64,000 nt of DNA from Flaccisagitta enflata. Its lineage: Eukaryota. The first letter of the stretch is position 1. Each line of letters opens with the position of its first letter. The notes beneath the pieces are model-generated. The model ran no database searches and was not told the origin of the DNA. It worked only from the letters and a program-made list of their open reading frames with translations. Position numbers and translations under genes: made by a program. Where the stretch lies: the NCBI GenBank assembly GCA_965153355.1, contig OZ231126.1, forward strand, positions 5,332,001 through 5,396,000, given 5' to 3'. This document shows positions 1-64,000 of the stretch, in pieces.

Positions 1-24
1 AATAAATTGTTAAATGGAACGAGT

Positions 25-882
25 CGGCCAGGAATCCCGTTGGAGAAAATCTCAATTCTAAGGGTTATGAAAAAAAAAATGGACCCATCACAAATTTTGC
101 ATGTGGGTCCTAAAAAGCATGTAGAACAAGAATCTGATACTTATTTTGGCCTATCATGAGCCAAAAAAAAAAAAAGAAACGGTTTTTTGTGCCAAAAACA
201 GCTATTTTTCCTTAAAAAATGGTATAAAATAAAATATTTTTGAGTTTTTTTTTACAGAAATATAAAGTACCAATAGTAATTGATATTTGAGTGAATCTAG
301 AACAATTTTGAATAGGTCTATGAGGTTCAAAAATAGCATTAAAGTGCTCAAAAGTGGAGAAATGACCTAAAAAAAAAAAACTGATGTTTTGGAACAGTTT
401 CTTAGGGTAAAATATGCTGTCACTGTGAATTCCATTGATTTACTTTAAAAAACATGGCCACAATAAGCGAAAACGCGAAATGGCAATATGCAAATGAGAT
501 CTCATTTGCATATTGCGGTTCTGCGTTTTTCGCTTATCACGGCCATGTTTTTTTATAATCGATGAAACTCATACTGACAGCATATTTCACCCTGTTCCAA
601 AACATCAGCTTTGACAATTTTTTAATTTTTAGGTCATTTCTCCACTTTTGAGCACTTTAATGCTATTTTTGAACCTCATAGACCTATACAAAATTGTTCT
701 AGATTCACTCAAATATCAATTACTATTAGTACTTAGTTTCTGTAAAAAAAAAGTCCAAAATATTTCATTTGATACCATTTTTTTAGGAAAAATAGCTGGT
801 CCCCTGTGCAAAAATCTGGGATGGGTCCATTTTTTTTTTTTTTTTTTTTTTTTAAGAATTTTGCAAGTGGGAATCCTGGCCG
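25..882. mobile_element. Palindromic non-autonomous DNA transposon (MITE), 4-bp TSD GAGT
   Basis: TIR cggccaggaatccc / gggaatcctggccg, gagt on both flanks; arms complementary through the central atatgcaaatgagatctcatttgcatat. Confidence 0.8.
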
Positions 883-1282
883 GAGTATGAAAATTGATGA
901 TATGATCACCTCGATGCTAAGGGAGGATAGAGATTGGATGAAGAAAAGACGGGATGAGGGGGAGGGGAAATTGAGAGAGGGGAGATTAGAGAAAGGGGTT
1001 AATTGAAAGGAAGTTCATCAACGCCGTGAATTAAAACGCCGTAAATTAAGACAGAAAGAGAAAGCCATATAAACAGAATGAATAGGGAAAAGAAACAATA
1101 ACGAATTGAAAATTGGTATGAAGGAACCAAGGCTGTCTATCTGTAATAGGCGGATTTGCTTTACTGTGGGGTTCGTTACACCGGGTTGTCACGGTCCAGC
1201 GACGAAATAATGTATAGATTGGATCTATTGGTCAGGGATAAACGAAGCTAATCATCAACTTGTCTGTCTCGTCTCATTTTAG

Positions 1283-1425
1283 AAACAGTTCCATCTTCGA
1301 AGAGCGCGACGATGGTCAACCTGGATTCCAGCTCAAAGGCGAAATTCAGTTCCATCTGTACATCTCGACTTCTCCTTGTGGAGATGCCAGAATATTCTCC
1401 CCACACGAAGTCAATACGAATGAAG
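1283..1425 (+). CDS. ADARB1: ADAR2-type deaminase, internal exon (NSSIF...[20 protein letters not shown]...); upstream exons lie outside the window
   Basis: ttttag acceptor and g|gtatgt donor; encodes the Zn-ligand motif [17 protein letters not shown] characteristic of ADAR2. Confidence 0.95.
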
Positions 1426-1608
1426 GTATGTCTGTTTGCTAGGATATTCGCTGTTGATGACAATGCAATGGTGCTAATGCAATGGCAGACAGACAGACCC
1501 CAGATAGGATGCGTGTGAAAGAGTTTTAACAACTTTGAAAATGAGACCAATTTAGCGTCTATCCGTTTAGGAGCAGCTCCCATTGAAAGTTTGGAGCCAG
1601 TGCAAATA

Positions 1609-2182
1609 CAGACGGAACACTATTTTAAGGAGAGGAGGCAGCAGAAGTTTTAGCCACCCCCCCCCCCTACAGGTAAATTGGTTTCATCAATTTACTGACT
1701 GAAAGTGGTTTTGAATATTTGGGGAGATTTGTTGTGGTGCCACCGTGGCGATTTTTGAGTTTCAATCTAGAACCCGCATATATGCCCCCTATTAACCCAT
1801 AAATAACCACCCCGCCGAGGGTAAAAAAATTGAAAAATTTGAAAATTGATTTTTTAATGAAAAAACTCAAAACAAACCAAAAAATTGTGATTTATAGTGT
1901 ATATGGACACCATTGAACACTATTCTTCCAAAAAATTTGCAAAAATTATGAGAAAAAAAATTTCAATTTTTTTGACTTTGGCAGGGTGGTCATCTAGGGG
2001 TTAAAGGGGGCAAATTATGGGGTTCTAGATTGAAACTCAAAAATCGCCACAGTGGCGCCACAAAAAATCCCCTCAAGTGTTCAAAACCACTTTCAGTTTA
2101 AAAATTGCCGAAACAAATTTACCTTTAGGGGGGGTAGCTAAAACTTTTGCTGCCTCCTCTCTTTAAAATAGTGTTCCGTCTG
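1609..2182. mobile_element. Palindromic MITE with TA TSD (Tc1/mariner-type ends)
   Basis: ta|cagacggaacactattttaa ... ttaaaatagtgttccgtctg|ta; long imperfect inverted arms. Confidence 0.8.
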
Positions 2183-2256
2183 TACTAATTTGCATATTGC
2201 GTGATTCTTCTCTACCTATTCGTTCTCACTCAAATTGACTCATTCCCTTTCTTCAG

Positions 2257-2391
2257 GAGAGACAAACGCAGATCGTCATCCGAATCGACGCGCCCGCGGT
2301 CAATTAAGGACGAAGATCGAATCGGGCGAAGGAACCATTCCAGTCAGAAACGCCACCAATGGAATACAAACCTGGGATGGAGTTCTACAAG
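2257..2391 (+). CDS. ADARB1: ADAR2 exon ([25 protein letters not shown]...QTWDGVLQG)
   Basis: cttcag acceptor, g|gtaaca donor, phase 1-1; base-flipping loop KIESGEG is ADAR2-like (ADAR1 has KVENGEG). Confidence 0.95.
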
Positions 2392-2941
2392 GTAACAGTG
2401 ACGATAGAGATTTATGACCTTTGTTTTCTGCCTCTGCCCTGACGCGGTTTAAGTCGCTTGCACGCGACTCTTTGTCCGGTGCGCACGAGTGAGACGGTGG
2501 CCTTTTCTCTCATTCTAGATGATGTCCTATGTCCATCTGCTTCCATGACGACACGTCAGATACCTTGTTCCGACCGGAGGTGCTAAAAAGCTTTTCCCTG
2601 ATTTACAAACAAGCCTTGAATTTGCACGGTCTTCATAAGGCAGAACAGCCAATTATTTTATTCAACATCAGCTAGTTTGGCAAATATTAACCTCTCCAGG
2701 ATTATCTTATTTGATCAAAAAAAATGCAATTACACTAAGCATGTCCACTGATGCAGTGTTGCACTTTTTACTTGTGTCGTAAGATTTTAAAAATTAATTC
2801 TCATTAAAATTTTTGTTCCCCTGAATAAAGTCAATACATTTGATACACAGCAATCATCCCAGGAATCAGGTCTTTCAATCGAAATGTATACAGTACCAGT
2901 AAAGGCGGCTCTCGCCGACCGGAAAAAAATCGTAAGGGCTG

Positions 2942-2944
<3 letters not shown>

Positions 2945-3021
<77 letters not shown>

Positions 3022-3723
3022 CTCTCACCCTCTCTCTCTCTGTCTCCCTCCCATGCTCCCTCCCTCTCTCCCCCTCCCTCCCTACCTCCCTCCCTCTCCC
3101 TCCCTCCCTTCCCCTCCCTCTCTCGCTCTCCCTCCCCCTCTCACTCTCCCTCACCCTTCCCCTCTCACTCCCCCTCCCTCCCGCCCTCTCTCCCTCCCGC
3201 CCTCCCTCCCCCTCTCCCTCCCTTCTTCTCTCTCCCTCCCTTTCCCTCCCCCTCACCCTCTCCCTCTCGCTCTTCCCCCCCTCTCTCCTCCCCCTCTCTT
3301 TTGCTCCCCCTCCCTCCCTCCCTCCCTTTCCCTCCCCCTCCCCCTCTCGCTCTCCCTCCCCCTCTCTCTCTCCCTCTCCTTCCCTCTCTCTCCCTCCCCT
3401 TCCCTCCCTCCCTCATTCCCTCCCTCCATCTTTCCCTCCCCCTACCCCTCCCTCCCTCTCTCTCCCTCTCTCCGTTCTTTTCCCTCCCCCTCATTCTCCC
3501 CTTCCCTCTCTCTCTCTCCCTCCCTCCCCCTCTCTCTTTCCTTCCCTTTTCCTCCCCCTCTCCCTCCTACTCTCCCTCCCTCCCTCCTTCTCCCTCTCCC
3601 TCCCTTTCCCACTCTCCCTTACTCCTTCTCCCACCCTCCCTCTCCCTCCCTCTCTCTCCTTCCCTCCCTCTCCTTCCCTCTTTCTCCCTCCCTCTCCTTC
3701 CCTCCCTCTCCCTCCCTCCCTCT
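2945..3723. repeat. (GT)n microsatellite followed by a ~700-bp almost pure C/T tract
   Basis: direct inspection. Confidence 0.95.
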
Positions 3724-4002
3724 GCCGAACTCATTTTTGTTGTTATTTAGGGCCCAAAATTGAGATCGATGAAAAATAATGATCTTTGCGGAAAATGTGA
3801 AAAAATAAAAAAAGATTAAAAAATTCATAGCGCCTAAAGTATTGGTCCGACAGTGCCCTGCTTTTTTCCAGAAGGTGTAAAAAGTGCCCTCTTTCACCCT
3901 GTACCAATTTCAACCCCAGCCTCGGGCGAGCCTAGTCATGACCCAACTTGCCCAAAACGCCACAAGCGAAAATGGAAAAAATTAATTCCTAAGCGAAACT
4001 CA

Positions 4003-4563
4003 AACCAGGCCAACACCTATAAGTCGCGTGCGAGACTTAGATATGTAATTACTTTATTACATAACCACATAACTAAAATGACTTTTATTGAATTTAATTT
4101 ATATAACATGACTTAAAATAATTTATAACGACCTAAAATGACCTAAAATGCCCTAATTTGATTTGAATTGACCTAAAATGACTAAAATGATTTAGTGACT
4201 AAAATAACTTAAATTGATTTGAATTGACATAAAATGACTTTAAATGACTTAAATTGACATAAAATGACTTAAAATGACTTAAATTGACCTAGAATTACTG
4301 AAATTTTATTCAACTGACCTAAATTAACTTAAACAGACCTAATATCACTAAAATGATGAAAACTATTAAAATAACTCATATGACCTAAATTGACTTAAAC
4401 TGACTTAAAATGACTTAAAATGATCTAATTTGACTTTAAATGACCTACTTGTCTTGAAATAAGCTAGTAGGAATAAAACGAATAAAAAAAGTTAAGTGTG
4501 ACCAACCGACCAACCGACCGACGGACAAAGCGGGGTGTAGAGTCGCGTAGCACGCGACTAAAA
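4003..4563 (-). mobile_element. DINE-1/HINE-like element with internal 10-bp AAATGACTTA tandem repeat (related copies 11400-11735 and 46540-46724)
   Basis: subterminal IR agtcgcgtgc/gcacgcgact, GTCG/GTCC microsatellite, shared ends between copies. Confidence 0.65.
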
Positions 4564-4595
4564 ATCGAAAAACGTTTTTCTATTTTTTTTTCCAA

Positions 4596-5160
4596 CGATG
4601 GGAGCAATGACGACCTATACTGGAGGATAGTTTTTAGATATCCTAATTTCATTTGTATCATAACATATTTGAAATCTAGGCTTATTAAAGGTTGCTTTCT
4701 TGAGTGAATGCATTTGTATCTTTTAAACCTCAACTTGTGACTTGACCTCACCAAGGCTTCATTTTTCAAGGTTCTAATTAATTTCATTAGATTGGGCGAA
4801 AAATTTTATATAATCTAAAGAAAAAATCAGCTCAATCGGACCATTTTTACAGGTTTTACGGCTATGTTTAATAATATATAAAACTTAAAATGGCCATAAA
4901 ACCTGTAAAAATAGACCAACTGAGCTGATTTTTTTTTCAAACCTATATTAAATTTTTTGCCCGATCTATTGAAATAGGTTAGAACATTGAAAAATGAAAT
5001 CTTGATGAGGTCAAGTCGCAAGTTGAATTTTGAGAGATACAAATATTTTCACTAAATAAGGCAACCTTTGATTACCCTAGATCTCAAATATTTTATAATA
5101 CAAACAAAATTAAGGTACCTAAAATCTATCCTCCAGTCTAGGTCGTCATTGCTCCCATCG
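4596..5160. mobile_element. Palindromic MITE ending 48 bp upstream of an ADAR exon
   Basis: cgatgggagcaatgacgacc ... ggtcgtcattgctcccatcg with long inverted arms; TSD unclear. Confidence 0.78.
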
Positions 5161-5208
5161 CACTGTAACTCGTGGCCAATTTTTTTATTTCCCAATTTCC
5201 ATGAAAAG

Positions 5209-5274
5209 GCGAGCGTCTGTTGACAATGTCGTGCAGCGATAAACTTTCCAAGTGGAACATCGTCGGTCTTCAAG
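5209..5274 (+). CDS. ADARB1: ADAR2 exon ([23 protein letters not shown])
   Basis: aaaag acceptor, g|gtatgg donor, phase 1-1; MSCSDK Zn-ligand motif; too short for the ORF track. Confidence 0.93.
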
Positions 5275-7604
5275 GTATGGCAGTCTCGTTATCGTGAACT
5301 GAAGATCCCCTACAAGCTTGCTTGTTTATAACCCTCGCTTGCGTGGTGCCCTTTCATTCATTATTGTTTTCAACATCTTAAGGTTTTAAGAAACAATGTC
5401 AAATATATGTTTATGGAATTTAGTTTGTCGCACAGGTCAAGACACCAAAACTGTGTAGTTGTTCGTATACAAATCTCATTTGTTTTAGGTGGTGCTTGAT
5501 TTCCCCTCAAACACACAAACATCGGCGGTTCATGCAAAAAGTTAAAGTTCATTACTCAATGGTAAATGCTCTTGTCCACGGGGCTTTTTTTCATTTTTAC
5601 GAAATTAACGACCCTTAACACATGACCAATGATGGCAACAATGCCTCCTTGACCTTTATTATCAATTTATCATATGACCACTATCCAAAACTCCACTATC
5701 CAGAACAAAGGTTGAATACACTAATGAGAAATTGTTAAAACGCATTAAACTTTGAGGGGCAAATTGAATTGCGTCTTCATGCAATTGACAGTGCAGTCTG
5801 GTACACTTAAGAAGATCTAATGATCTTTTGCCTGCGCCCACGATGACAGCAAAAACTTCAGAAGCTTCAGAGATGCTAAGTTTCTTCTTTTACAGATATG
5901 ATATAGATTTGCGTGGATGAAACCCCCAGAAGCTTCAAAGATGCGAAGAGACTTCCTCGCGAGAGCATCTCAGATTAAGGGCCTGTTTCCACACATTTTC
6001 ACACTGTTTCCACACTGTTTTCAAAGGGGCCACTCGGTCGCTCGCGCTTGCTGCTTTTGTTTGCTCGCATCACTCACTCATTTTGAATATTTTACGCAGG
6101 TTTTTGATGGGTTCACTCACTCTCTTCGCTCACTCCTTTGTAGAATGAGTTAAATTTGTGAAATGTGTTCACGGTTTTGTTAAAAATCGCGATCGTCGTC
6201 GTCACTGGAAACACGCCCTCAGATTAAGAAGCTCTTCTCATCGTTTGAAATTGTTTATTTCCTCTTTTCTTATCAAAAGCTGGAGGGATAAACGGGGCGA
6301 ACGTGATTGAAAAAGAAGAAGAAGAGAAGGAAGATGAAAAAGAATATTTTTTTTTGTAAGCGTAAGAAAAATATCGATAGAGCCCATGATCTCTGGTACA
6401 TCACTCCCCCCAACAAATTTATTTGACCAGATCACGGCATCTAGTTTGCAATTATCCTTAATGTTTGAAGATTAAGATAAAGCAATGACTAAATTGTCGC
6501 TATGGGCCTATGAGCGATAGAAAATAAATGACCGGTTGGCGTTTTTTCTTCAAAATAGACATTAATTTCTTCTTCATCTTTTGATCCTCTTCTCAAATAG
6601 GAAAATAATTGCACCTCATTATAAAACCAATGAATAAAATGGCTGAAAACTTTTTGCATGACGCTGATTGATGCAAGGTGTGTTCCTGCTGGGGTTGACT
6701 GAAATATAGTAAAAAAGTATTTGTTGATAATAAAAAAATACTTAAATGCATATGCATTTGTGCCCCAATGTTTTTAAAAGCAGCTGCTCTCTAGCGTTCG
6801 CCATCATATGTGTAATATGTGGTGCTTTTCCAGGCTTATTTGATAGTGCCTAACATATCACTTTGCAAGACATGAAATGGAAACCTACGAAATTGTAAAT
6901 GACTGGACGAATAAACAAATATAACTTCAGTTTCACTCTTGAGATAATTAGTCTGAACGAATTTCCTTAATCCCCATTACATCTTCTGCGGGGGTAAATA
7001 CTTGCCGTATCATGATTCCAGATATATAATCTCTCCCCAGTCTCTCTCTCTCTCCACCCCCCCCCCCCCCACCTCTTCCTGTCTTCTGAGTTTCTCTTCA
7101 ATTTTCTTCTCCCCATCTTTGAAAAAAAAATGAAAGCAAACTACATCTGCTTCTCTTTAGATTTGGCGGGGGGAAATACAAATATGCGAAATGAGATATG
7201 CTCGCCAATTTGCTCGTTATCAAATGCTCGGGACTTTTTTTATTGCGATGAAAGAAAGTTGGGGGGATGAAAAGAAGAGGAGGAGAGGGGAGAAATGTAG
7301 AAGGGGGGAAATGTTCGGGATTTTACATTTACATTGCGACTAGTATTATTTTACTTTAGTCAATTGAAAATATTCAGTGTTCTCCCTTGTCTCTTTCTTT
7401 TTTTTTGTAGCCAATAAAAAATGATGTAGCCAATGGAAAATGATGAAAAAATATTCCGCTCTAAATAGTTTAGAGGGAGTGCCCGCCGTTACGAAATGAA
7501 TACAGGCTGCTGACTCCAGATTGGTCAAATTTAAGCTCAACTCTCCACTGCCACCAATCTGCAGATCTGATGTCCAGAGTTCAACTCGTTCAAAAGCAGG
7601 ACTC

Positions 7605-10600
7605 GGCAGTTGTTAAGAATATTACCCTTCTTGAGTAGTGGGGAAGGGCAGGAGTGGGGAAGGGCAGGAGTGGGGAAGGGGAAATGCAGAATGGCTATGG
7701 GAAACACAAATTTGATGCAGACAGTCTCTGAAATTGAGCCACTCTTCCTCTCCCACTGCCCCTGCCCCTGCCCAACTCGCCCTTCCCCACTCGCCCTTCC
7801 CCACTCGCCCTTCCCCACTCCTGCCCTTCCCCACTCCTGCCCTTCCCCACTCCTGCCCTTCCCCACTCCTGCCCTTCCCCACTCTTTATTTTACAAAACA
7901 CGTTTTTTTCATCCATTTATCAATATCCGTCAAGAATAAACTGATAAAACACATTTTTTTCGCATTCCCCTTCCCCACTCGTCGCGATCCCTATAGGAGG
8001 CGCGCGTTTTCTATTTTTCGCTGCTTTTTGATGTTTTTGAAAACAAAATCGGTAGTGGGCAAAGACAAAAATTCCCAAAAAGGAACACTTGCCACTACCC
8101 ACTCCCCACTCACCATATTACTGAAGGAGGAGTGGGGAATGGCGAGTGGGGAAGGGCAGGAGTGGGGAAGGGCCCACTCCCCCTTTCCAATTAGGGCTAG
8201 GGTTGAGTTTAGGGTTAGGGCTAGGGTTGAGTTTAGGGTTAGGGCTAGGGTTGAGTTTAGGGTTAGGGCTAGGGTTGAGTTTAGGGTTAGGGCTAGGTTG
8301 AGTTTAGGTTAGGCTAGGTTGAGTTTAGGGTTAGGCTAGGTTGAGTTTGGGTTAGGCTAGGGTTGAGTTTAGGTTAGGCTGGGTTGAGTTTAGGGCAGGT
8401 TGAGTTTAGGTTAGGCTAGGGTTGAATTTAGGTTAGGCTAGGTTGAGTTAGGGTTAGGGCTAGGGTTGAGTTTAGTTAGGGCTAGGTTGAGTTTAGGGTT
8501 AGGGATAGGGTTGAGTTTAGGGTTAGGGCTGGGTTGAGTTTAGGGTTAGGCTAGGGTTGAGTTTAGGGTTAGGGCTAGGGTTGAGTTTAGGGTTAGGGCT
8601 AGGGTTGAGTTTAGGGTTAGGGCTAGGGTTGAGTTTAGGGTTAGGGCTAGGGTTGAGTTTAGGGTTAGGGCTAAGGTTGAGTTTAGGGTTAGGGCTAGGG
8701 TTGAGTTTAGGGTTAGGGCTAGGGTTGAGTTTAGGGTTAGGGCTAGGGTTGAGTTTAGGGATAGGGAGTGGGTTGAGTTTAGGGTTAGGGAGTGGGTTGA
8801 GTTTAGTGTTAGGGAGTGGGTTGATGTGATATTTTTCAACTTTGCTAGAAAAGTTAAAAAACTTTGCCAAAGGCAAAGTTTTTTATTTTTTGTTGATGTG
8901 ATATTTTTCATTTTTGCCGAAGGCAAAGCAAAGTTTTCAATTTTGCTGACTTTGCCCCAGTGGAAAAACTTTGGTGTGCCTTCGGCAAGGAAGGAAAATT
9001 TTGCTTCAGCCATAAATGAAAAACTTTGCCTACGGCAAAGTTTCTCAACTTTGCTAGAAAAGTTAAGTTTTTTATTTTTTGTTGATGTGATATTTTTCAA
9101 CTTTGCCGAAGGCAAAGCAAAGTTTTTATTTTTATTAACTTTGCCCAAGTGGAAAAACTTTGCTTTGCCTTCGGCAAAGTTGGAAAACTTTGTTTAGCCA
9201 TGAATGAAAAACTTTGCCTTTGGCAAAGTTTTTCAACTTAATCAGCCAAGAGCTTAACTCAACCCTAACCCGAATTCAATCCTAACTCAACCCTAACCCA
9301 ACCCCAACTTAACCTTAGCCCTACCCCAACTCAACCCTAGCCCTTACCCTAAACTCAACCCTAGCCCTAACCCTAAACTCAACCCTAGCCCTAACCCTAA
9401 ACTCAACCCTAGCCCTAACCCTAAACTCAACCCTAGCCCTAACCCTAAACTCAACCCTAGCCCTAACCCTAAACTCAACCCTAGCCCTAACCCTAAACTC
9501 AACCTAGCCCTAACCCTAAACTCAACCCTAGCCCTAACCCTAAACTCAACCCTAGCCTCCAAACTCAACTGGCCTAACCTAAACTCAACCTAGCCTAACC
9601 CTAAACTCAACCTGGCCTAACCTAAACTCCAGCCTCCTAACCTAAACTCCAACCTAGCCCTAACTAAACTCAACCTAGCCCTAACCCTAAACTCAACCTA
9701 GCCCTAACCCTAAACTCAACCTAGCCCCAACCTAAACTCAACCTAGCCCTTACCCTAAACTCAACCTAGCCTAACCTAAACTCAACCTGGCTAACCTAAA
9801 CTCAACCTAGCCCTAACCTAAACTCAACCAGCCCCTAACCTAAACTCAACCTAGCCTAACCTAAACTCAACCCTAGCCAAACTAAACTCAACCTAGCCCT
9901 AACCTAAACTCAAGCCTAGCCCTAACCCTAAACTCAACCCTAGCCCTTACCCTAAACTCAACCCTAGCCCTTACCCTAAACTCAACCCTAGCCCTAACCC
10001 TAAACTCAACCCTAGCCCTTACCCTAAACTCAACCCTAGCCCTTACCCTAAACTCAACCCTAGCCCTAACCCTAAACTCAACCCTAGCCCTTACCCTAAA
10101 CTCAACCCTAGCCCTTACCCTAAACTCAACCCTAGCCCTAATCCTATTTTTGAATGTTTTTGCATTTCCTACTCCCCACTCGTCGCGTTCCCTATAGGAG
10201 GCGCGCGATACTTTCATTTACACTGTTTTTTCCATTAATTGACAAAGATTCAGGAGTGGGGAAAGAGAAAACCATAGAAAAAATCATTTGCCACTCCCCA
10301 CTCGCCACTCGCCACTTGCCACTCCCGAGTGGGGTGGTGTAATACTTTACCGAAGTTTAGGTATCGAATTTGTAGTATTGCTCTCTCTTTTGTAGGCTTT
10401 TAAGATAATGTCGATGAGATTTCTCAATTTTTGAATGTTTTTGTATTTCCCGCTCCCCACTCATCGCGTTCCCTATAGGAGGCGCGCGATACTTTCATTT
10501 GCACTGTTTTATGCATTAATTGACAAAGATTCAGAAGTGGGGAAAGAGAAAACCAAAGAACAAATCATTTGCCACTCGCCACGCGCCACTCGCCACTCGC

Positions 10601-11078
10601 CACTCGCCACTCCTCGAGGAGTCAGTGATTGATAACAACTGCCGTGATTTTTTCTTAGGTTTTCTCTTTCCCCACTCCTCAGTTTTTTTTTAAAAAGGCC
10701 AAAAACTGTGTAAATGAAAGTAACGCGCGCCTCCTATAGGGAACGCAACGAGTGGGGAGTGGGAACTACAAAAACACTCAAAAATATAAAAGTCTCATCG
10801 CCATTTCCTTAACAGACATGAAAAACTGAGGAAACCCACTCCTGCCCTTCCCCACTCCTGCCCTTCCCCACTCCTGCCCTTCCCCACTCCTGCCCTTCCC
10901 CACCCCTGCCCTTCCCCACCCCTGCCCTTCCCCACCCCTGCCCTTCCCCACTCCTGCCCTTCCTGCCCTTCCCCACTCCTGCCCTTCCTGCCATTCCCTG
11001 CCCTTCCCCACTACTGCCCTTCCCCACTACTGCCCTTCCTGCCCTTCCTCGAGAAGGGTAATATTGTTAACACCTGCC
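7605..11078. mobile_element. Foldback-like non-autonomous element, 8-bp TSD CAGGACTC, with 16-bp and TTAGGG-derived 24-bp tandem arrays
   Basis: caggactc|ggcagttgttaagaatattacccttc ... gaagggtaatattgttaacacctgcc|caggactc; inverted 24-mer arms 8191-8820 and 9255-10141. Confidence 0.85.
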
Positions 11079-12219
11079 CAGGACTCCCTCAAAGATTTTT
11101 TCAGAGTGGAAGATTTTTTCCGCCCAGATTGTACAGAAAGCCCACACCTCACCTACAAAATTTGGATTTGTACAAGTGCTAACAAGAGTCTAAACCAGCC
11201 CCATCTCACGCTCTGTGCAATCGATGAAGCAAGAATTTGTGCATCATTTTTCAATTGGAAATCGAAATGATTTACTTTGGCTTTCTGTCTACCAGACGAT
11301 TGATGCGAGAATGGAGATGAATAAAATGTGACAGTTATGGCGGGAGGAATTATTGACTCTTTCTTATAAATGATTGGTTGCTATGCTAGTAAATGGAAAA
11401 ACAAGGCCAACACCTGTAAGTCGCGTGCAAGACTTTCTGACTGAGAATGACTTAGAAAGACTTAGAGTGCTTGAGAATGACTTAGAATGACTTAAAATGA
11501 CTTAAAATGACCAAAAAGGACTAAAAATGGTGAAATGACCTGATGACTTAAAATGACTTAAAATGACTTAAAATGACATAAAATGACTTAAAATGACTTA
11601 AAATGACTTAGAATGTCTTAAAATTACTTAGAATGACTAAAAATGACTTGAAGAAATAAAAGTGACAAAAAAGTAAAGTGTGACCAACCGACCGACGGAC
11701 AAAGCGGGTTGTTGAGTCGCGTGCACGCGACTAAAAAGACTCGGATATTGAGTTATAAAAATTGACGTCACTAACTTATAAGAATAGTTTGATGACGAAC
11801 TTTTTGAAAATGTTTAAGCTCAAACGTGACAAAGGCTTAATCTCTTGATGGCGTCTTAGAATTCTTAAGGAGTCATCTACGCGTTGTTATGTATTGTTGT
11901 TTGTATAGATATAAGTAGACGGGGAGCCAATATTCAGTTGCAGGCATGTTGAAGGGAATTTGAAAAAAAAAGTTAATTGCAATTTTTTCTTTTCCATTTA
12001 TGATTTTATCGTTGTTGGGATTGATGAACGACTTGTGTCAAAAGTCTTTTTATCTCGAGGCGTGTTGCCGTGGTCATTGTTCTATTATGACCCCATCTGT
12101 TAACTCATCCATTGCACCATTTTCATCTGAATTTTTCCCATCTTTCTCTTTGTTTTTTCTTTCTCTTAGATGTTGCTTCTGTCTCCTCATCAGTCTTTGT
12201 CTGTCCCGCGGTAATTGTT

Positions 12220-12315
<96 letters not shown>

Positions 12316-12356
12316 AATATTACCTTTGACTCTTCCCCCCCCACTACCCTCCAAAG

Positions 12357-12498
12357 GTTCCCTGTTGAGCCATTTCTTGGAGCCGATTTATTTGGACAGC
12401 GTGATTTTGGGTTCTCTTTACCACGCCGAGCATTTATCCCGCGCCATGTACGGCCGGCTTGGACTCGATTGGCAACGCGACAAGCCCGTGCCCGAAGG
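12357..12498 (+). CDS. ADARB1: ADAR2 exon ([35 protein letters not shown]...PEG)
   Basis: caaag acceptor, gg|gtaagt donor, phase 1-2; matches ADAR2 GSLLSxFxEPIY...LGSLYH..HLSRAMY. Confidence 0.93.
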
Positions 12499-13088
12499 GT
12501 AAGTCATGGAAGGGCAAGGGACAAGTGCCAGGGCTGCGAATTAGATCCGAGGACAAGGGCAGGGCAAAGGGGAAAGTACAAGCGCCAAGGTTGCGAATCA
12601 GACTTGGAGGGTGAATGAGGGTAGGGCAAGGGGTGAAGACAAGTAACGGGGCTGTGAAACCGATCTAGAGATGAGTGAGTGTAGGGCTAGGGGCAAAAAC
12701 TAACGCCAGGGCTGCGAAGTAGATCTAAGGGTGAGTGAAGGTTAGGCCAGGGCCAAGGGGGCGAATACAAGAACCAAAGTGGCAAATCAGACCCGAAGGG
12801 TGAGTAAGGGTAGGGCAAGGGGCGAATACCAGCGCTAGGGCTGTGTCGATAATCTTGAACCTTCGGGGTGAGAACTGAGCGTGGACAGGTGATGACAACC
12901 GCTAGTCCACAAGTATGCAAATTAGATCTCATGGGCGAGTTAAGGGGAACTATGCCATATAAAAATATAGGCCTTATCAAGTTTTACTGATCATTGTGTT
13001 GTGTATATGAATTATTAACATTTGATTAGGCGCTGATGTATCGCTTATTATTGTTGTTCAATTACTGATACAAAGTTGTTGTCTGCAG

Positions 13089-13219
13089 GTATCGACTGAA
13101 CAAGCCGCTTTTGACGGGCATTTCCAACTCTGAGAGTCGACAGCCGGGAAAAGCGCCCAATTTCAGCGTCAACTGGACTCTCGGAGATGCGGGATTGGAG
13201 GTCATCAACGCCATGACAG
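13089..13219 (+). CDS. ADARB1: ADAR2 exon ([44 protein letters not shown])
   Basis: tgcag acceptor, g|gtgaca donor, phase 2-1; [13 protein letters not shown] motif of ADAR2. Confidence 0.93.
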
Positions 13220-14839
13220 GTGACAGAATCACTGTTTGTGTTAATTGGGGTCTTGTCTGGATGTTGACGGGTGACAAAATCACAATTTCTAATAATCAGG
13301 GTCGTTTCTAGTTTCAGACAGGTGACTCAATTACAATTTGTATTAGTCAGGGTCTTTCCTGGCTATGTATTTTTACAGAAATGTTACTTGTATTGAATCT
13401 GGCTTATAAGATTTTGGTCGCATTGGATTATGGGCCAGAGACCTGTGCCGATTCTGTGTAGCGTGGTAGCAGTGCTACTTGGCAGGCAATCGTCAAAGTT
13501 ACGGAAAGAAAGAGGCAAAATAAGGTTAGGAAAGAAAGAATTCGCACAGATTCTGACTGATTTTGTCATAAATCCGGGGAAGAATTGAAACTGACACGCA
13601 AATTTGTAGTGGCTTTGACGAATTATGTGGCAACGTTTGCGCTGGTGATTCTATCTTTTGGTCTCGGAGTATTCATCATTTGCATATTGCAGCTTCATTT
13701 TTCAAACCAGCAAATAAATGCTCCTTTACAAGAAAGAAAATCATTCTAAGCGTCGAATGTTTCTTTATTCCTGTGATCAAGGAAGCGCCCGGTGAAAATG
13801 CAAATAAGCAAGTATTAATAGTCCAAATTAGGAATCTTTTCACTCACAAACATGATTGAGTTTCCATTTGAAGGAATAATAATTCTGAAAGATTATCAAA
13901 TTGTAGTTGGAATTCCCCGCTTCTCTGAGCGTCTGCTATGGCTTCTGATACAGCCATTACAGAGCCTCTCAAATGTGATTATTAGTCTGAAATCTGAACT
14001 GGTTCCTTTACTAGTTATATTATATTATCAGAGAAGCCGATTTTGCCAAGCTGCCGCGTAGCAAGGGAAATTTAGCACAAGCTGCCGCATTTTTAGGTGC
14101 GACAAAGCATCTTTATAACTGGCTTTGTTCGTCGGTCTGTCAGTAACGCATACGTTCGACGATCCACACGTCGCACCTTATTGGCCTACTAGGCCTTGTT
14201 CACATGTTCTTTGGCTATGGACTACCCCGTTTATCCGCAGTGCTCAATCCCTTTTCTTCGATATCATGACCTCGGTCAATTCCGATTTTACTTAATCACG
14301 GGTAGTCTTGTTGTTGAGCCGCACGCGCGCTCAGATCTGAGCGCCAGCGCCACAGCAGTCCCAACTGCATGCTTTTATGTTAAATTCTCCCAAACTGAAA
14401 GCTCGGTACCATTCCAGAAAACTGGTTAATTTTTTCTATACCTACATCCCTTTGAACACAACGTAATCGAGTATGAAAGTAATCCTCTTGAATGGAATTG
14501 CCATTTTGCATTGTTATCACGAGATCATCAGGCATTTATTCGGTCAAAGGAATAAAGAAATGTTCGACATCGAGAAGGATTTTATTTTTGTTTTAAGAAC
14601 ATTAGCGATAGGAGTGCATAAAAATTTTAATTGCAATATGCAAATGAGTATTCCACCGAGACAAGCAGCAAACAGTTTCACGAAATCGAAAATTTGGCAA
14701 TCGTCTATTCGTTTATTTTCCCCCTTAACAGCCCCCTTGGCCACATCTACCGCACTTTGGCGCTTGCCTGCCGCGTAGCATTGCTACCATGCTACACACA
14801 TCCGGCACCTCTGTAATATTATATTATATTATATCCTAG

Positions 14840-15073
14840 GGAAAGACGAAGAGTCCCGTCCTTCGCGGTTGTGCAAGCGTCGGTTTTTCGAGCGTTGGAC
14901 TCAATTGGCTGGTCGCGTCAACGCCGTCGTGGATTCGTCCCGGAAGCCCTCGTCAGGAGACGTCGACGTCGACCCGCTCAAACTGGCCGCCAGATGTTAC
15001 TTCGACGTCAAACAGGAAGCCCAAGATTATCATTCCACTAAAACGGACATGGTCTCCGCTTTCGCCAAGCAAG
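14840..15073 (+). CDS. ADARB1: ADAR2 exon (GKDEESRPSRLCKRRFF...YFDVKQEAQDYHSTKTDMVSAFAKQG)
   Basis: cctag acceptor, g|gtatac donor, phase 1-1; SRLCK motif. Confidence 0.9.
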
Positions 15074-15659
15074 GTATACGAGAGAGATACAGAAAAAAAG
15101 ACAGGTTGTGGATCAGCGGCGTTGGTGAAGGAATTTCAGGGATTTCCATGGAAGTCTCTGTTGTCAAGTCACTGACGTTGTCGGGACACTAGATTCAGCA
15201 AAGAAAATGAAAATTAAGGAAGAAATAAAAGTAAAGAAAGAAAAATTAGATAAAAGGAAAAAGAAAAGATGGGGAAAAGCGAAGAAAATATAGTAGAGGG
15301 TAAATCAGATGGGAGAAAAAAGAGATTGAAGGAAAGAAAGAGGAAAAAGAAAGAAAGGAAGGCAAGAAATAAGAAAGGAGAACCAAGTGTTTTTGTCTAA
15401 GAATTGCAGTAATGATGATTTTTTACAGTTTCAAGGCAAAAACTACAAGTTAGTTTCCGTTAGGACACTAAATCTGTGGGACACTAATTGGGGTGAAAGT
15501 TCTAAGATTCTTTATTACTCTCCTACGCCGCTGTGGATCATATTGGCGCGGACTATGTGATTTTAAGCAGATTTGCGTGACTCACGAGTCCCTTATTGTG
15601 GGGTTTAAATGTATTGCGAACTGCTGGTGTTATGCTATAACAATCGGCATTTCATATGA

Positions 15660-16646
15660 GGGTGGTTCCATGTGAAATCATCAAAAAGTGAAAACCCTCA
15701 AAAAATGGAATTTGCTCTTTTTTGGTGTAAAGCTACCCCTTGGGGAGTTATTCAAGAATCCCGAATATTTTTTCGCTCGGTCCCATATTTTGGGTTTTAC
15801 GGGGGTTTGAAATTTTGACCCCCAGGGGTACCCCCAAAACTTTGAAAAACCATATCTCGTCCAATTTTCATAATAAAAGGGCAATCTTGGTGTCAATCTT
15901 CTTGTTTTAACCCAAAGAATTTGTTAGAAAAAAAATTTGAACCAAAAAAAATCATTTTGGTAATTTTTACCCCTAGGGGTAACTCTACAAGAACCCCCGG
16001 GGTACTAAGCCCCTAAAAATTTTGGAAAAAAAAGTTGGAAAAATATTTTTCCATGTTTGTTGTTTCTTATTCAAGAATAAAAAATATGGGAGCTCAACTC
16101 CATAGTACCCAAAAACAGGGTCAAAAATGGGTGGTACAGCCCATTTTTGACAATTTTGATCAAAAATGCCAAAATCCCCAAAATTGGGCCCTACTACCCA
16201 TTTTTGACCCTTTTTTTTGGTACTATAGAGTTGAGCTCCCATATTTTTCATTCTTGAATATGAAACAACAAACATGAAAAAATATTTTTCAAACTTTTTT
16301 TTCTCAAAATTTTTAGGGGCTTGGTACCCCTAGGGGTAAAAGCCACCAAAATGATTTTTTTTGGTTCAAATTTTTTTTTCCAACTGATTCTTTGGGTTAA
16401 AGCAAGAAGTTTGACACCAAGATTGCCCTTTTATCATGAAAATTGGCCAAGATATGGCTTTTTAAAGCTTTGGGGGTACTCCTGGGGTCAAAATTTCAAA
16501 CCCCCGTAAAACCCAAAATATCGGTCCAAGCGAAAAAATATTCGGGATTCTTGAATAACTCCCCAAGGGGTACCTTTACACCAAAAAAGAGCAAATTTCA
16601 TTTTTTGAGGGTTTTCACTTTTTGATGATTTCACATGGAACCACTC
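15660..16646. mobile_element. Palindromic MITE, GRG termini and 4-bp TSD ATGA (Sola2-like)
   Basis: atga|gggtggttccatgtgaaatcatc ... gatgatttcacatggaaccactc|atga; arms highly complementary over ~450 bp. Confidence 0.85.
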
Positions 16647-16709
16647 ATGATCTCTTCTGACATCCTATTGTGATTTACACATCTTTTTTTTTTCTTGTCC
16701 TATTCACAG

Positions 16710-16768
16710 GTTTGGGACAATGGGTTAAAAAGCCTTTGGAGCAGGACTCGTTTGATTTGATGTCCTGA
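16710..16768 (+). CDS. ADARB1: ADAR2 last coding exon (GLGQWVKKPLEQDSFDLMS*)
   Basis: pyrimidine tract + cacag acceptor; GLGxWVxKPxEQD C-terminal ADAR motif; TGA stop. Confidence 0.92.
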
Positions 16769-17946
16769 TAGTCGTCGATTTGATGTCCTAATTGTCATCA
16801 TATTTCCAGAATAACTTTGAATCTGTCACGGCTGAAATTTTCATGAAATGACATCAATGTTCTCGATTTCTGCCATTCTCTCTTTCACGTAAGAGAAAAA
16901 AACTATCCATGCGCCAGCGATTATAATTCATTTTCCAGACTTCTTTAACTGTAAATACCTTTTTGAATGTGTATGAAAATCATTTGTTGGAATCTTATGC
17001 ACCACAATTTGTGGGTATCGTCTACAACAGTACAACATGGTATCATTCGCGTTATATTTGATAGTCCATTTATGGTAATTCTGATTGATTTGCCGCAAAT
17101 TGCATGGGAAAAAAAGCTTTCAAGGAAAATTCTATAAAATCAGTTTCAGTTTGATAGATAAAGTTCAGCACGTTGAGTATACTAGTTACTCTCTTGCTAA
17201 TGAATGCTGTATATCGGCTTTCGAAAGGAAGCATTAACTTTGGGAGAGTATGACTTCTAGATGAAGAAAACTTCAATTACCAGATTGATCTCATTTTAAA
17301 AATATTTGAGCAAATTACACAAGACAAATCGATCAAGTGATAGACCTTGTTTTGATTGCTCCCGAGTTTTCACACTAATTTCGGATTGTTGAGAGATTTA
17401 ATTTGTTACAGCCAAACCTGCCAAAACAGATCTGAGAGTACCGAATCCTCCTAAAACGAACTCAAATCCTCAATTCCATCTTTTACGAGGCAAGTTCATT
17501 TTTGAACGAAACTAGGCCGGAATGACGGCTACCGAAGCCGCGTGCGGGTGGGCAGGGGCAGTAATGAAATACTGTTCAATCAGTAGTTCAACACTACACT
17601 AGTCGATTTTCTTAAACTTGTTCAACAAGTAGTTCAGTTTATTTTTTAGAAAGGAGCATTGATAAAAAAATATGCTCCTGAGTACCTTAAAAGCTAATTG
17701 TTATAGATAGACCGACCGACCAACCGACAGACTGACGTAGCGAGTTGAATGTACGCGTGACCCGCGGTTTTATCTGATCTCGTACCTGAAGTTCTGTCAC
17801 ACATGCAATTTTCATGTTAGTCTTTTATTTGCTTGATTTATTGGTTTAGTCACAAGACTTTCGCATCCCCGGAATCATAGAAAAGGCGCTACAATCTGGA
17901 TGGTCTAACTTTTCCAAACAGAAGGCAAAATAAGGAAAGAGTTGCA

Positions 17947-19534
17947 GGATGTTAGGAAGCGAGCAGAGACCAGATTTGAGTATATGTGTTTTTTCCTTGG
18001 AGGGCAAAGGATTTGAGCTATTGAGTTGATTTTTTTTGTGGATCTTCATTGGAAGGCTATTGCTGATGCAATAAAATAACAATTTGTTGAATCAAAAACA
18101 GATTTTTGAGGATTTTGAGCCTAACTAGTGTAAAATATGCGATTCTATTATGCGGTTCTGGCTGTTAAAATTCATCAAATACAGAGTAAATAGGTTATTT
18201 GAGGTTCAAAAAAGGGCTTGATTATGCTTAGAATTGATGTTAGAGATGATTTAGCCACTTTGGAGAAACTTCTACGCGGTCAGGAATTTTTAAAATCAAT
18301 TTTAGTCAAACTCAACACTTTTTCTTTATATTTCTTCTTATGGGTGTTGATAGCATAAGCAAGTAAAAAAAATGTACATTTAGATGTAATCTAGGGCCAC
18401 TTTGGCTTTTTTCTGGTAATCAAACCGTTTCTTGGCCTTTTGGGGGTCTCTGCACCAGTTTTGGTTCAGAAAACAAAGTAGCAAGGCTCCTAAGAGAGTG
18501 CCATAATCTGCCGTTGGTCGCCGCCCACGGCCGGGCCTATTCCTAACAGTCTTATTAGAGGGAAAATTAATCAAAATATGAATTTCTTGATTTTTGGCTC
18601 ATTTATCAATGGAATTAGCTATTTCTAATTCTCCCCTGTGATAAAAAATCAAATTTGGGCCAAAAACTAAATGCTTTGAGGTATTTTTAGGGCTTGAAAT
18701 CGGCCCAATAGAGCCATTTTTTGACAATCTTGAAAATTGGAGGCTTCAAGAAGGTGTCATCTTTGAGAGCCTAATGCTTTTTTTCGGAGAGAGATAGTAG
18801 TTAGCTCTTTTTTTCAGATGAGAGTACTCAAAAAGATCTTTCAAATAAGCACTGATTTTCCTCAAAAACTATTCTCCATTAGCAAATAATGACCTAACAA
18901 AGTTAACTAAGTACAGGGTTGCTTCTTATAAGGATGTTAGGAAGCGAGCAGAGACCAGATTTGAGTATGTGTTTTTTCCTTGGAGGGCAAAGGATTTGAG
19001 CTATTGAGTTGATTTTTTTTGTGGATCTTCATTGGAAGGCTATTGCTGATGCAATAAAATAACAATTTGTTGAATCAAAAACAGATTTTTGAGGATTTTG
19101 AGCCTAACTAGTGTAAAATATGCGATTCTATTATGCGGTTCTGGCTGTTAAAATTCATCAAATACAGAGTAAATAGGTTATTTGAGGTTCAAAAAAGGGC
19201 TTGATTATGCTTAGAATTGATGTTAGAGATGATTTAGCCACTTTGGAGAAACTTCTACGCGGTCAGGAATTTTTAAAATCAATTTTAGTCAAACTCAACA
19301 CTTTTTCTTTATATTTCTTCTTATGGGTGTTGATAGCATAAGCGAGTAAAAAAAATGTACATTTAGATGTAATCTAGGGCCACTTTGGCTTTTTTCTGGT
19401 AATCAAACCGTTTCTTGGCCTTTTGGGGGTCTCTGCACCAGTTTTGGTTCAGAAAACAAAGTAGCAAGGCTCCTAAGAGAGTGCCATAATCTGCCGTTGG
19501 TCGCCGCCCACGGCCGGGCCTATTCCTAACAGTC
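17947..19534. repeat. Two near-identical ~600-bp direct repeats (period 985 bp) flanked by TTGCA
   Basis: ggatgttaggaagcgagc...ttcctaacagtc at 17947-18551 and 18932-19534. Confidence 0.85.
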
Positions 19535-19899
19535 TTGCACCAAAGTTGAACGGAATAGTTTGCAGAACAAGCACTTTCAAAAGGCCTAACAAAGCAACGA
19601 TATTCTCTGAATAAAGTGACGCGGAATTTTTGTCCGCGACGGAATACCATTCCGACGCGGACTATAATTCGAGGCGGGTGGGTGTCGTCGTCGTCGTCGT
19701 TGTCGTTGTTGTCGTCGTCCACACTTTTAAAAATGGGCTAACTTTTGAACGCCTTGACCGATTTGCTTCATATTTGGAGGTCCGAAAAAAATAAAGGATC
19801 TTTCCTTTTCGGAAAAATGAAAAAATCCCCGGTTACCAGGATAAAATCGCTTGTCCTTCTGGGTCTTGCGTGTCTAGTGTCGCTTGTCCCCCGCATATG

Positions 19900-21950
19900 T
19901 TGTTGTCCCCTACATGTGTTGCTTACCCCCGCAAGTGTTGCCCACCCCTGCAAGTGTTGGAGATCCCCCGAAAGTGTCCATTACCCCCCGCAAGTGTCAT
20001 TTACCCCCCGCAAGTGTCCATTATCCCCCGCAAGTAGTCATTACATCCCACAAGTGTTCATTACCCCCCGCAAGTGTTTATTACCCCTCGCAAGTGTTCA
20101 TTACCCCTCGCAAGTGTTCATTACCCCTTGCGAGTGATCATTACCCCTCGCGAGTGTTCATTACCCCTCGCGAGTGTTCATTACCTCGCAAGTGTTCATT
20201 ACCCTCGCAAGTGTTCATTACCCCCCGCAAGTGTTCATTACCCCTCGCAAGTGTTCATTACCCCTCGCAAGTGTTCATTACCCCTCGCAAGTGTTCATTA
20301 CCCCTCGCAAGTGTTCATTACCCCTCGCAAGTGTTCATTACCCCTCGCAAGTGTTCATTACCCCTCGCAAGTGTTCATTACCCCTCGCGAGTGTTCATTA
20401 CCCCTCGCGAGTGTTCATTACCCCTCGCGAGTGTTCATTACCCCTCGCGAGTGTTCATTACCCCTCGCGAGTGTTCACTACCCCTCGCGAGTGTTCATTA
20501 CCCCTCGCAAGTGTTCATTACCCCTCGCAAGTGTTCATTACCCCTCGCAAGTGTTCATTACCCCTCGCAAGTGTTCATTACCCCTCGCAAGTGTTCATTA
20601 CCCCTCGCAAGTGTTCATTACCCCCCGCAAGTGTTCATTACCCCCCGCAAGTCTTCATTACCCCTCGCAAGTCTTCATTACCCCTCGCAAGTCTTCATTA
20701 CCCCTCGCAAGTCTTCATTACCCCTCGCAAGTCTTCATTACCCCTCGCAAGTCTTCATTACCCCTCGCAAGTCTTCATTACCCCTCGCAAGTCTTCATTA
20801 CCCCTCGCAAGTCTTCATTACCCCTCGCAAGTCTTCATTACCCCTCGCAAGTCTTCATTACCCCTCGCAAGTCTTCATTACCCCTCGCAAGTCTTCATTA
20901 CCCCTCGCAAGTCTTCATTACCCCTCGCAAGTCTTCATTACCCCTCGCAAGTCTTCATTACCCCTCGCAAGTCTTCATTACCCTCGCAAGTCTTCCTTAC
21001 CTTACATTGTTTTGCAAGTCTTGTTAGGCAAGTCTTCATTACCCCAAGTCTTCATTACCCTCAAGTCTACCCCCGCAAGTCTTCATTACCCCTCGCAAGT
21101 CTTCATTACCCCTCGCAAGTCTTCATTACCCCTTGCAAGTCTTCATTACCCCTCGCAAGTCTTCATTACCCCTCGCAAGTCTTCATTACCCCTCGCAAGT
21201 CTTCATTACCCCTCGCAAGTCTTCATTACCCCTCGCAAGTCTTCATTACCCCTCGCAAGTCTTCATTACCCCTCGCAAGTCTTCATTACCCCTCGCAAGT
21301 CTTCATTACCCCTCGCAAGTCTTCATTACCCCTCGCAAGTCTTCATTACCCCTCGCAATTCTTCATTACCCCTCGCAAGTCTTCATTACCCCTCGCCAGT
21401 CTTCATTACCCCTCGTCAGTCTTCATTACCCCTCGCAAGTCTTCATTACTCCTCGCAAGTGTCCACTAACCCCCCACTTATCATTAGCAAGTTGTTGCTG
21501 GCAAGTGTCCCTTGTCTTAAACAAGATTTGTTTGTGAAAGGCAAGGGCTTGTTATGGGTAAGTGTTGCTTGTCCTGGGCCTGTCGCTTGTCCTGGGCAGT
21601 GTCCCTTGCCCTGGGCAAGTGTAACTTGTCCTGGTCCTATGTTGCCTTTCCTGGGCAAGTGTCGCTTATCCTGGGCAAATGTCACTTGTCCTGAGTTTAT
21701 CTGCGGAGCGTTACTTGTCCTGAGTGAGCATTGCTTCTCCTGGGCAAGTGTCCCTTGTCCTGGGCGAGTGGCCCTTGTCCTGGGCGAGTGGCCCTTGTCC
21801 TGGGCGAGTGGCCCTTGTCCTGGGCGAGTGGCCCTTGTCCTGGGCTAGTGGCCCTTATCCTGGGCAGGTGTCCCTTGTCCTGGGCAAGTGTCCCTTGTCC
21901 TGGGCGAGTGTCCCTTGACCTGAGCAAGTGTCCCTTGTCCTGGGCGAGTG
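19900..21950. repeat. 20-bp minisatellite (TTACCCCTCGCAAGT[G/C]TTCA) grading into a second 20-mer (CCCTTGTCCTGGGCGAGTGG)
   Basis: direct inspection; source of the spurious 654/431/317-aa ORFs. Confidence 0.95.
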
Positions 21951-24168
21951 TTATCAGTTCTTGGTGGGTGTAACATGTGGTGTAATTTCTTTGGAAAAAT
22001 ATGTCAAGTAATTTGCCCAAGCTCTCTTAATGTTAGGAGGTCAATGAATCTTGTTAGTTCTGTGGTGAGGAAAGGGATCAGGAATTGCAGTCTGCCTTGG
22101 TAATAGGAGACAAGAAAGATGGAAGAAGAAATTCAGTGCACTTTTCAGTATGAGGACAAGGTATATAATGTAAGCCAATTGCATTCCAGTGACTGCCATG
22201 GTCGGGCAAGATAGTCAGTGACAGATCCGCCTGAGATGATCAGTTACGCAAATCAAGAATTCACTTCTTTGCATAATGATGACTGAGAATCCAATGATAA
22301 GTCTGCCTTGGCGAAACAGGTAAAGAAACTAGTAACAAGGGTGCCTTGGCTGAAGGGGAAAAAAAGTCAGTTACAATCCTCTCTTGGGCACAGTTAACGA
22401 GAAGTCCATTAAGTCTGCCTTGCTAATGGGGCTACCAAATCTAGGACTAATCCCATCTTTGGTAGTAGCCAAATTGAGGACAAGGAATCCTGTGACAACT
22501 CTGCCTTAGGTAAGGGGGAATAGGAACTTATTGACAAGTCTGCTATGTGATGAAATGAAAACTTTTATGGTACAGTAGGATATGATATACAGTGAATTGT
22601 TCATTTATGCATGGGGGAGAAATAAACCGGTATTCTTGGGCGGAAAGGGCAAAAAATTTATTGACAACCGCTCAGAGGGACAAGGAACCCATCATGTTTG
22701 GACATTGACTCCAGTCTGTTATGAGAAAAGTGGACAAGAAATACAGCAACAAGGTGAGAATATCAGCCCTCTATTCATTCTACTCTGGTTCAGATAGGGA
22801 CAAGAAATCTATGTTAGGTCTACCCCTGGCTTAGGGAAAGTGCAATTTACCATGTGCCACTGGATCTGCCATGGATTACTTAAGTAGGGCTAGCAAGCCA
22901 ATGAGACTTGCTGAAGGAGGCATTAAATCCACTGACCAGCCTTTCTTGGGCAAGGGGGGGGGGGCAAAGAAAACAGAAACAAGTGTCCCTTGGGTGAAAA
23001 GGGCAAGAAATCAGTGGCAATTCTGTCTTGCATGAAAGGGACAAGATGTCCAACAAATCTAGCACTAATCCTGCTTTGGGAAAAGAGGAAAAGGAACCCA
23101 GTGACAACATCCTTGGGTAAAGGAGAAAAGGGTTTGTTGAGGAATGAGTTATGAATTATCACCACAGTAAAATAAGACAAAACATCTAGTGAACTTTTCA
23201 TTCATGTATGGGGACATAGAATCCAGTGGTCAAGTCCACCCTAGATGAAAAGAGCAAGAAAGTCACCAAGTTTGGACAATGAATACAAAAGCTGTCTGTG
23301 GAAAGAGAAGGGGGACAAGAAATACAGTGATAAGTCAGCGGTAGTGTAGGAACAGAAATTCAGCGCAATCATAATTTAATTCTCCTTCAAATCAGGAGGA
23401 CAAGAATTTTATTGTAATTCTGCCCTACAACAAGTAATTCAGTGACACTTCCATGATTAAAGTGGGGGGATAAACCAGCAGGACTAACTTCCTCTTCAAA
23501 TAATCCACTGACAAGTTTAGCTTGTCTGAAGGGGTCAAGAAAACAAGTGACAAGAGTAAGATGAAGGGGTCAAGATATTAGTGACAAGAAATGAAACAAA
23601 TCTACCTTGAAAAAAGGGATAACTTTTCTGGCTCTAATCTGGCCTTTGATGGTGAATCTAGTGTAAAGTCTGCCTTTGGAAAAAAGTCCAGTGACTAAAA
23701 ATCAAGTGACCAGTCGGCCTTGGGCAGAAGGGACGGGGATCCAGTGACAAGTTCGCCTAGTGCAGAAGGGACTTGTAAGGAATTCAGTGTCAAGAATGAC
23801 ATGGGCAGAAGGAACAAGGTAAGTGAGCAAAATGAGCTAAAATGGTCAAAATCACCCTCACAGATGAGCAGCTATGCACATGAACATGTTTTCTTGTATT
23901 TGCGTACTCAAACAAACATAGATACACTCTTTTATTGATCCTACACAAAACCATGAAAAATAAAAAAAATTCAATTTGAATTTTGCATACATAAATCTTT
24001 AAAAATTCATAACGCAAAAAATATTTGTCATAGAGCATTCTACTAGGCATCAAATAAAAGAGAATTGTCAAATTTACTTACCCTATCAATTTTATTTGAG
24101 GGCTCATTTGCTCGGTGGAGATTCCCAACTTTCAAATAAGAAAATGAAAACCATGTTTCTCTCAAATA

Positions 24169-24503
24169 CTGTATTTTTTTCCATTTAGCGCCCCCCTCCA
24201 AAAAGCGCCCCCACCTCTTTTTTTCTCAGTATTGTATTTTTCAGAAGAGATTTTGACAGAAACATTGGGCAACATGATGAAATAATACAACACAATGAGC
24301 CATTTTCAAAGACTTTCGAACAGATAGATGCAATGAATATCTTCATTTTGAGTCAAATCTAGCACTTTGGTAGCCTCTTATATAAAAAGTAGACTGAATG
24401 ACAGATCATCTACAATATAAAGTGGGCGCTAATTGGAGGGATAAAAAGCAAAGTCATATTTTAATTTCAAAAGCGCCTGGGGCGCTTTTTAGAAAAAATA
24501 TGG
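24169..24503. mobile_element. pogo/Tigger-type MITE
   Basis: ta|ctgtattttttccatttagcgccc ... gggcgctttttagaaaaaatatgg|ta. Confidence 0.6.
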
Positions 24504-25074
24504 TATGTCAAAAAGTCGAAGACTAACTTCCGACTTTTTTCCCGATTATTGACCAGTTAGGGATAGCTAGGCAGGGGCAGTATCACAGTACTCAATAATA
24601 CACAACTAAAACTGACTTAAAAGTTAAAGCCCTATTATAAAAAAGTAATGCAATAATGTTATGTGATGTTATGAGTTGCGTGTTGAAATACCTACAATTT
24701 TTTTCGAACACCCATTAACAATTTTAAAACATACACCTCCTAATCAGACTGAGCGTAAAAGAATACACCTCTCGTATATAGATATCAAGTTCTTTTCTTT
24801 TCTTCACCTCAAATATTTGGCAAATGTCTACAAAATCTTTACTCTTCCATTCAAAGACTTTGAGATTGACATCTGAGTTTACTTTTTTTCCCCAAAAAAA
24901 GTGAGTTATCTTGGATTTAGGAGCGCCGCATCGGTGCTCGAATTTGGAAAAGAAAGTTCGCAGGTTCTTCCGTTAGTCTTTCAGTGGACTTTGTTCTTAA
25001 ATCTGAGGCTTGATGCATCCACTGAATCTACCTTTTGTTGAATTTCTGTCTTTCTGTCTGTGTGTCCGTCTGTG

Positions 25075-25190
<116 letters not shown>

Positions 25191-25976
25191 AGAGTCGCAT
25201 GTCAATAATGGGAAGCAACCAGGTAAATCTTAATTTCTTTTTATCCAAACCTAATAGAAACAATGAACCAAGATATCAAAGGAACTGCGATGTAACATTT
25301 CTTCATATTAGTTGTTATGGGTTACATTGAATTTATATACCCACAGCGCCTCAATGCCCAAATCTTTGAGGCCCAAATCTCAGCCTGGAGGCCCAAATCT
25401 CAGCCTTGAGGATCAAATTCCAGCCTCAAAGCCTAGATCCCAGCTTCAAGGCCCAAATCCCAGCCTCAAGGCCCTAATCCCAGCCTCAAGGCCCTATTCC
25501 CAGCCTCATGAGACAAATCTCAGCCAAAAGATCCAAATCTCAATTGCTTGGAGGAGAAGGAGAAAATCCCCCATATGTGTGAAAGCATAGGTCATCCATC
25601 CCTTCGGGGCCGCTGCCCTGCTGCCTCCCTCAACTTCCACCACAACCGACTTCAGCAGAGCACGGGTAACGCTGAACATCTAACGCTTTTGCGACTATTT
25701 TCGCTTATCTACAACATATCGTGAGAAAATAAAATACTCCGGCATTGTATTCTATTCATCGGTCTACTAGTTAGTCCGTTCGTTTATCACTACTTTAAAC
25801 ATGTGTATATATACTCGGATTACAAAAGCGGTCGATTTTTATGCCGCTTCCACCGCTTCCGCTTCCGCTTCCGCTTCCATTTTGCAGTCCAAATACTAGT
25901 AACTATCCCACCCACCAAATTGGAAGTGGTCAATCGCTTCCTCATCCCTACTTGATTATCTTCACACACACATACA

Positions 25977-26828
25977 CAGGCCTTTTTTTAGTGAATTTTT
26001 TGACAGAGCCAGTCGGGCTCTCTCTGCACAATTTTACACAGAGGCCCGACGGAAGAATAGCGAGCCAGCAGCAAAAAAAAAAAAAAAATAGCTAATCATG
26101 TGAGCTTACATCATAGCACTGGCATAAAACAATGGCTTTCTTTCTTTCTTTCTCTGTAACCAGAAATAAAAGGAGGAAATCATCATATGTGAACTATCTT
26201 AATTAGACTCAATTACATTACCATTAAAAAAAAAAGCTGAATATACAGTTGCCCTAGTTCCGGGTGGACAGGGGCAGTGCCCAGGCGAATCAGTATTTGG
26301 GCAGAGGAAAAATAGCAACGTCAAAACATCGAAACAGCAACGCCCTGAAAATGTTGCTGATTTCCTAATTCAAGCTTAATATTTTCTTAAGAATGGCCAG
26401 CACCAAGAACAAATTGTCACGTTCAATTCTTATACTTTAAAAAGAATCCTGTAGACTGTAGTGACCACCGGTCTTCATTCTAATGCCATTTCGAAATAAA
26501 TGGAGATAGGACAACCAACAAGGTCCTATTTGAAAGAGCTTTCACAGAGCATTTCATTGAGCTATGACCATGGATTTTGCCAGAATTTTCTCTTTGCTAA
26601 AATGTATAACAATAACAACATTTTGCTCGTTTTTTTTTCTTTTTTGTTTTTCCTTTTTTTTTTTTTGCCATAGTGTGCGCTTTTGAAATTCTACAATAAT
26701 GTTCAAATCCACTAACATGTCTCACCAAATTTCAGAGAGCCCGCCGGGCTCAGAGCCAGCAAAAAGTGAGAGCCCAACTGCAAAATAGAGAGCCTCAGGC
26801 TCGCTGGCTCGCTCTAAAAAAAGGCCTG
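25977..26828. mobile_element. Probable hAT-type MITE
   Basis: caggccttttttta ... taaaaaaaggcctg termini with subterminal gagcc motifs; no clean TSD. Confidence 0.5.
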
Positions 26829-26896
26829 CATTGCACATACACACACAAACACATATACACACACATAAACACACACACACACACACACACACACAT

Positions 26897-27000
<104 letters not shown>

Positions 27001-29249
27001 TTTCAAAAAAGATTGATGCACAAAGAGTCAGAGATCGGTATAACCCGATATGCCTTGGGTTGGGCAGTGGGTGGGATGCATACGTGGCACTGCACTGCCA
27101 GGGTTGTCAGGTTTTTATCCGTTTCCAATAAAATTTGTACAGTGATAAAAATTCACCATTGTTTTACAACAAAAACATCAATGATTTTCTGCAAAAGATG
27201 CAGGTTTTCCTAGGGTAAAACACAACTAATTTGTAATCAATTCTTTCGGATCGAATGAAAAGAATAGTTTTTCTTCTACCTTAATTTCTTTTTTTCCCCA
27301 CTATTTTCTCATTAAAAATGTGTCCGACAACAAGTGGTGATCGATATCAAGGATTACAGCTGATGTCCTTAACGCCCCTCCCAATTTGACGCCGTGACAA
27401 GAAATTGAACAGACAAATTATTATTGATTACTTCCTTTTTAACAAACAAGTTCGGACGCACAAAGCTACAAATAGCTGACCAAGCATTTGGGCACGAGCA
27501 ATGATACAAAAATAGTTCTATGACATAGCCAAAAAAAGCAAAGTGCGACTAACCAACAGGCCGAATGACCGGTCGGCCGACCAACCAACCAACTGACCGA
27601 CCAACCAACCAGCTGACTGACCGACCTGGTTGGTTAAGGCTTAGCGTGTCACGTGTCCATAAAAAGTCATCAACATGAACCGGTTCCGAAGTAATGATTC
27701 CGTTCCTTCTAAGAAAGAGGACTCAAAAAGATTCGTTACGTAGACAGACATCGAATTTGAATAAAGGTAAAATAAACATTCATCGCTCAGATCAGACGCT
27801 TGATGATAATTATCACTTTTGGAATTTTTTTCAGATCTCTAGGAACACAACAATAAGTTGAAAAAAAAAGAAGAATTCTGCGTATTTTGTATTCATCAAA
27901 TTCCATATCTGGTCATCAAAACATTCGTCCGTATTTATGAGGATTTTTCATATAGATATCATAACATTTTGCGGATACTCTACGTAGAAACTTTTGAGAA
28001 ACTTCCATGTAGAATATCCGTATAATGACATTCGGACAGACTATCTTATAGGTGTTGGCCTTGTTTCAATCGTAATCCCCCTTTCTTCCCTTCATGTTCG
28101 ATCATTGGTTATTTTACTCAAGAGTGTCACGTGGTGATGGAAATGACGATAAAAACCGGATTCCTATTTTGAGGATGCTTCATCGCATCTCCTTAAGAAG
28201 TTTCAGACGTCTTCTCATCCTTCGTCCGTTTACTAATCTATCCGTTGCATCTCCAGTTTCAGGTGTCTTCTCATCCTTCGTCCGTGTACCAATCCATCCG
28301 TTGCACCATTTTAACAACTACATCATCGGAGTTTTGTCCACTGCTACAATTTCAATTTTCTATGCTACACAATGGAAACTTTTGCATTTTTTTTATCTTT
28401 CCATCAATTTTCCATGTTATTCAATGGAAACCATTTAAATACTCATTTTTTTGTCAATTTTCCATGTTATTCAATGGTGCAATGGTGCTCGCGCACCCAA
28501 TCTTGCAGAAGGCCGCGTGTGTTCTACAGGACATCGTCCCCTTCGGGACCGCTGCCCTGCTAACCACCACCTACATTCACAAACATACAAAGCAGGGCAA
28601 CGGGTTTCGCTGACCACATATTGCCCTTAGGCGACTGGTTTAGTACTGTGGTACTGCCCCTGCCCATCGTCCAACCGTCCGCAACTTTTGCCCCGGGTTG
28701 AGCTTGTTTTTTACCATTCCAAGAATCCCGACCTTCCGGTTTGTCAGTCCATTGATGAGACTGTGGGTTCAAAGACCAACGAAAGAGTTATAAATGCTAC
28801 TCCTGGAACGCATCGTTGCTTGAGTGGCATTTTGGTCCATCCTACTCTCCTCCTTACTGTACTATGAGATCTTCCCTCGTAGCTTTCGTACCTTCGTGAC
28901 TAACTTCCATAAATAAATTGCCATTTTTCTTTCTTTTTTTATCATGACCTTTAAAGAAAAGTTGATGGTAATGTATAACATAATTAACGATTTTAAATGC
29001 TTTACGTGGACCACTCCCTTTCTCAACAACTCACTCATATATGAGTAATTAAAATCAATCAAATCAATATATTTTATAAAGAATTAAACATGTTTGAATC
29101 AAGTTTGAATCAGTGCTTAGTCGTTTCTAAAAATAATCTGAATATTAGATTATACCTGGAAAGATTGCTCTGCATAGCATATTCGAAAATCTTGGTGTCG
29201 GTCTTATAACATGGAGTATTTTCGTCTGTCTGTACTCTCTCACTCTCAC

Positions 29250-29433
<184 letters not shown>

Positions 29434-30512
29434 ACAGTGCTAACTATTGAAAAAGCTGACCGACCAACCAACTAACAAGGAGGCTTTTCTTGCATCCCCT
29501 CTCTAAGTAAGTTTACCCAACGAAACAATGTTTCATTACCCCTCATCCCTAAGATTTTCATCAGATGGAGAAAGAATCTTCTTAATACTTTTCGCACACA
29601 ATTTTTAGCCGTGTGCTACGCGACTCTATACCGAGCACTGTCCGTCCGTTGGTCGGTTGGTTGGTCCCCTTTTGGGCAGCGGCCCCGAAAGTCGATGACC
29701 TATGCTCTCTCACATATGGGGAAGTTTCTCCTTCTCCTTCTCCTCTGCTTCTTGGGGCTTGCCCTGCTCCCCCTTCAACTCCAAGCACAACCTACTTAGG
29801 CAGGACACGGGTGCCGCTGACCATCTAACCCTTTTGCGACTATTAATTTTTTTTCGCCGATTTTGAGCTCTTTGAGGTCACTGCTCCTGCCCAAATGCTT
29901 TAGTGACGTTTTTCGTCAATGCCCCTGCCTATCCGCACGCGACTGGGGTAGCCGTGTATCCGGCCTTGTTTTTCCCACAAGGTGAGACAATATTCGTTCA
30001 AGACTAACCCTTCTTTGGTTACTCGTAAAATATTAAGTAGAAAAATTTCGAAAATAAAGGATGGTTATTCGAATGGGGGAAATGAAAATGCTTTAAAACA
30101 GCATCTATTCTCAGATCTTCCTTATCTGAGATAAACTGCCGCCTATTATGAGAAAAGTTAATAACAAGGAAGCAGTGCCCAGTTACCTAGCTCTTATCTT
30201 TTCTGACATCGGTTGGGAGGGTTCCTTTGGCTTGGAAAATCTAAATAAAAGAAATATTTTTACAAATCAAAACTGAAATATTTTTCAGGTCCCTCTTTCT
30301 AGATAGAATCTAGGAGAGAGAAAATCAAAGTAGAAAATATGAGCTCTTTTTTGGAACTTTATCAACGACATCAATTCTTTGATGTAATGTTCCCATTTAA
30401 AGAAGAATACATATACTCAAATATTGTCTCCAAGCTGTAGATCATCTGAAAGACCCAGTAACTGACTGAAAGCTTTTATTCTGCATTTGGTTTTAAGATT
30501 ATGCCATCATGA

Positions 30513-32820
30513 AAGATTGAGCCACTCTGTACCGTATTTACCGATTTTGACCATCAAACACACAGACAAATAAGAAAACAAAAAAAAGTGAAATAAGGAA
30601 ACTCAAAAGGCAAAAATCACTCAATTGATGAGTGTTCATTTCATTTTTTGTCTGCATATATCCAAGGCCCCGAAATGGAACATTAAGAGTGTTAAATTTC
30701 AGCATCGTTAGATTTCCTTGAATTGTATCATTAATTTCGTTTTCGTCAATTCTTTTGTCAAACAGAAAGAAAGTTTCGTTTTCTTTCTTTTACTTTGGAC
30801 AAAAAAAAGTAGATTTTGTGCTGTAAAATACAAACTTCCATCTCATGAGGAAAAAGAATGAAAAACAGCCGAAACTGAAAATGAAATAATCGGGCATCAG
30901 TCATTTTGGCCACTTCAGAACTCGTTTTTGTCTCATTGGTCATTTGGCAATTGAGTTTTGTCCGATGGTTGGTGTCCTATAGTCATCCTATGGTTGACAT
31001 CTTATAGTCATCCGATGGTTGGTGTCTTATAATCACCCGATGGTTGGTGTCCTATAGTCATCCGATGGTTGGTGTCTTATAGTCACCTGATGGTTGGTGT
31101 CTTATAGTTATCCTATGGTTAGTATCTTATAGTCATCCGATGGTTGGTGTCTTATAATCACCCGATGGTTGGTGTCTTATAGTCATCCGATGGTTGGTGT
31201 CTTATAGTCATCCGATGGTTGGTGTCCGTAGTCAAAAACATCATAAAACAGCCTACATTTTAGGACCTGCAACAAGTTTTATGGTAAAAGTTTTATAGTC
31301 ACCCGATGGTTGGTGTCTTATAATCACCCGATGGTTGGTGTCTTATAGTCATCCGATGGTTGGTGTCTTATAGTCATCCAATGGTTGGTGTCCGTAGTCA
31401 AAAATATCATAAAACAGCCTACATTTTAGGACATGCAACAAGTTTTATGGTAAAAGGATATACAAAAGATGTCAATACTCATAACACGCCAATTGTTCTC
31501 ATTTGCCTTCTCTCCTTTGACCAAATCATTATGACGTCATTTATTTAAATAAAAAGCTCTACAAAGGGCAAAAGTCGCTGAGGGTTGGCCAGGGGCAGTT
31601 CTACAAAAGATACTCAAACTTACACATACACAACGCAAACTTACTTTATATTCCATACATAAATAAATCAAAAAAATAACTGTAATTCAATGTTATGGAG
31701 GGACGGAGGGACGGACAGACGGATGGATCGACAAAGCAAGCAAGATTGAGCCACTCTGTACCGTATTTACCGATTTTGACCATCAAACACACAGACAAAT
31801 AAGAAAACAAAAAAAAGTGAAATAAGGAAACTCAAAAGGCAAAACTCATTCAATTGATGAGTGTTCATTTCATTTTTTGTCTGCATATATCCAAGGCCCT
31901 GAAATGGAACATTAAGAGTGTTAAATTTCAGCATCGTTAGATTTCCTTGAATTGAATCATTAATTTCGTTTTCGTCAATTCTTTTGTCAAACAGAAAGAA
32001 AGTTTCATTTTCTTTCTTTTACTTTGGACAAAAAAAGTAGATTTTGTGCTGTAAAATACAAACTTCCATCTCATGAGGAAAAAAAATGAAAAACAGCCGA
32101 AACTGAAAATGAAATAATCGGGCATCAGTCGTTTTGGCCACTTCAGAACTCGTTTTTGTCTCATTGGTCATTTGGCGATTGAGTTTTGTCCAATGGTTGG
32201 TGTCCTATAGTCATCCTATGGTTAACATCTTATAGTCATCCGATGGTTGGTGTTCCGATGGTTGGTGTCTTATAATCACCCGATGGTTGGTGTCCTATAG
32301 TCATCCGATGGTTGGTGTCTTATAGTCACCCGATGGTTGGTGTCTTATAGTCATCCTATGGTTGGTATCTTATAGTCATCCGATGGTTGGTGTCTTATAA
32401 TCACCCGATGGTTGGTGTCTTATAGTCATCCGATGGTTGGTGTCTTATAGTCATCCGATGGTTGGTGTCCGTAGTCAAAAACATCATAAAACAGCCTACA
32501 TTTTGGAACATGCAACAAGTTTTATGGTAAAAGGATCGACAAAAGATGTCAGTACTCGAAACACGCCAATCGTTCTCATTTGCCTTCTCTTCTTTGACCA
32601 AAGCATTATGACGTCATTCATTCAAAAACAAAAAGCCCTAAAAAGGGCAAAAGTCGCGGACGGCTGGCCAGGGGCAGTTCTATAAAAGATACTCAAACTT
32701 ACACATACAAAACACAATCTTACTTTATATTCCATAAATAAATGAATTAAAATAAGTAACATTAATTCAATGTTATGGAGGGACGGAGGGACGGACAGAC
32801 GGATGGATCGACAAAGCAAG
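30513..32820. repeat. Tandem duplication (period 1229 bp), each copy with a 25-bp minisatellite CCGATGGTTGGTGTCTTATAGTCAT
   Basis: aagattgagccactctgtacc at 30513 and 31742; both copies end ggatcgacaaagcaag. Confidence 0.9.
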
Positions 32821-33028
32821 GTGTATAGTCGCGTGTCCACGAACAAAATCATCTTGTCATGCAATCTGTACATTCTAAAGACCAAATTACAATGGAAAAT
32901 CTTGATGTTAATGGCTGACGGTAAAACCAAATGAGTCGGTCTTTTGGTGTTTGGGTAGGTTTAAGTTGTCATGAAGTAATGGGTCCTTCAAGTCTGTGTA
33001 GAAAATGAAAATATATCTATCTATCTAA

Positions 33029-33066
<38 letters not shown>

Positions 33067-33067
33067 G

Positions 33068-33126
<59 letters not shown>

Positions 33127-35842
33127 AACAGGGTGAGTAAAAAAATTCGTACTCAGCTTGAAAAGCATACTTGTTACGGGAGTTTTGAGCTAAAATTTGA
33201 ACCAGAGTATCTCAGTAGGTCATACTAAAAGTAGAAACTAATATCCGCTGATAAGATTTCCATACATGGCCTTGACATGTATTTAAGAAAAAGGAGAAGT
33301 CCAGATTTTGACATGAATTTATTTGCAGAGCTGTGTTAATTCAAAAATGAAGGTTTTTGTAACTCTATTGACCCCCGGATGGATTGTTTGAGAAACAAGG
33401 CCGGATACACGGCAATCTAGTCGCGGACGGTTGGGCAGGAGCAGTAATGCGAAAACCGCTCAAAATTCAAAAACGTGACGGACGGACGGACCGACCTACC
33501 GACCGACGACCGACCGACCGACACGGCAAGGTGTAGACCGACACGGCAAGGTGTAGAGTCGCGTGTCCGCGACTAAAGATCTATCTAAAAAAATGCCGAA
33601 TAAACGCAGCGAAAAGAAAAATATAAATGAGAGAACAAAAATGATTTATCAATCAAATTCAGACTAGACAAAAATGTATAATCACAAAAAAGTAATCTTT
33701 TGTTACTCTCTACTCGTGTCCCTGTTGGTCTAAAAATGTATTCTGCTGTCTTCCATATGTCCTTTTTCCTCAGCTAAAGTATGAAAAATATCCTAATCTT
33801 TAACACTGATCATTTACTTGAAAGAATTACTTCAAATCTAGGCGCCTTTTCTATAAATTTGATGGCCAGTACAAAATTGTTTGCACACCCTGTTGTATCT
33901 ATCCATGAAGTCCCTTTACGTTGTTGTAACGTTTGAAAACCTAAGTTTTTAAAGCGATTCATTCCTCCCTTTTTGACCGTCATGGTTATGGGCATGATTT
34001 TCATGAACTTTGTGTCGTCATTTGTACAAGAATTCTTTCTTTTTCTCTCATTTCTCTGCAAAGGAAATGCGATTCTTCTGGTTTTTGCTTCCTCCTTGAA
34101 TTCGGGCGTCCCGCCTAAGGCAGTCCACAGTCATTGCTCAAAATGATACCGTATGCTTTCAGTTGGTTTTTTTTTTTTCAATCTCGTTCTTAGCTCATTG
34201 TCATATTCAACAAGAATGAATTTTGGTTCCTACCGTATTTTTTCTAGTTAGTACCAATGATGCTTTCATTGAAAATCAACCGACTACTCTTTAATTTGCG
34301 CCCTATCTTTTTGAAATCATCATGAAATTTTCCAGCAGAAACAGTTGAACTCCGCAGTAACAGACCCGCTCTTACAGGTTTACCACCATTAAAGGTCAAT
34401 ATTTTAAGGTCCCAAATGATCATGTTTAATGTGACTTCATCTCTCTTTATAGATGAACCTGAGACAATGGTGAAAGATCTTTGGTCCCTAGGGGACCGAT
34501 GAGGTGGGTCCTACTGTAGTTTAGAATTACCTAGGTAACATACAGTTACACCCCGCTTTAATGGACCCAAGACTAACAGAAATCCGCCTATAATAAATGC
34601 GAAATATTGATCCTTTCATGTCATTACATCAGAAAAAATTTGTTGGTCCATCAATACCCATTATTCCTGTCTTGCATGATTTTACTGTATCCTTATTTTA
34701 TGAGGCACCGGGTAACAATTTTCTTTTGGAGTCTTTTAGAATTCCTACCATTCTTATTCAAAGTAACCCTTGATACGCTGACTGTTGCCGTTTTATCTTA
34801 GCCGCATCTTCTGTTGTATTTTCTTTGCGCCTTTCATCTTCTCAACCTCTCAGAAATGTGCGTCTTTACTTTCGGAATTTCGACATGAAAATTTTGCGCT
34901 TGTAAGGTGGATCGTTTGTTAGTTGAACATTACAGATATTTCCTTAAAATGCTGTCGATATCCTTGCTAATTACTACTTCTAAAACTTATTTATTGCCAA
35001 ATGATTATGCTCTTCTTGGGAGGTTTCAGCGCACATTGCAGGTAGTAGAGCAAGTCGTTCTCTCTATGGATTACTCACTGATATCCTTACTTTTTTTAAA
35101 TTTTCTTCTATCATTTCTTTTTTCATATTAAGAAAATAAACCAAGATAAGGCAGACTCGGTACATAACTCACAGCCGGAATCAAAAGCAGTAAAAAAAAA
35201 ACCAATTAATGTCGAATGTATTTTTATTTTTGATATAATCTTTTTTACTCGTGCTTTTGCTGGATGGTATGTAACTGTCAACACTTTTGACGAATAAAAG
35301 ATCATTCATAACACGTCTGTAAAAGGCCATGCTCGTCATATATGTTTAACTTGGGTGATTTATCGATACACAGATAGACAATGGTAGTAAAGGACAAACT
35401 GACAAACGAACCGACCAGTCCAACACAAAGTTGTCTTTTGAAGAAAAGCATGTAAAAAAAAGGCATGACTGCATGAAGCATGAAGGACACTAGTAGGTGG
35501 TATGTCCGTCCATCCATCTGTCCATCCTTCTATCCGTCCATCCATCTATCCATCCGTCCATCCATCCGTCCATCCATCTGTCCCTCCGCCCGTTCCTATG
35601 ATATCATGCAGTTATGTGAGGTAATTTAGAACAGGTAGCTGTCAATCTCGTGGGCTGATTTCTTTCTTACAGATTTGTTCAAAACGTCATGATTGAATAA
35701 TTGGGGCAGTTATTAATCGTGGCAAATTTGGATGATAAAAAATCTGCCGAATTAAACAATGAAACAATCCTCTCTCGCTTTGAGTGCGATTATTTTCTCC
35801 GAAAAGCTTTGAAACGCGTGTCCAGCTTTTTGTCACCGTTAA

Positions 35843-36111
35843 GGGGGCGTTTCTAGTCAAAGACGATCGCGTTTTGAAAGGGCCACTCGGTCGCTCGCTA
35901 CGTTCGTTCGCTCGCACCGCTCACTCCGCTCACTCGCTCCGCAGCGCTCCGCTTCGCTACGCTCGCTTCGCTCGCTCGCTCCGTTCACGGGCTCGCTCAC
36001 TCACATCGCTCACTCCCTCGTGGGACAGTTGAAATTCTTGACTATGTGTTCACAATGTTATCGCGTTTCACGGAAACAAACGCGTTTTTGGCGCTCACTA
36101 GAAACACGCCC
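35843..36111. mobile_element. PIF/Harbinger-type MITE with CGCT-rich core (relative at 5979-6218)
   Basis: taa|gggggcgtttctagt ... actagaaacacgccc|taa. Confidence 0.65.
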
Positions 36112-37974
36112 TAAAGGCCGAGATTAAACGCGAGTTGATAACAACCAATCTACTTAACGAGAGACAAGCCCATTTTTATATCAAAATGAGAATAGGAAAA
36201 AAAAAGAATGACTCAAAATGAAAAATAAAACTTTCAAAACGAGAGATAAGAAAGAAACACATAAACCGAAACTTGGAGTAAAAAAGGACCATTTTACAGC
36301 CTAAGATCTAAAGACAAAGATAAGAAAAAAAAACACAGTTTCAAACGTCTTTCCTCTTTCCTCCACCAGCGTGGAATAGATGGAGTAAAAAAGCGACATT
36401 TTTCTTATGTCCAGATCTTCTTTTGTGTCATCCTCAGAAAAAATTAATTTCTACCACCGGCTAACTCTTACGTGCTCCTCATCAATCAATTCGTTCAAAT
36501 TCTTCTACAACATTCATCGTCAAATAAAATTCCTTCATCTTACTTTCCATTTTTACTTCTTTACTTTCTTAGCGTCTTCCTCCGACCAACCCCCACGGAT
36601 TTTGGAATTTTCCAACCATTACTCCATTTCCCTCCCGCTCCATCTTCCCTTCCGAGTTCTGCCATCCTTAATCTTCTCTTTCAGCAGCTCTTTCTGCAGC
36701 TTTTAGCTCTTCATAGACATAAAAAAAAACAAAAAAGGTTTAAACATCGATATCAAAAGATTGTCTGAAACCATCAGAAACTGAGAAAAAGAGAACTTGT
36801 AATGCTGAAAAACAAGATTTGGGCCGTTTGCTAGACATACCAGGCCCAAAACAGGTCAAAATTGGCAGAAAAGCACTGTTTTAACTTTATACAATTTGAA
36901 GGTCAAAGTGAGGAGAATTGGAAAAGGCTTTATTTTGGTGGTTTTCCCAAATTTTAGGTTCTATGAATGGTATTAAAGATGTTGCTAACTTGTTTACATG
37001 TTGGCATGCTTACTTAGTCAAAAAATAAACGAACAAGCCAAAATATACTGGTTTGAAAATATCAAGATTCTCTTATAAGAAGGGAGACAATAAGGTGCAT
37101 CTGAAAAATAAATGGTATTTTGAGCATTTTCAAAGCTGTGTCACAATTGTAAAAATGCAACCATTGATGATTTTGTGCATCCTCCTTGAACATTGTACTT
37201 TGACAACAAAATTGAATTTTGGGCTGGTGCCCTTCAAACCAATTTCACCCTTTTGCATGCTTTTCATACTCCGTCACGGATTTTGAAACACGACAGCCTT
37301 CAAAATCCCGCCATTAATATATCCAAAAAATAGATTTTCCCAGAGATTATCCTGAACTTGGGTTATATCATTAGATGTTACTAAAGGTTGGGCTAAAAAT
37401 CCCGTCCACCGATTTGATTTTTCACGATATTGCCTACAAGCCAACTCAGCTACTTTTTGGGCAAATTTGCGCAAATATCATATATTCTTCAGTGGGTTTT
37501 GCGGTCAAATTCTACAATCTAAGTCCAAAAAAACTATTTGATCACTAATCAGCACTTCAGCTTAGGAGCCAACTCAAAAATTGCTGCTCAGCTCCGAGAA
37601 CCAGAACAGATCTTATGTTTTCCTAGTTCTAACTGATCAGCGTGAGAGGTCGCGAGGGGTGTTGTCTCCTGTCTAAATTTTCTTAAAAATCTTTTCGTAA
37701 TATTAATATTTAGTAATGATAATTTCCACCTCGCGTGGCCCCGGTCCTCGCTAATTTTCTGCTATTATTGTCCTCTTGACCGTGCAGCGGGCTTTCAGTA
37801 GTCTGTTTTTATGATATTGGCGTTAACCTTGCGGTCAGTTGGTTTTCCCCTCGCTGTGGTTGCGTAACATTTCACTCGTCTTACGGCCGTTTCCTCATCA
37901 CCTTTACTTCGTTTCCTCATCACCTTTACTTCGTTACGTCCCCAGGTCCGATCGCCGCCGTGCCATTTTCCACT

Positions 37975-38143
37975 ATGGGAGACGACAATAAAGAAGTAGA
38001 CATCTTTCGAGACACTCTCTTACGGTACGCGGGATACGCAAATGAAGTGGGTGAAGCGTTTAGAGCCCTCACACCGAAGGTTTTCGTTCACGGGACATAC
38101 GTTGTCGCCAGCGCTTATGTTCTCGCCGATGCAACTGACAAAG
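37975..38143 (+). CDS. MTFP1: Mitochondrial fission process protein 1, exon 1 (MGDDNKEVDIFRDTLLRYAGYANEVGEAFR...)
   Basis: DxxRDTxxRYxGYANEVGEAFR signature; g|gtaagt donor. Confidence 0.95.
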
Positions 38144-38586
38144 GTAAGTTGATGATACGTAGGCTACAAAAGTGAATTGGCTGCAGGATCCTTTGCCCGA
38201 CAACACCATAAATTCATAGGGAAATCTACAAACATTGAAAGTGTGGCTTATACGTACAGCTAAACCCCGCTCCAACGGATTTCAGGGACCAATAAATATC
38301 ATTTGTTATAAGCAATTTCTATTATAGGAAACATATGAAATTAAAGAAAACTAGTTGAAAGGATCAAGAATTAGTATCTGTTATAAGTGGAATTACGTTA
38401 AAAGCGGGTATGTTAGAGCGGGGTTCCACTGTATACATTGACTCCACTTTTGCTGCTACCGGATGCGATTATAGGTGTTTGTCATTATGAGCTCGTTCTT
38501 GTCAACCTGCTAATATCGAGTATCGTGTACTTGTTAATGTCTAACGAATCTATTACGCAGTTGTCACCAAACTTTATCTTTCGCAG

Positions 38587-38750
38587 CCATAAAGGCGAAT
38601 AAAAAGCCTTACGCGGATGACTCGAAGCGTACTGCGGCGGTGGCTGTTGGATTCGTCGACTCGTTAGTTTGGCAGGCCTTCGCTTCCGTCATCGTCCCAG
38701 GATTCACCATCAATAGGACATGTGCGGGCTCGCTATGGACCATGGAGAAG
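38587..38750 (+). CDS. MTFP1: MTFP1 exon 2 (...VDSLVWQAFASVIVPGFTINRTC...)
   Basis: cgcag acceptor, aag|gtcagg donor, phase 1-0; WQxxASVxxPGFTINR motif. Confidence 0.93.
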
Positions 38751-39198
38751 GTCAGGTTTTAATAGCTAATAGCTAAGTACTATGAGATAGGTACAGATTA
38801 GATGTATGTACCAGAGGGTTCTGGAGTAGCCAAAATCTGTAGCTCTTCACTTTCATTCTTTCTCTTTCGTGCTTTCCTACTTTCTTTCTCTATCGTTCTT
38901 TCTTTCTCTTTCGTTCTTTCTCTTTCCCTCTTATGAAATGTTCCAAGTCAAAAATGTTGTTAAAGAGAAAAATTTATGAACGAACCGCACCAACGGTGAC
39001 GACATGCAGGCTTTGTCACCTTTCTAATCGCGTATGTTTCACAATACTTTGCACTAATGTGCGGCTCACAACAATTTAACATTGTTGATATGATGGCAGC
39101 ACATTTGATGAGCATAACAATTCATTCATTCAATCATTCTTTCTCTCTCTCTTTCTTTCTCTCCCTCTTTCTTTCTCTTTCTCTCCTTCTCTTTCTCT

Positions 39199-39456
<258 letters not shown>

Positions 39457-39457
39457 G

Positions 39458-39601
39458 GTAATTCCCAAGGTTCCATTGACAACACGTAAATGGATCACTA
39501 CGTTCATCGGCTTGGGCATGATTCCTCTCATCATTCATCCCATCGACAACGGCGTTCATTACGTCATGGATCAGTCCATTCGTAAAGTTTATCCCAATTG
39601 A
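39458..39601 (+). CDS. MTFP1: MTFP1 exon 3 ([47 protein letters not shown])
   Basis: (CT)n-ccag acceptor; RKW...GL..IP.IIHPID motif; TGA; total 158 aa. Confidence 0.93.
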
Positions 39602-40701
39602 CGTGTGACTGAAATCGTATGTGGAGATTAACGAACCTTTATACTCATTGTAATTGAGTGCTTCAAAACTTTTAAGTTCAGGAGCAACATGACTCATGTG
39701 AATTACCCTTGTGTACTTCACTATTTTTTAAAGGCCCACGGGTTGGCTTGAAATGAGAACCGGGATTGTTAGGTCATTAAGAGATGAGAGCGATCGACGC
39801 GGCCCCAATGGCTCTTCACACGTGCGTGCAAGATTGCATGCTCAGCGCTTATCTCTACACGTCTAAGAACGCAACATGCATTTATCATGCGACGATACTA
39901 ATTGATGAACACTACTTTCTCCCACTCATTACTAAGCCAATAACGGATTACACATTATTTCTACCCCGCGTATTACGGCGAATCTCTCAACTACATTAAG
40001 ACTTTTTCTCCACACATTACGAGCCTTATTATCCACATTCACTGGAGATCCCCTGGATAAACACCAGTTTCCTAGTCATTATCTTAAACTTATGTAACCA
40101 TTTACTCATCGATCTATCTACGTGTGAGAACGCGAGTGTTAAACGGATGGATGTGAACTGAATTTTGCTAATTTCTATCGATTGCTGTCTCGTAGATTTA
40201 AAGTGTGCCGAAATTCTGGATGTGTCGATGATTTTAATATTTTTTTCAATCGCACTTTTCTCCAGGCTTTGTTGTTATCTTTCAAGAATGTATATTCTCC
40301 CGAGCTTGTTAATTGTTTGCCTCCCTCTGTCGTTGATTTTATCACTATTTATTTGATGATTGCTGACTAACGCAGAAATATCAAGCAAGTAGCTAGAATC
40401 ATTAACGGCTTTAAGAATAATTTTATTGATAATCGATACGGGGAATTGAAAAGTAAAAATCCATCACCGGGGAGTAAAAAATATCCGGAAAAAACTGCTC
40501 ATAAAAAAAAACACAAAACATAACAGCAACCAAATTAGTAAATAAACTTGAACGAATAAGTAACGAAAAGAACGCAACAAAGACTGTAAGACATAGCATC
40601 CAGACTTTGATCCAGTTACCGTCCAGAGGGATTTGATACAGGACCCATTGCGGAGAAGTTTATCTCTTGGACTTTGCGGTGCTTCACTGCTGCGATATAG
40701 G

Positions 40702-40844
40702 ATGGCGTCTGCCGACGTGATTTGCGACTTATGTCGCGATCCCATCGTAATTTACGCGACCGGCAGCTGCGATCATTCCATCTGTCACACCTGCGCCACC
40801 AGAATGAGGGTCCTTTGCAAACAAAACTACTGCTCCATTTGCAG
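40702..40844 (+). CDS. ZNF598: ZNF598/Hel2-like E3 ligase, exon 1 with C3HC4 RING (CDLC...CDHSICHTCATRMRVLCKQNYCSIC)
   Basis: ATG 40702; RING spacing and RMRVLC motif typical of ZNF598; first ag|gtatgt donor of a repeated set. Confidence 0.9.
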
Positions 40845-41410
40845 GTATGTGCCACCAGAATGAGGGTCCCATGCAAACAAAATCACTGCCCCATTTGCAG
40901 GTATGTGCCACCAGAATGAGGGTCCTACGCAAACAAAACTACTGCTCCGTTTGCAGGTATGTGCCACTAGAATGAGGGTCCTATGCAAACAAAACCACTG
41001 CCCTATTTGCAGGTATGTGCCACTAGAATGAGGGTCGTATGCAAACAAAATTACTGCTCTATTTGCAGGTATGTGCCACCAGAATGAGGGTCCTATGCAA
41101 ACAAATCCACTGCCTCATTTGCAGGTATGTGCCACCAGAATGAGGGTCCTATGCAAACAAAATTACTGCTCGATATGCAGGTATGTGTCACCAGAATGAG
41201 GGTCCTATGCAAACAAAGTTACTGCTCCATTTGCAGGTATGTGCCACCAGAATGAGGGTCTTATGCAAACAAAACCACTGCCCCATTAACAGATATGTGC
41301 CAACAGAATGAGGATCCTATGCAAACAAAACCACTGCCCTATTTGCAGGTATGTGCTACCAGAATGAGGGTCCTATGCAAACAAAATCACTGCTCCATTT
41401 GCAGGTATGT
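40795..41410 (+). repeat. 56-bp tandem repeat x11 spanning the ZNF598 exon 1 donor
   Basis: donor positions 40845 + 56n up to 41405 (41293 mutated to AT). Confidence 0.95.
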
Positions 41411-41704
41411 CCCTGGGGACCGGGGAAGGCTCTGGAATCATTCCATCGCTCCACTCGCGGTTAGAAAGCCCAGGAGCGAAGTTTTGGTCCGCATGTTGAT
41501 AGCCTGTTTTGCCATTCACGATTCGTTGAATTCTGACATTCATTCTAATTTGATGATGTTGTAGTGTTGATGTGTACGGTGTTGCCGATCTTCCTCGTCT
41601 GGGGTAGGTTCGTGGCTGAGCTTCATGACACCTTAATTCCGGTAAATTTTTGTCAAAAATTCTTGTTTAAGTGAAAGCTGACAATTGTTATCTCCTGTCC
41701 TAAG

Positions 41705-41830
41705 GACTGAGCTCTCCGAGATGGTTTTCGGTTGGGAGAGTCGGAAGTTTTCTTGGTACTCGGCCAAATCGTCGACTTTGTTGGTCGATAAGCTGCACCC
41801 GGGATTTAAATTCGAAGACCGAGACGTCAG
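41705..41830 (+). CDS. ZNF598: ZNF598 exon 2 (RTELSEMVFG...GFKFEDRDV)
   Basis: taag acceptor, ag|gtcagt donor, phase 2-2; continues CR-xEL after the RING. Confidence 0.85.
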
Positions 41831-41936
41831 GTCAGTGGTGAGACTTGGAAGTATAATTAGTTCCAATTACGTGGTGAAAATGAGACGCGCTGTAACCGCA
41901 TAATGAAATACACTTTGGAAAGGCATAGGTTCCTCA

Positions 41937-42567
41937 CACTACCAGCCAAAACACGGAATGAGTTAAGGTAGAATGATCGTCTCTCACTTTGATCGTTTTT
42001 GGGTCATTGTAGTGTGTGCAATATAAATCTAAAGGAAACTAAATCACTTTTGGGGCGGTTTTTGAAATATATGCAAAAATGGTGTAAATTTAGTACATTT
42101 TTCATCATAACTCTTCGTGGTGATGTTTTCTGGTATTTTTGACTGCAGATTCGGATTCAGCGAGTGCTTTGCGGTTTGTTTGATATGTCACACTGTATAG
42201 TTTTGAAAAAGAAATAAAAAGTTAATTTTTTCATCATATTGCTATAAAATACATTTATTTTTAATGATTTTATAAAAAAATAAGTTTTTACTTCTATTTC
42301 AAAAGTACATAGTGTGACATATCAAACGAACCGCAAGCCACCGACTGAGTCCAAATCTGCGGTCAAAAATACTAAAATAAATCATCACAAAGAGTTATGA
42401 TGAAAAATGTACTAAATTTGTACTATTTTTGTATATATTTCAAAAAGCGCCCCAAAAATGATTTAGTTCTTTCCAGATTGTATTATACATACCGCAAGGA
42501 CTGAAAACCTATCAGAGTTGTAGACGATCATTTCAAGTCAACTCATTCCGTGTTCTGGCGGACAGTG
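41937..42567. mobile_element. Palindromic MITE, CAC termini, 4-bp TSD CTCA (Chapaev/CMC-like)
   Basis: ctca|cactaccagccaaaacacggaatgagtt ... aactcattccgtgttctggcggacagtg|ctca. Confidence 0.75.
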
Positions 42568-43462
42568 CTCACTGGATTGCTAGATCTATGAGTTAGCCTA
42601 TCGATTTTTAGATGCGTCCTCGTATCTCTAAATGAGGCTTTGTCCGTCTGTTAGTCAGTCCGTGGCGTGTTTTTTTTTTTTTGGTAAAAAATGCTAAGTT
42701 TTGGTAATTTTGCTTTAGACATTGAAATGTTCTTTTGTCCTTTTGGGTTGACGTACCCCTCTGAAAACTTGGGAATAAGTTGGTACACTTGATGACGATT
42801 GATTCCCATAGTGAGCGCCAATAATTTTAATATTTTCTTAGAACTAGCCTTTTTCAAAAATCAGGCCCTAATTCTGAAACTCAATTTTATGGTTTTTTGG
42901 CCAAAAATATAAAAAAAACATGGAATTTTTTCAATTTCTTTTGTTTTTAGAGTAAATTGGGGTAAAATAGATGTTTAAAACCAATATCAGACTCCTAGCT
43001 AAAAAAAAACAAAATTTTACCCCAAAATTGAAACATAGCCCTTTTTTTGAAAATAGGCCTAGACTTTAAACAACAATATCTCCGCTTCTACTGAACCGAT
43101 TTTGCTGAAATTTTGCATGCAAGTAGAAAAAAGGCATATTTTTCTTCACCTAAAATTTTATGGTGATCCGTCAATTCGTTTGGCGTCAGTGCAACTTCAA
43201 AGTTATTTTTTTGAGAAAAACGCGTTTTTTTATGGGGTACACTAAAAAATCAGACGTGTACCCCATCTAGTCTTCTTCAGCACGAAAAACTGACCCTGTA
43301 TGCAAATTTTCAGGCTTTCTTCCAAAGATGCCAAGATCTATTCTTTTATTCCTTTTAGAGACTGGACTACTAATATAGTTACCTAAAAGCAGTTACCGCC
43401 TACCATTCTATTTGCATTGGTAATTCCCTGACATACTTTTATACCGTGCCTTTTTTATTCAG

Positions 43463-43633
43463 ACGGCGTTTCCAAGCGTTACTAGAGCATCAATGTCATT
43501 TATGCGACGCGGATCCTTGTCAGACATTCGCTCTCCTAAAAACTCATTACACTCGGAATCATTCCTTGTTCTTCTGCGATCTCTGCTTGAAACATCTCGA
43601 CTTGTTCTCTCACGAACGGAGAGTGTATGACCG
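43463..43633 (+). CDS. ZNF598: ZNF598 exon 3 (LLEHQCHLC...HSLFFCDLCLKHLDLFSHERRVYD)
   Basis: ttcag acceptor, cg|gttagt donor; C2H2 finger and FxxERxxY motif. Confidence 0.92.
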
Positions 43634-43859
43634 GTTAGTTATGAATATGAGCGACAAGTCGTTCGGCGCCTAAAGTAAGCCAGTGACTTTGTTGCATTTG
43701 ATTGGTTGTTGGTGTGATGTCATGCGATGAGAATTGTACGACCGCAAAGCTCAGTGAATGGAATATTGATTTGATGAGTGAATGGTAGAAGAGGAGATTG
43801 CTTGAGAAGGAACGTAAGGCCGCTTGTTCAATTCCCTGCTATACAAAACTTTACTCCAG

Positions 43860-44062
43860 CAAAGAGTTGGCTCGTCATCGTCGTGAGGGTGACACGGAAG
43901 ATCGATCCCATCGAGGGCATCCACTCTGCGAGTTTTGCGACGAGCGATATTTCGACAACGACGAACTCATGAAGCATTTGAGAACGGAACATTACTTTTG
44001 CCACTTCTGCGAACACGATGGCGTCAATAACCAATACTACGCCACTTACTCTGATCTCAAAG
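43860..44062 (+). CDS. ZNF598: ZNF598 exon 4 (KELARHRREGD...HRGHPLCEFCDERYFDNDELMKHLRTEHYFCHFC...)
   Basis: ctccag acceptor, g|gtgaat donor; HRGHPLC.FC..RY.DNDEL..HLR..HYFCHFC signature. Confidence 0.95.
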
Positions 44063-44687
44063 GTGAATTTGTTTTGGTCGACTGTATTCGCATTGGCAGT
44101 TTAACAACGTCAGGTTTTGAATGTGGTTTTAAAGGAAACAGGCAGGGGGGGGGGGAGAATAGAATCTAAGGATTTGTAAATGGGGAAGAAAATCAAAGGG
44201 TAGAAAACCGAAAACAGAAAAATATAGAAGATTACTTTAATGTATTGTTTAGTCACCCTAACCAAAAACTGCAATATAGGGGGTATATGGGAAAGAAAAT
44301 CAAGGGCAGTTCGACACCGCGGGGAAGAAAATCAAACGACCAGGGGGGACGGGAAAGAAATCAAAGATCGTGCAACACTCCTGAAAGGAAAATCAGTTGG
44401 GTGGGCGATAGAGCCAAGTGCGATTTTATCGGTGTTGATATTAGACGTTGCGTCTTGCTCGTCAAACTTATATTTCTGTACTCTCGTCACTGTTTCCGTC
44501 ATTTTTCCTCAGCCTCAGTTAAGTAAGTTTACTCTGTACCTTCCCTTCATCAACTCGTCATTCTCTGTGCGAGCAGGGCCTACATTAAATGGTGGGGTGG
44601 GTTAGAAAGTGACATATAACATCTTTCATTCCATCCGAATCTGTAGTTTGTAATCATTGCCGTTTAAATGTTTTCTTTTCTTGTTAG

Positions 44688-44874
44688 ATCACTTTAAATC
44701 GAGTCATTTCCTGTGTGAGGAGGGCGAATGTGCCTCTGCGCAGTTCACCAACGCGTTTCGAAGTGAGATCGACTTGAAAGCTCATCTCGGTTCCGCGCAC
44801 AAGGACAACTACAAACACAAAGGAAAACTCAAGCGTGATCTTCAACTGGATCTGGATTTCGGACCTCAATCAAG
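44688..44874 (+). CDS. ZNF598: ZNF598 exon 5 (DHFKSSHFLCEEGEC...FTNAFRSEIDLKAH...)
   Basis: gttag acceptor, ag|gtttgc donor; HFLCEEG.C...F..AFR.EIDLKAH signature. Confidence 0.93.
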
Positions 44875-46732
44875 GTTTGCACGTTTGACAAACGTTTGTC
44901 TACGTATTTTTTCATCATTTTTAGTTGCGGACACGCGACTCTGAGGCTATGTGGCTATGTCTGTCAGTTGGTCTGTCGGTCCGTTTGTCCATAAACACTA
45001 GTCAAAAAGTGGGAAAGTGTTTTAGAACCTTTAGTGCATGTATCTGTGTTGGGAAGGAGGTTGGGCGAGGCGTTTTGTGTGGATGGGGGTTGGTGGCCCC
45101 TGCCCACCCGTCAGCAACGATATTGTGACCCCACGTCACTTATTCAGTGGTACCTTTCTGCCTCGCTACATGTCCGCCATTGTGTCGAATTTTCTTCCGC
45201 CCTCGAATAGAACTTATTCTTTGTTTACTATCCTCTCAAGCCAAATGAAATGATATTTAGTCGCGTGCTACGTGACTCTATACCCAGCTTTGTCCGTCGG
45301 TTGGTCGGTCGGTCACCTTTTTACTTTTTTTGCGTTTAAGAGCTTTTTGATCACACCGCTCCTGCCCAAATGCCCCCAGTGACTTTCTCCACTGCCCCCG
45401 TCACCCCTGCACGCGACTTAATCCGGCTATGTTTGGAATTCGGAGCGCACAGGTCTAGCCTCGTTTTCTAACATTCTGTTGCACTCTCAAATCTACTATC
45501 TAGCTTTCTTTGACCTTCAATAAAACTTCATTGTAAGATTAAGCTAGCCAGCTATTTCTGTAGCTTTCGGAAACAAGAGCCAAGTCAAGTCTAGTTCCCC
45601 GTAAATTGTATTGACAGATCACTTTCGCAGGATTCCATTAACAAGTCACGAACTGGTGCGTTTGTGTATCGTTTCTTAGCAACGAATGTTTCATATGACA
45701 TGGATGCATAATTGCATAAGATCAATGTAACTGTAACCGCTGTCCGTAGATCGTTTTCCCTATTTCATATTCCGGGCCTTATCATGCTACCAAAAATTCT
45801 TATCCATGAACGCGAAATTGACGCTCGGATGGAGAAAAATAATTCAGAACCAAGATTTTTAAGGTTCTTCTTATACCCTGCAAGAAACAGCAATCCAGTA
45901 CATCTTCTTGCCACTTGCCTCGCTCTTTTCGCAATCGAAAATGGTCTTCTCCTTTCCGGTGCACGTGTACTCGTACTTGGAGACTATGGACTTTATTGCC
46001 GGGAAGTCCCTGGGAAGCCACGAAATCCCTGGGAAGCCCAACGTACGACAAACCACTTTCGCCACTTTGGCCTGTTGTAGGCTACGAATATGCGCCAACT
46101 TAGAGAAATTGAAGGAGAGAAAAAAGTTGTCAGAAATTTTAATGTCCCTCGACCCTAGTATATCTGCTACGAAATTTAAGAAAACATCATTATTTTTCTT
46201 AGACTTTGCTTAATTTATCACAGAGTAAGACCACAGTACTTTTTTTTTGCGATGAAATGGTTATAATAAAGAGAATATGAAAAAATGCTGAGAAAACCTC
46301 ATTTTGACCAAAGTAGGAGAACCGTGTGGTCATGTTCGCCCATCTGCCTTATAGATTTAGCTTTGCTGATTTCAAATCTGTTTTTAAAAATCGTCTGCGA
46401 TTTGGCGAAAAATGGCGAGAGACAAAACAGTCAACCCTTTTCATTAGCGGTAGGAGAATAAATACTGTCATGGAATTGACGCGTAGAGCTGACGCAAACA
46501 ATACATGCATCCTGTTCGCGTTTCTACGCAATTTCATTTATAGTCGCGTGCACGCGACTCTACACCCCGCTTTGTCCATCGGTCGGTCGGTTGGTTGGTC
46601 ACACTTTACTTTTTTTATAAATTTTATTTCTTTAGGGCATTTTAGGTCATATAAGAGTCATTCTAAGTTATTCTAAGTCATTCTAAATGTAAGTCTCGCA
46701 CGCGACTTAAAGGTGTTGGCCTTGTTGTTTTT

Positions 46733-46958
46733 AGTCGCGGACACGCGACTCTACACCTTGCCGTGCTGGTTGGTCAGTCTATCGGTCGGTCGGTCCGTCC
46801 GTCCGTCCGTCCATCCGTCCGTCCGTCTGTCCGTCCGTCTATCCGTCCGTCCGTCCGTCCGTCCTTCCGTCCGTCACATTTCTGATTTCCAAGCAGTTTT
46901 TGCGGTAACTGCTCCTGCCCAACCGTCCGCGACTGGATTGCCGTGTATCCGGCCTTGT
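46733..46958 (+). mobile_element. DINE-1/HINE-like element, representative copy (others at ~14095, 29606, 33395, 44922, 45257, 51078, 51292, 54684, 61039, 62911, 63125)
   Basis: T-run, subTIR agtcgcggac...gtccgcgact, (GTCC)n, 3' gccgtgtatccggc hairpin, T-run. Confidence 0.7.
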
Positions 46959-47500
46959 TTTTTACAGTGGCTGAAGTTCATTCTTGCCAAGACCTTTCCA
47001 ACTTTCACATTGTCATATGGTGGAGTAAGCTAGGTGCAACAGAAGTTGCGCGTGAACTGTTAATGAATACTGATCAATGCCTTCAGTCTTTGAAAGAAAA
47101 TGCCCTAAGAGGTGCAAGAAATAAACATCAAAAATAACGATCAATCATAAAACCATTGAAAAAAAATTTACTAATTTTAAAGATGGGATGACTATCAAAT
47201 TATTTAGGGTACATCGTCTCCGGCAAAAGTATATATCGCTGCACAAGAATAGAGGTGCAATGCTTGACAGTTTCCTCTCGCAGAAGTTCGAGTATCTAGC
47301 AGAATCGGCGCCAGTGATATGGCCAATGATTCCTGGCTCATGAGTAATAGACGCTTGGGTGTGTCAGTATGAAAAAGTATTTTTGATCAGGTCATCAATA
47401 AAATGGAGTATAAACAAAAAAATTGTAAGATTTTGGTGTTTTTTTTTTTCAAATTTCATGTAACTTTTTTTTTCTTAGCGCAAGAAAAGATTGTAAAAAA

Positions 47501-48905
47501 TATATATTAGGGCCAACGGTTTTTGCATCAAATCAATTGAACACCCCAGCCTGCAGCTTTTTTAAACAGACTATGTCTATACTGTTGAAAACTACTTATA
47601 TGACTTTTTTCTCCGTGAGTAAAGTGGTGGAGATAACATAATTTTGTTGTAAAAAGGTAATTTTGTCAAAATTAGGCCACTTAGCTTAGGAAATCAAACC
47701 TAAAATCCATGAGATTATAAAACTAGAGCTCAAGATCTCACCATTGGTGCAATCCTCATGTTTCTATCATTTTTCGTTTAGATTTGAGAGCATTTCAAAG
47801 ATAAAATGGTAACTGAAATTGGCTTCAATTTCAGTGGCAATTTTGACATTTTCCACAAATTTCAATATTAGCTTTGGATGGAATATCTGCATAAATTGCG
47901 ATCAAATTGAAGATTTTCCTGTTCTAGCTGACGGTCAAAACATTTTAATCAATATTCTCAAAATTTTAGAGACTTTAGAAGCAGGTGCAAAGTTTTTTTT
48001 AATTGTCATTTTTGATGAAAATAGGCCACTTCTAATTTATAAATACTTAAAATTGCATGAGCAAAATGAAGTACTGAGTTAATCCAGTGAAACTAGCCAG
48101 TGTCAGTATGTTTTTGCATTTAGATTTTATAGAACTTCAAATATCTAAGGGTATGTCAAAATAACAATTTTTGGGTATTTTAATCTTTGAAGTTCTATAA
48201 AATCTAAATGCAAAAACATATTGACACGCCAATTGCACCACTGGTTAGCTCCGGAGCAGTACTTCATTTTGCTCATGGATTTTAAGTCTTTTTATGAATT
48301 AGAAGTGGCCTAATTCTTCATCCAAAATTGACCAATTTGCAAAAAAATCGATTTTTTTTGCACCTGCTTCTACAGTCTCTAAAATTTTAGGGGGGGAATA
48401 TTGATCAAAATTTTTTTGACCATCAGCTAGAACAGGAAAAACTCTTCAATTTGATCACCAATTTTATGCAGATTGGTCCATCCAAATCCGCGAAATATTG
48501 AAATTTGTGAAAAATGTCAAAATTGCCACTGAAATTGAAGCCACAATTTTCCCTTCAAACCCTTTCGTCTTTGAAATGCTCTCAAATCTAAACGAAAAAT
48601 GATAGAAACATGCGGATTGCACCACTAGTGAGATCTTGAGCTCTAGTTTTAAAATCTCATGGATTTTAGGTTTGATTTTTAAGGCTAAGTGGCCCAATTT
48701 GGCGGCCAAAATGACCTAAATTTGACATTTTTACCACAACCACCATCAAGTTATGATCAAAATATCAAATCTGGCACCTCTAAATCATGGAGAAAAGTCA
48801 TATAGCGAGTAGTTTTCAACAATATAGACATAGTTTGTTTAAAAAAGCTGCAGGCTGGGGTGTTCAATTGATTTGATGCAAAAACCGTTGGCCCTAATAT
48901 ATATA
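47501..48905. mobile_element. 1.4-kb palindromic MITE in a ZNF598 intron
   Basis: tatatattagggccaacggtttttgcatcaaatc ... gatttgatgcaaaaaccgttggccctaatatata; complementary arms to the centre near 48170. Confidence 0.8.
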
Positions 48906-50118
48906 CTTCCAGCATCTGCACCTATTTTTTTTTGAAAAGATAAGATTTATTACTTGTACAGAAAAGATTTGTTATTGTCACTTTTTACAACTTTATTGAT
49001 AAATGAACTACTTTTACCTTTTTGCAACTAGAATCAACACCAAGATATTCATGCATGTAAATTTGATTAACTTCATGAGCAATGATAGTGAAAAAAATCA
49101 TCAATACAGTAAGATACAAATTAGTGGCTAAAAAGAGGTTTTAAAAAAATGAAATATGAATGAAATTTGACAAAATAAAAACGTTAACCATCTTTGAATT
49201 TAATACTTTATACTATCTGATACTGATGGTCTCATCAAAAAACCTTTTGCATATTGACACACCTGAAGGAGACGCGAACGTCTTACGGGAGCAAAACATT
49301 TTTTCCTATTTTACACATTTGGCGAGGCAAAATAAAAAATGATGTGAATTTACTTTTTAGTCGTGTGCTCTGTAATCACAATCTTCACTTTTCAGTCAGG
49401 TGGTCAGACAGTCAGTTACTGCCCCTGCCCATTGGCACATGATATTCTTTGCTGTTTATTCAGCCTTAATGCAAAGTTTGAATGCGCCCTTATAATGGAT
49501 TCAATTAAGTCTTGGTCTGTGTGTCTGTCTCTGTCTGTCTCTGCCTGTCTGCCTGTCTCTGTCTGTTTCTCTCTGTTTCTGTCTGTTTCTGCCTCTCTCT
49601 CTGTCTCGCTCTGTCTCACTCTGTGTCTCTTTCTCTCTCTCTTTGATGAAGCAAGTTATGTGTAGTATCAAAAGACGTTTTGAATTTGGCACAAAATGAG
49701 GCCATTACACACATATTTCCACTCTCTAGCAATCTGACTGGTGCCAGCGTGTCAGCCTGTATCAAAATTAGTCACCTGGCAAGGTTTTTCTGTGCGCGCG
49801 CACATATTAACGCATTTTAAAACTCGGTATAGCCCAATTTTTACAAGGAAAAAAAAGTGCCAGAAGATGACTGGCGGATTCCACTCACATTCAGCTACAT
49901 AGGGGCCAGGGGCCATGAAAATTATCCAAAGTTTCATTTATGGTTCTAATTATAAAAATACATGTAATTACGAGTCAATCCATATGCGCAAACGGATTTT
50001 TGACCATTTAAGCCGTTTTCGATTGAGTACCCTACCTGTTGAGATTAATTTCACAATGATTACCTAAGTAATATATACGAGGCTTTTTGTCTGCGAGCGA
50101 CACACACATGTACACACC

Positions 50119-50190
<72 letters not shown>

Positions 50191-50250
50191 ACACACACAC
50201 ACACACACACCGCACACACACCACACCGCACACACACACCACACAACACA

Positions 50251-50339
<89 letters not shown>

Positions 50340-52714
50340 GGTAAACGGTAAGCAATCTGTATCAATCAATATCAGTTGGAAAGAACGACAATGCTATCAA
50401 TATCAAAAGGATATATCACACGCAGAAGATCAGTCCATGTCCATCAGAAATCTTCCTCTTATACACAAACAAACAAACAAACAAACAAACAAACAAACAA
50501 ACACTAACTCACTTGTCCATCCTTTAGAACCGGAGTGAGTTTTTGCCACTCGCCATCTTGAAAAATTTCCACTCGACCGGCATCTTTTCCCAAACGCCAC
50601 CAGCGATTTCCTAATGGAACTAAGCGAACTCCCAATTCCACATCCGCGATTTGTGATTGCAGTGTTTTTCTGGAAGTATAGGAGGAGTGTGGCAATCAAC
50701 AAAGATGAAGGCGAAGTTGCAATGGGCAAAAAGAAAGAATAGGTTTTCATTCGTTTTGTAGGAGGGATAGGCATTTGAAAGCACACTTTTTAATCACAGG
50801 AAAAACGGCTTAAAATGTAGTATAAAGAGTAAGCTTACAAAGCCCGTCAGTATTATGATTACATTACATTACTGCGACGAACTTACCGCGATTCTTCGAT
50901 GGATTTCTGCAATTGCAACATTTGCAGTGTTTGATAGTACTTCGACGAGATGCGGGCAGCTAGCTCACCTGAGGTGGTGGGGAAAAAATATTGTCACCGA
51001 CTTGATCGCTACGCAGCGTAGCGCCATAACGCCTTTTTTTTTGCGCTCGGTTTCATGGATTGATCATTACACTTTTTTAGTCGTGGACTAGCGACTCTAT
51101 AAGAGGCTTTGTCCGTCCGTTGGTCGGTTGGTTGGTCCGTGGTGATCGAGTTGAAAAGTGGGAAAACACGCATTTCCACCCCTGCCCACCCGTCCGCGAC
51201 TGGTATTGGCCGTGTATCCGGCCTTGTTTTTTTTTAAGAGACCAGTTTATAAGAGACATGAGCCTGAGATTTGCCGAAATTTTAAGAAAACAAGTGACGC
51301 GGGGTCACAACATCGTTGCGGACGGGTGGGCAGGGGCATCCCACCCCACTTCTCACCAAAAGTTCCCCCCTCACATGCACATAAAGCATCTAAAACGCTC
51401 ATTTCCTCACTTTTCGACTCGTGTCCACAGACGGACGGACGGACGGACGGACGGACGGACGGACAAAGCCTCTTATAGAGTTGCGTGTCCGCAACTAAAA
51501 ATAAGAGAGTGCCCAGGCTGAGATTCAGCTTCGGCCATTTTTGAAAACAATTTTATTTAAGTTTCTTATCTAAAAAATGAATTTGATTCAAATTTTTCAG
51601 AAATATAGGTTGTTTATCTTTAAAAATAACTTCTTTTCTTAGTTTGCCTATGAAATCAGGTATTATATTAAAGAAAATATAACAATTATCAAGTTTAAGA
51701 TAAAACTGCTCTAAATAAGGTATTTTTAAACAATCTAAACATTTATGAACATTGAACAAATTAAGAACACTTAAAGAGAAATTCAGGCTGAAAACAGCCG
51801 AAAATTAAAGAACACCCAGGCCGAGTTCAAAAAAGCTGTCTCTAATATAAAAAAGTGTATTCATTACATTTACCGCCGCCGGCCTTATGCTTAAATGGCG
51901 AACATCATAAGTAACAAGTATTTCAATACACCGAGTGCGTTTGAGTCTTCATTATGTTCCCTACCATCTTTTGAATTCTGCGGCTTCGCTTCAACGTAGA
52001 TGCCCATCAGAACGAGGATCAAACCTATTAGGAATTTCATCTTCTATTAGAAAAAGAAGGAAAGGAATAGAACAAAAAACGAAGAAAAACGAAGAAAAAA
52101 GACTAAGAAAAACGAAGAAAAAAGACTAAGAAAAAAGTTTCCCGAATCTCGGTTTCGCAGCTAATCTGTGTAAGCTGTAGATGTAGTGACGAAGGGCTAT
52201 GTTTTAGTTTACAATGGGTGGAACGAGAAGCTAAAAAAATTCGCTTGGACGTAGTTCAAGGGCGTGTCATCGTCGTGTTAAAGAAAACTCAGTAAAAGGA
52301 CTCAATGTGAAGGTGTGTTTTAATGGTTGTAAGCGCGGTTACATTGGCCTGCTCAGTCGCTCGCTACTAGCATTCGCTAGAAATGATTTTACGCAGAATC
52401 GGGACCTTAAGTTACTGACTGACTAGTCGAGCCTTTCAGACATCGCTTTCAACCACATGTCAAGCGACTGAAATCATCCATTTGTATTTATATTACAATC
52501 CAATGGACCCGTTTCAAACGGTATTCCGCCTATAACAGATGCTGATTCTTTATTTCTTCTGCTTGTTTTCTTTTATTTCTTATATTAGCTTTAATAAGAT
52601 TCAAGTTTATAACAAATAACATTTGGTGGTCACTTCAAATCCGTTGGAGTGGCATTGAACTGTATTTTCTATTCACGTCTATTTATCTTTACTTGCATTC
52701 GTTTTACTGAATAG

Positions 52715-52885
52715 GGGATTGCCTGGCCGTGGACGCGGGCGGGAACGAGATCGGGGTGAAGAGGCGCCGCGCGGTCGAGGTCGAGGGCGAGACGACCGAG
52801 ACAGTCCTAGGACAGTCGGCAAATTAGACAGGAATACGCTAGACGATGGAGGAGGAGGAGGCGGAGGAGGAGAGACGCCTAACAG
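52715..52885 (+). CDS. ZNF598: ZNF598 exon 6, RG-rich low-complexity segment
   Basis: aatag acceptor, ag|gtcggt donor, phase 2-2 fits neighbours. Confidence 0.75.
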
Positions 52886-53183
52886 GTCGGTGACTGAGGT
52901 GTCGTCTTTTCTCTCTCTTGATTCAAAACTAGCGCTCTATCTCAGTAACACGTCCCTCCCTTTCCCACCCACCTCCCACTCCTTTTAAACCAACCATTTT
53001 ACATTGTGATTGTTCCTCATCTCTCATCTCTTTGATTTTATGCTTGCCCTTTTACAGAAGCTGTTCGTTTGGTCTTATCCGTCTGTCAATATATTCATGT
53101 GTATGCACATGTGGACGATGCTGTCCCCTGCGCAAATGAAATCTTCTGATATTTTCCGTTTCTTGTGCTTCCTTTCCTTTCAG

Positions 53184-53303
53184 AAACAGTCCGCTTCCTG
53201 AAACGACTTTTCGACTTGATGAAGTGGCCGAGTTTCCGACGCTTGACAATACCAAGCCCATTCCTCAGTCAACGCCGGCTGTTTCCAAATCAAAACCAGT
53301 CCG
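53184..53303 (+). CDS. ZNF598: ZNF598 exon 7 (...DEVAEFPTLDNTKP...)
   Basis: strong tttcag acceptor, cg|gtatga donor, phase 2-2; FPxL motif as repeated in ZNF598 proteins. Confidence 0.75.
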
Positions 53304-53339
53304 GTATGATGCATTGACGCTTCTTCTTTGACAAGTGTA

Positions 53340-54175
53340 CCGTCACACGGGGCTAATCGGGACAGCAGGGCCTAATCGGGACACCAATCTAATTAATGGT
53401 TGTATATGGGATATTTCAAACCCGGTCAACTTTTTTTTTTTTTATTCATCACTTTCACCATATTCAGTTTATATATGGTGACTTATGGCGGTTTATATTG
53501 TTTAATAAGTTTTTTTAAAGGTTTTAAACTTAAAATATAAACAAGGTGGAAAAAAGCAAAAATCGACATAGCTAAAAGATTATTTCTTTAACTCAACACT
53601 GGATAAAGTGCTCAATGTGATCTTTTTGTATCTTCAACTTAAAGAAGTCAGTGACTCTGAGGACGATTCATGAGGGGTTTTCGAGAAAACTTGTTTGTTT
53701 ACAAACTTAATTTAGGTAAATAATCAATTTTTCTAAAAACACGGGGCTAATTGGGACACCAAATTAAGCTATACTAAGGGTCATAAAATCAATAAATATT
53801 CATGGGATGCCATTAATTAAGTCTAATTAGGGACATTCATGCCATAATTACAATAAAAGTCTGACCGGGTTAAGAGTTTTCGATTTTTTCATGTTAGATC
53901 TTGAAAAACCGGTAAAATATGGCTTGAGCGGGGCTAATCGGGACAACACAGTAAAGTAATTGCGTCCCGATTAGCCCCACTATGGGGCAAATAGGGACAG
54001 TGCACTTTCTTTTAAATCCTCACCAAACGAGTCAGTAATGGATTCGGGTTCTTGGCGTGCAATAAGCCTCTCAGCAGTGGTAATTAAGGGTGGAGGATGG
54101 TGGGATGTATCTTTGGAAATTTCAATGATACAGAGCAGAATTTCCAAAAAGTGTCCCGATTAGCCCCGTGTGACT
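53340..54175. mobile_element. MITE with TIR gtcacacggggctaatcgggaca and internal repeats of the same motif
   Basis: inverted termini; ggggctaatcgggaca-like motif recurs at ~53370, 53743, 53930, 53965 (inverted). Confidence 0.7.
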
Positions 54176-55109
54176 ATTTTACTATCTTAACTATGAAAAG
54201 TGGAACAATATCCCTCACTATACTCATACTGAAATAAGTGGAAGAGAGCTATTTCGTAACTGACCACGCCGGCGCCAAAAGTTTTGATTAGGAGCAAATC
54301 TTCCATAGACGTTTCTGTATAAATATTGACACGATCGTAGGTTAGACCTTGCCGGCTTTTGCTTACATGTTTACTGCGTGTTTTCTTTCTAAGCACATCT
54401 TCATGCGGTCACCAGTGGGGGGGGGACTTTTCAGCAGGGAGGTCATAGGTGTCATTAGCTTATGTGATTCTACAAACTGCCTCCATTTACTATTATAAAC
54501 CAAGTTTCATGACCTTCTGACAAGTCCCTGATAGCGGCGCCACCCCCCCCCCCCCCCATTTTTTAAGGGCCAAATGGTTTACAAAAAATTGCTCCCATTG
54601 AATCCTATGATGATTGAAGGGGGGGGGGGGTGGCGGCCCTATCAGGAATATGTCAGAAGGTCATGAAACTTGGTATATCTTTTTAGTCGCGTACTACGCG
54701 ACTCTAAACCCCGTTTTGTCGGTCCGTCAGTCTGTCACACTTTGTTTTTTTTTGGGTTTTTGCGGTTTTTGGCCTGGTTTTGCTCCTGCCCAAATGATCA
54801 AGTGACCTCAAATACGGCCCCTGCCCCCCCCCCCCGCACGCGACTGGGGTAGCCGTGTATCTGGCCTTGTTATTATAATAAATGGAGGTATTTTGTAGAA
54901 TTACATAGGTTTCTGAGACCTAAGACTTTGTTACCCCCACCCTGCGTTACAGCCCTTCTTCCCTCCTGTGTTCGTCCCCACTATGAGCCAGATCAGCGCA
55001 GCTAAAGAAAATTCCCATGTTTACCCAGCCTCTTACCACCCAGCAACCACCCCAAGAGGCTCAAACCGCCTTTTTATATCCCCCACCTGCCTATCTTTCT
55101 CCAATGCAG

Positions 55110-55257
55110 GGAGGAAGAAGAAACTTACATCGTGTTCTCTGAGAGCGTTGATCCTAAAACGATGAAGCCCAAAGAAGGATCAGCGGCAAAAGTCTCCTCT
55201 GGACTGAAAGCGTTTAGGACGGTTTGGACCAACGACAGCGCAATCGACAATGATCAG
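55110..55257 (+). CDS. ZNF598: ZNF598 exon 8 (EEEETYIVFSESVDPK...VWTNDSAIDNDQ)
   Basis: atgcag acceptor, cag|gtaaat donor, phase 2-0; open frame. Confidence 0.72.
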
Positions 55258-56671
55258 GTAAATGACAATGAACTAAGTCAAGCTGAGAGTCGCGTTCAGG
55301 AGGGTATGGACCAACGGCAGCGCAATCAACAATGATCAGGTAAATGACAATGAATTAAGTCGAGCTGAGAGTCGCGCTAAGGATGGTATGGACCAACGAC
55401 AGCGCAATTGACAGTGATCAGGTCAATGATGAACTAAATCGAGCAGAGAGTCACGTTCAGGACTGTTTAGACCAACGACAGCGCAATCGACAATGATCTG
55501 GTCAATGATGATGAGCTAAGTCAAGCTGAGAGTCGCGTTCAGGAAGGTTTAGACCAACGACAGCGCGATCGACAATGATCAGGTAAATGACAATGAACCA
55601 AGTCGAGCTGAGAGTCGCGTTCAGGATGGTATGGACCAACGACAGCGCAATCGACAATGATCAGGTCAATGATGAACTAAGTCGAGCAGAGAGTCACGTT
55701 CAGGACTGTTTAGACCAACGACAGCGCAATTGACAATGATCTGGTCAATGATGATGAACTAAGTCAAGCTGAGAGTCGCGTTCAGGAAGGTTTGGACTGG
55801 CAACAGTGCAATCGACAATGATCAGGTAAATGACAATGAACTAAGTCGAGCTGAGAGTCGCGTTCAGGATGGTATGGACCAACGACAGCGCAATCGACAA
55901 TGATCAGGTCAATGATGAACTAAGTCTAGCAGAGAGTCGCATTCAGGAAGGTTTAGACCAACGACAGCGCAATCGACAATGATCAGGTAAATGACAATGA
56001 ACTAAGTCGAGCTGAGAGTCGCGTTCAGGATGGTATGGACCAACGACAGCGCAATCGACAATGATCAGGTCAATGATGAACTAAGTCGAGCAGAGAGTCA
56101 CGTTCAGGACTGTTTAGACCAACGACAGCGCAATTGACAATGATCTGGTCAATGATGATGAACTAAGTCAATCTGAGAGTCGCGTTCAGGAAGGTTTGGA
56201 CCGGCAACAGTGCAATCGACAATGATCAGGTAAATGACAATGAACTAAGTCGAGCTGAGAGTCGCGTTCAGGATGGTATGGACCAACAACAGCGCAATCG
56301 ACAATGATCAGGTCAATGATGAACTAAGTCGAGCAGAGAGTCACGTTCAGGATGGTTTGGACCAACGACAGCGCAATCGACAATGATCTGGTCAATGATG
56401 ATGAACTAAGTCAAGCTGAGAGTCGCGTTCAGGAAGGTTTGGACCGGCAACAGTGCAATCGACAATGATCAGGTAAATGACAATGAACTAAGTCGAGCTG
56501 AGAGTCGCGTTCAGGACAGTTTGGACCAACAATAGCGCAATTGACAATGATCAGGAAAATGACGATGAACTAAGTCGAGCTGAGAGTCGCGTTCAGGACG
56601 GTTTTGACCAACGACAGCGCAATCGATAATGATCAGGTAAATGACGATGAACTAAGTCGAGCTGAGGTCGC
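55210..56671 (+). repeat. 79/82-bp tandem repeat x18 spanning the ZNF598 exon 8 donor, with 243-bp higher-order unit
   Basis: 18 gatc[a/t]g|g[t/a] junction copies from 55257 to 56636. Confidence 0.95.
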
Positions 56672-56904
56672 ATGTGAGTGTAGAAGTGAGCTATAGCTAC
56701 CAAAAGAACTAAGCGACTGCCGACCAACCGCTTAAAGAAAAGCAAAATGTTTTTCTGTCAGAACCTAGAGGGTATGTCCGTCTGTCCGTCCGTCGTTCGG
56801 CCAGTTCAACATGCATGTTCTTATTAATGGTCGGAGTTGATTCATTCACAAGGAGATATGTCTTTCTAATTTTCCACGACTCTTTTATCTCATCTAAATT
56901 TTAG

Positions 56905-57075
56905 GCGGCCTTTCCTACGTTGGGTGAGAGTTTACAACCGAAGAAAAAGCCCGAGCCACCTCCAAAAGAAACGCCCACATCCAAACAGCAAAACTCAGGC
57001 TGGACTCTGGTCGACGACGACGATGACGACCATCCCTGGTCTCAACCACAACAACCACAACCACAACCCAAAAAC
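56905..57075 (+). CDS. ZNF598: ZNF598 exon 9 (AAFPTLGESLQPKKKPEPPP...QPQPKN); ends at gtgagt donor, or reads on to TAA at 57093
   Basis: ttttag acceptor in phase 0; second FPTL motif; c|gtgagt donor. Confidence 0.7.
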
Positions 57076-57821
57076 GTGAGTACAAGATTGTAACCCCATC
57101 CAAAAAACGATCTAACGTGATCATAATCATAACCAGAGGGCGTGAGTGAATGGCCATCTCTGACCGCGTCGATAATCTGAAAGCGTGTTTTCATTCACAC
57201 TTCATGAATGGGCACGTTATGTTTAAAATGAAAATGCACAAGCCACAAATCATTCGCTATCTGCTTGTCTGTCTCTCTCTGCGTCTAGCTTTGTTTCTCT
57301 ATGTTAGTCGCTCTACCCGTTTTTCTGTCTGTGTCTCTCTCAGAAAGTTTGTTTGTTTGTCTGACTCTGTGTATGAGTGCGAGCGGTTGTCTGTCTGTTT
57401 CTATTTTTGTATGACTCTGTCTCCCGTCGTTCTCAAAAAACGGATATACATTTTGAAATTTGGAAATCGTCCACAAGTTGGTGCCCTCACGACCACAACC
57501 ACCGCTATCTTGAACCGCAAGCTGACTTGCATCCTGACTCATGCGCAGAAAAATGAAATGGAGAATGCGTATGGTAGATAGGTTGTACAAAAAGCGATAA
57601 CAGGCAGTTATAACATATCGGTAATATCGGCAAAATAAGCATGTACCAGTTAAAGCTTTCACACTTAATACAAGGGTTTTGGTTTTTTGTAATTGAAGCG
57701 TGCCTATTGTTAGAGATATTATTATTTCCCTAAATTTTTAAGGAGTATCTTTTTGTCGTTTTGTCGTTGTGGTAATTGTTTTTGTTTTAAGGAGACTGTT
57801 GTTGTTCTTGTTGACTAGTTT

Positions 57822-58229
57822 CTAAGAATCTCGCGCCTCTCCGTTCTCTGATCGTATATGTGCATCGTCTATGGCGATCTTCGGCGGTGGGAGTTGGGTT
57901 GTTTCGTCTCCATCTATCTTCCCGTTCACTGGTTGGTCATCGCCATCTTTAGGCCTCACATGCCCATTTTCCTTCACCACCATCTCCCCGTCATCGCCCT
58001 CTGTCGGTACAAAATGTCCATTCTTGGCGCTCTCTTTCGGCCCCACGTGTCCATTCTGTTCGCCCTCTGTCGATACCAAGTGTCCATTTTCCTTCACCTC
58101 GACATGCCTCTCATTGACATCATCTTTCCGCTCCGCATCTCCGTTTTCTCCCTCTCCGTCCTCGTGGCCCGTGGAGCCCTCGGCTGCCGTACTTTCCGCT
58201 TTGTCCAAGTGGTGTTGATACTTGTACAC
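57822..58229 (-). CDS. TRIM2/3-like last exon (VYKY + ~130-aa acidic tail), TAG stop
   Basis: aacag acceptor, phase 0; completes HCFK-VYKY; 135-aa open frame. Confidence 0.85.
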   Translation of the reverse strand: MYKYQHHLDKAESTAAEGSTGHEDGEGENGDAERKDDVNERHVEVKENGHLVSTEGEQNGHVGPKESAKNGHFVPTEGDDGEMVVKENGHVRPKDGDDQPVNGKIDGDETTQLPPPKIAIDDAHIRSENGEARDS

Positions 58230-58350
58230 CTGTTTTATAAATTGTCAATTGATAAAAGCCGGTTTAACATCTTTCTTGACAAACTTTTTCTTCCATTCTG
58301 ACTTGATTGATTAGCAAGGATTTGGCAGCGATTAATTCTTTTTGCCTTAC

Positions 58351-58413
58351 CTTGAAGCAATGATTTCCGCTGTCTGCCACTACGATATTGCCGTTAGATG
58401 TCACCGCGACTCC
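58351..58413 (-). CDS. TRIM2/3-like exon (GVAVTSNGNIVVADSGNHCFK)
   Basis: ttccag acceptor, aag|gtaagg donor; VVADSGNHCFK last NHL repeat. Confidence 0.92.
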
Positions 58414-58613
58414 CTGGAAAGAATTGCGAAATTCCAGATTTACCCACTTTTTATGTTTCATAGAAAAGAAAAGAAAAGAGAAAAGACTTGTATGTCACGC
58501 ATGATAAAATTGATGAAGATCGCACTTAGACATGAAAAGAATTGGTGTTGTTGGTGAAATGGTCCGATAAAACAGAATGAATAATTGGATATTCACACAG
58601 CAAAAACGTCTAC

Positions 58614-58682
58614 CTGCGGTCCATATAAGGGGTCCAATGATGTGTTCAGCCGGAACAAGTGTTTGCCGCCTTTTGAAAAAAC
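58614..58682 (-). CDS. TRIM2/3-like exon (VFSKGGKHLFRLNTSLDPLYGPQ)
   Basis: ttag acceptor, cag|gtagac donor; NTSxDPLYGPQ is a TRIM2/3 signature. Confidence 0.9.
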
Positions 58683-59160
58683 CTAACCGGATAGATAGAA
58701 TCAATCTATTCAATAAGCATATTATTCCTGAGCAATGTTTAGTTGTAAACTGATTCATCACATTTGCATTTGAAGGAATGAAAATGTTTTTAGATGCGTC
58801 CTCGCATCTCTATAAGAGGGTCTGTCCGTCCGTCCGTCCGTCCGTCCGTCCGTCCGTCCGTCGGTCGGTCCGTCGGTCGGTCGGTCCGTCCGTTACGCTT
58901 TCTTGGAAATCGCGTTTTTCGGCTATTTTAGGCCTCGGTGAGATCCTCTACTGAATCAAATGATCGACAAACATATTTTGAGAGCCTCCTTTACTACTCA
59001 GTCGTTCATCAGTCAGTTCGTCCATCTGTCAGTTCGTCCATCTGTCTCTATTCACGTCACATGTTCAATACACGCAGAGACACAGTCCGGACGCATCTTT
59101 GCCCGGTCGGGCTTGTTCTTTTTCATCACGTATGTCTTTGAAATGATCAAGTGACTGAAC

Positions 59161-59308
59161 CTGTACTGAGTCTGCGAGCCAATCGGCGACTACGATGCGA
59201 TCTTGTTGGTCGACGGCAACGCCGGTTGGATACGCCAGAATGCCCGGCACGTACCCTCCCAACTTGGAAGTGAATGACATGCCCGAACAGAGCCCATCGC
59301 TGGACCGC
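59161..59308 (-). CDS. TRIM2/3-like exon (RSSDG...GILAYPTGVAVDQQDRIVVADWLADSVQ)
   Basis: cgccag acceptor, cag|gttcag donor; PTGVAVD...I.VADW NHL repeat. Confidence 0.85.
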
Positions 59309-60026
59309 CTGGCGAAGGGTGGTGACAAAGGGTGGTATCGAAACAGCGTAAGAAGGGTGAGCGGCGCAACTGTTTTTGTGCCCCTGCCGACTCGAATTAC
59401 TGCTCCTGCCTCCTCCCCATTCGCATTTTTGTGGCTGCCCACCCGCAAGCGAATACTCATTGTTCCGGCATCCGGCCTCGGTATACCGTGTGCGAGGAAT
59501 CGGTGCTTAAGGATTTGAAATTTATTTTTTTGATTTTACCTGTGACAATTTACATTTCTAGAATTGATTTTAAAAAAAAAAACGCCTTTGATCTTCCCGC
59601 ATGGAGAGAGAGAAGGTTCCCCCGCTTTGTTTTAAAACACACATAAAACCAGTTATTTTTGCTTTTACCGGCAGTAGCTACAGTTATGCCTTTTTTATAT
59701 CGTTAATGAGGGAAAGAATGTTTTTGCCCTTTATATTCTCTATTGCAACCCATGCCGTCGCGACGGTTGCGTTTGCCTATTTTAGTCACTGGGAACATGT
59801 TAGCGGGTGGGATTTACGATATGAAAAGTGGAAAAATCCCTCACTATACCCAAACTAAAATATATGAAAGAGTTTTTGTGCACCTTCATTTACTGGTTTT
59901 CCATTAAATGTTTGAGCATTACCCAAAACAAAACTCAAACCAAAAGGAGTCAAAAGCCAATCAATTTCTCCCACCTTGCCGAGGCTAACAAGCGTACCCA
60001 TGTCTTAATTCTTGTCCTATTGTTAC

Positions 60027-60201
60027 CTGGCCGTCCACGAGGATCCGCTGTTGGCGGTAAAGGCGGTGGTGGCGCTTCTGCCCGCGCACGAGTTGGCCGT
60101 TTGATGCGAGTGCGAGCGCGAGAAGAGAGGACTGGGCCATGATGACGTCATTGTGGAAGCCGAAGCCAATCCGCTGCGTGGTCGCGGTGGTTTGCTCGAC
60201 C
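60027..60201 (-). CDS. TRIM2/3-like insertion exon (GSSKPPRPRSGLASAST...SGSSWTAR)
   Basis: gtcag acceptor, ag|gtaaca donor; its phase 1-2 is needed to join the phase-1 upstream exon to the phase-2 downstream exon; GC-rich island. Confidence 0.72.
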
Positions 60202-60629
60202 CTGACATGTTTTTTATCAAATTATGTGATTTTATCAAATTATGTAAGGTCGCGTTGATGCTAGATAGGTCTTTTGGTGTGGCGACTCACAGATAGTCTG
60301 TCTCCACTCAGTTTTCTCAACATTTGCAAATATCACAGTTTTTCACATCTCCTCCTGCGCATTTATCCTCCTACGCGCGGCTCACCAAACTCATATTTTT
60401 ACTTTATTTTCATGAAAGCAAGAATAATGGGACGCTTTTTTACCCATCTAGCTGGTGCAATGTCTCCTTTGACTGATTTACAGGGCGCTGTTGTTGTTTT
60501 TGTGTTTTTTATTATGGCCTCCTTTTCACTTTCAATTCCTCTTCACTCTATGCCTCCTCCTTCCCATTTATCGCTACATCCCTTAGGGCTACGTTCCTTA
60601 GGGCGTTGCTGTTTAGGGCGCGGAATGGC

Positions 60630-62192
60630 CTTTCCATCTCCGTTGGTGTGGTTTGTGTTGATGGCAGTGGCGTGAAATGTTCTAACCATTGTTTCTACAG
60701 GTGAAAATTGGGCAATGCCGTATTGGTTATGACTTTTGTCCATACGGCGGTAATCACCATAGCTACTAGTGCCGTTGAAAGTTTGTTGTTGGGTTCTTTG
60801 TCTTACCATCTCTTTCAGCTTTATTATACTTTATCTGGTTACGTCGGTGTTGGTGGTGTTGTGGAATGTTTGTTGCGACTAATGCTAAGTCTTATCTCTC
60901 TCAGCCTTGTTTGTTGCATGTTGCATTGGTGGTAGAAAAGTTGTTGTGACCAATGCCTTATTTTACCATCTCTCAGCTTCATTAGTAGGGTTGGTGGTGG
61001 CATGGAATGTTGTGACCAATGCTTTATCGTACTCTTTTTAGTCGCGAACTAGCGACTCTATAAGAGGCTTGGTCCGTCCGTCGGTTGGTTGGTCGGTTGG
61101 TTGGTTGGTCGGTCGGTTGGTCCGTGGTGATCGAGTTGAGAGAGTGCGAAAACGCGGATTTCCGCCCCTGCCCACCCGTCCGCGACTGGTATTGGCCGTG
61201 TATCCGGCCTTGTTCTTTACTTCAATGGTTGCGTTTGAGGTGGCGTGAGATGTTTGTTGTGACCAATGCTTTATCTCACCATCTCTCTCTACTTCATTTG
61301 CTGTGTTGGTGGTGGCGTGGAATGTTTGTTGTGACCAATGCTTTATCTTACCATCTCTCTTCTTCATTGATTGCGCTGGTGGTGGTGTTGAATGTTTGTC
61401 ATGACCAATGCTTTATCTTACCATCTCTCTCTACTTCATTTGTTGCGTTGGTGGTGGCCTGGAAGGTTTGTTGTGACCATTGCTTTATCTTACCATCTCT
61501 CTCTACTTTATTTGTTGCGTTGGTGGTGGCCTGGAAGGTTTGTTGTGACCATTGCTTTATCTTACCATCTCTCTCTACTTCATTGGTTGCGTTGGTGGTA
61601 GCGTGGAATGTTTGTCGTGACCAATGCTTTATCTTACCATCTCTCTCTACTTCATTGGTTGCATTGGTGGTGGCGTGGAATGTTTGTTGTGACCAATGTT
61701 TTATCTTACCATCTCTCTCTACTTCATTGGTTGCATTGGTGGTGGTGTGGAAGGTTTGTCGTGACCAATGCTTTATCTTACCATCTCTCTCTACTTCATT
61801 GGTTGCGTTGGTGGTGGCGTGGAATGTTTGTCATGACCAATGCTTTATCTTACCATCTCTACTTCATTGGTTGCGTTGGTGGTAGCGTGGAATGTTTGTT
61901 GTGACCAATGCTTTATCTTACCATCTCTCATCTTCATTGATTGCGTTGGTGGTGGCGTGGAATGTTTGTTGTGACCAATGCTTTATCTTACCATCTCTCT
62001 CTACTTCATTGGTTGCGTTGGTGGTGGCGTGGAATGTTTGTCGTGACCAATGCTTTATCTTACCATCTCTCTACTTCATTGGTTGCGTTGGTGGTGGCGT
62101 GGAATGTTTGTCATGACCAATGCTTTATCTTACCATCTCTCTCTACTTCATTGGTCGCGTTGGTGGTGGCGTGGAATGTTTGTTGTGACCAG
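60630..62192 (-). repeat. ~72-bp tandem repeat spanning the donor of the TRIM-like exon 62256-62134; 13 clear copies plus degenerate ones, interrupted by a HINE-like element
   Basis: gatg|gtaaga(minus) copies at 62132, 62062, 61990 ... 61350, and gtgaga at 61278. Confidence 0.92.
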
Positions 62193-62256
62193 TGGTTTCT
62201 CCTCCTCGCCGGCGAGGAAGTGGGAGAGCAGAAAGACGATTCTGGCCTTTTTCTTC
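62134..62256 (-). CDS. TRIM2/3-like insertion exon (GRKRPESSFCSPTSSPARRRNHWSQQTFHATTNATNEVERD)
   Basis: strong tttcag acceptor, g|gtaaga donor, phase 1-1, open. Confidence 0.65.
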
Positions 62257-62693
62257 CTGAAATATCGGAAATAAAAAGAAGAGAAAAAAAAGATTAAAAA
62301 AAAGAAAGGCAAACTGCGCTGAGTAAACATGACGCAGAGACGAGGTGGAAAACAAATTGATATTGTCTCTTGGTGCTGGGGAACAAGGATGGGTTGGGGT
62401 TCTGAAGTGATAGTCATGCCGGGGAAGAAGGTGATGAAAATGCTGAGCACATGTTATTTCTTAAAAGTTATTTTTTAAATGCAATGTATCTCTCTCTCCG
62501 TGGGTTACTGAAGCGGATTATGACGTAGGAATACCAAGCTGAAGAAATTTGTGAATATTGAAAATACTACCACTTTAAAAGAAAAGAAACTATAGCGCTT
62601 GGTAGAGGCTAGAAGCTATATGAATTTTACACGTGCATGTGTGGAAAAAACTGTCGTCGGAAATGTTTCCATGTTTGTGGTCAAATGTTGCAC

Positions 62694-62783
62694 CTGAGAC
62701 GCTTCCGGCGGATGGAAATCGTTTAGTCGCCGGTGTTTGTGACCCTCGACCTCGACTCACATACGGGGAACTCGCAGCAGAAG
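62694..62783 (-). CDS. TRIM2/3-like insertion exon (ASAASSPYVSRGRGSQTPATKRFPSAGSVS)
   Basis: long pyrimidine tract + catcag acceptor, g|gtgcaa donor, phase 1-1, open; no homology support. Confidence 0.6.
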
Positions 62784-63424
62784 CTGATGAAAATCCCAAA
62801 CGGACCGGAAAGGAAAGGGAAAGTGAGAGAGAATGACAAAATCTGACTGATTGCCTGGTCAAAATATGAATCACACGAACAAGCATCTCTTTCGCATCCA
62901 AACAGTGATGAACAAGGCCGGATACACGGCCATCAGTTGCGGACGGGTGGGCAGGGGCGGAAATGCGCGTTTTCCCACTTTTCGACTCGATGGTTACGGA
63001 CCGACCGACGGACGGACAAAGCCTCTTATAGAGTTGCGTGTCCGCAACTAAAAAGGCTAACCAAGGATTTTGGCAAGTGCGGCGATGCGAAAATGAATGC
63101 TGAATAAGCAAAAACAAACTAACAGACCGGCGGACCGACTACCGAAGTCGCGTGCGGGTGGGCAGGGTCCATATTTGAGATCACCATTTGGGTAGGGGCA
63201 GTGAGGTAAAAAAAAAATCATTAAAAAAAGTAAAGTGTGACTGACTGACCGACCAACCGACCGACCGACGGACAAAGTGGGTTGTAGAGTCGCGTGCACG
63301 CGACTAAAAATGGGGGAAAGTGACTGATGATTGCTTTGGCACGGCAATGTCAACATTGCAACATTTCCGTTTCCCCAATCACATTCTGGCCTATCCCAAC
63401 TTTGAATGACCAATGATCATTTAC

Positions 63425-63515
63425 CTGTTTCTATGGAAGTTGTCATCGCGTTCGCTTTCAATTCATCTTCTTGATGACCGAATGCAAATTTGAAGTCTCC
63501 ATCGATCGAGAAAAC
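63425..63515 (-). CDS. TRIM2/3-like exon (VFSIDGDFKFAFGHQEDELKANAMTTSIET)
   Basis: cag acceptor, g|gtaaat donor; VFSxDGxFxFxFG NHL strand. Confidence 0.88.
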
Positions 63516-63639
63516 CTGACGAGGTTGTTGTAAGATGACGATTTCATGACTGACGTGCCAATTTTCGCTATCAAAGTACGTTGGTCAAAGACATGATGTG
63601 CAAAAAAAACTTTATAGTCTTTGTCCCCCTTGGTTTTAC

Positions 63640-63789
63640 CTTGATGCAGTGGTTGTGAAAATCCGAGACTATGATATCGTTATCACTGTTGACCGCGACG
63701 AAATGCGGCCCCGCAAATTGATGATCTTTCACTCCTCGGGACCCAAATTTGTGGATCAATCGTCCATTGGCGGCGTTGTACACAAAAAC
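63640..63789 (-). CDS. TRIM2/3-like NHL protein exon ([50 protein letters not shown]); upstream exons lie outside the window
   Basis: AG/GT boundaries, phase 0-0; FGSRG...[11 protein letters not shown]...DFHNH matches TRIM2/TRIM3 NHL repeats. Confidence 0.93.
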
Positions 63790-64000
63790 CTAGAAAAACA
63801 TTAAAAGACACTGAAGTAGAGCAATCACGTTCGATAAAACTAATTTTGTTTTGTCTTTGTAGTTTTATTTTCGACACAGCAACTTCAGTTGTACAGTTAT
63901 GCCCCGTTTTCATGGACTCAAGAGTAAAGGAAACAACTCTCTCCAGATAATTTTATTTCGCTTTTGATTTCTTTTATTGGCAAAAATAGGAATCCCTTTG

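Follow-up and report, generated by a model that had tools for sequence, protein, structure and literature searches.

Four exon ends in the analysed window, a stretch of 64,000 nucleotides from a marine animal, open tandem arrays: 12498 and 13219 in an ADAR gene and 40844 and 55257 in ZNF598. All four exons are supported by homology, and at each junction the first repeat unit is continuous with the exon and combines exon sequence, the splice signal with its GT donor and intron sequence (Table 1). This structure has already been named and has its own literature, which was not recognised in a preceding sequence-only reading of this DNA. The term 'mirage' goes back to Canestro et al. 2002, as cited in PMC3087553 and PMC3902484. 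The arrays described here are probably minisatellites of this type, arising by tandem duplication across the junction, expanding as minisatellites and being tolerated, most likely without any function. They are a fresh example of a known oddity and do not imply a new mechanism.

The window was searched for arrays with Tandem Repeats Finder (TRF), complemented by a repeat-family search and a junction probe. The sequence-only reading had described five arrays seeded on donors, four of which were called by TRF at the positions given there. The degenerate array 3' of 12498 was missed by TRF even at score 30 and is visible in the sequence. Two arrays in ZNF598 and two in ADAR lie on homology-supported exons, so that this part of the claim stands; the fifth had been assigned to a TRIM-like exon that is unsupported. 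The number of documented donors in the window is 21 instead of the roughly 25 assumed before, and 19 acceptors are documented.

Table 1. Exons, arrays and related features in the window (a slash marks an exon-intron junction).
Feature	Positions	Strand	Evidence and remarks
ADAR (ADARB1-like) deaminase exon	12357..12498	+	Pfam A_deamin positions 159-196; donor AGG/GTAAGT at 12499; GT/AG verified
Degenerate junction-spanning array, ~6 units of 59-65 bp	12491..12880	+	Read from sequence; repeat families D1-D4
ADAR exon, end CAG/GTGACA	13089..13219	+	Pfam A_deamin positions 204-254
ADAR array, 51 bp x2.8	13214..13356	+	TRF, 73% matches
ZNF598 exon 1 coding part (RING finger)	40702..40844	+	Donor CAG/GTATGT; tblastn P0001 residues 1-48, 81% identity
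ZNF598 exon 1 array, 56 bp x11.0	40795..41410	+	TRF, 88% matches, no indels
Unique remainder of ZNF598 intron 1	41411..41704	+	Sequence; acceptor ctaag/G at 41705
ZNF598 exon 8	55110..55257	+	Donor CAG/GTAAAT; tblastn P0001 residues 376-434
ZNF598 exon 8 array, 82/79 bp x18	55210..56671	+	TRF; also called as 243 bp x6
ZNF598 exon 9	56905..57075	+	P0001 residues 436-477; X9 RNA contig 56920-57062; donor AAC/GTGAGT
TRIM2-like gene	58348..63789	-	NHL-repeat exons 63789-63611, 59308-59161, 58682-58614, 58413-58348
72 bp x13.8 minisatellite in large TRIM2-like intron	61214..62198	-	TRF, sequence, copy table
Putative 'TRIM-like exon', 123 nt	62134..62256	-	Good acceptor (T-rich tract + CAG) and donor; coding status unsupported

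The unit of the ZNF598 exon 1 array consists of the last 50 nt of the exon followed by GTATGT. A relative's protein (P0001) runs on in frame from the exon end at 40844 into 41705, and in two distant relatives (L001 and L002) intron 1 lies five codons further 3'. For exon 8 the unit comprises 48 nt from the exon end, GT and 32 nt of intron, and P0001 joins 55257 to 56905 in frame (NDQ/AAFPTLGES). Among the 18 copies of this array the donor reads CAG/GTAAAT in eight, CAG/GTCAAT in five and CTG/GTCAAT in four, and one copy is without GT. The copies form an A-B-C higher-order repeat of 243 bp in which donor variants have been amplified in blocks. Read depth over 55340-56673 was about 140 in X1 and 0 and 20 in the second individual X2, a difference that may be a polymorphism, although a coverage hole alone proves nothing.

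In the first of the two ADAR arrays, only about 8 nt of the exon ending at 12498 belong to the first unit, and all units of this old and decayed array end with an AAGG/GTGAGT-like sequence. The copy at the junction (12491-12535) matches 12792-12836 at 80% identity in the repeat-family search, and the junction probe gave z=11.8. Alignments of the relatives P0149, P0150 and P0153 reach 12499 and resume at 13090. In the second array the unit is made up of the final 6 exonic nt, GT and 43 nt of intron; the junction is spanned (z=6.0 at 13219), and relatives align to 13090-13221 at 93-98% identity and resume at 14840. P0149, P0150, P0151 and P0153 read through both ADAR junctions (VPEG/YRLNK and AMTG/KDEES).

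The five units are mutually unrelated, as the sequence-only reading had stated, sharing only words of 7-8 nt when compared within the window, and copies outside their own arrays were not found within the 64 kb. On this comparison within the window, a single transposon or introner family was rejected. Moreover, the arrays differ in age, ranging from 88-91% matches down to decay below TRF detection, and no common breakpoint or motif was present among them.

With regard to splicing, P0001 and the four ADAR relatives continue in frame over the four junctions when these are joined at the first GT, in line with an exon-proximal copy that keeps the frame. Stop counts taken from ORF ends and sequence also bear out the claim that read-through past the first donor soon stops: a stop follows immediately at 12498 and after 5, 25 and 29 codons at 40844, 55257 and 13219, respectively. 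In the RNA contigs of X9 the depth was 0 over 55340-56673 and the next exon was covered. A ZNF598 contig of X9 contains 647 nt upstream of exon 5, where first-donor splicing predicts 643 nt coding plus 4 nt; this length fits such splicing without proving it. The raw polyA RNA run X24 contributed 513 reads only, all partial matches to repeats, and did not cover the genes in this window. From the relatives' proteins we infer that the upstream-most donor is used at the four junctions. For human F7, 5'-to-3' scanning is reported to have been demonstrated for first-donor choice in the intron 7 VNTR (PMC1557585).

We propose that a segment straddling the junction, with 6-50 nt from the exon end, the GT donor and 6-45 nt of intronic sequence, would have been tandemly duplicated, either through slippage during replication or through unequal exchange. 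The duplicate would then expand and turn over as an ordinary minisatellite, which is suggested by the higher-order structure of the exon 8 array and by the different ages of the arrays. Extra copies downstream of the first donor would stay intronic as long as the spliceosome takes the upstream-most donor, and they would be tolerated because this donor keeps the reading frame; the relatives' junctions, the stops after later donors and the RNA contigs lacking later copies point in this direction. A duplication spanning an acceptor would presumably be harmful, as the first AG would draw repeat copies into the mRNA. A 5'-to-3' choice of sites would thus explain why arrays occur at donors and not at acceptors here, but this argument may not be fully general since amphioxus also has mirages on the acceptor side. 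The arrays would most likely have no function and be nearly neutral passengers of older introns. Tolerance-driven survival, one of the alternatives offered by the sequence-only reading, is the best fit to the evidence and also the published reading in amphioxus and human F7. Its suggestion that the arrays generate new introns was not upheld: each array is followed by unique, non-repeat intron sequence (roughly 12880-13088, 13357-14839 and 56672-56904, besides the remainder of ZNF598 intron 1), which indicates that the arrays were added to introns already present.

Similar structures are described in amphioxus for Adh3, the globins BflGb6 and BflGb9, troponin C (TnC), PGBD5, presenilin and RDH loci (PMC3087553, PMC3902484). 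There, too, the unit lies across the exon-intron boundary with a splice signal, several genes are hit in one genome, and units of tens to about 160 bp occur in two to many copies. Minisatellite turnover would probably be common to both. According to the same reports these mirages leave splicing undisturbed, are unstable in length and undergo concerted evolution, and somatic instability is reported for Adh3 (PMC3087553, PMC3902484). Regular splicing would likewise be retained here, judging from the relatives' proteins. In contrast to amphioxus, where both sides of the boundary are affected, our arrays occur at donors only, and their density of four in 64 kb is high. The host itself is not a Branchiostoma: its best named ADAR matches, with those of Branchiostoma among them, reach only 56-68% identity, and this genus is absent from the best 120 ZNF598 matches.

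The 37-bp VNTR in intron 7 of human F7 (Borensztajn et al. 2006, PMC1557585) is also alike. Its first monomer spans the boundary and is followed by identical donors; of the 5-9 donors the most upstream alone is reported to be used, this being the protein-compatible one, and the array is polymorphic in copy number (PMC1557585). F7 has one such locus with 5-9 copies, whereas the present window has four, with copy numbers reaching 18 and unit lengths of 51-82 bp, and the choice of the first site is experimental in F7 and only deduced here. Donors identical to the authentic 9-mer were present in 9/10 downstream copies of the exon 1 array and in 7/17 of the exon 8 array.

Intron gain is reportedly possible via tandem duplication of an exon segment containing AG/GT (the Rogers model, said to include Hellsten et al. 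2011 and a potato RdRp case). As in that model, the duplicated AG/GT places a GT in cis to an AG further downstream, and the exon 1 units end with TTTGCAG/GTATGT. Intron creation of this kind was nevertheless rejected, because the arrays stand at the 5' ends of introns that contain unique sequence and an acceptor of their own. Recursive (ratchet-point) splice sites consist of a juxtaposed 3' and 5' splice site, YnCAG/GTAAGT. The exon 1 units resemble them in having a pyrimidine-rich tract and CAG directly before GTATGT, and splicing from a GT to a later AG within this array would regenerate the exon end and the donor. The resemblance is purely formal, however: the interval of a single unit is only 56 nt and the other three arrays have no pyrimidine tract before AG.

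A donor-linked mutational process would provide a different explanation. 5' splice sites would then be prone to tandem duplication in this lineage and arrays be born there more often, for instance via R-loops formed during transcription or via replication that stalls where U1 binds nascent RNA. Three of the four arrays with a period of at least 50 bp (51, 56, 72 and 82 bp) lie across a supported donor, against an expectation of 1.8-2.8% for each (P = 4.4e-5, post hoc). Under uniform seeding, 0.25-0.28 donor-spanning arrays are expected and three were detected by TRF (P about 0.002-0.003, post hoc), so that something beyond neutral tolerance may favour junctions; tolerance alone cannot create an excess at donors. 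Junction-spanning copies were present at 4/21 donors and 0/19 acceptors, a contrast that is not significant (Fisher one-sided p = 0.065). The 72-bp array, too, begins at a site resembling a donor that is preceded by a good acceptor. For amphioxus the generating mechanism is described as 'unclear', and the phenomenon as one that may be general (PMC3087553). The donor bias within the window looks real. Nevertheless, this pattern was the reason for choosing the window, which makes the P values post hoc, and the counts are those of one 64-kb window. Mirages at both boundaries in amphioxus (PMC3087553) and the variable exon share of the unit also speak against such a process, and the asymmetry is more simply explained by selection through 5'-to-3' site choice. 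We regard the donor-focused process of the sequence-only reading as unlikely, although donors are over-represented in the window.

It is quite improbable that the arrays are functional, that is, stacks of U1 sites selected for exon definition, protection from premature cleavage or diversion to NMD via decoy donors. CAG/GTATGT is kept in 10/11 copies of the exon 1 array, where the 9-nt donor motif is changed in 1/99 cells compared with 37/517 in the rest (Fisher p = 0.02), and GT is kept in 13/13 copies of the 72-bp array. Pure neutrality would not predict the conservation in the exon 1 array, which is a weak hint of selection on the donor, but the conservation falls in several blocks, the donor being one of them. 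In addition, the donor is weakened to GTCAAT in 9/18 copies of the exon 8 array and lost in one, the ADAR arrays, being older, show plain decay, most of the exon 8 array seems to be missing in X2, and the pseudo-sites in F7 are reported to be silent (PMC1557585).

Least probable is an accidental abutment of arrays and exons in a minisatellite-rich window, or an assembler error: a blind coverage model, with minisatellites making up 15.6% of the window, does expect 3.0 donors inside arrays, the choice of window was post hoc, X1 could be the assembled sample itself, in which case its contigs are not independent, and a search of metagenome contigs for a junction pattern unique to the exon 1 array gave 0 matches, but that model ignores the requirement that an array begin in the exon, and in 4/4 cases the register starts there with the donor in the first unit, unlike random abutment. 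Substitutions private to single copies, together with a higher-order pattern, do not resemble errors of collapse or expansion, an X1 contig (56569-56946) spans the distal boundary of the exon 8 array, an X2 contig stops at the boundary of the 72-bp array, and a like structure was reportedly re-sequenced and shown by RT-PCR in amphioxus (PMC3087553, PMC3902484). The arrays are real.

The claim that the donor of a TRIM-like exon seeds the 72-bp array was not confirmed, as this exon is unsupported by homologues, frames and X9 RNA contigs. TRIM2-like homologues, aligning NHL repeat 4 at 63771-63637 and NHL repeat 5 at 59289-59158, leave only 2 residues between the two repeats. The candidate exon has a stop in 2/3 frames (0 or 2 carried bases), both of which would be imposed by candidate upstream donors, and X9 RNA depth was 0 in the bin 62010-62676 with flanking exons covered. 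The first unit of the 72-bp array is thus not continuous with a supported exon, which sets it apart from the mirages. The TRIM2-like gene itself was recognised by Pfam NHL and tblastn with P0121, P0122, P0127, P0130 and P0131; its exons join in frame from 63611 to 59308, and an X9 contig covers 59158-59307. In the intron, every unit of the 72-bp array carries an ATG/GTAAGA-like site, and older copies (extra copies at 60981 and 60873-60849) reach about 60850, past a dispersed repeat inserted at 61041-61213.

TRF recovered four of the five arrays which the sequence-only reading had assigned to 5' splice sites, at exactly these places, and the fifth, which follows 12498, has decayed beyond the reach of TRF yet is evident in the sequence and in the repeat self-comparison. 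The claim that the arrays are seeded on donors held for four of the five, in which a real exon runs without a break into the first unit, and failed for the TRIM-like case. In the ZNF598 exon 1 array the unit is formed by the last 50 coding nucleotides plus GTATGT and occurs 11 times in a perfect 56-bp register. The unit of the ZNF598 exon 8 array comprises 48 nt of exon and 34 nt of intron and recurs 18 times, with copy lengths of 82 or 79 bp. These are organized as a 243-bp higher-order repeat in which weakened donors (GTCAAT, CTG|GTCAAT) were amplified as blocks; eight copies carry CAG|GTAAAT, nine carry GTCAAT variants and one is without GT. The units of the two ADAR arrays include merely about 8 and 6 exon nucleotides. 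The arrays differ in age and both ADAR arrays are decaying. All four junctions are crossed in frame at the first donor by proteins of relatives (one ZNF598 and four ADAR proteins), and therefore the four exon ends do not depend on the reading of a GT alone. The donor 9-mer of the exon 1 array was more conserved than the remainder of the unit (1/99 versus 37/517 cells changed, p = 0.02). Neutrality would not predict this difference, which hints weakly at constraint; elsewhere in this unit there are blocks as invariant as the donor 9-mer.

The arrays belong to a known kind of structure, the mirages of amphioxus and the VNTR of human F7, in a new host and at notable density. The founding mirage paper is reportedly that of Canestro et al. 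from 2002. Reports on amphioxus describe mirages first from Adh3 and further loci and subsequently from PGBD5 and troponin C; the units measure 10-160 bp, splicing is regular, and the arrays are unstable in length and evolve in concert (PMC3087553; PMC3902484). In the human F7 gene, the first monomer of a 37-bp VNTR spans the exon 7-intron 7 boundary and five to nine identical donors lie in a row, of which the most upstream alone is used in a 5'-to-3' scanning-type choice (PMC1557585). Stacked identical competing donors are natural experiments on 5' splice site choice by the spliceosome, and have been proposed as a source of intron sliding and gain. Previously they were known gene by gene in amphioxus and from a single human locus; the finding of four, each at a donor, within 64 kb from an unrelated marine animal suggests that the phenomenon is wider than cephalochordates. 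The literature searches returned neither a survey of these arrays across a genome nor a description beyond amphioxus and human F7. Therefore, the apparent donor bias merits a genome-wide test.

The arrays would have originated by DNA-level tandem duplication across the exon-intron junction followed by unequal exchange, and would be tolerated because the spliceosome picks the first donor. Of the interpretation offered earlier, this tolerance half is best supported by the evidence. Use of a donor further along would add 56 or 79-82 nt with stops. We infer that the first donor is used at the array introns, on indirect evidence that includes the in-frame joins of the homologues. In the RNA contigs X9, depth was zero on copies 2-18 of the exon 8 array and exon 9 was covered. 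The ZNF598 contig of X9 extends 647 nt 5' of exon 5, corresponding to 643 coding nucleotides plus 4, a length which is consistent with first-donor splicing without being decisive. The raw polyA RNA run X24 gave 513 reads over 44001-64000, all of them partial matches to dispersed repeats, with no junctions. A 5'-to-3' choice of sites would make acceptor-side duplications more harmful. This prediction fits the four donor versus zero acceptor cases found here but disagrees with the acceptor-side mirages also described from amphioxus (PMC3087553). Besides, a 23-bp tandem duplication at 16754-16799, seen by eye and unreported by TRF, spans the ADAR stop codon (TGA, 16766-16768) and is likewise tolerated, as reading already stops at the first copy of the signal.

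With a period of at least 10 and at least 2.5 copies as definition, the window holds 29 minisatellites covering 15.6% of it, and a blind coverage model expects about three donors inside arrays, roughly the number observed. This model is unsuitable, since only a unit seeded over the junction can give rise to an array that covers the donor. Under a uniform model with seeds of one unit length, 0.25-0.28 donor-spanning arrays are expected compared to three found by TRF (P = 0.002-0.003), and three of the four arrays with units of at least 50 bp lie on a supported donor (P = 4.4e-5); these and all further enrichment figures are post hoc, since it was this very pattern that drew attention to the window. 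A uniform test with 50-nt probes at 40 junctions detected junction-spanning copies at four of 21 donors, counted without any unannotated exons between 15 and 37 kb, and at none of 19 acceptors. The contrast between donors and acceptors alone was not significant (p = 0.065). Two further high probe scores (S2 donor, A4 acceptor) come from microsatellites that fail to cross the junction. Of the 40 junction coordinates, seven were displaced by 1-4 nt, and the probes still cover those junctions; offset or non-GT/AG coordinates concern donors A1, A2, Z5, Z6, Z7 and T5, both Z5 intron ends and the T6 acceptor.

We consider it unlikely that in this lineage, throughout the genome, 5' splice sites are the preferred birthplace of long-period minisatellites, with donors far ahead of acceptors and intron interiors, and that the exon 1 array, in which every unit consists of a pyrimidine tract and CAG|GTATGT, is perhaps in addition cleared by self-correcting recursive splicing. 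If such a genome-wide donor preference is true, it would imply that duplication is linked to splice donors or that 5'-to-3' site choice acts as a very strong filter, and would make the origin of mirages, whose generating mechanism the amphioxus authors call unclear (PMC3087553), tractable to study. If arrays occur genome-wide without such an excess, they would be an ordinary by-product of a minisatellite-rich genome. A genome-wide, strand-aware survey of this species is suggested to be able to separate mutational bias from selective tolerance. The further proposal that such duplications generate new introns does not apply here: the arrays occupy the 5' end of their introns, each of which keeps its own unique sequence and acceptor 3' of the array, and therefore no intron was created. 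An origin from a transposon or introner is rejected because the units, as had been noted, are unrelated among the five arrays and were found nowhere else within the window.

The TRIM-like exon proposed as the seat of the 72-bp array was not confirmed. Both the acceptor and the donor of the segment 62134-62256 are strong. However, in TRIM2-like homologues just two residues separate the aligned NHL repeats NHL4 and NHL5, the segment contains a stop in the frames imposed by either candidate upstream donor, and X9 depth on it was zero with both flanking exons covered. A direct join from 63611 to 59308 is in frame, and an RNA contig begins at 59307. Perhaps the segment is a pseudo-exon or else a poison exon that escaped annotation, and that it is ever spliced in appears somewhat doubtful. 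One frame of the 72-bp array is open for up to 143 codons, but homologue support and RNA coverage are lacking and the array was rejected as a coding repeat. On the minus strand, the NHL4-NHL5 join is in frame only from the weak donor AAA|GTTTTT at 63611, which adds about 10 residues absent in the homologues, and the strong AAG|GTAAAA at 63640 gives no in-frame join to 59308. Therefore, the TRIM2-like gene is perhaps a paralogue in the course of divergence or decay.

The window is repeat-rich animal DNA with four recognisable genes and one nested gene.

Features of the window, with strand and basis where assigned
Feature	Positions	Strand	Basis
ADARB1-like gene, 3' two-thirds	exon ends/starts 1425, 2256-2391, 5209-5274, 12357-12498, 13089-13219, 14840-15073, 16710-16768	+	
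MTP18/MTFP1 first coding exon	donor 38143		
ZNF598, nine mapped exons	40702 to 57075	+	
SRCR-domain gene nested in ZNF598 intron 5	45585-52111 (52111-51965, 50669-50513, 46081-45585)	- (antisense)	GT-AG spliced RNA contig
TRIM2-like gene, NHL end		-	
Dispersed element copies	~46000-47335, 50671-51520, 54673-54920, 58675-59341, 60676-61342, 62677-63343		

A Pfam search of 389 ORFs matched only ADAR, NHL, MTP18 and SRCR pieces, and by this search 15-37 kb is mostly without a recognisable gene. The nested gene is represented by a 905-nt X9 contig joined via GT-AG introns, and its last piece has a weak SRCR-domain match just below the Pfam cut-off (E = 1.2e-5). Many marine metagenome runs contain part of the window sequence. 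The closest ADAR proteins (76-98% identity per exon) and the closest ZNF598 protein (64% across seven exons) are metagenome or metatranscriptome sequences. Named orthologues are far more distant, and those of ZNF598 from a nemertean, a hemichordate, an echinoderm and a fish are about equidistant (50-57% identity over four exons). The animal is no Branchiostoma, a genus which matches the ADAR at 56-68% identity and is absent from the best 120 ZNF598 matches. A protein search with the last large ADAR exon gave five matches, none useful for mapping.

A search with the exon 1 peptide found three distant relatives (47-56% identity), of which one is intronless and two are genomic and carry no array. 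In the latter (L001 204-360 and L002 232-375, aligned to 40702-41705) the first intron follows ...ICRQELTK; in the window it interrupts the R codon after CSIC, five codons further 5'. The intron position has thus shifted or been independently gained. A 31-nt pattern at the copy-to-copy joint of the exon 1 array matched 0 metagenome contigs. Little of the exon 8 array is seen in the DNA sample X2, which could be a polymorphism or a gap. The DNA sample X1 may be the assembled sample itself, and its support for the arrays is hence perhaps non-independent.

The dispersed element, whose tails are (GTCC/GGAC)n or (GACC)n, is very abundant. In both DNA runs its k-mer depth exceeds the single-copy level thousands-fold, and in RNA it is high too; one copy (61041-61213) breaks up the 72-bp array. 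Within the ADAR intron 5275-12356, 4104-11649 looks like a foldback-type transposon with arms built of tandem subrepeats. Its 24-bp TTAGGG-like arrays (8191-8824 and 9284-10146) are inverted complements with arms of up to 243 nt at 93-99% identity, flanked by oppositely oriented 16-bp arrays (7637-8173 versus 10835-11079) and by direct (TAAAATGACT)n arrays (4104-4444 and 11438-11649). At 19884-21951, two large minisatellites of 1.6 kb and 0.4 kb with different 20-bp units lie in a stretch without a recognisable gene, and the repeat alone keeps one frame open for 656 codons. A perfect (TC)44 microsatellite at 12224-12311 ends 45 nt 5' of the ADAR acceptor 12357, for which it could serve as a giant pyrimidine tract.

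Follow-up and report, generated by a model that had tools for sequence, protein, structure and literature searches.

A minisatellite of 11 units across the first coding exon-intron boundary of ZNF598 in a marine bilaterian, with another array across a later donor of this gene

The window, meaning the whole stretch of 64,000 nt analysed here, carries on its plus strand a gene of a marine bilaterian which, judging from protein homology, is its ZNF598 orthologue. Its exon 1 matches the Pfam family PF25447 RING_ZNF598 (E=1.8e-13), C2H2 matches fall on later exons, and the 47 residues of exon 1 share 81% identity with the N-terminal end of P0001, a protein of 1366 residues that was the one relative found when longer proteins were searched with exon 1. 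P0001 reads across the exon 1/exon 2 boundary in the same way, CSICR being followed by TDLEEM. It has 202 protein relatives at E<=0.001; of the 120 listed, those with a name are mostly ZNF598 or ZNF598-like proteins, the best of them coming from molluscs and a brachiopod with 51-54% identity over residues 1-290, a distance at which the host is placed among bilaterians and no closer. The stretch 40600-45000 turns up in marine metagenomes and metatranscriptomes. Two tandem arrays, called array 1 and array 2 below, lie across donors of this gene, and the features needed to follow them are:

40702..40844, plus strand: coding part of ZNF598 exon 1, from the ATG to the first donor, ending in phase 2 (AG|G = Arg); from Pfam, P0001 and the X8 RNA contig
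40795..41410, plus strand: array 1, 11 units of 56 nt; from Tandem Repeats Finder (TRF), the unit table and core matches
40845..41704, plus strand: intron 1, 860 nt, GT..AG, holding units 2-11 together with 294 nt that are unique; from the joint in the X8 RNA contig
40861..40863, plus strand: TGA that comes into frame once the first donor is passed; from ORF 40597..40863
41243..41298, plus strand: unit 9 of array 1, the sole copy without GT (CAG|ATATGT), with TTAACAG in place of TTTGCAG; from the unit table
41705..41830, plus strand: ZNF598 exon 2, acceptor cctaag|G, donor CAG|GTCAGT; from a piece of the X8 contig and tblastn of P0001
~43463-43634, ~43846-44070, ~44690-44887 and ~53170-53262, plus strand: further ZNF598 exons; from tblastn of P0001
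near 52700-52900, plus strand: ZNF598 exon placed by eye, with ORF 52659..52988 read against P0001 and no confirming alignment
55102..55257, plus strand: later ZNF598 exon ending in GATCAG|GTAAAT, phase 0; from tblastn of P0001 residues 376-434 and ORF 55006..55335
55210..56671, plus strand: array 2, 18 units of 79-83 nt that form a higher-order repeat of 243 nt; from TRF and the unit table
55258..56904, plus strand: intron holding array 2, acceptor tttag|GCGGCC at 56904|56905; from protein homology, not RNA
56905..57076, plus strand: next ZNF598 exon (AAFPTLGES...), donor AAC|GTGAGT; from ORF 56905..57093, which matches P0001 after residue 434

Beyond 57076 no ZNF598 exon was mapped, although P0001 has about 880 more residues. 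A compound microsatellite, (TC)n(TA)79(CT)n, occupies 39138-39454, some 1.2 kb before the start codon of ZNF598. A scan of metagenomes with an alignment of exon 1 gave 115 pattern matches, of which a single locus (L001) survived tblastn; with 41% identity over 34 residues and no tandem repeat it was judged not to be a ZNF598 exon and was dropped. The same kind of scan with the pattern of the array 1 unit-unit junction gave 0 matches, and a protein search for short ORFs carrying exon 1 with its read-through tail, which could have brought out further alleles or species, whether they have the array or lack it, gave no candidate.

Array 1 is built of head-to-tail units, 11 in the window record at 40795-41410, for which Tandem Repeats Finder returned a period of 56, 11.0 copies, 88% matches, 0 indels and a score of 966. 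The 27-nt core of the unit has 11 matches at <=3 mismatches, none of them outside the array, and 0 matches in 100 shuffles. The exon-intron junction (40844) falls inside the first monomer: unit 1 is the real end of exon 1 plus GTATGT, and units 2-11 are intronic copies. A preliminary description of this DNA had defined the unit as the last 50 nt of exon 1 plus GTATGT, repeated 11 times with GT retained at the CAG|GT junction of ten copies, and the limits of exon 1 (40702-40844), the TRF result and the unit table all agree with it. CAG|GTATGT is found in 10/11 units, AG being kept in 11/11 and GT in 10/11, with unit 9 as the exception. Two of its details need correction. The unit codes for residues 32-47 of the 47 in exon 1, with the last cysteine pair and one more cysteine, which makes up about one third of the exon 1 share in the RING and not "half" of the ZNF598 RING, and the microhomology of tgcgccacc/tgtgccacc through which the units were said to be joined comes down, before the unit, to two common letters (TG). 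Cut in register, each unit differs from the consensus at 2-5 positions (38/616 cells overall), and any two units differ from each other at 3-9 positions.

Twenty-four runs were listed for 40600-45000, and four of them (X1, X3, X8 and X24) were compared with 40571-42250. In X1 (DNA of organism A, which may be the source of the window) short contigs cross unit junctions of array 1 at 40898-40979 as well as its 3′ edge at 41358-41444. In X3, an unrelated marine metagenome, contigs run over unit junctions at 40854-40920, where 2 letters differ, and at 41189-41249, where 1 letter does. Since unit-unit junctions are found only in arrays, these contigs place array 1 in wild DNA, and it is not an assembly artefact of the window record alone. 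It could still be argued that mis-assembly of a single exon-intron junction produced the array or its number of copies, given that the X1 and X3 contigs are pieces of 60-200 nt, none of which spans the whole array, and that X1 depth is zero on unit 9 (41243-41298) and on 41467-41914. With units that can be told apart at 3 to 9 positions, and with contigs from both sources over unit-unit junctions and from X1 over the 3′ edge, we regard this as scarcely credible; as no contig spans the array, the number of 11 copies is that of the window. Just past the array, at 41414, about half of the X1 depth (92/194) has one extra G, presumably an allelic indel. In ZNF598 intron 2, the segment 41915-42250 has a summed contig depth of 2-4.7 x 10^5 in X1 and of about 10^4 in X3, with numerous loose contig ends at 41934-41937, and is an interspersed repeat of very high copy number.

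The splicing of intron 1 was seen in one metatranscriptome contig of X8 (1131 nt, depth 6.67), which covers 40698-40842, resumes at 41703-41831 and then runs into the letters of exon 3. With the cut moved by +2, its joint 40842>41703 becomes 40844|41705, which skips 860 nt with GT..AG ends, and the X8 depth on units 2-11 is zero. Array 1 is thus removed from the mRNA, as had been supposed, and the donor used in the mature RNA is the most upstream one, as read from a single contig of a kind in which rare forms are invisible. The contig is 97-98% identical to the window, 3-4 letters differing in each exon, and it is an environmental contig with no sign that its source carried array 1. Rare forms are lost on assembly, and any transcript with a premature stop would be under-represented as well. 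The raw RNA run X24 (organism A, ~6/100 of the run read) had 0 reads on 40571-42250 and is thus no test.

What would follow if the first donor were passed can be read from the frame. Read-through of this donor gives ...CSICRYVPPE and then the TGA at 40861-40863, and all 10 downstream positions lead to the identical premature stop after 53 residues. The earlier expectation that the downstream donors are unproductive, 56 not being a multiple of 3, is therefore upheld, the same TGA being met every time. Upon this the preliminary description had built the idea of an NMD-coupled dimmer on a ribosome-quality-control E3. In the form weighed here, downstream-donor use would be tunable and would divert part of the ZNF598 transcripts to nonsense-mediated decay, and the number of units, or the level of a splicing factor, would set the output of ZNF598. 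That each downstream donor runs into the same stop, and that the real donor is matched exactly by nine intact pseudo-donors, would suit such a regulatory decoy. However, no isoform that includes a unit is seen among the contigs (an observation of low power, in the same X8 evidence), P0001 shows only the ordinary protein reading, no paper linking ZNF598 with a minisatellite was found in the literature search, and nothing ties array 1 to regulation. We consider a regulatory decoy quite improbable.

The junctions themselves had been read as a chain of AG|GT ratchet sites, so that the array could leave as its own intron or by recursive splicing. In the form that we weighed, the AG|GT would be dual-specific and re-splicing would remove whole units and restore the same mRNA, so that expansion would be "self-healing" and hence tolerated. 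The retention of AG in every unit and of GT in all but one accords with this, as does the composition of the 18 nt before the unit AG, 67-72% pyrimidine vs 72-78% at three real ZNF598 acceptors, a margin small enough to make use of the AG as an acceptor conceivable. CAG before GT is, however, the ordinary donor consensus, and a duplicated donor looks "acceptor-like" for that reason. No clear branch-point-like motif was found in the unit consensus, which was read by eye and unscored. A single-unit intron of 56 nt would lie far below the introns mapped in ZNF598, among which are those of 860, 1632 and 1647 nt. The only joint seen, 860 nt, is not a multiple of 56, and no joint of 56n nt and no exon-to-site intermediate was seen among the contigs, which drop rare forms and give the comparison low power. 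A sole 40844-41705 junction with no intermediates is also the pattern that the preliminary description had named as the refutation of its own proposal; X8 contains it, which as a result from contigs only is a weak test. Recursive splicing, or removal of the array as an intron of its own, thus finds no support in the sole RNA joint (one contig, likewise a weak test), and we think stepwise removal unlikely.

Nor is a constraint specific to the splice motif visible in array 1. Counted by cells, CAG|GTATGT varies in 1/99 vs 37/517 for the rest (Fisher P=0.02), but the cells are not independent, differences being shared among units; counted by positions, 1/9 of the motif vs 19/47 of the others are variable (hypergeometric P=0.09), and two other 9-nt blocks of the unit (7-15 and 23-31) are equally invariant. 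At the RNA level array 1 is unstructured (z=+1.64, with 20/20 shuffles folding at least as well), and no Rfam family matched in 39500-58000.

Array 2 bears on both of these alternatives. Its unit 1 consists of the last 48 nt of exon 55102..55257 and 34 nt of intron and so spans the donor 55257|55258. Its 18 units carry CAG|GTAAAT (8/18), CAG|GTCAAT (5/18), CTG|GTCAAT (4/18) and CAG|GAAAAT (1/18), so that 10/18 differ from the authentic site, and the 18 nt before its AG are purine-rich, with 44% pyrimidine. Read-through meets a stop at 55333-55335. Judging from the protein alignment, the first donor of array 2 is evidently joined to the exon at 56905, and must serve, because AAFPTLGES continues P0001 right after the aligned block. 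By its sequence, array 2 would be no ratchet, and yet it is tolerated despite 44% pyrimidine and 4 CTG units; lacking a pyrimidine tract and having degraded donors, it indicates that donor-spanning arrays persist here without ratchet features. The decay of its donors, in 10 of the 18 units, also speaks against a regulatory decoy.

The surroundings of both arrays are rich in repeats, with 20 minisatellite arrays of period >=16 covering 8458/64000 bases (13%) of the window. Under a model of uniform placement of duplications in the 16,375-nt ZNF598 span, which has 9 donors if that of the by-eye exon near 52700-52900 is counted, a segment of 56 nt would contain a donor with a probability of 3.1% and one of 82 nt with 4.5%, and both would do so with 0.14%. 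Array 1 prompted the search, and the fair figure is therefore that of the second array alone, about 5%; the presence of two donor-spanning arrays in one gene beyond the expectation of uniform placement is suggestive and no more. Among the 51 ORFs of >=85 aa in 1-40500 compared with Pfam, 2 had matches, and neither adjoins an array. ORFs of other genes upstream of ZNF598 are an adenosine-deaminase (editase) ORF at 14779-15189 (+) (PF02137, E=2.7e-06) and an ORF of the mitochondrial MTP18 family at 37780-38172 (+) (PF10558, E=1.4e-07).

A third array was considered as donor-spanning and not counted, no adjoining exon having been found for it. It lies at 61214-62198 (72-nt unit, 13.8 copies), in an intron of an NHL-repeat gene (58264-63789, minus strand, Pfam PF01436 on three ORFs) that converges on ZNF598, and on the strand of that gene its unit reads ATG|GTAAGA (GGTAAG). 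None of the 9 minus-strand ORFs between the exons 59065-59535 and 63571-63789 has an NHL match, and one of them has a weak PT-repeat match inside the array. Elsewhere in the window, arrays of a 24-nt unit with TTAGGG-like words lie at 8191-8814 and 9284-10146, in opposite orientation and about 470 nt apart, and arrays of a 20/40/60-nt unit at 19878-21845 carry a 656-codon open frame for which Pfam gave no match.

Taken together, our data point to array 1 being a donor-spanning intronic minisatellite of the type known from human F7, whose first donor is used and whose remaining donors leave with the intron, a reading to which we give a probability of roughly 0.7. In a genome prone to repeats, a segment of 56 bp over the exon 1/intron 1 boundary would have been duplicated in tandem and expanded to 11 copies. 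Of these, the first remains the exon end, its donor 40844|40845 being the one spliced to 41705 in the RNA contig, while copies 2-11 would leave with intron 1 and their nine intact donors would be pseudo-sites passed over because of their position and not their sequence. F7 IVS7 supplies the analogy from which a preference for the most upstream, cap-proximal site is proposed here. If a proximal pseudo-site were used now and then, the resulting transcript would carry a premature stop and would presumably be degraded. The array itself is probably a tolerated by-product of repeat expansion without a function of its own, and no effect on the biology of ZNF598 is indicated here. A ratchet is unnecessary in this account, since CAG belongs to the donor consensus, array 2 is purine-rich and the human precedents use the most upstream donor.

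The one thing that stands out is a mild oddity, the presence of two such arrays in one gene, which may point to some bias in how they arise or are retained, left unexplained if they are neutral by-products. A far-reaching version would hold that donor-spanning arrays are over-represented genome-wide, that the spliceosome removes them at any copy number so that they escape selection and lengthen introns at the 5′ end, and that array 1 itself is spliced stepwise at AG|GT; we find this combination rather unlikely. A genome-wide excess of donor-spanning arrays, if true, would bear on intron lengthening and on the tolerance of repeat expansions at gene boundaries.

Among known systems, the recursive-splicing ratchet points of Drosophila Ubx and other genes share with array 1 an acceptor-like AG that abuts a GT which would be regenerated after splicing. 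As described, however, they are single sites in long introns (bioRxiv 10.1101/006163; PMC8605326), whereas array 1 would offer ten sites 56 nt apart in an intron of only 860 nt, a difference that weighs against stepwise removal, and the contigs show no intermediates. The nearest published form of the ratchet idea that we encountered is that of Duan et al. (2024, Genome Biol, PMC10809524), in which AGGT in the tandem repeats of UBC (and also VCX3A) is used both as donor and as acceptor, an observation that favours dual use in array 1 as well. These authors argue that an expansion bearing AGGT does less harm, since splicing is able to remove it (PMC10809524). Like UBC, array 1 has AGGT once per unit, and each unit could in principle be removed or kept. 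The UBC units, however, are coding, have a length of 228 nt that is divisible by three, and were seen to be variably spliced by RT-PCR (PMC10809524), while the unit of array 1 is of 56 nt, a kept unit leads to a stop, and no unit-length intron was observed in the contigs, again with low power.

The closest match is with the minisatellites whose first monomer crosses an exon-intron boundary, an architecture already known from the human genes F7, IFI6 (6-16), CBS, LMNB2 and PDGF according to PMC1557585; our search of the literature on donor-spanning architecture found nothing closer than this F7 paper. The VNTR of F7 intron 7 has a 37-bp unit in 5-9 copies (Borensztajn et al. 2006, PLoS Genet, PMC1557585), and the array of CBS sits in intron 13 (PMC1557585). 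The pseudo-sites of F7 are described there as competent, yet splicing takes none but the most upstream functional one, and in IFI6, with 25 pseudo-sites, the two proximal ones are used too (PMC1557585). Array 1 resembles this type in having an authentic donor followed by identical pseudo-donors, the most upstream being used (here in one RNA contig). It differs in the unusually long exonic share of its monomer, 50/56 nt as against 4/37 in F7, and in its setting, after the first coding exon of ZNF598 in a marine invertebrate-grade bilaterian, with two such arrays in one gene. Array 1 thus adds a natural case outside mammals in which many identical 5′ splice sites compete for one acceptor, and loci of this kind are ready tests of whether the spliceosome's choice of the first among several equal donors depends on position, cap proximity or scanning.
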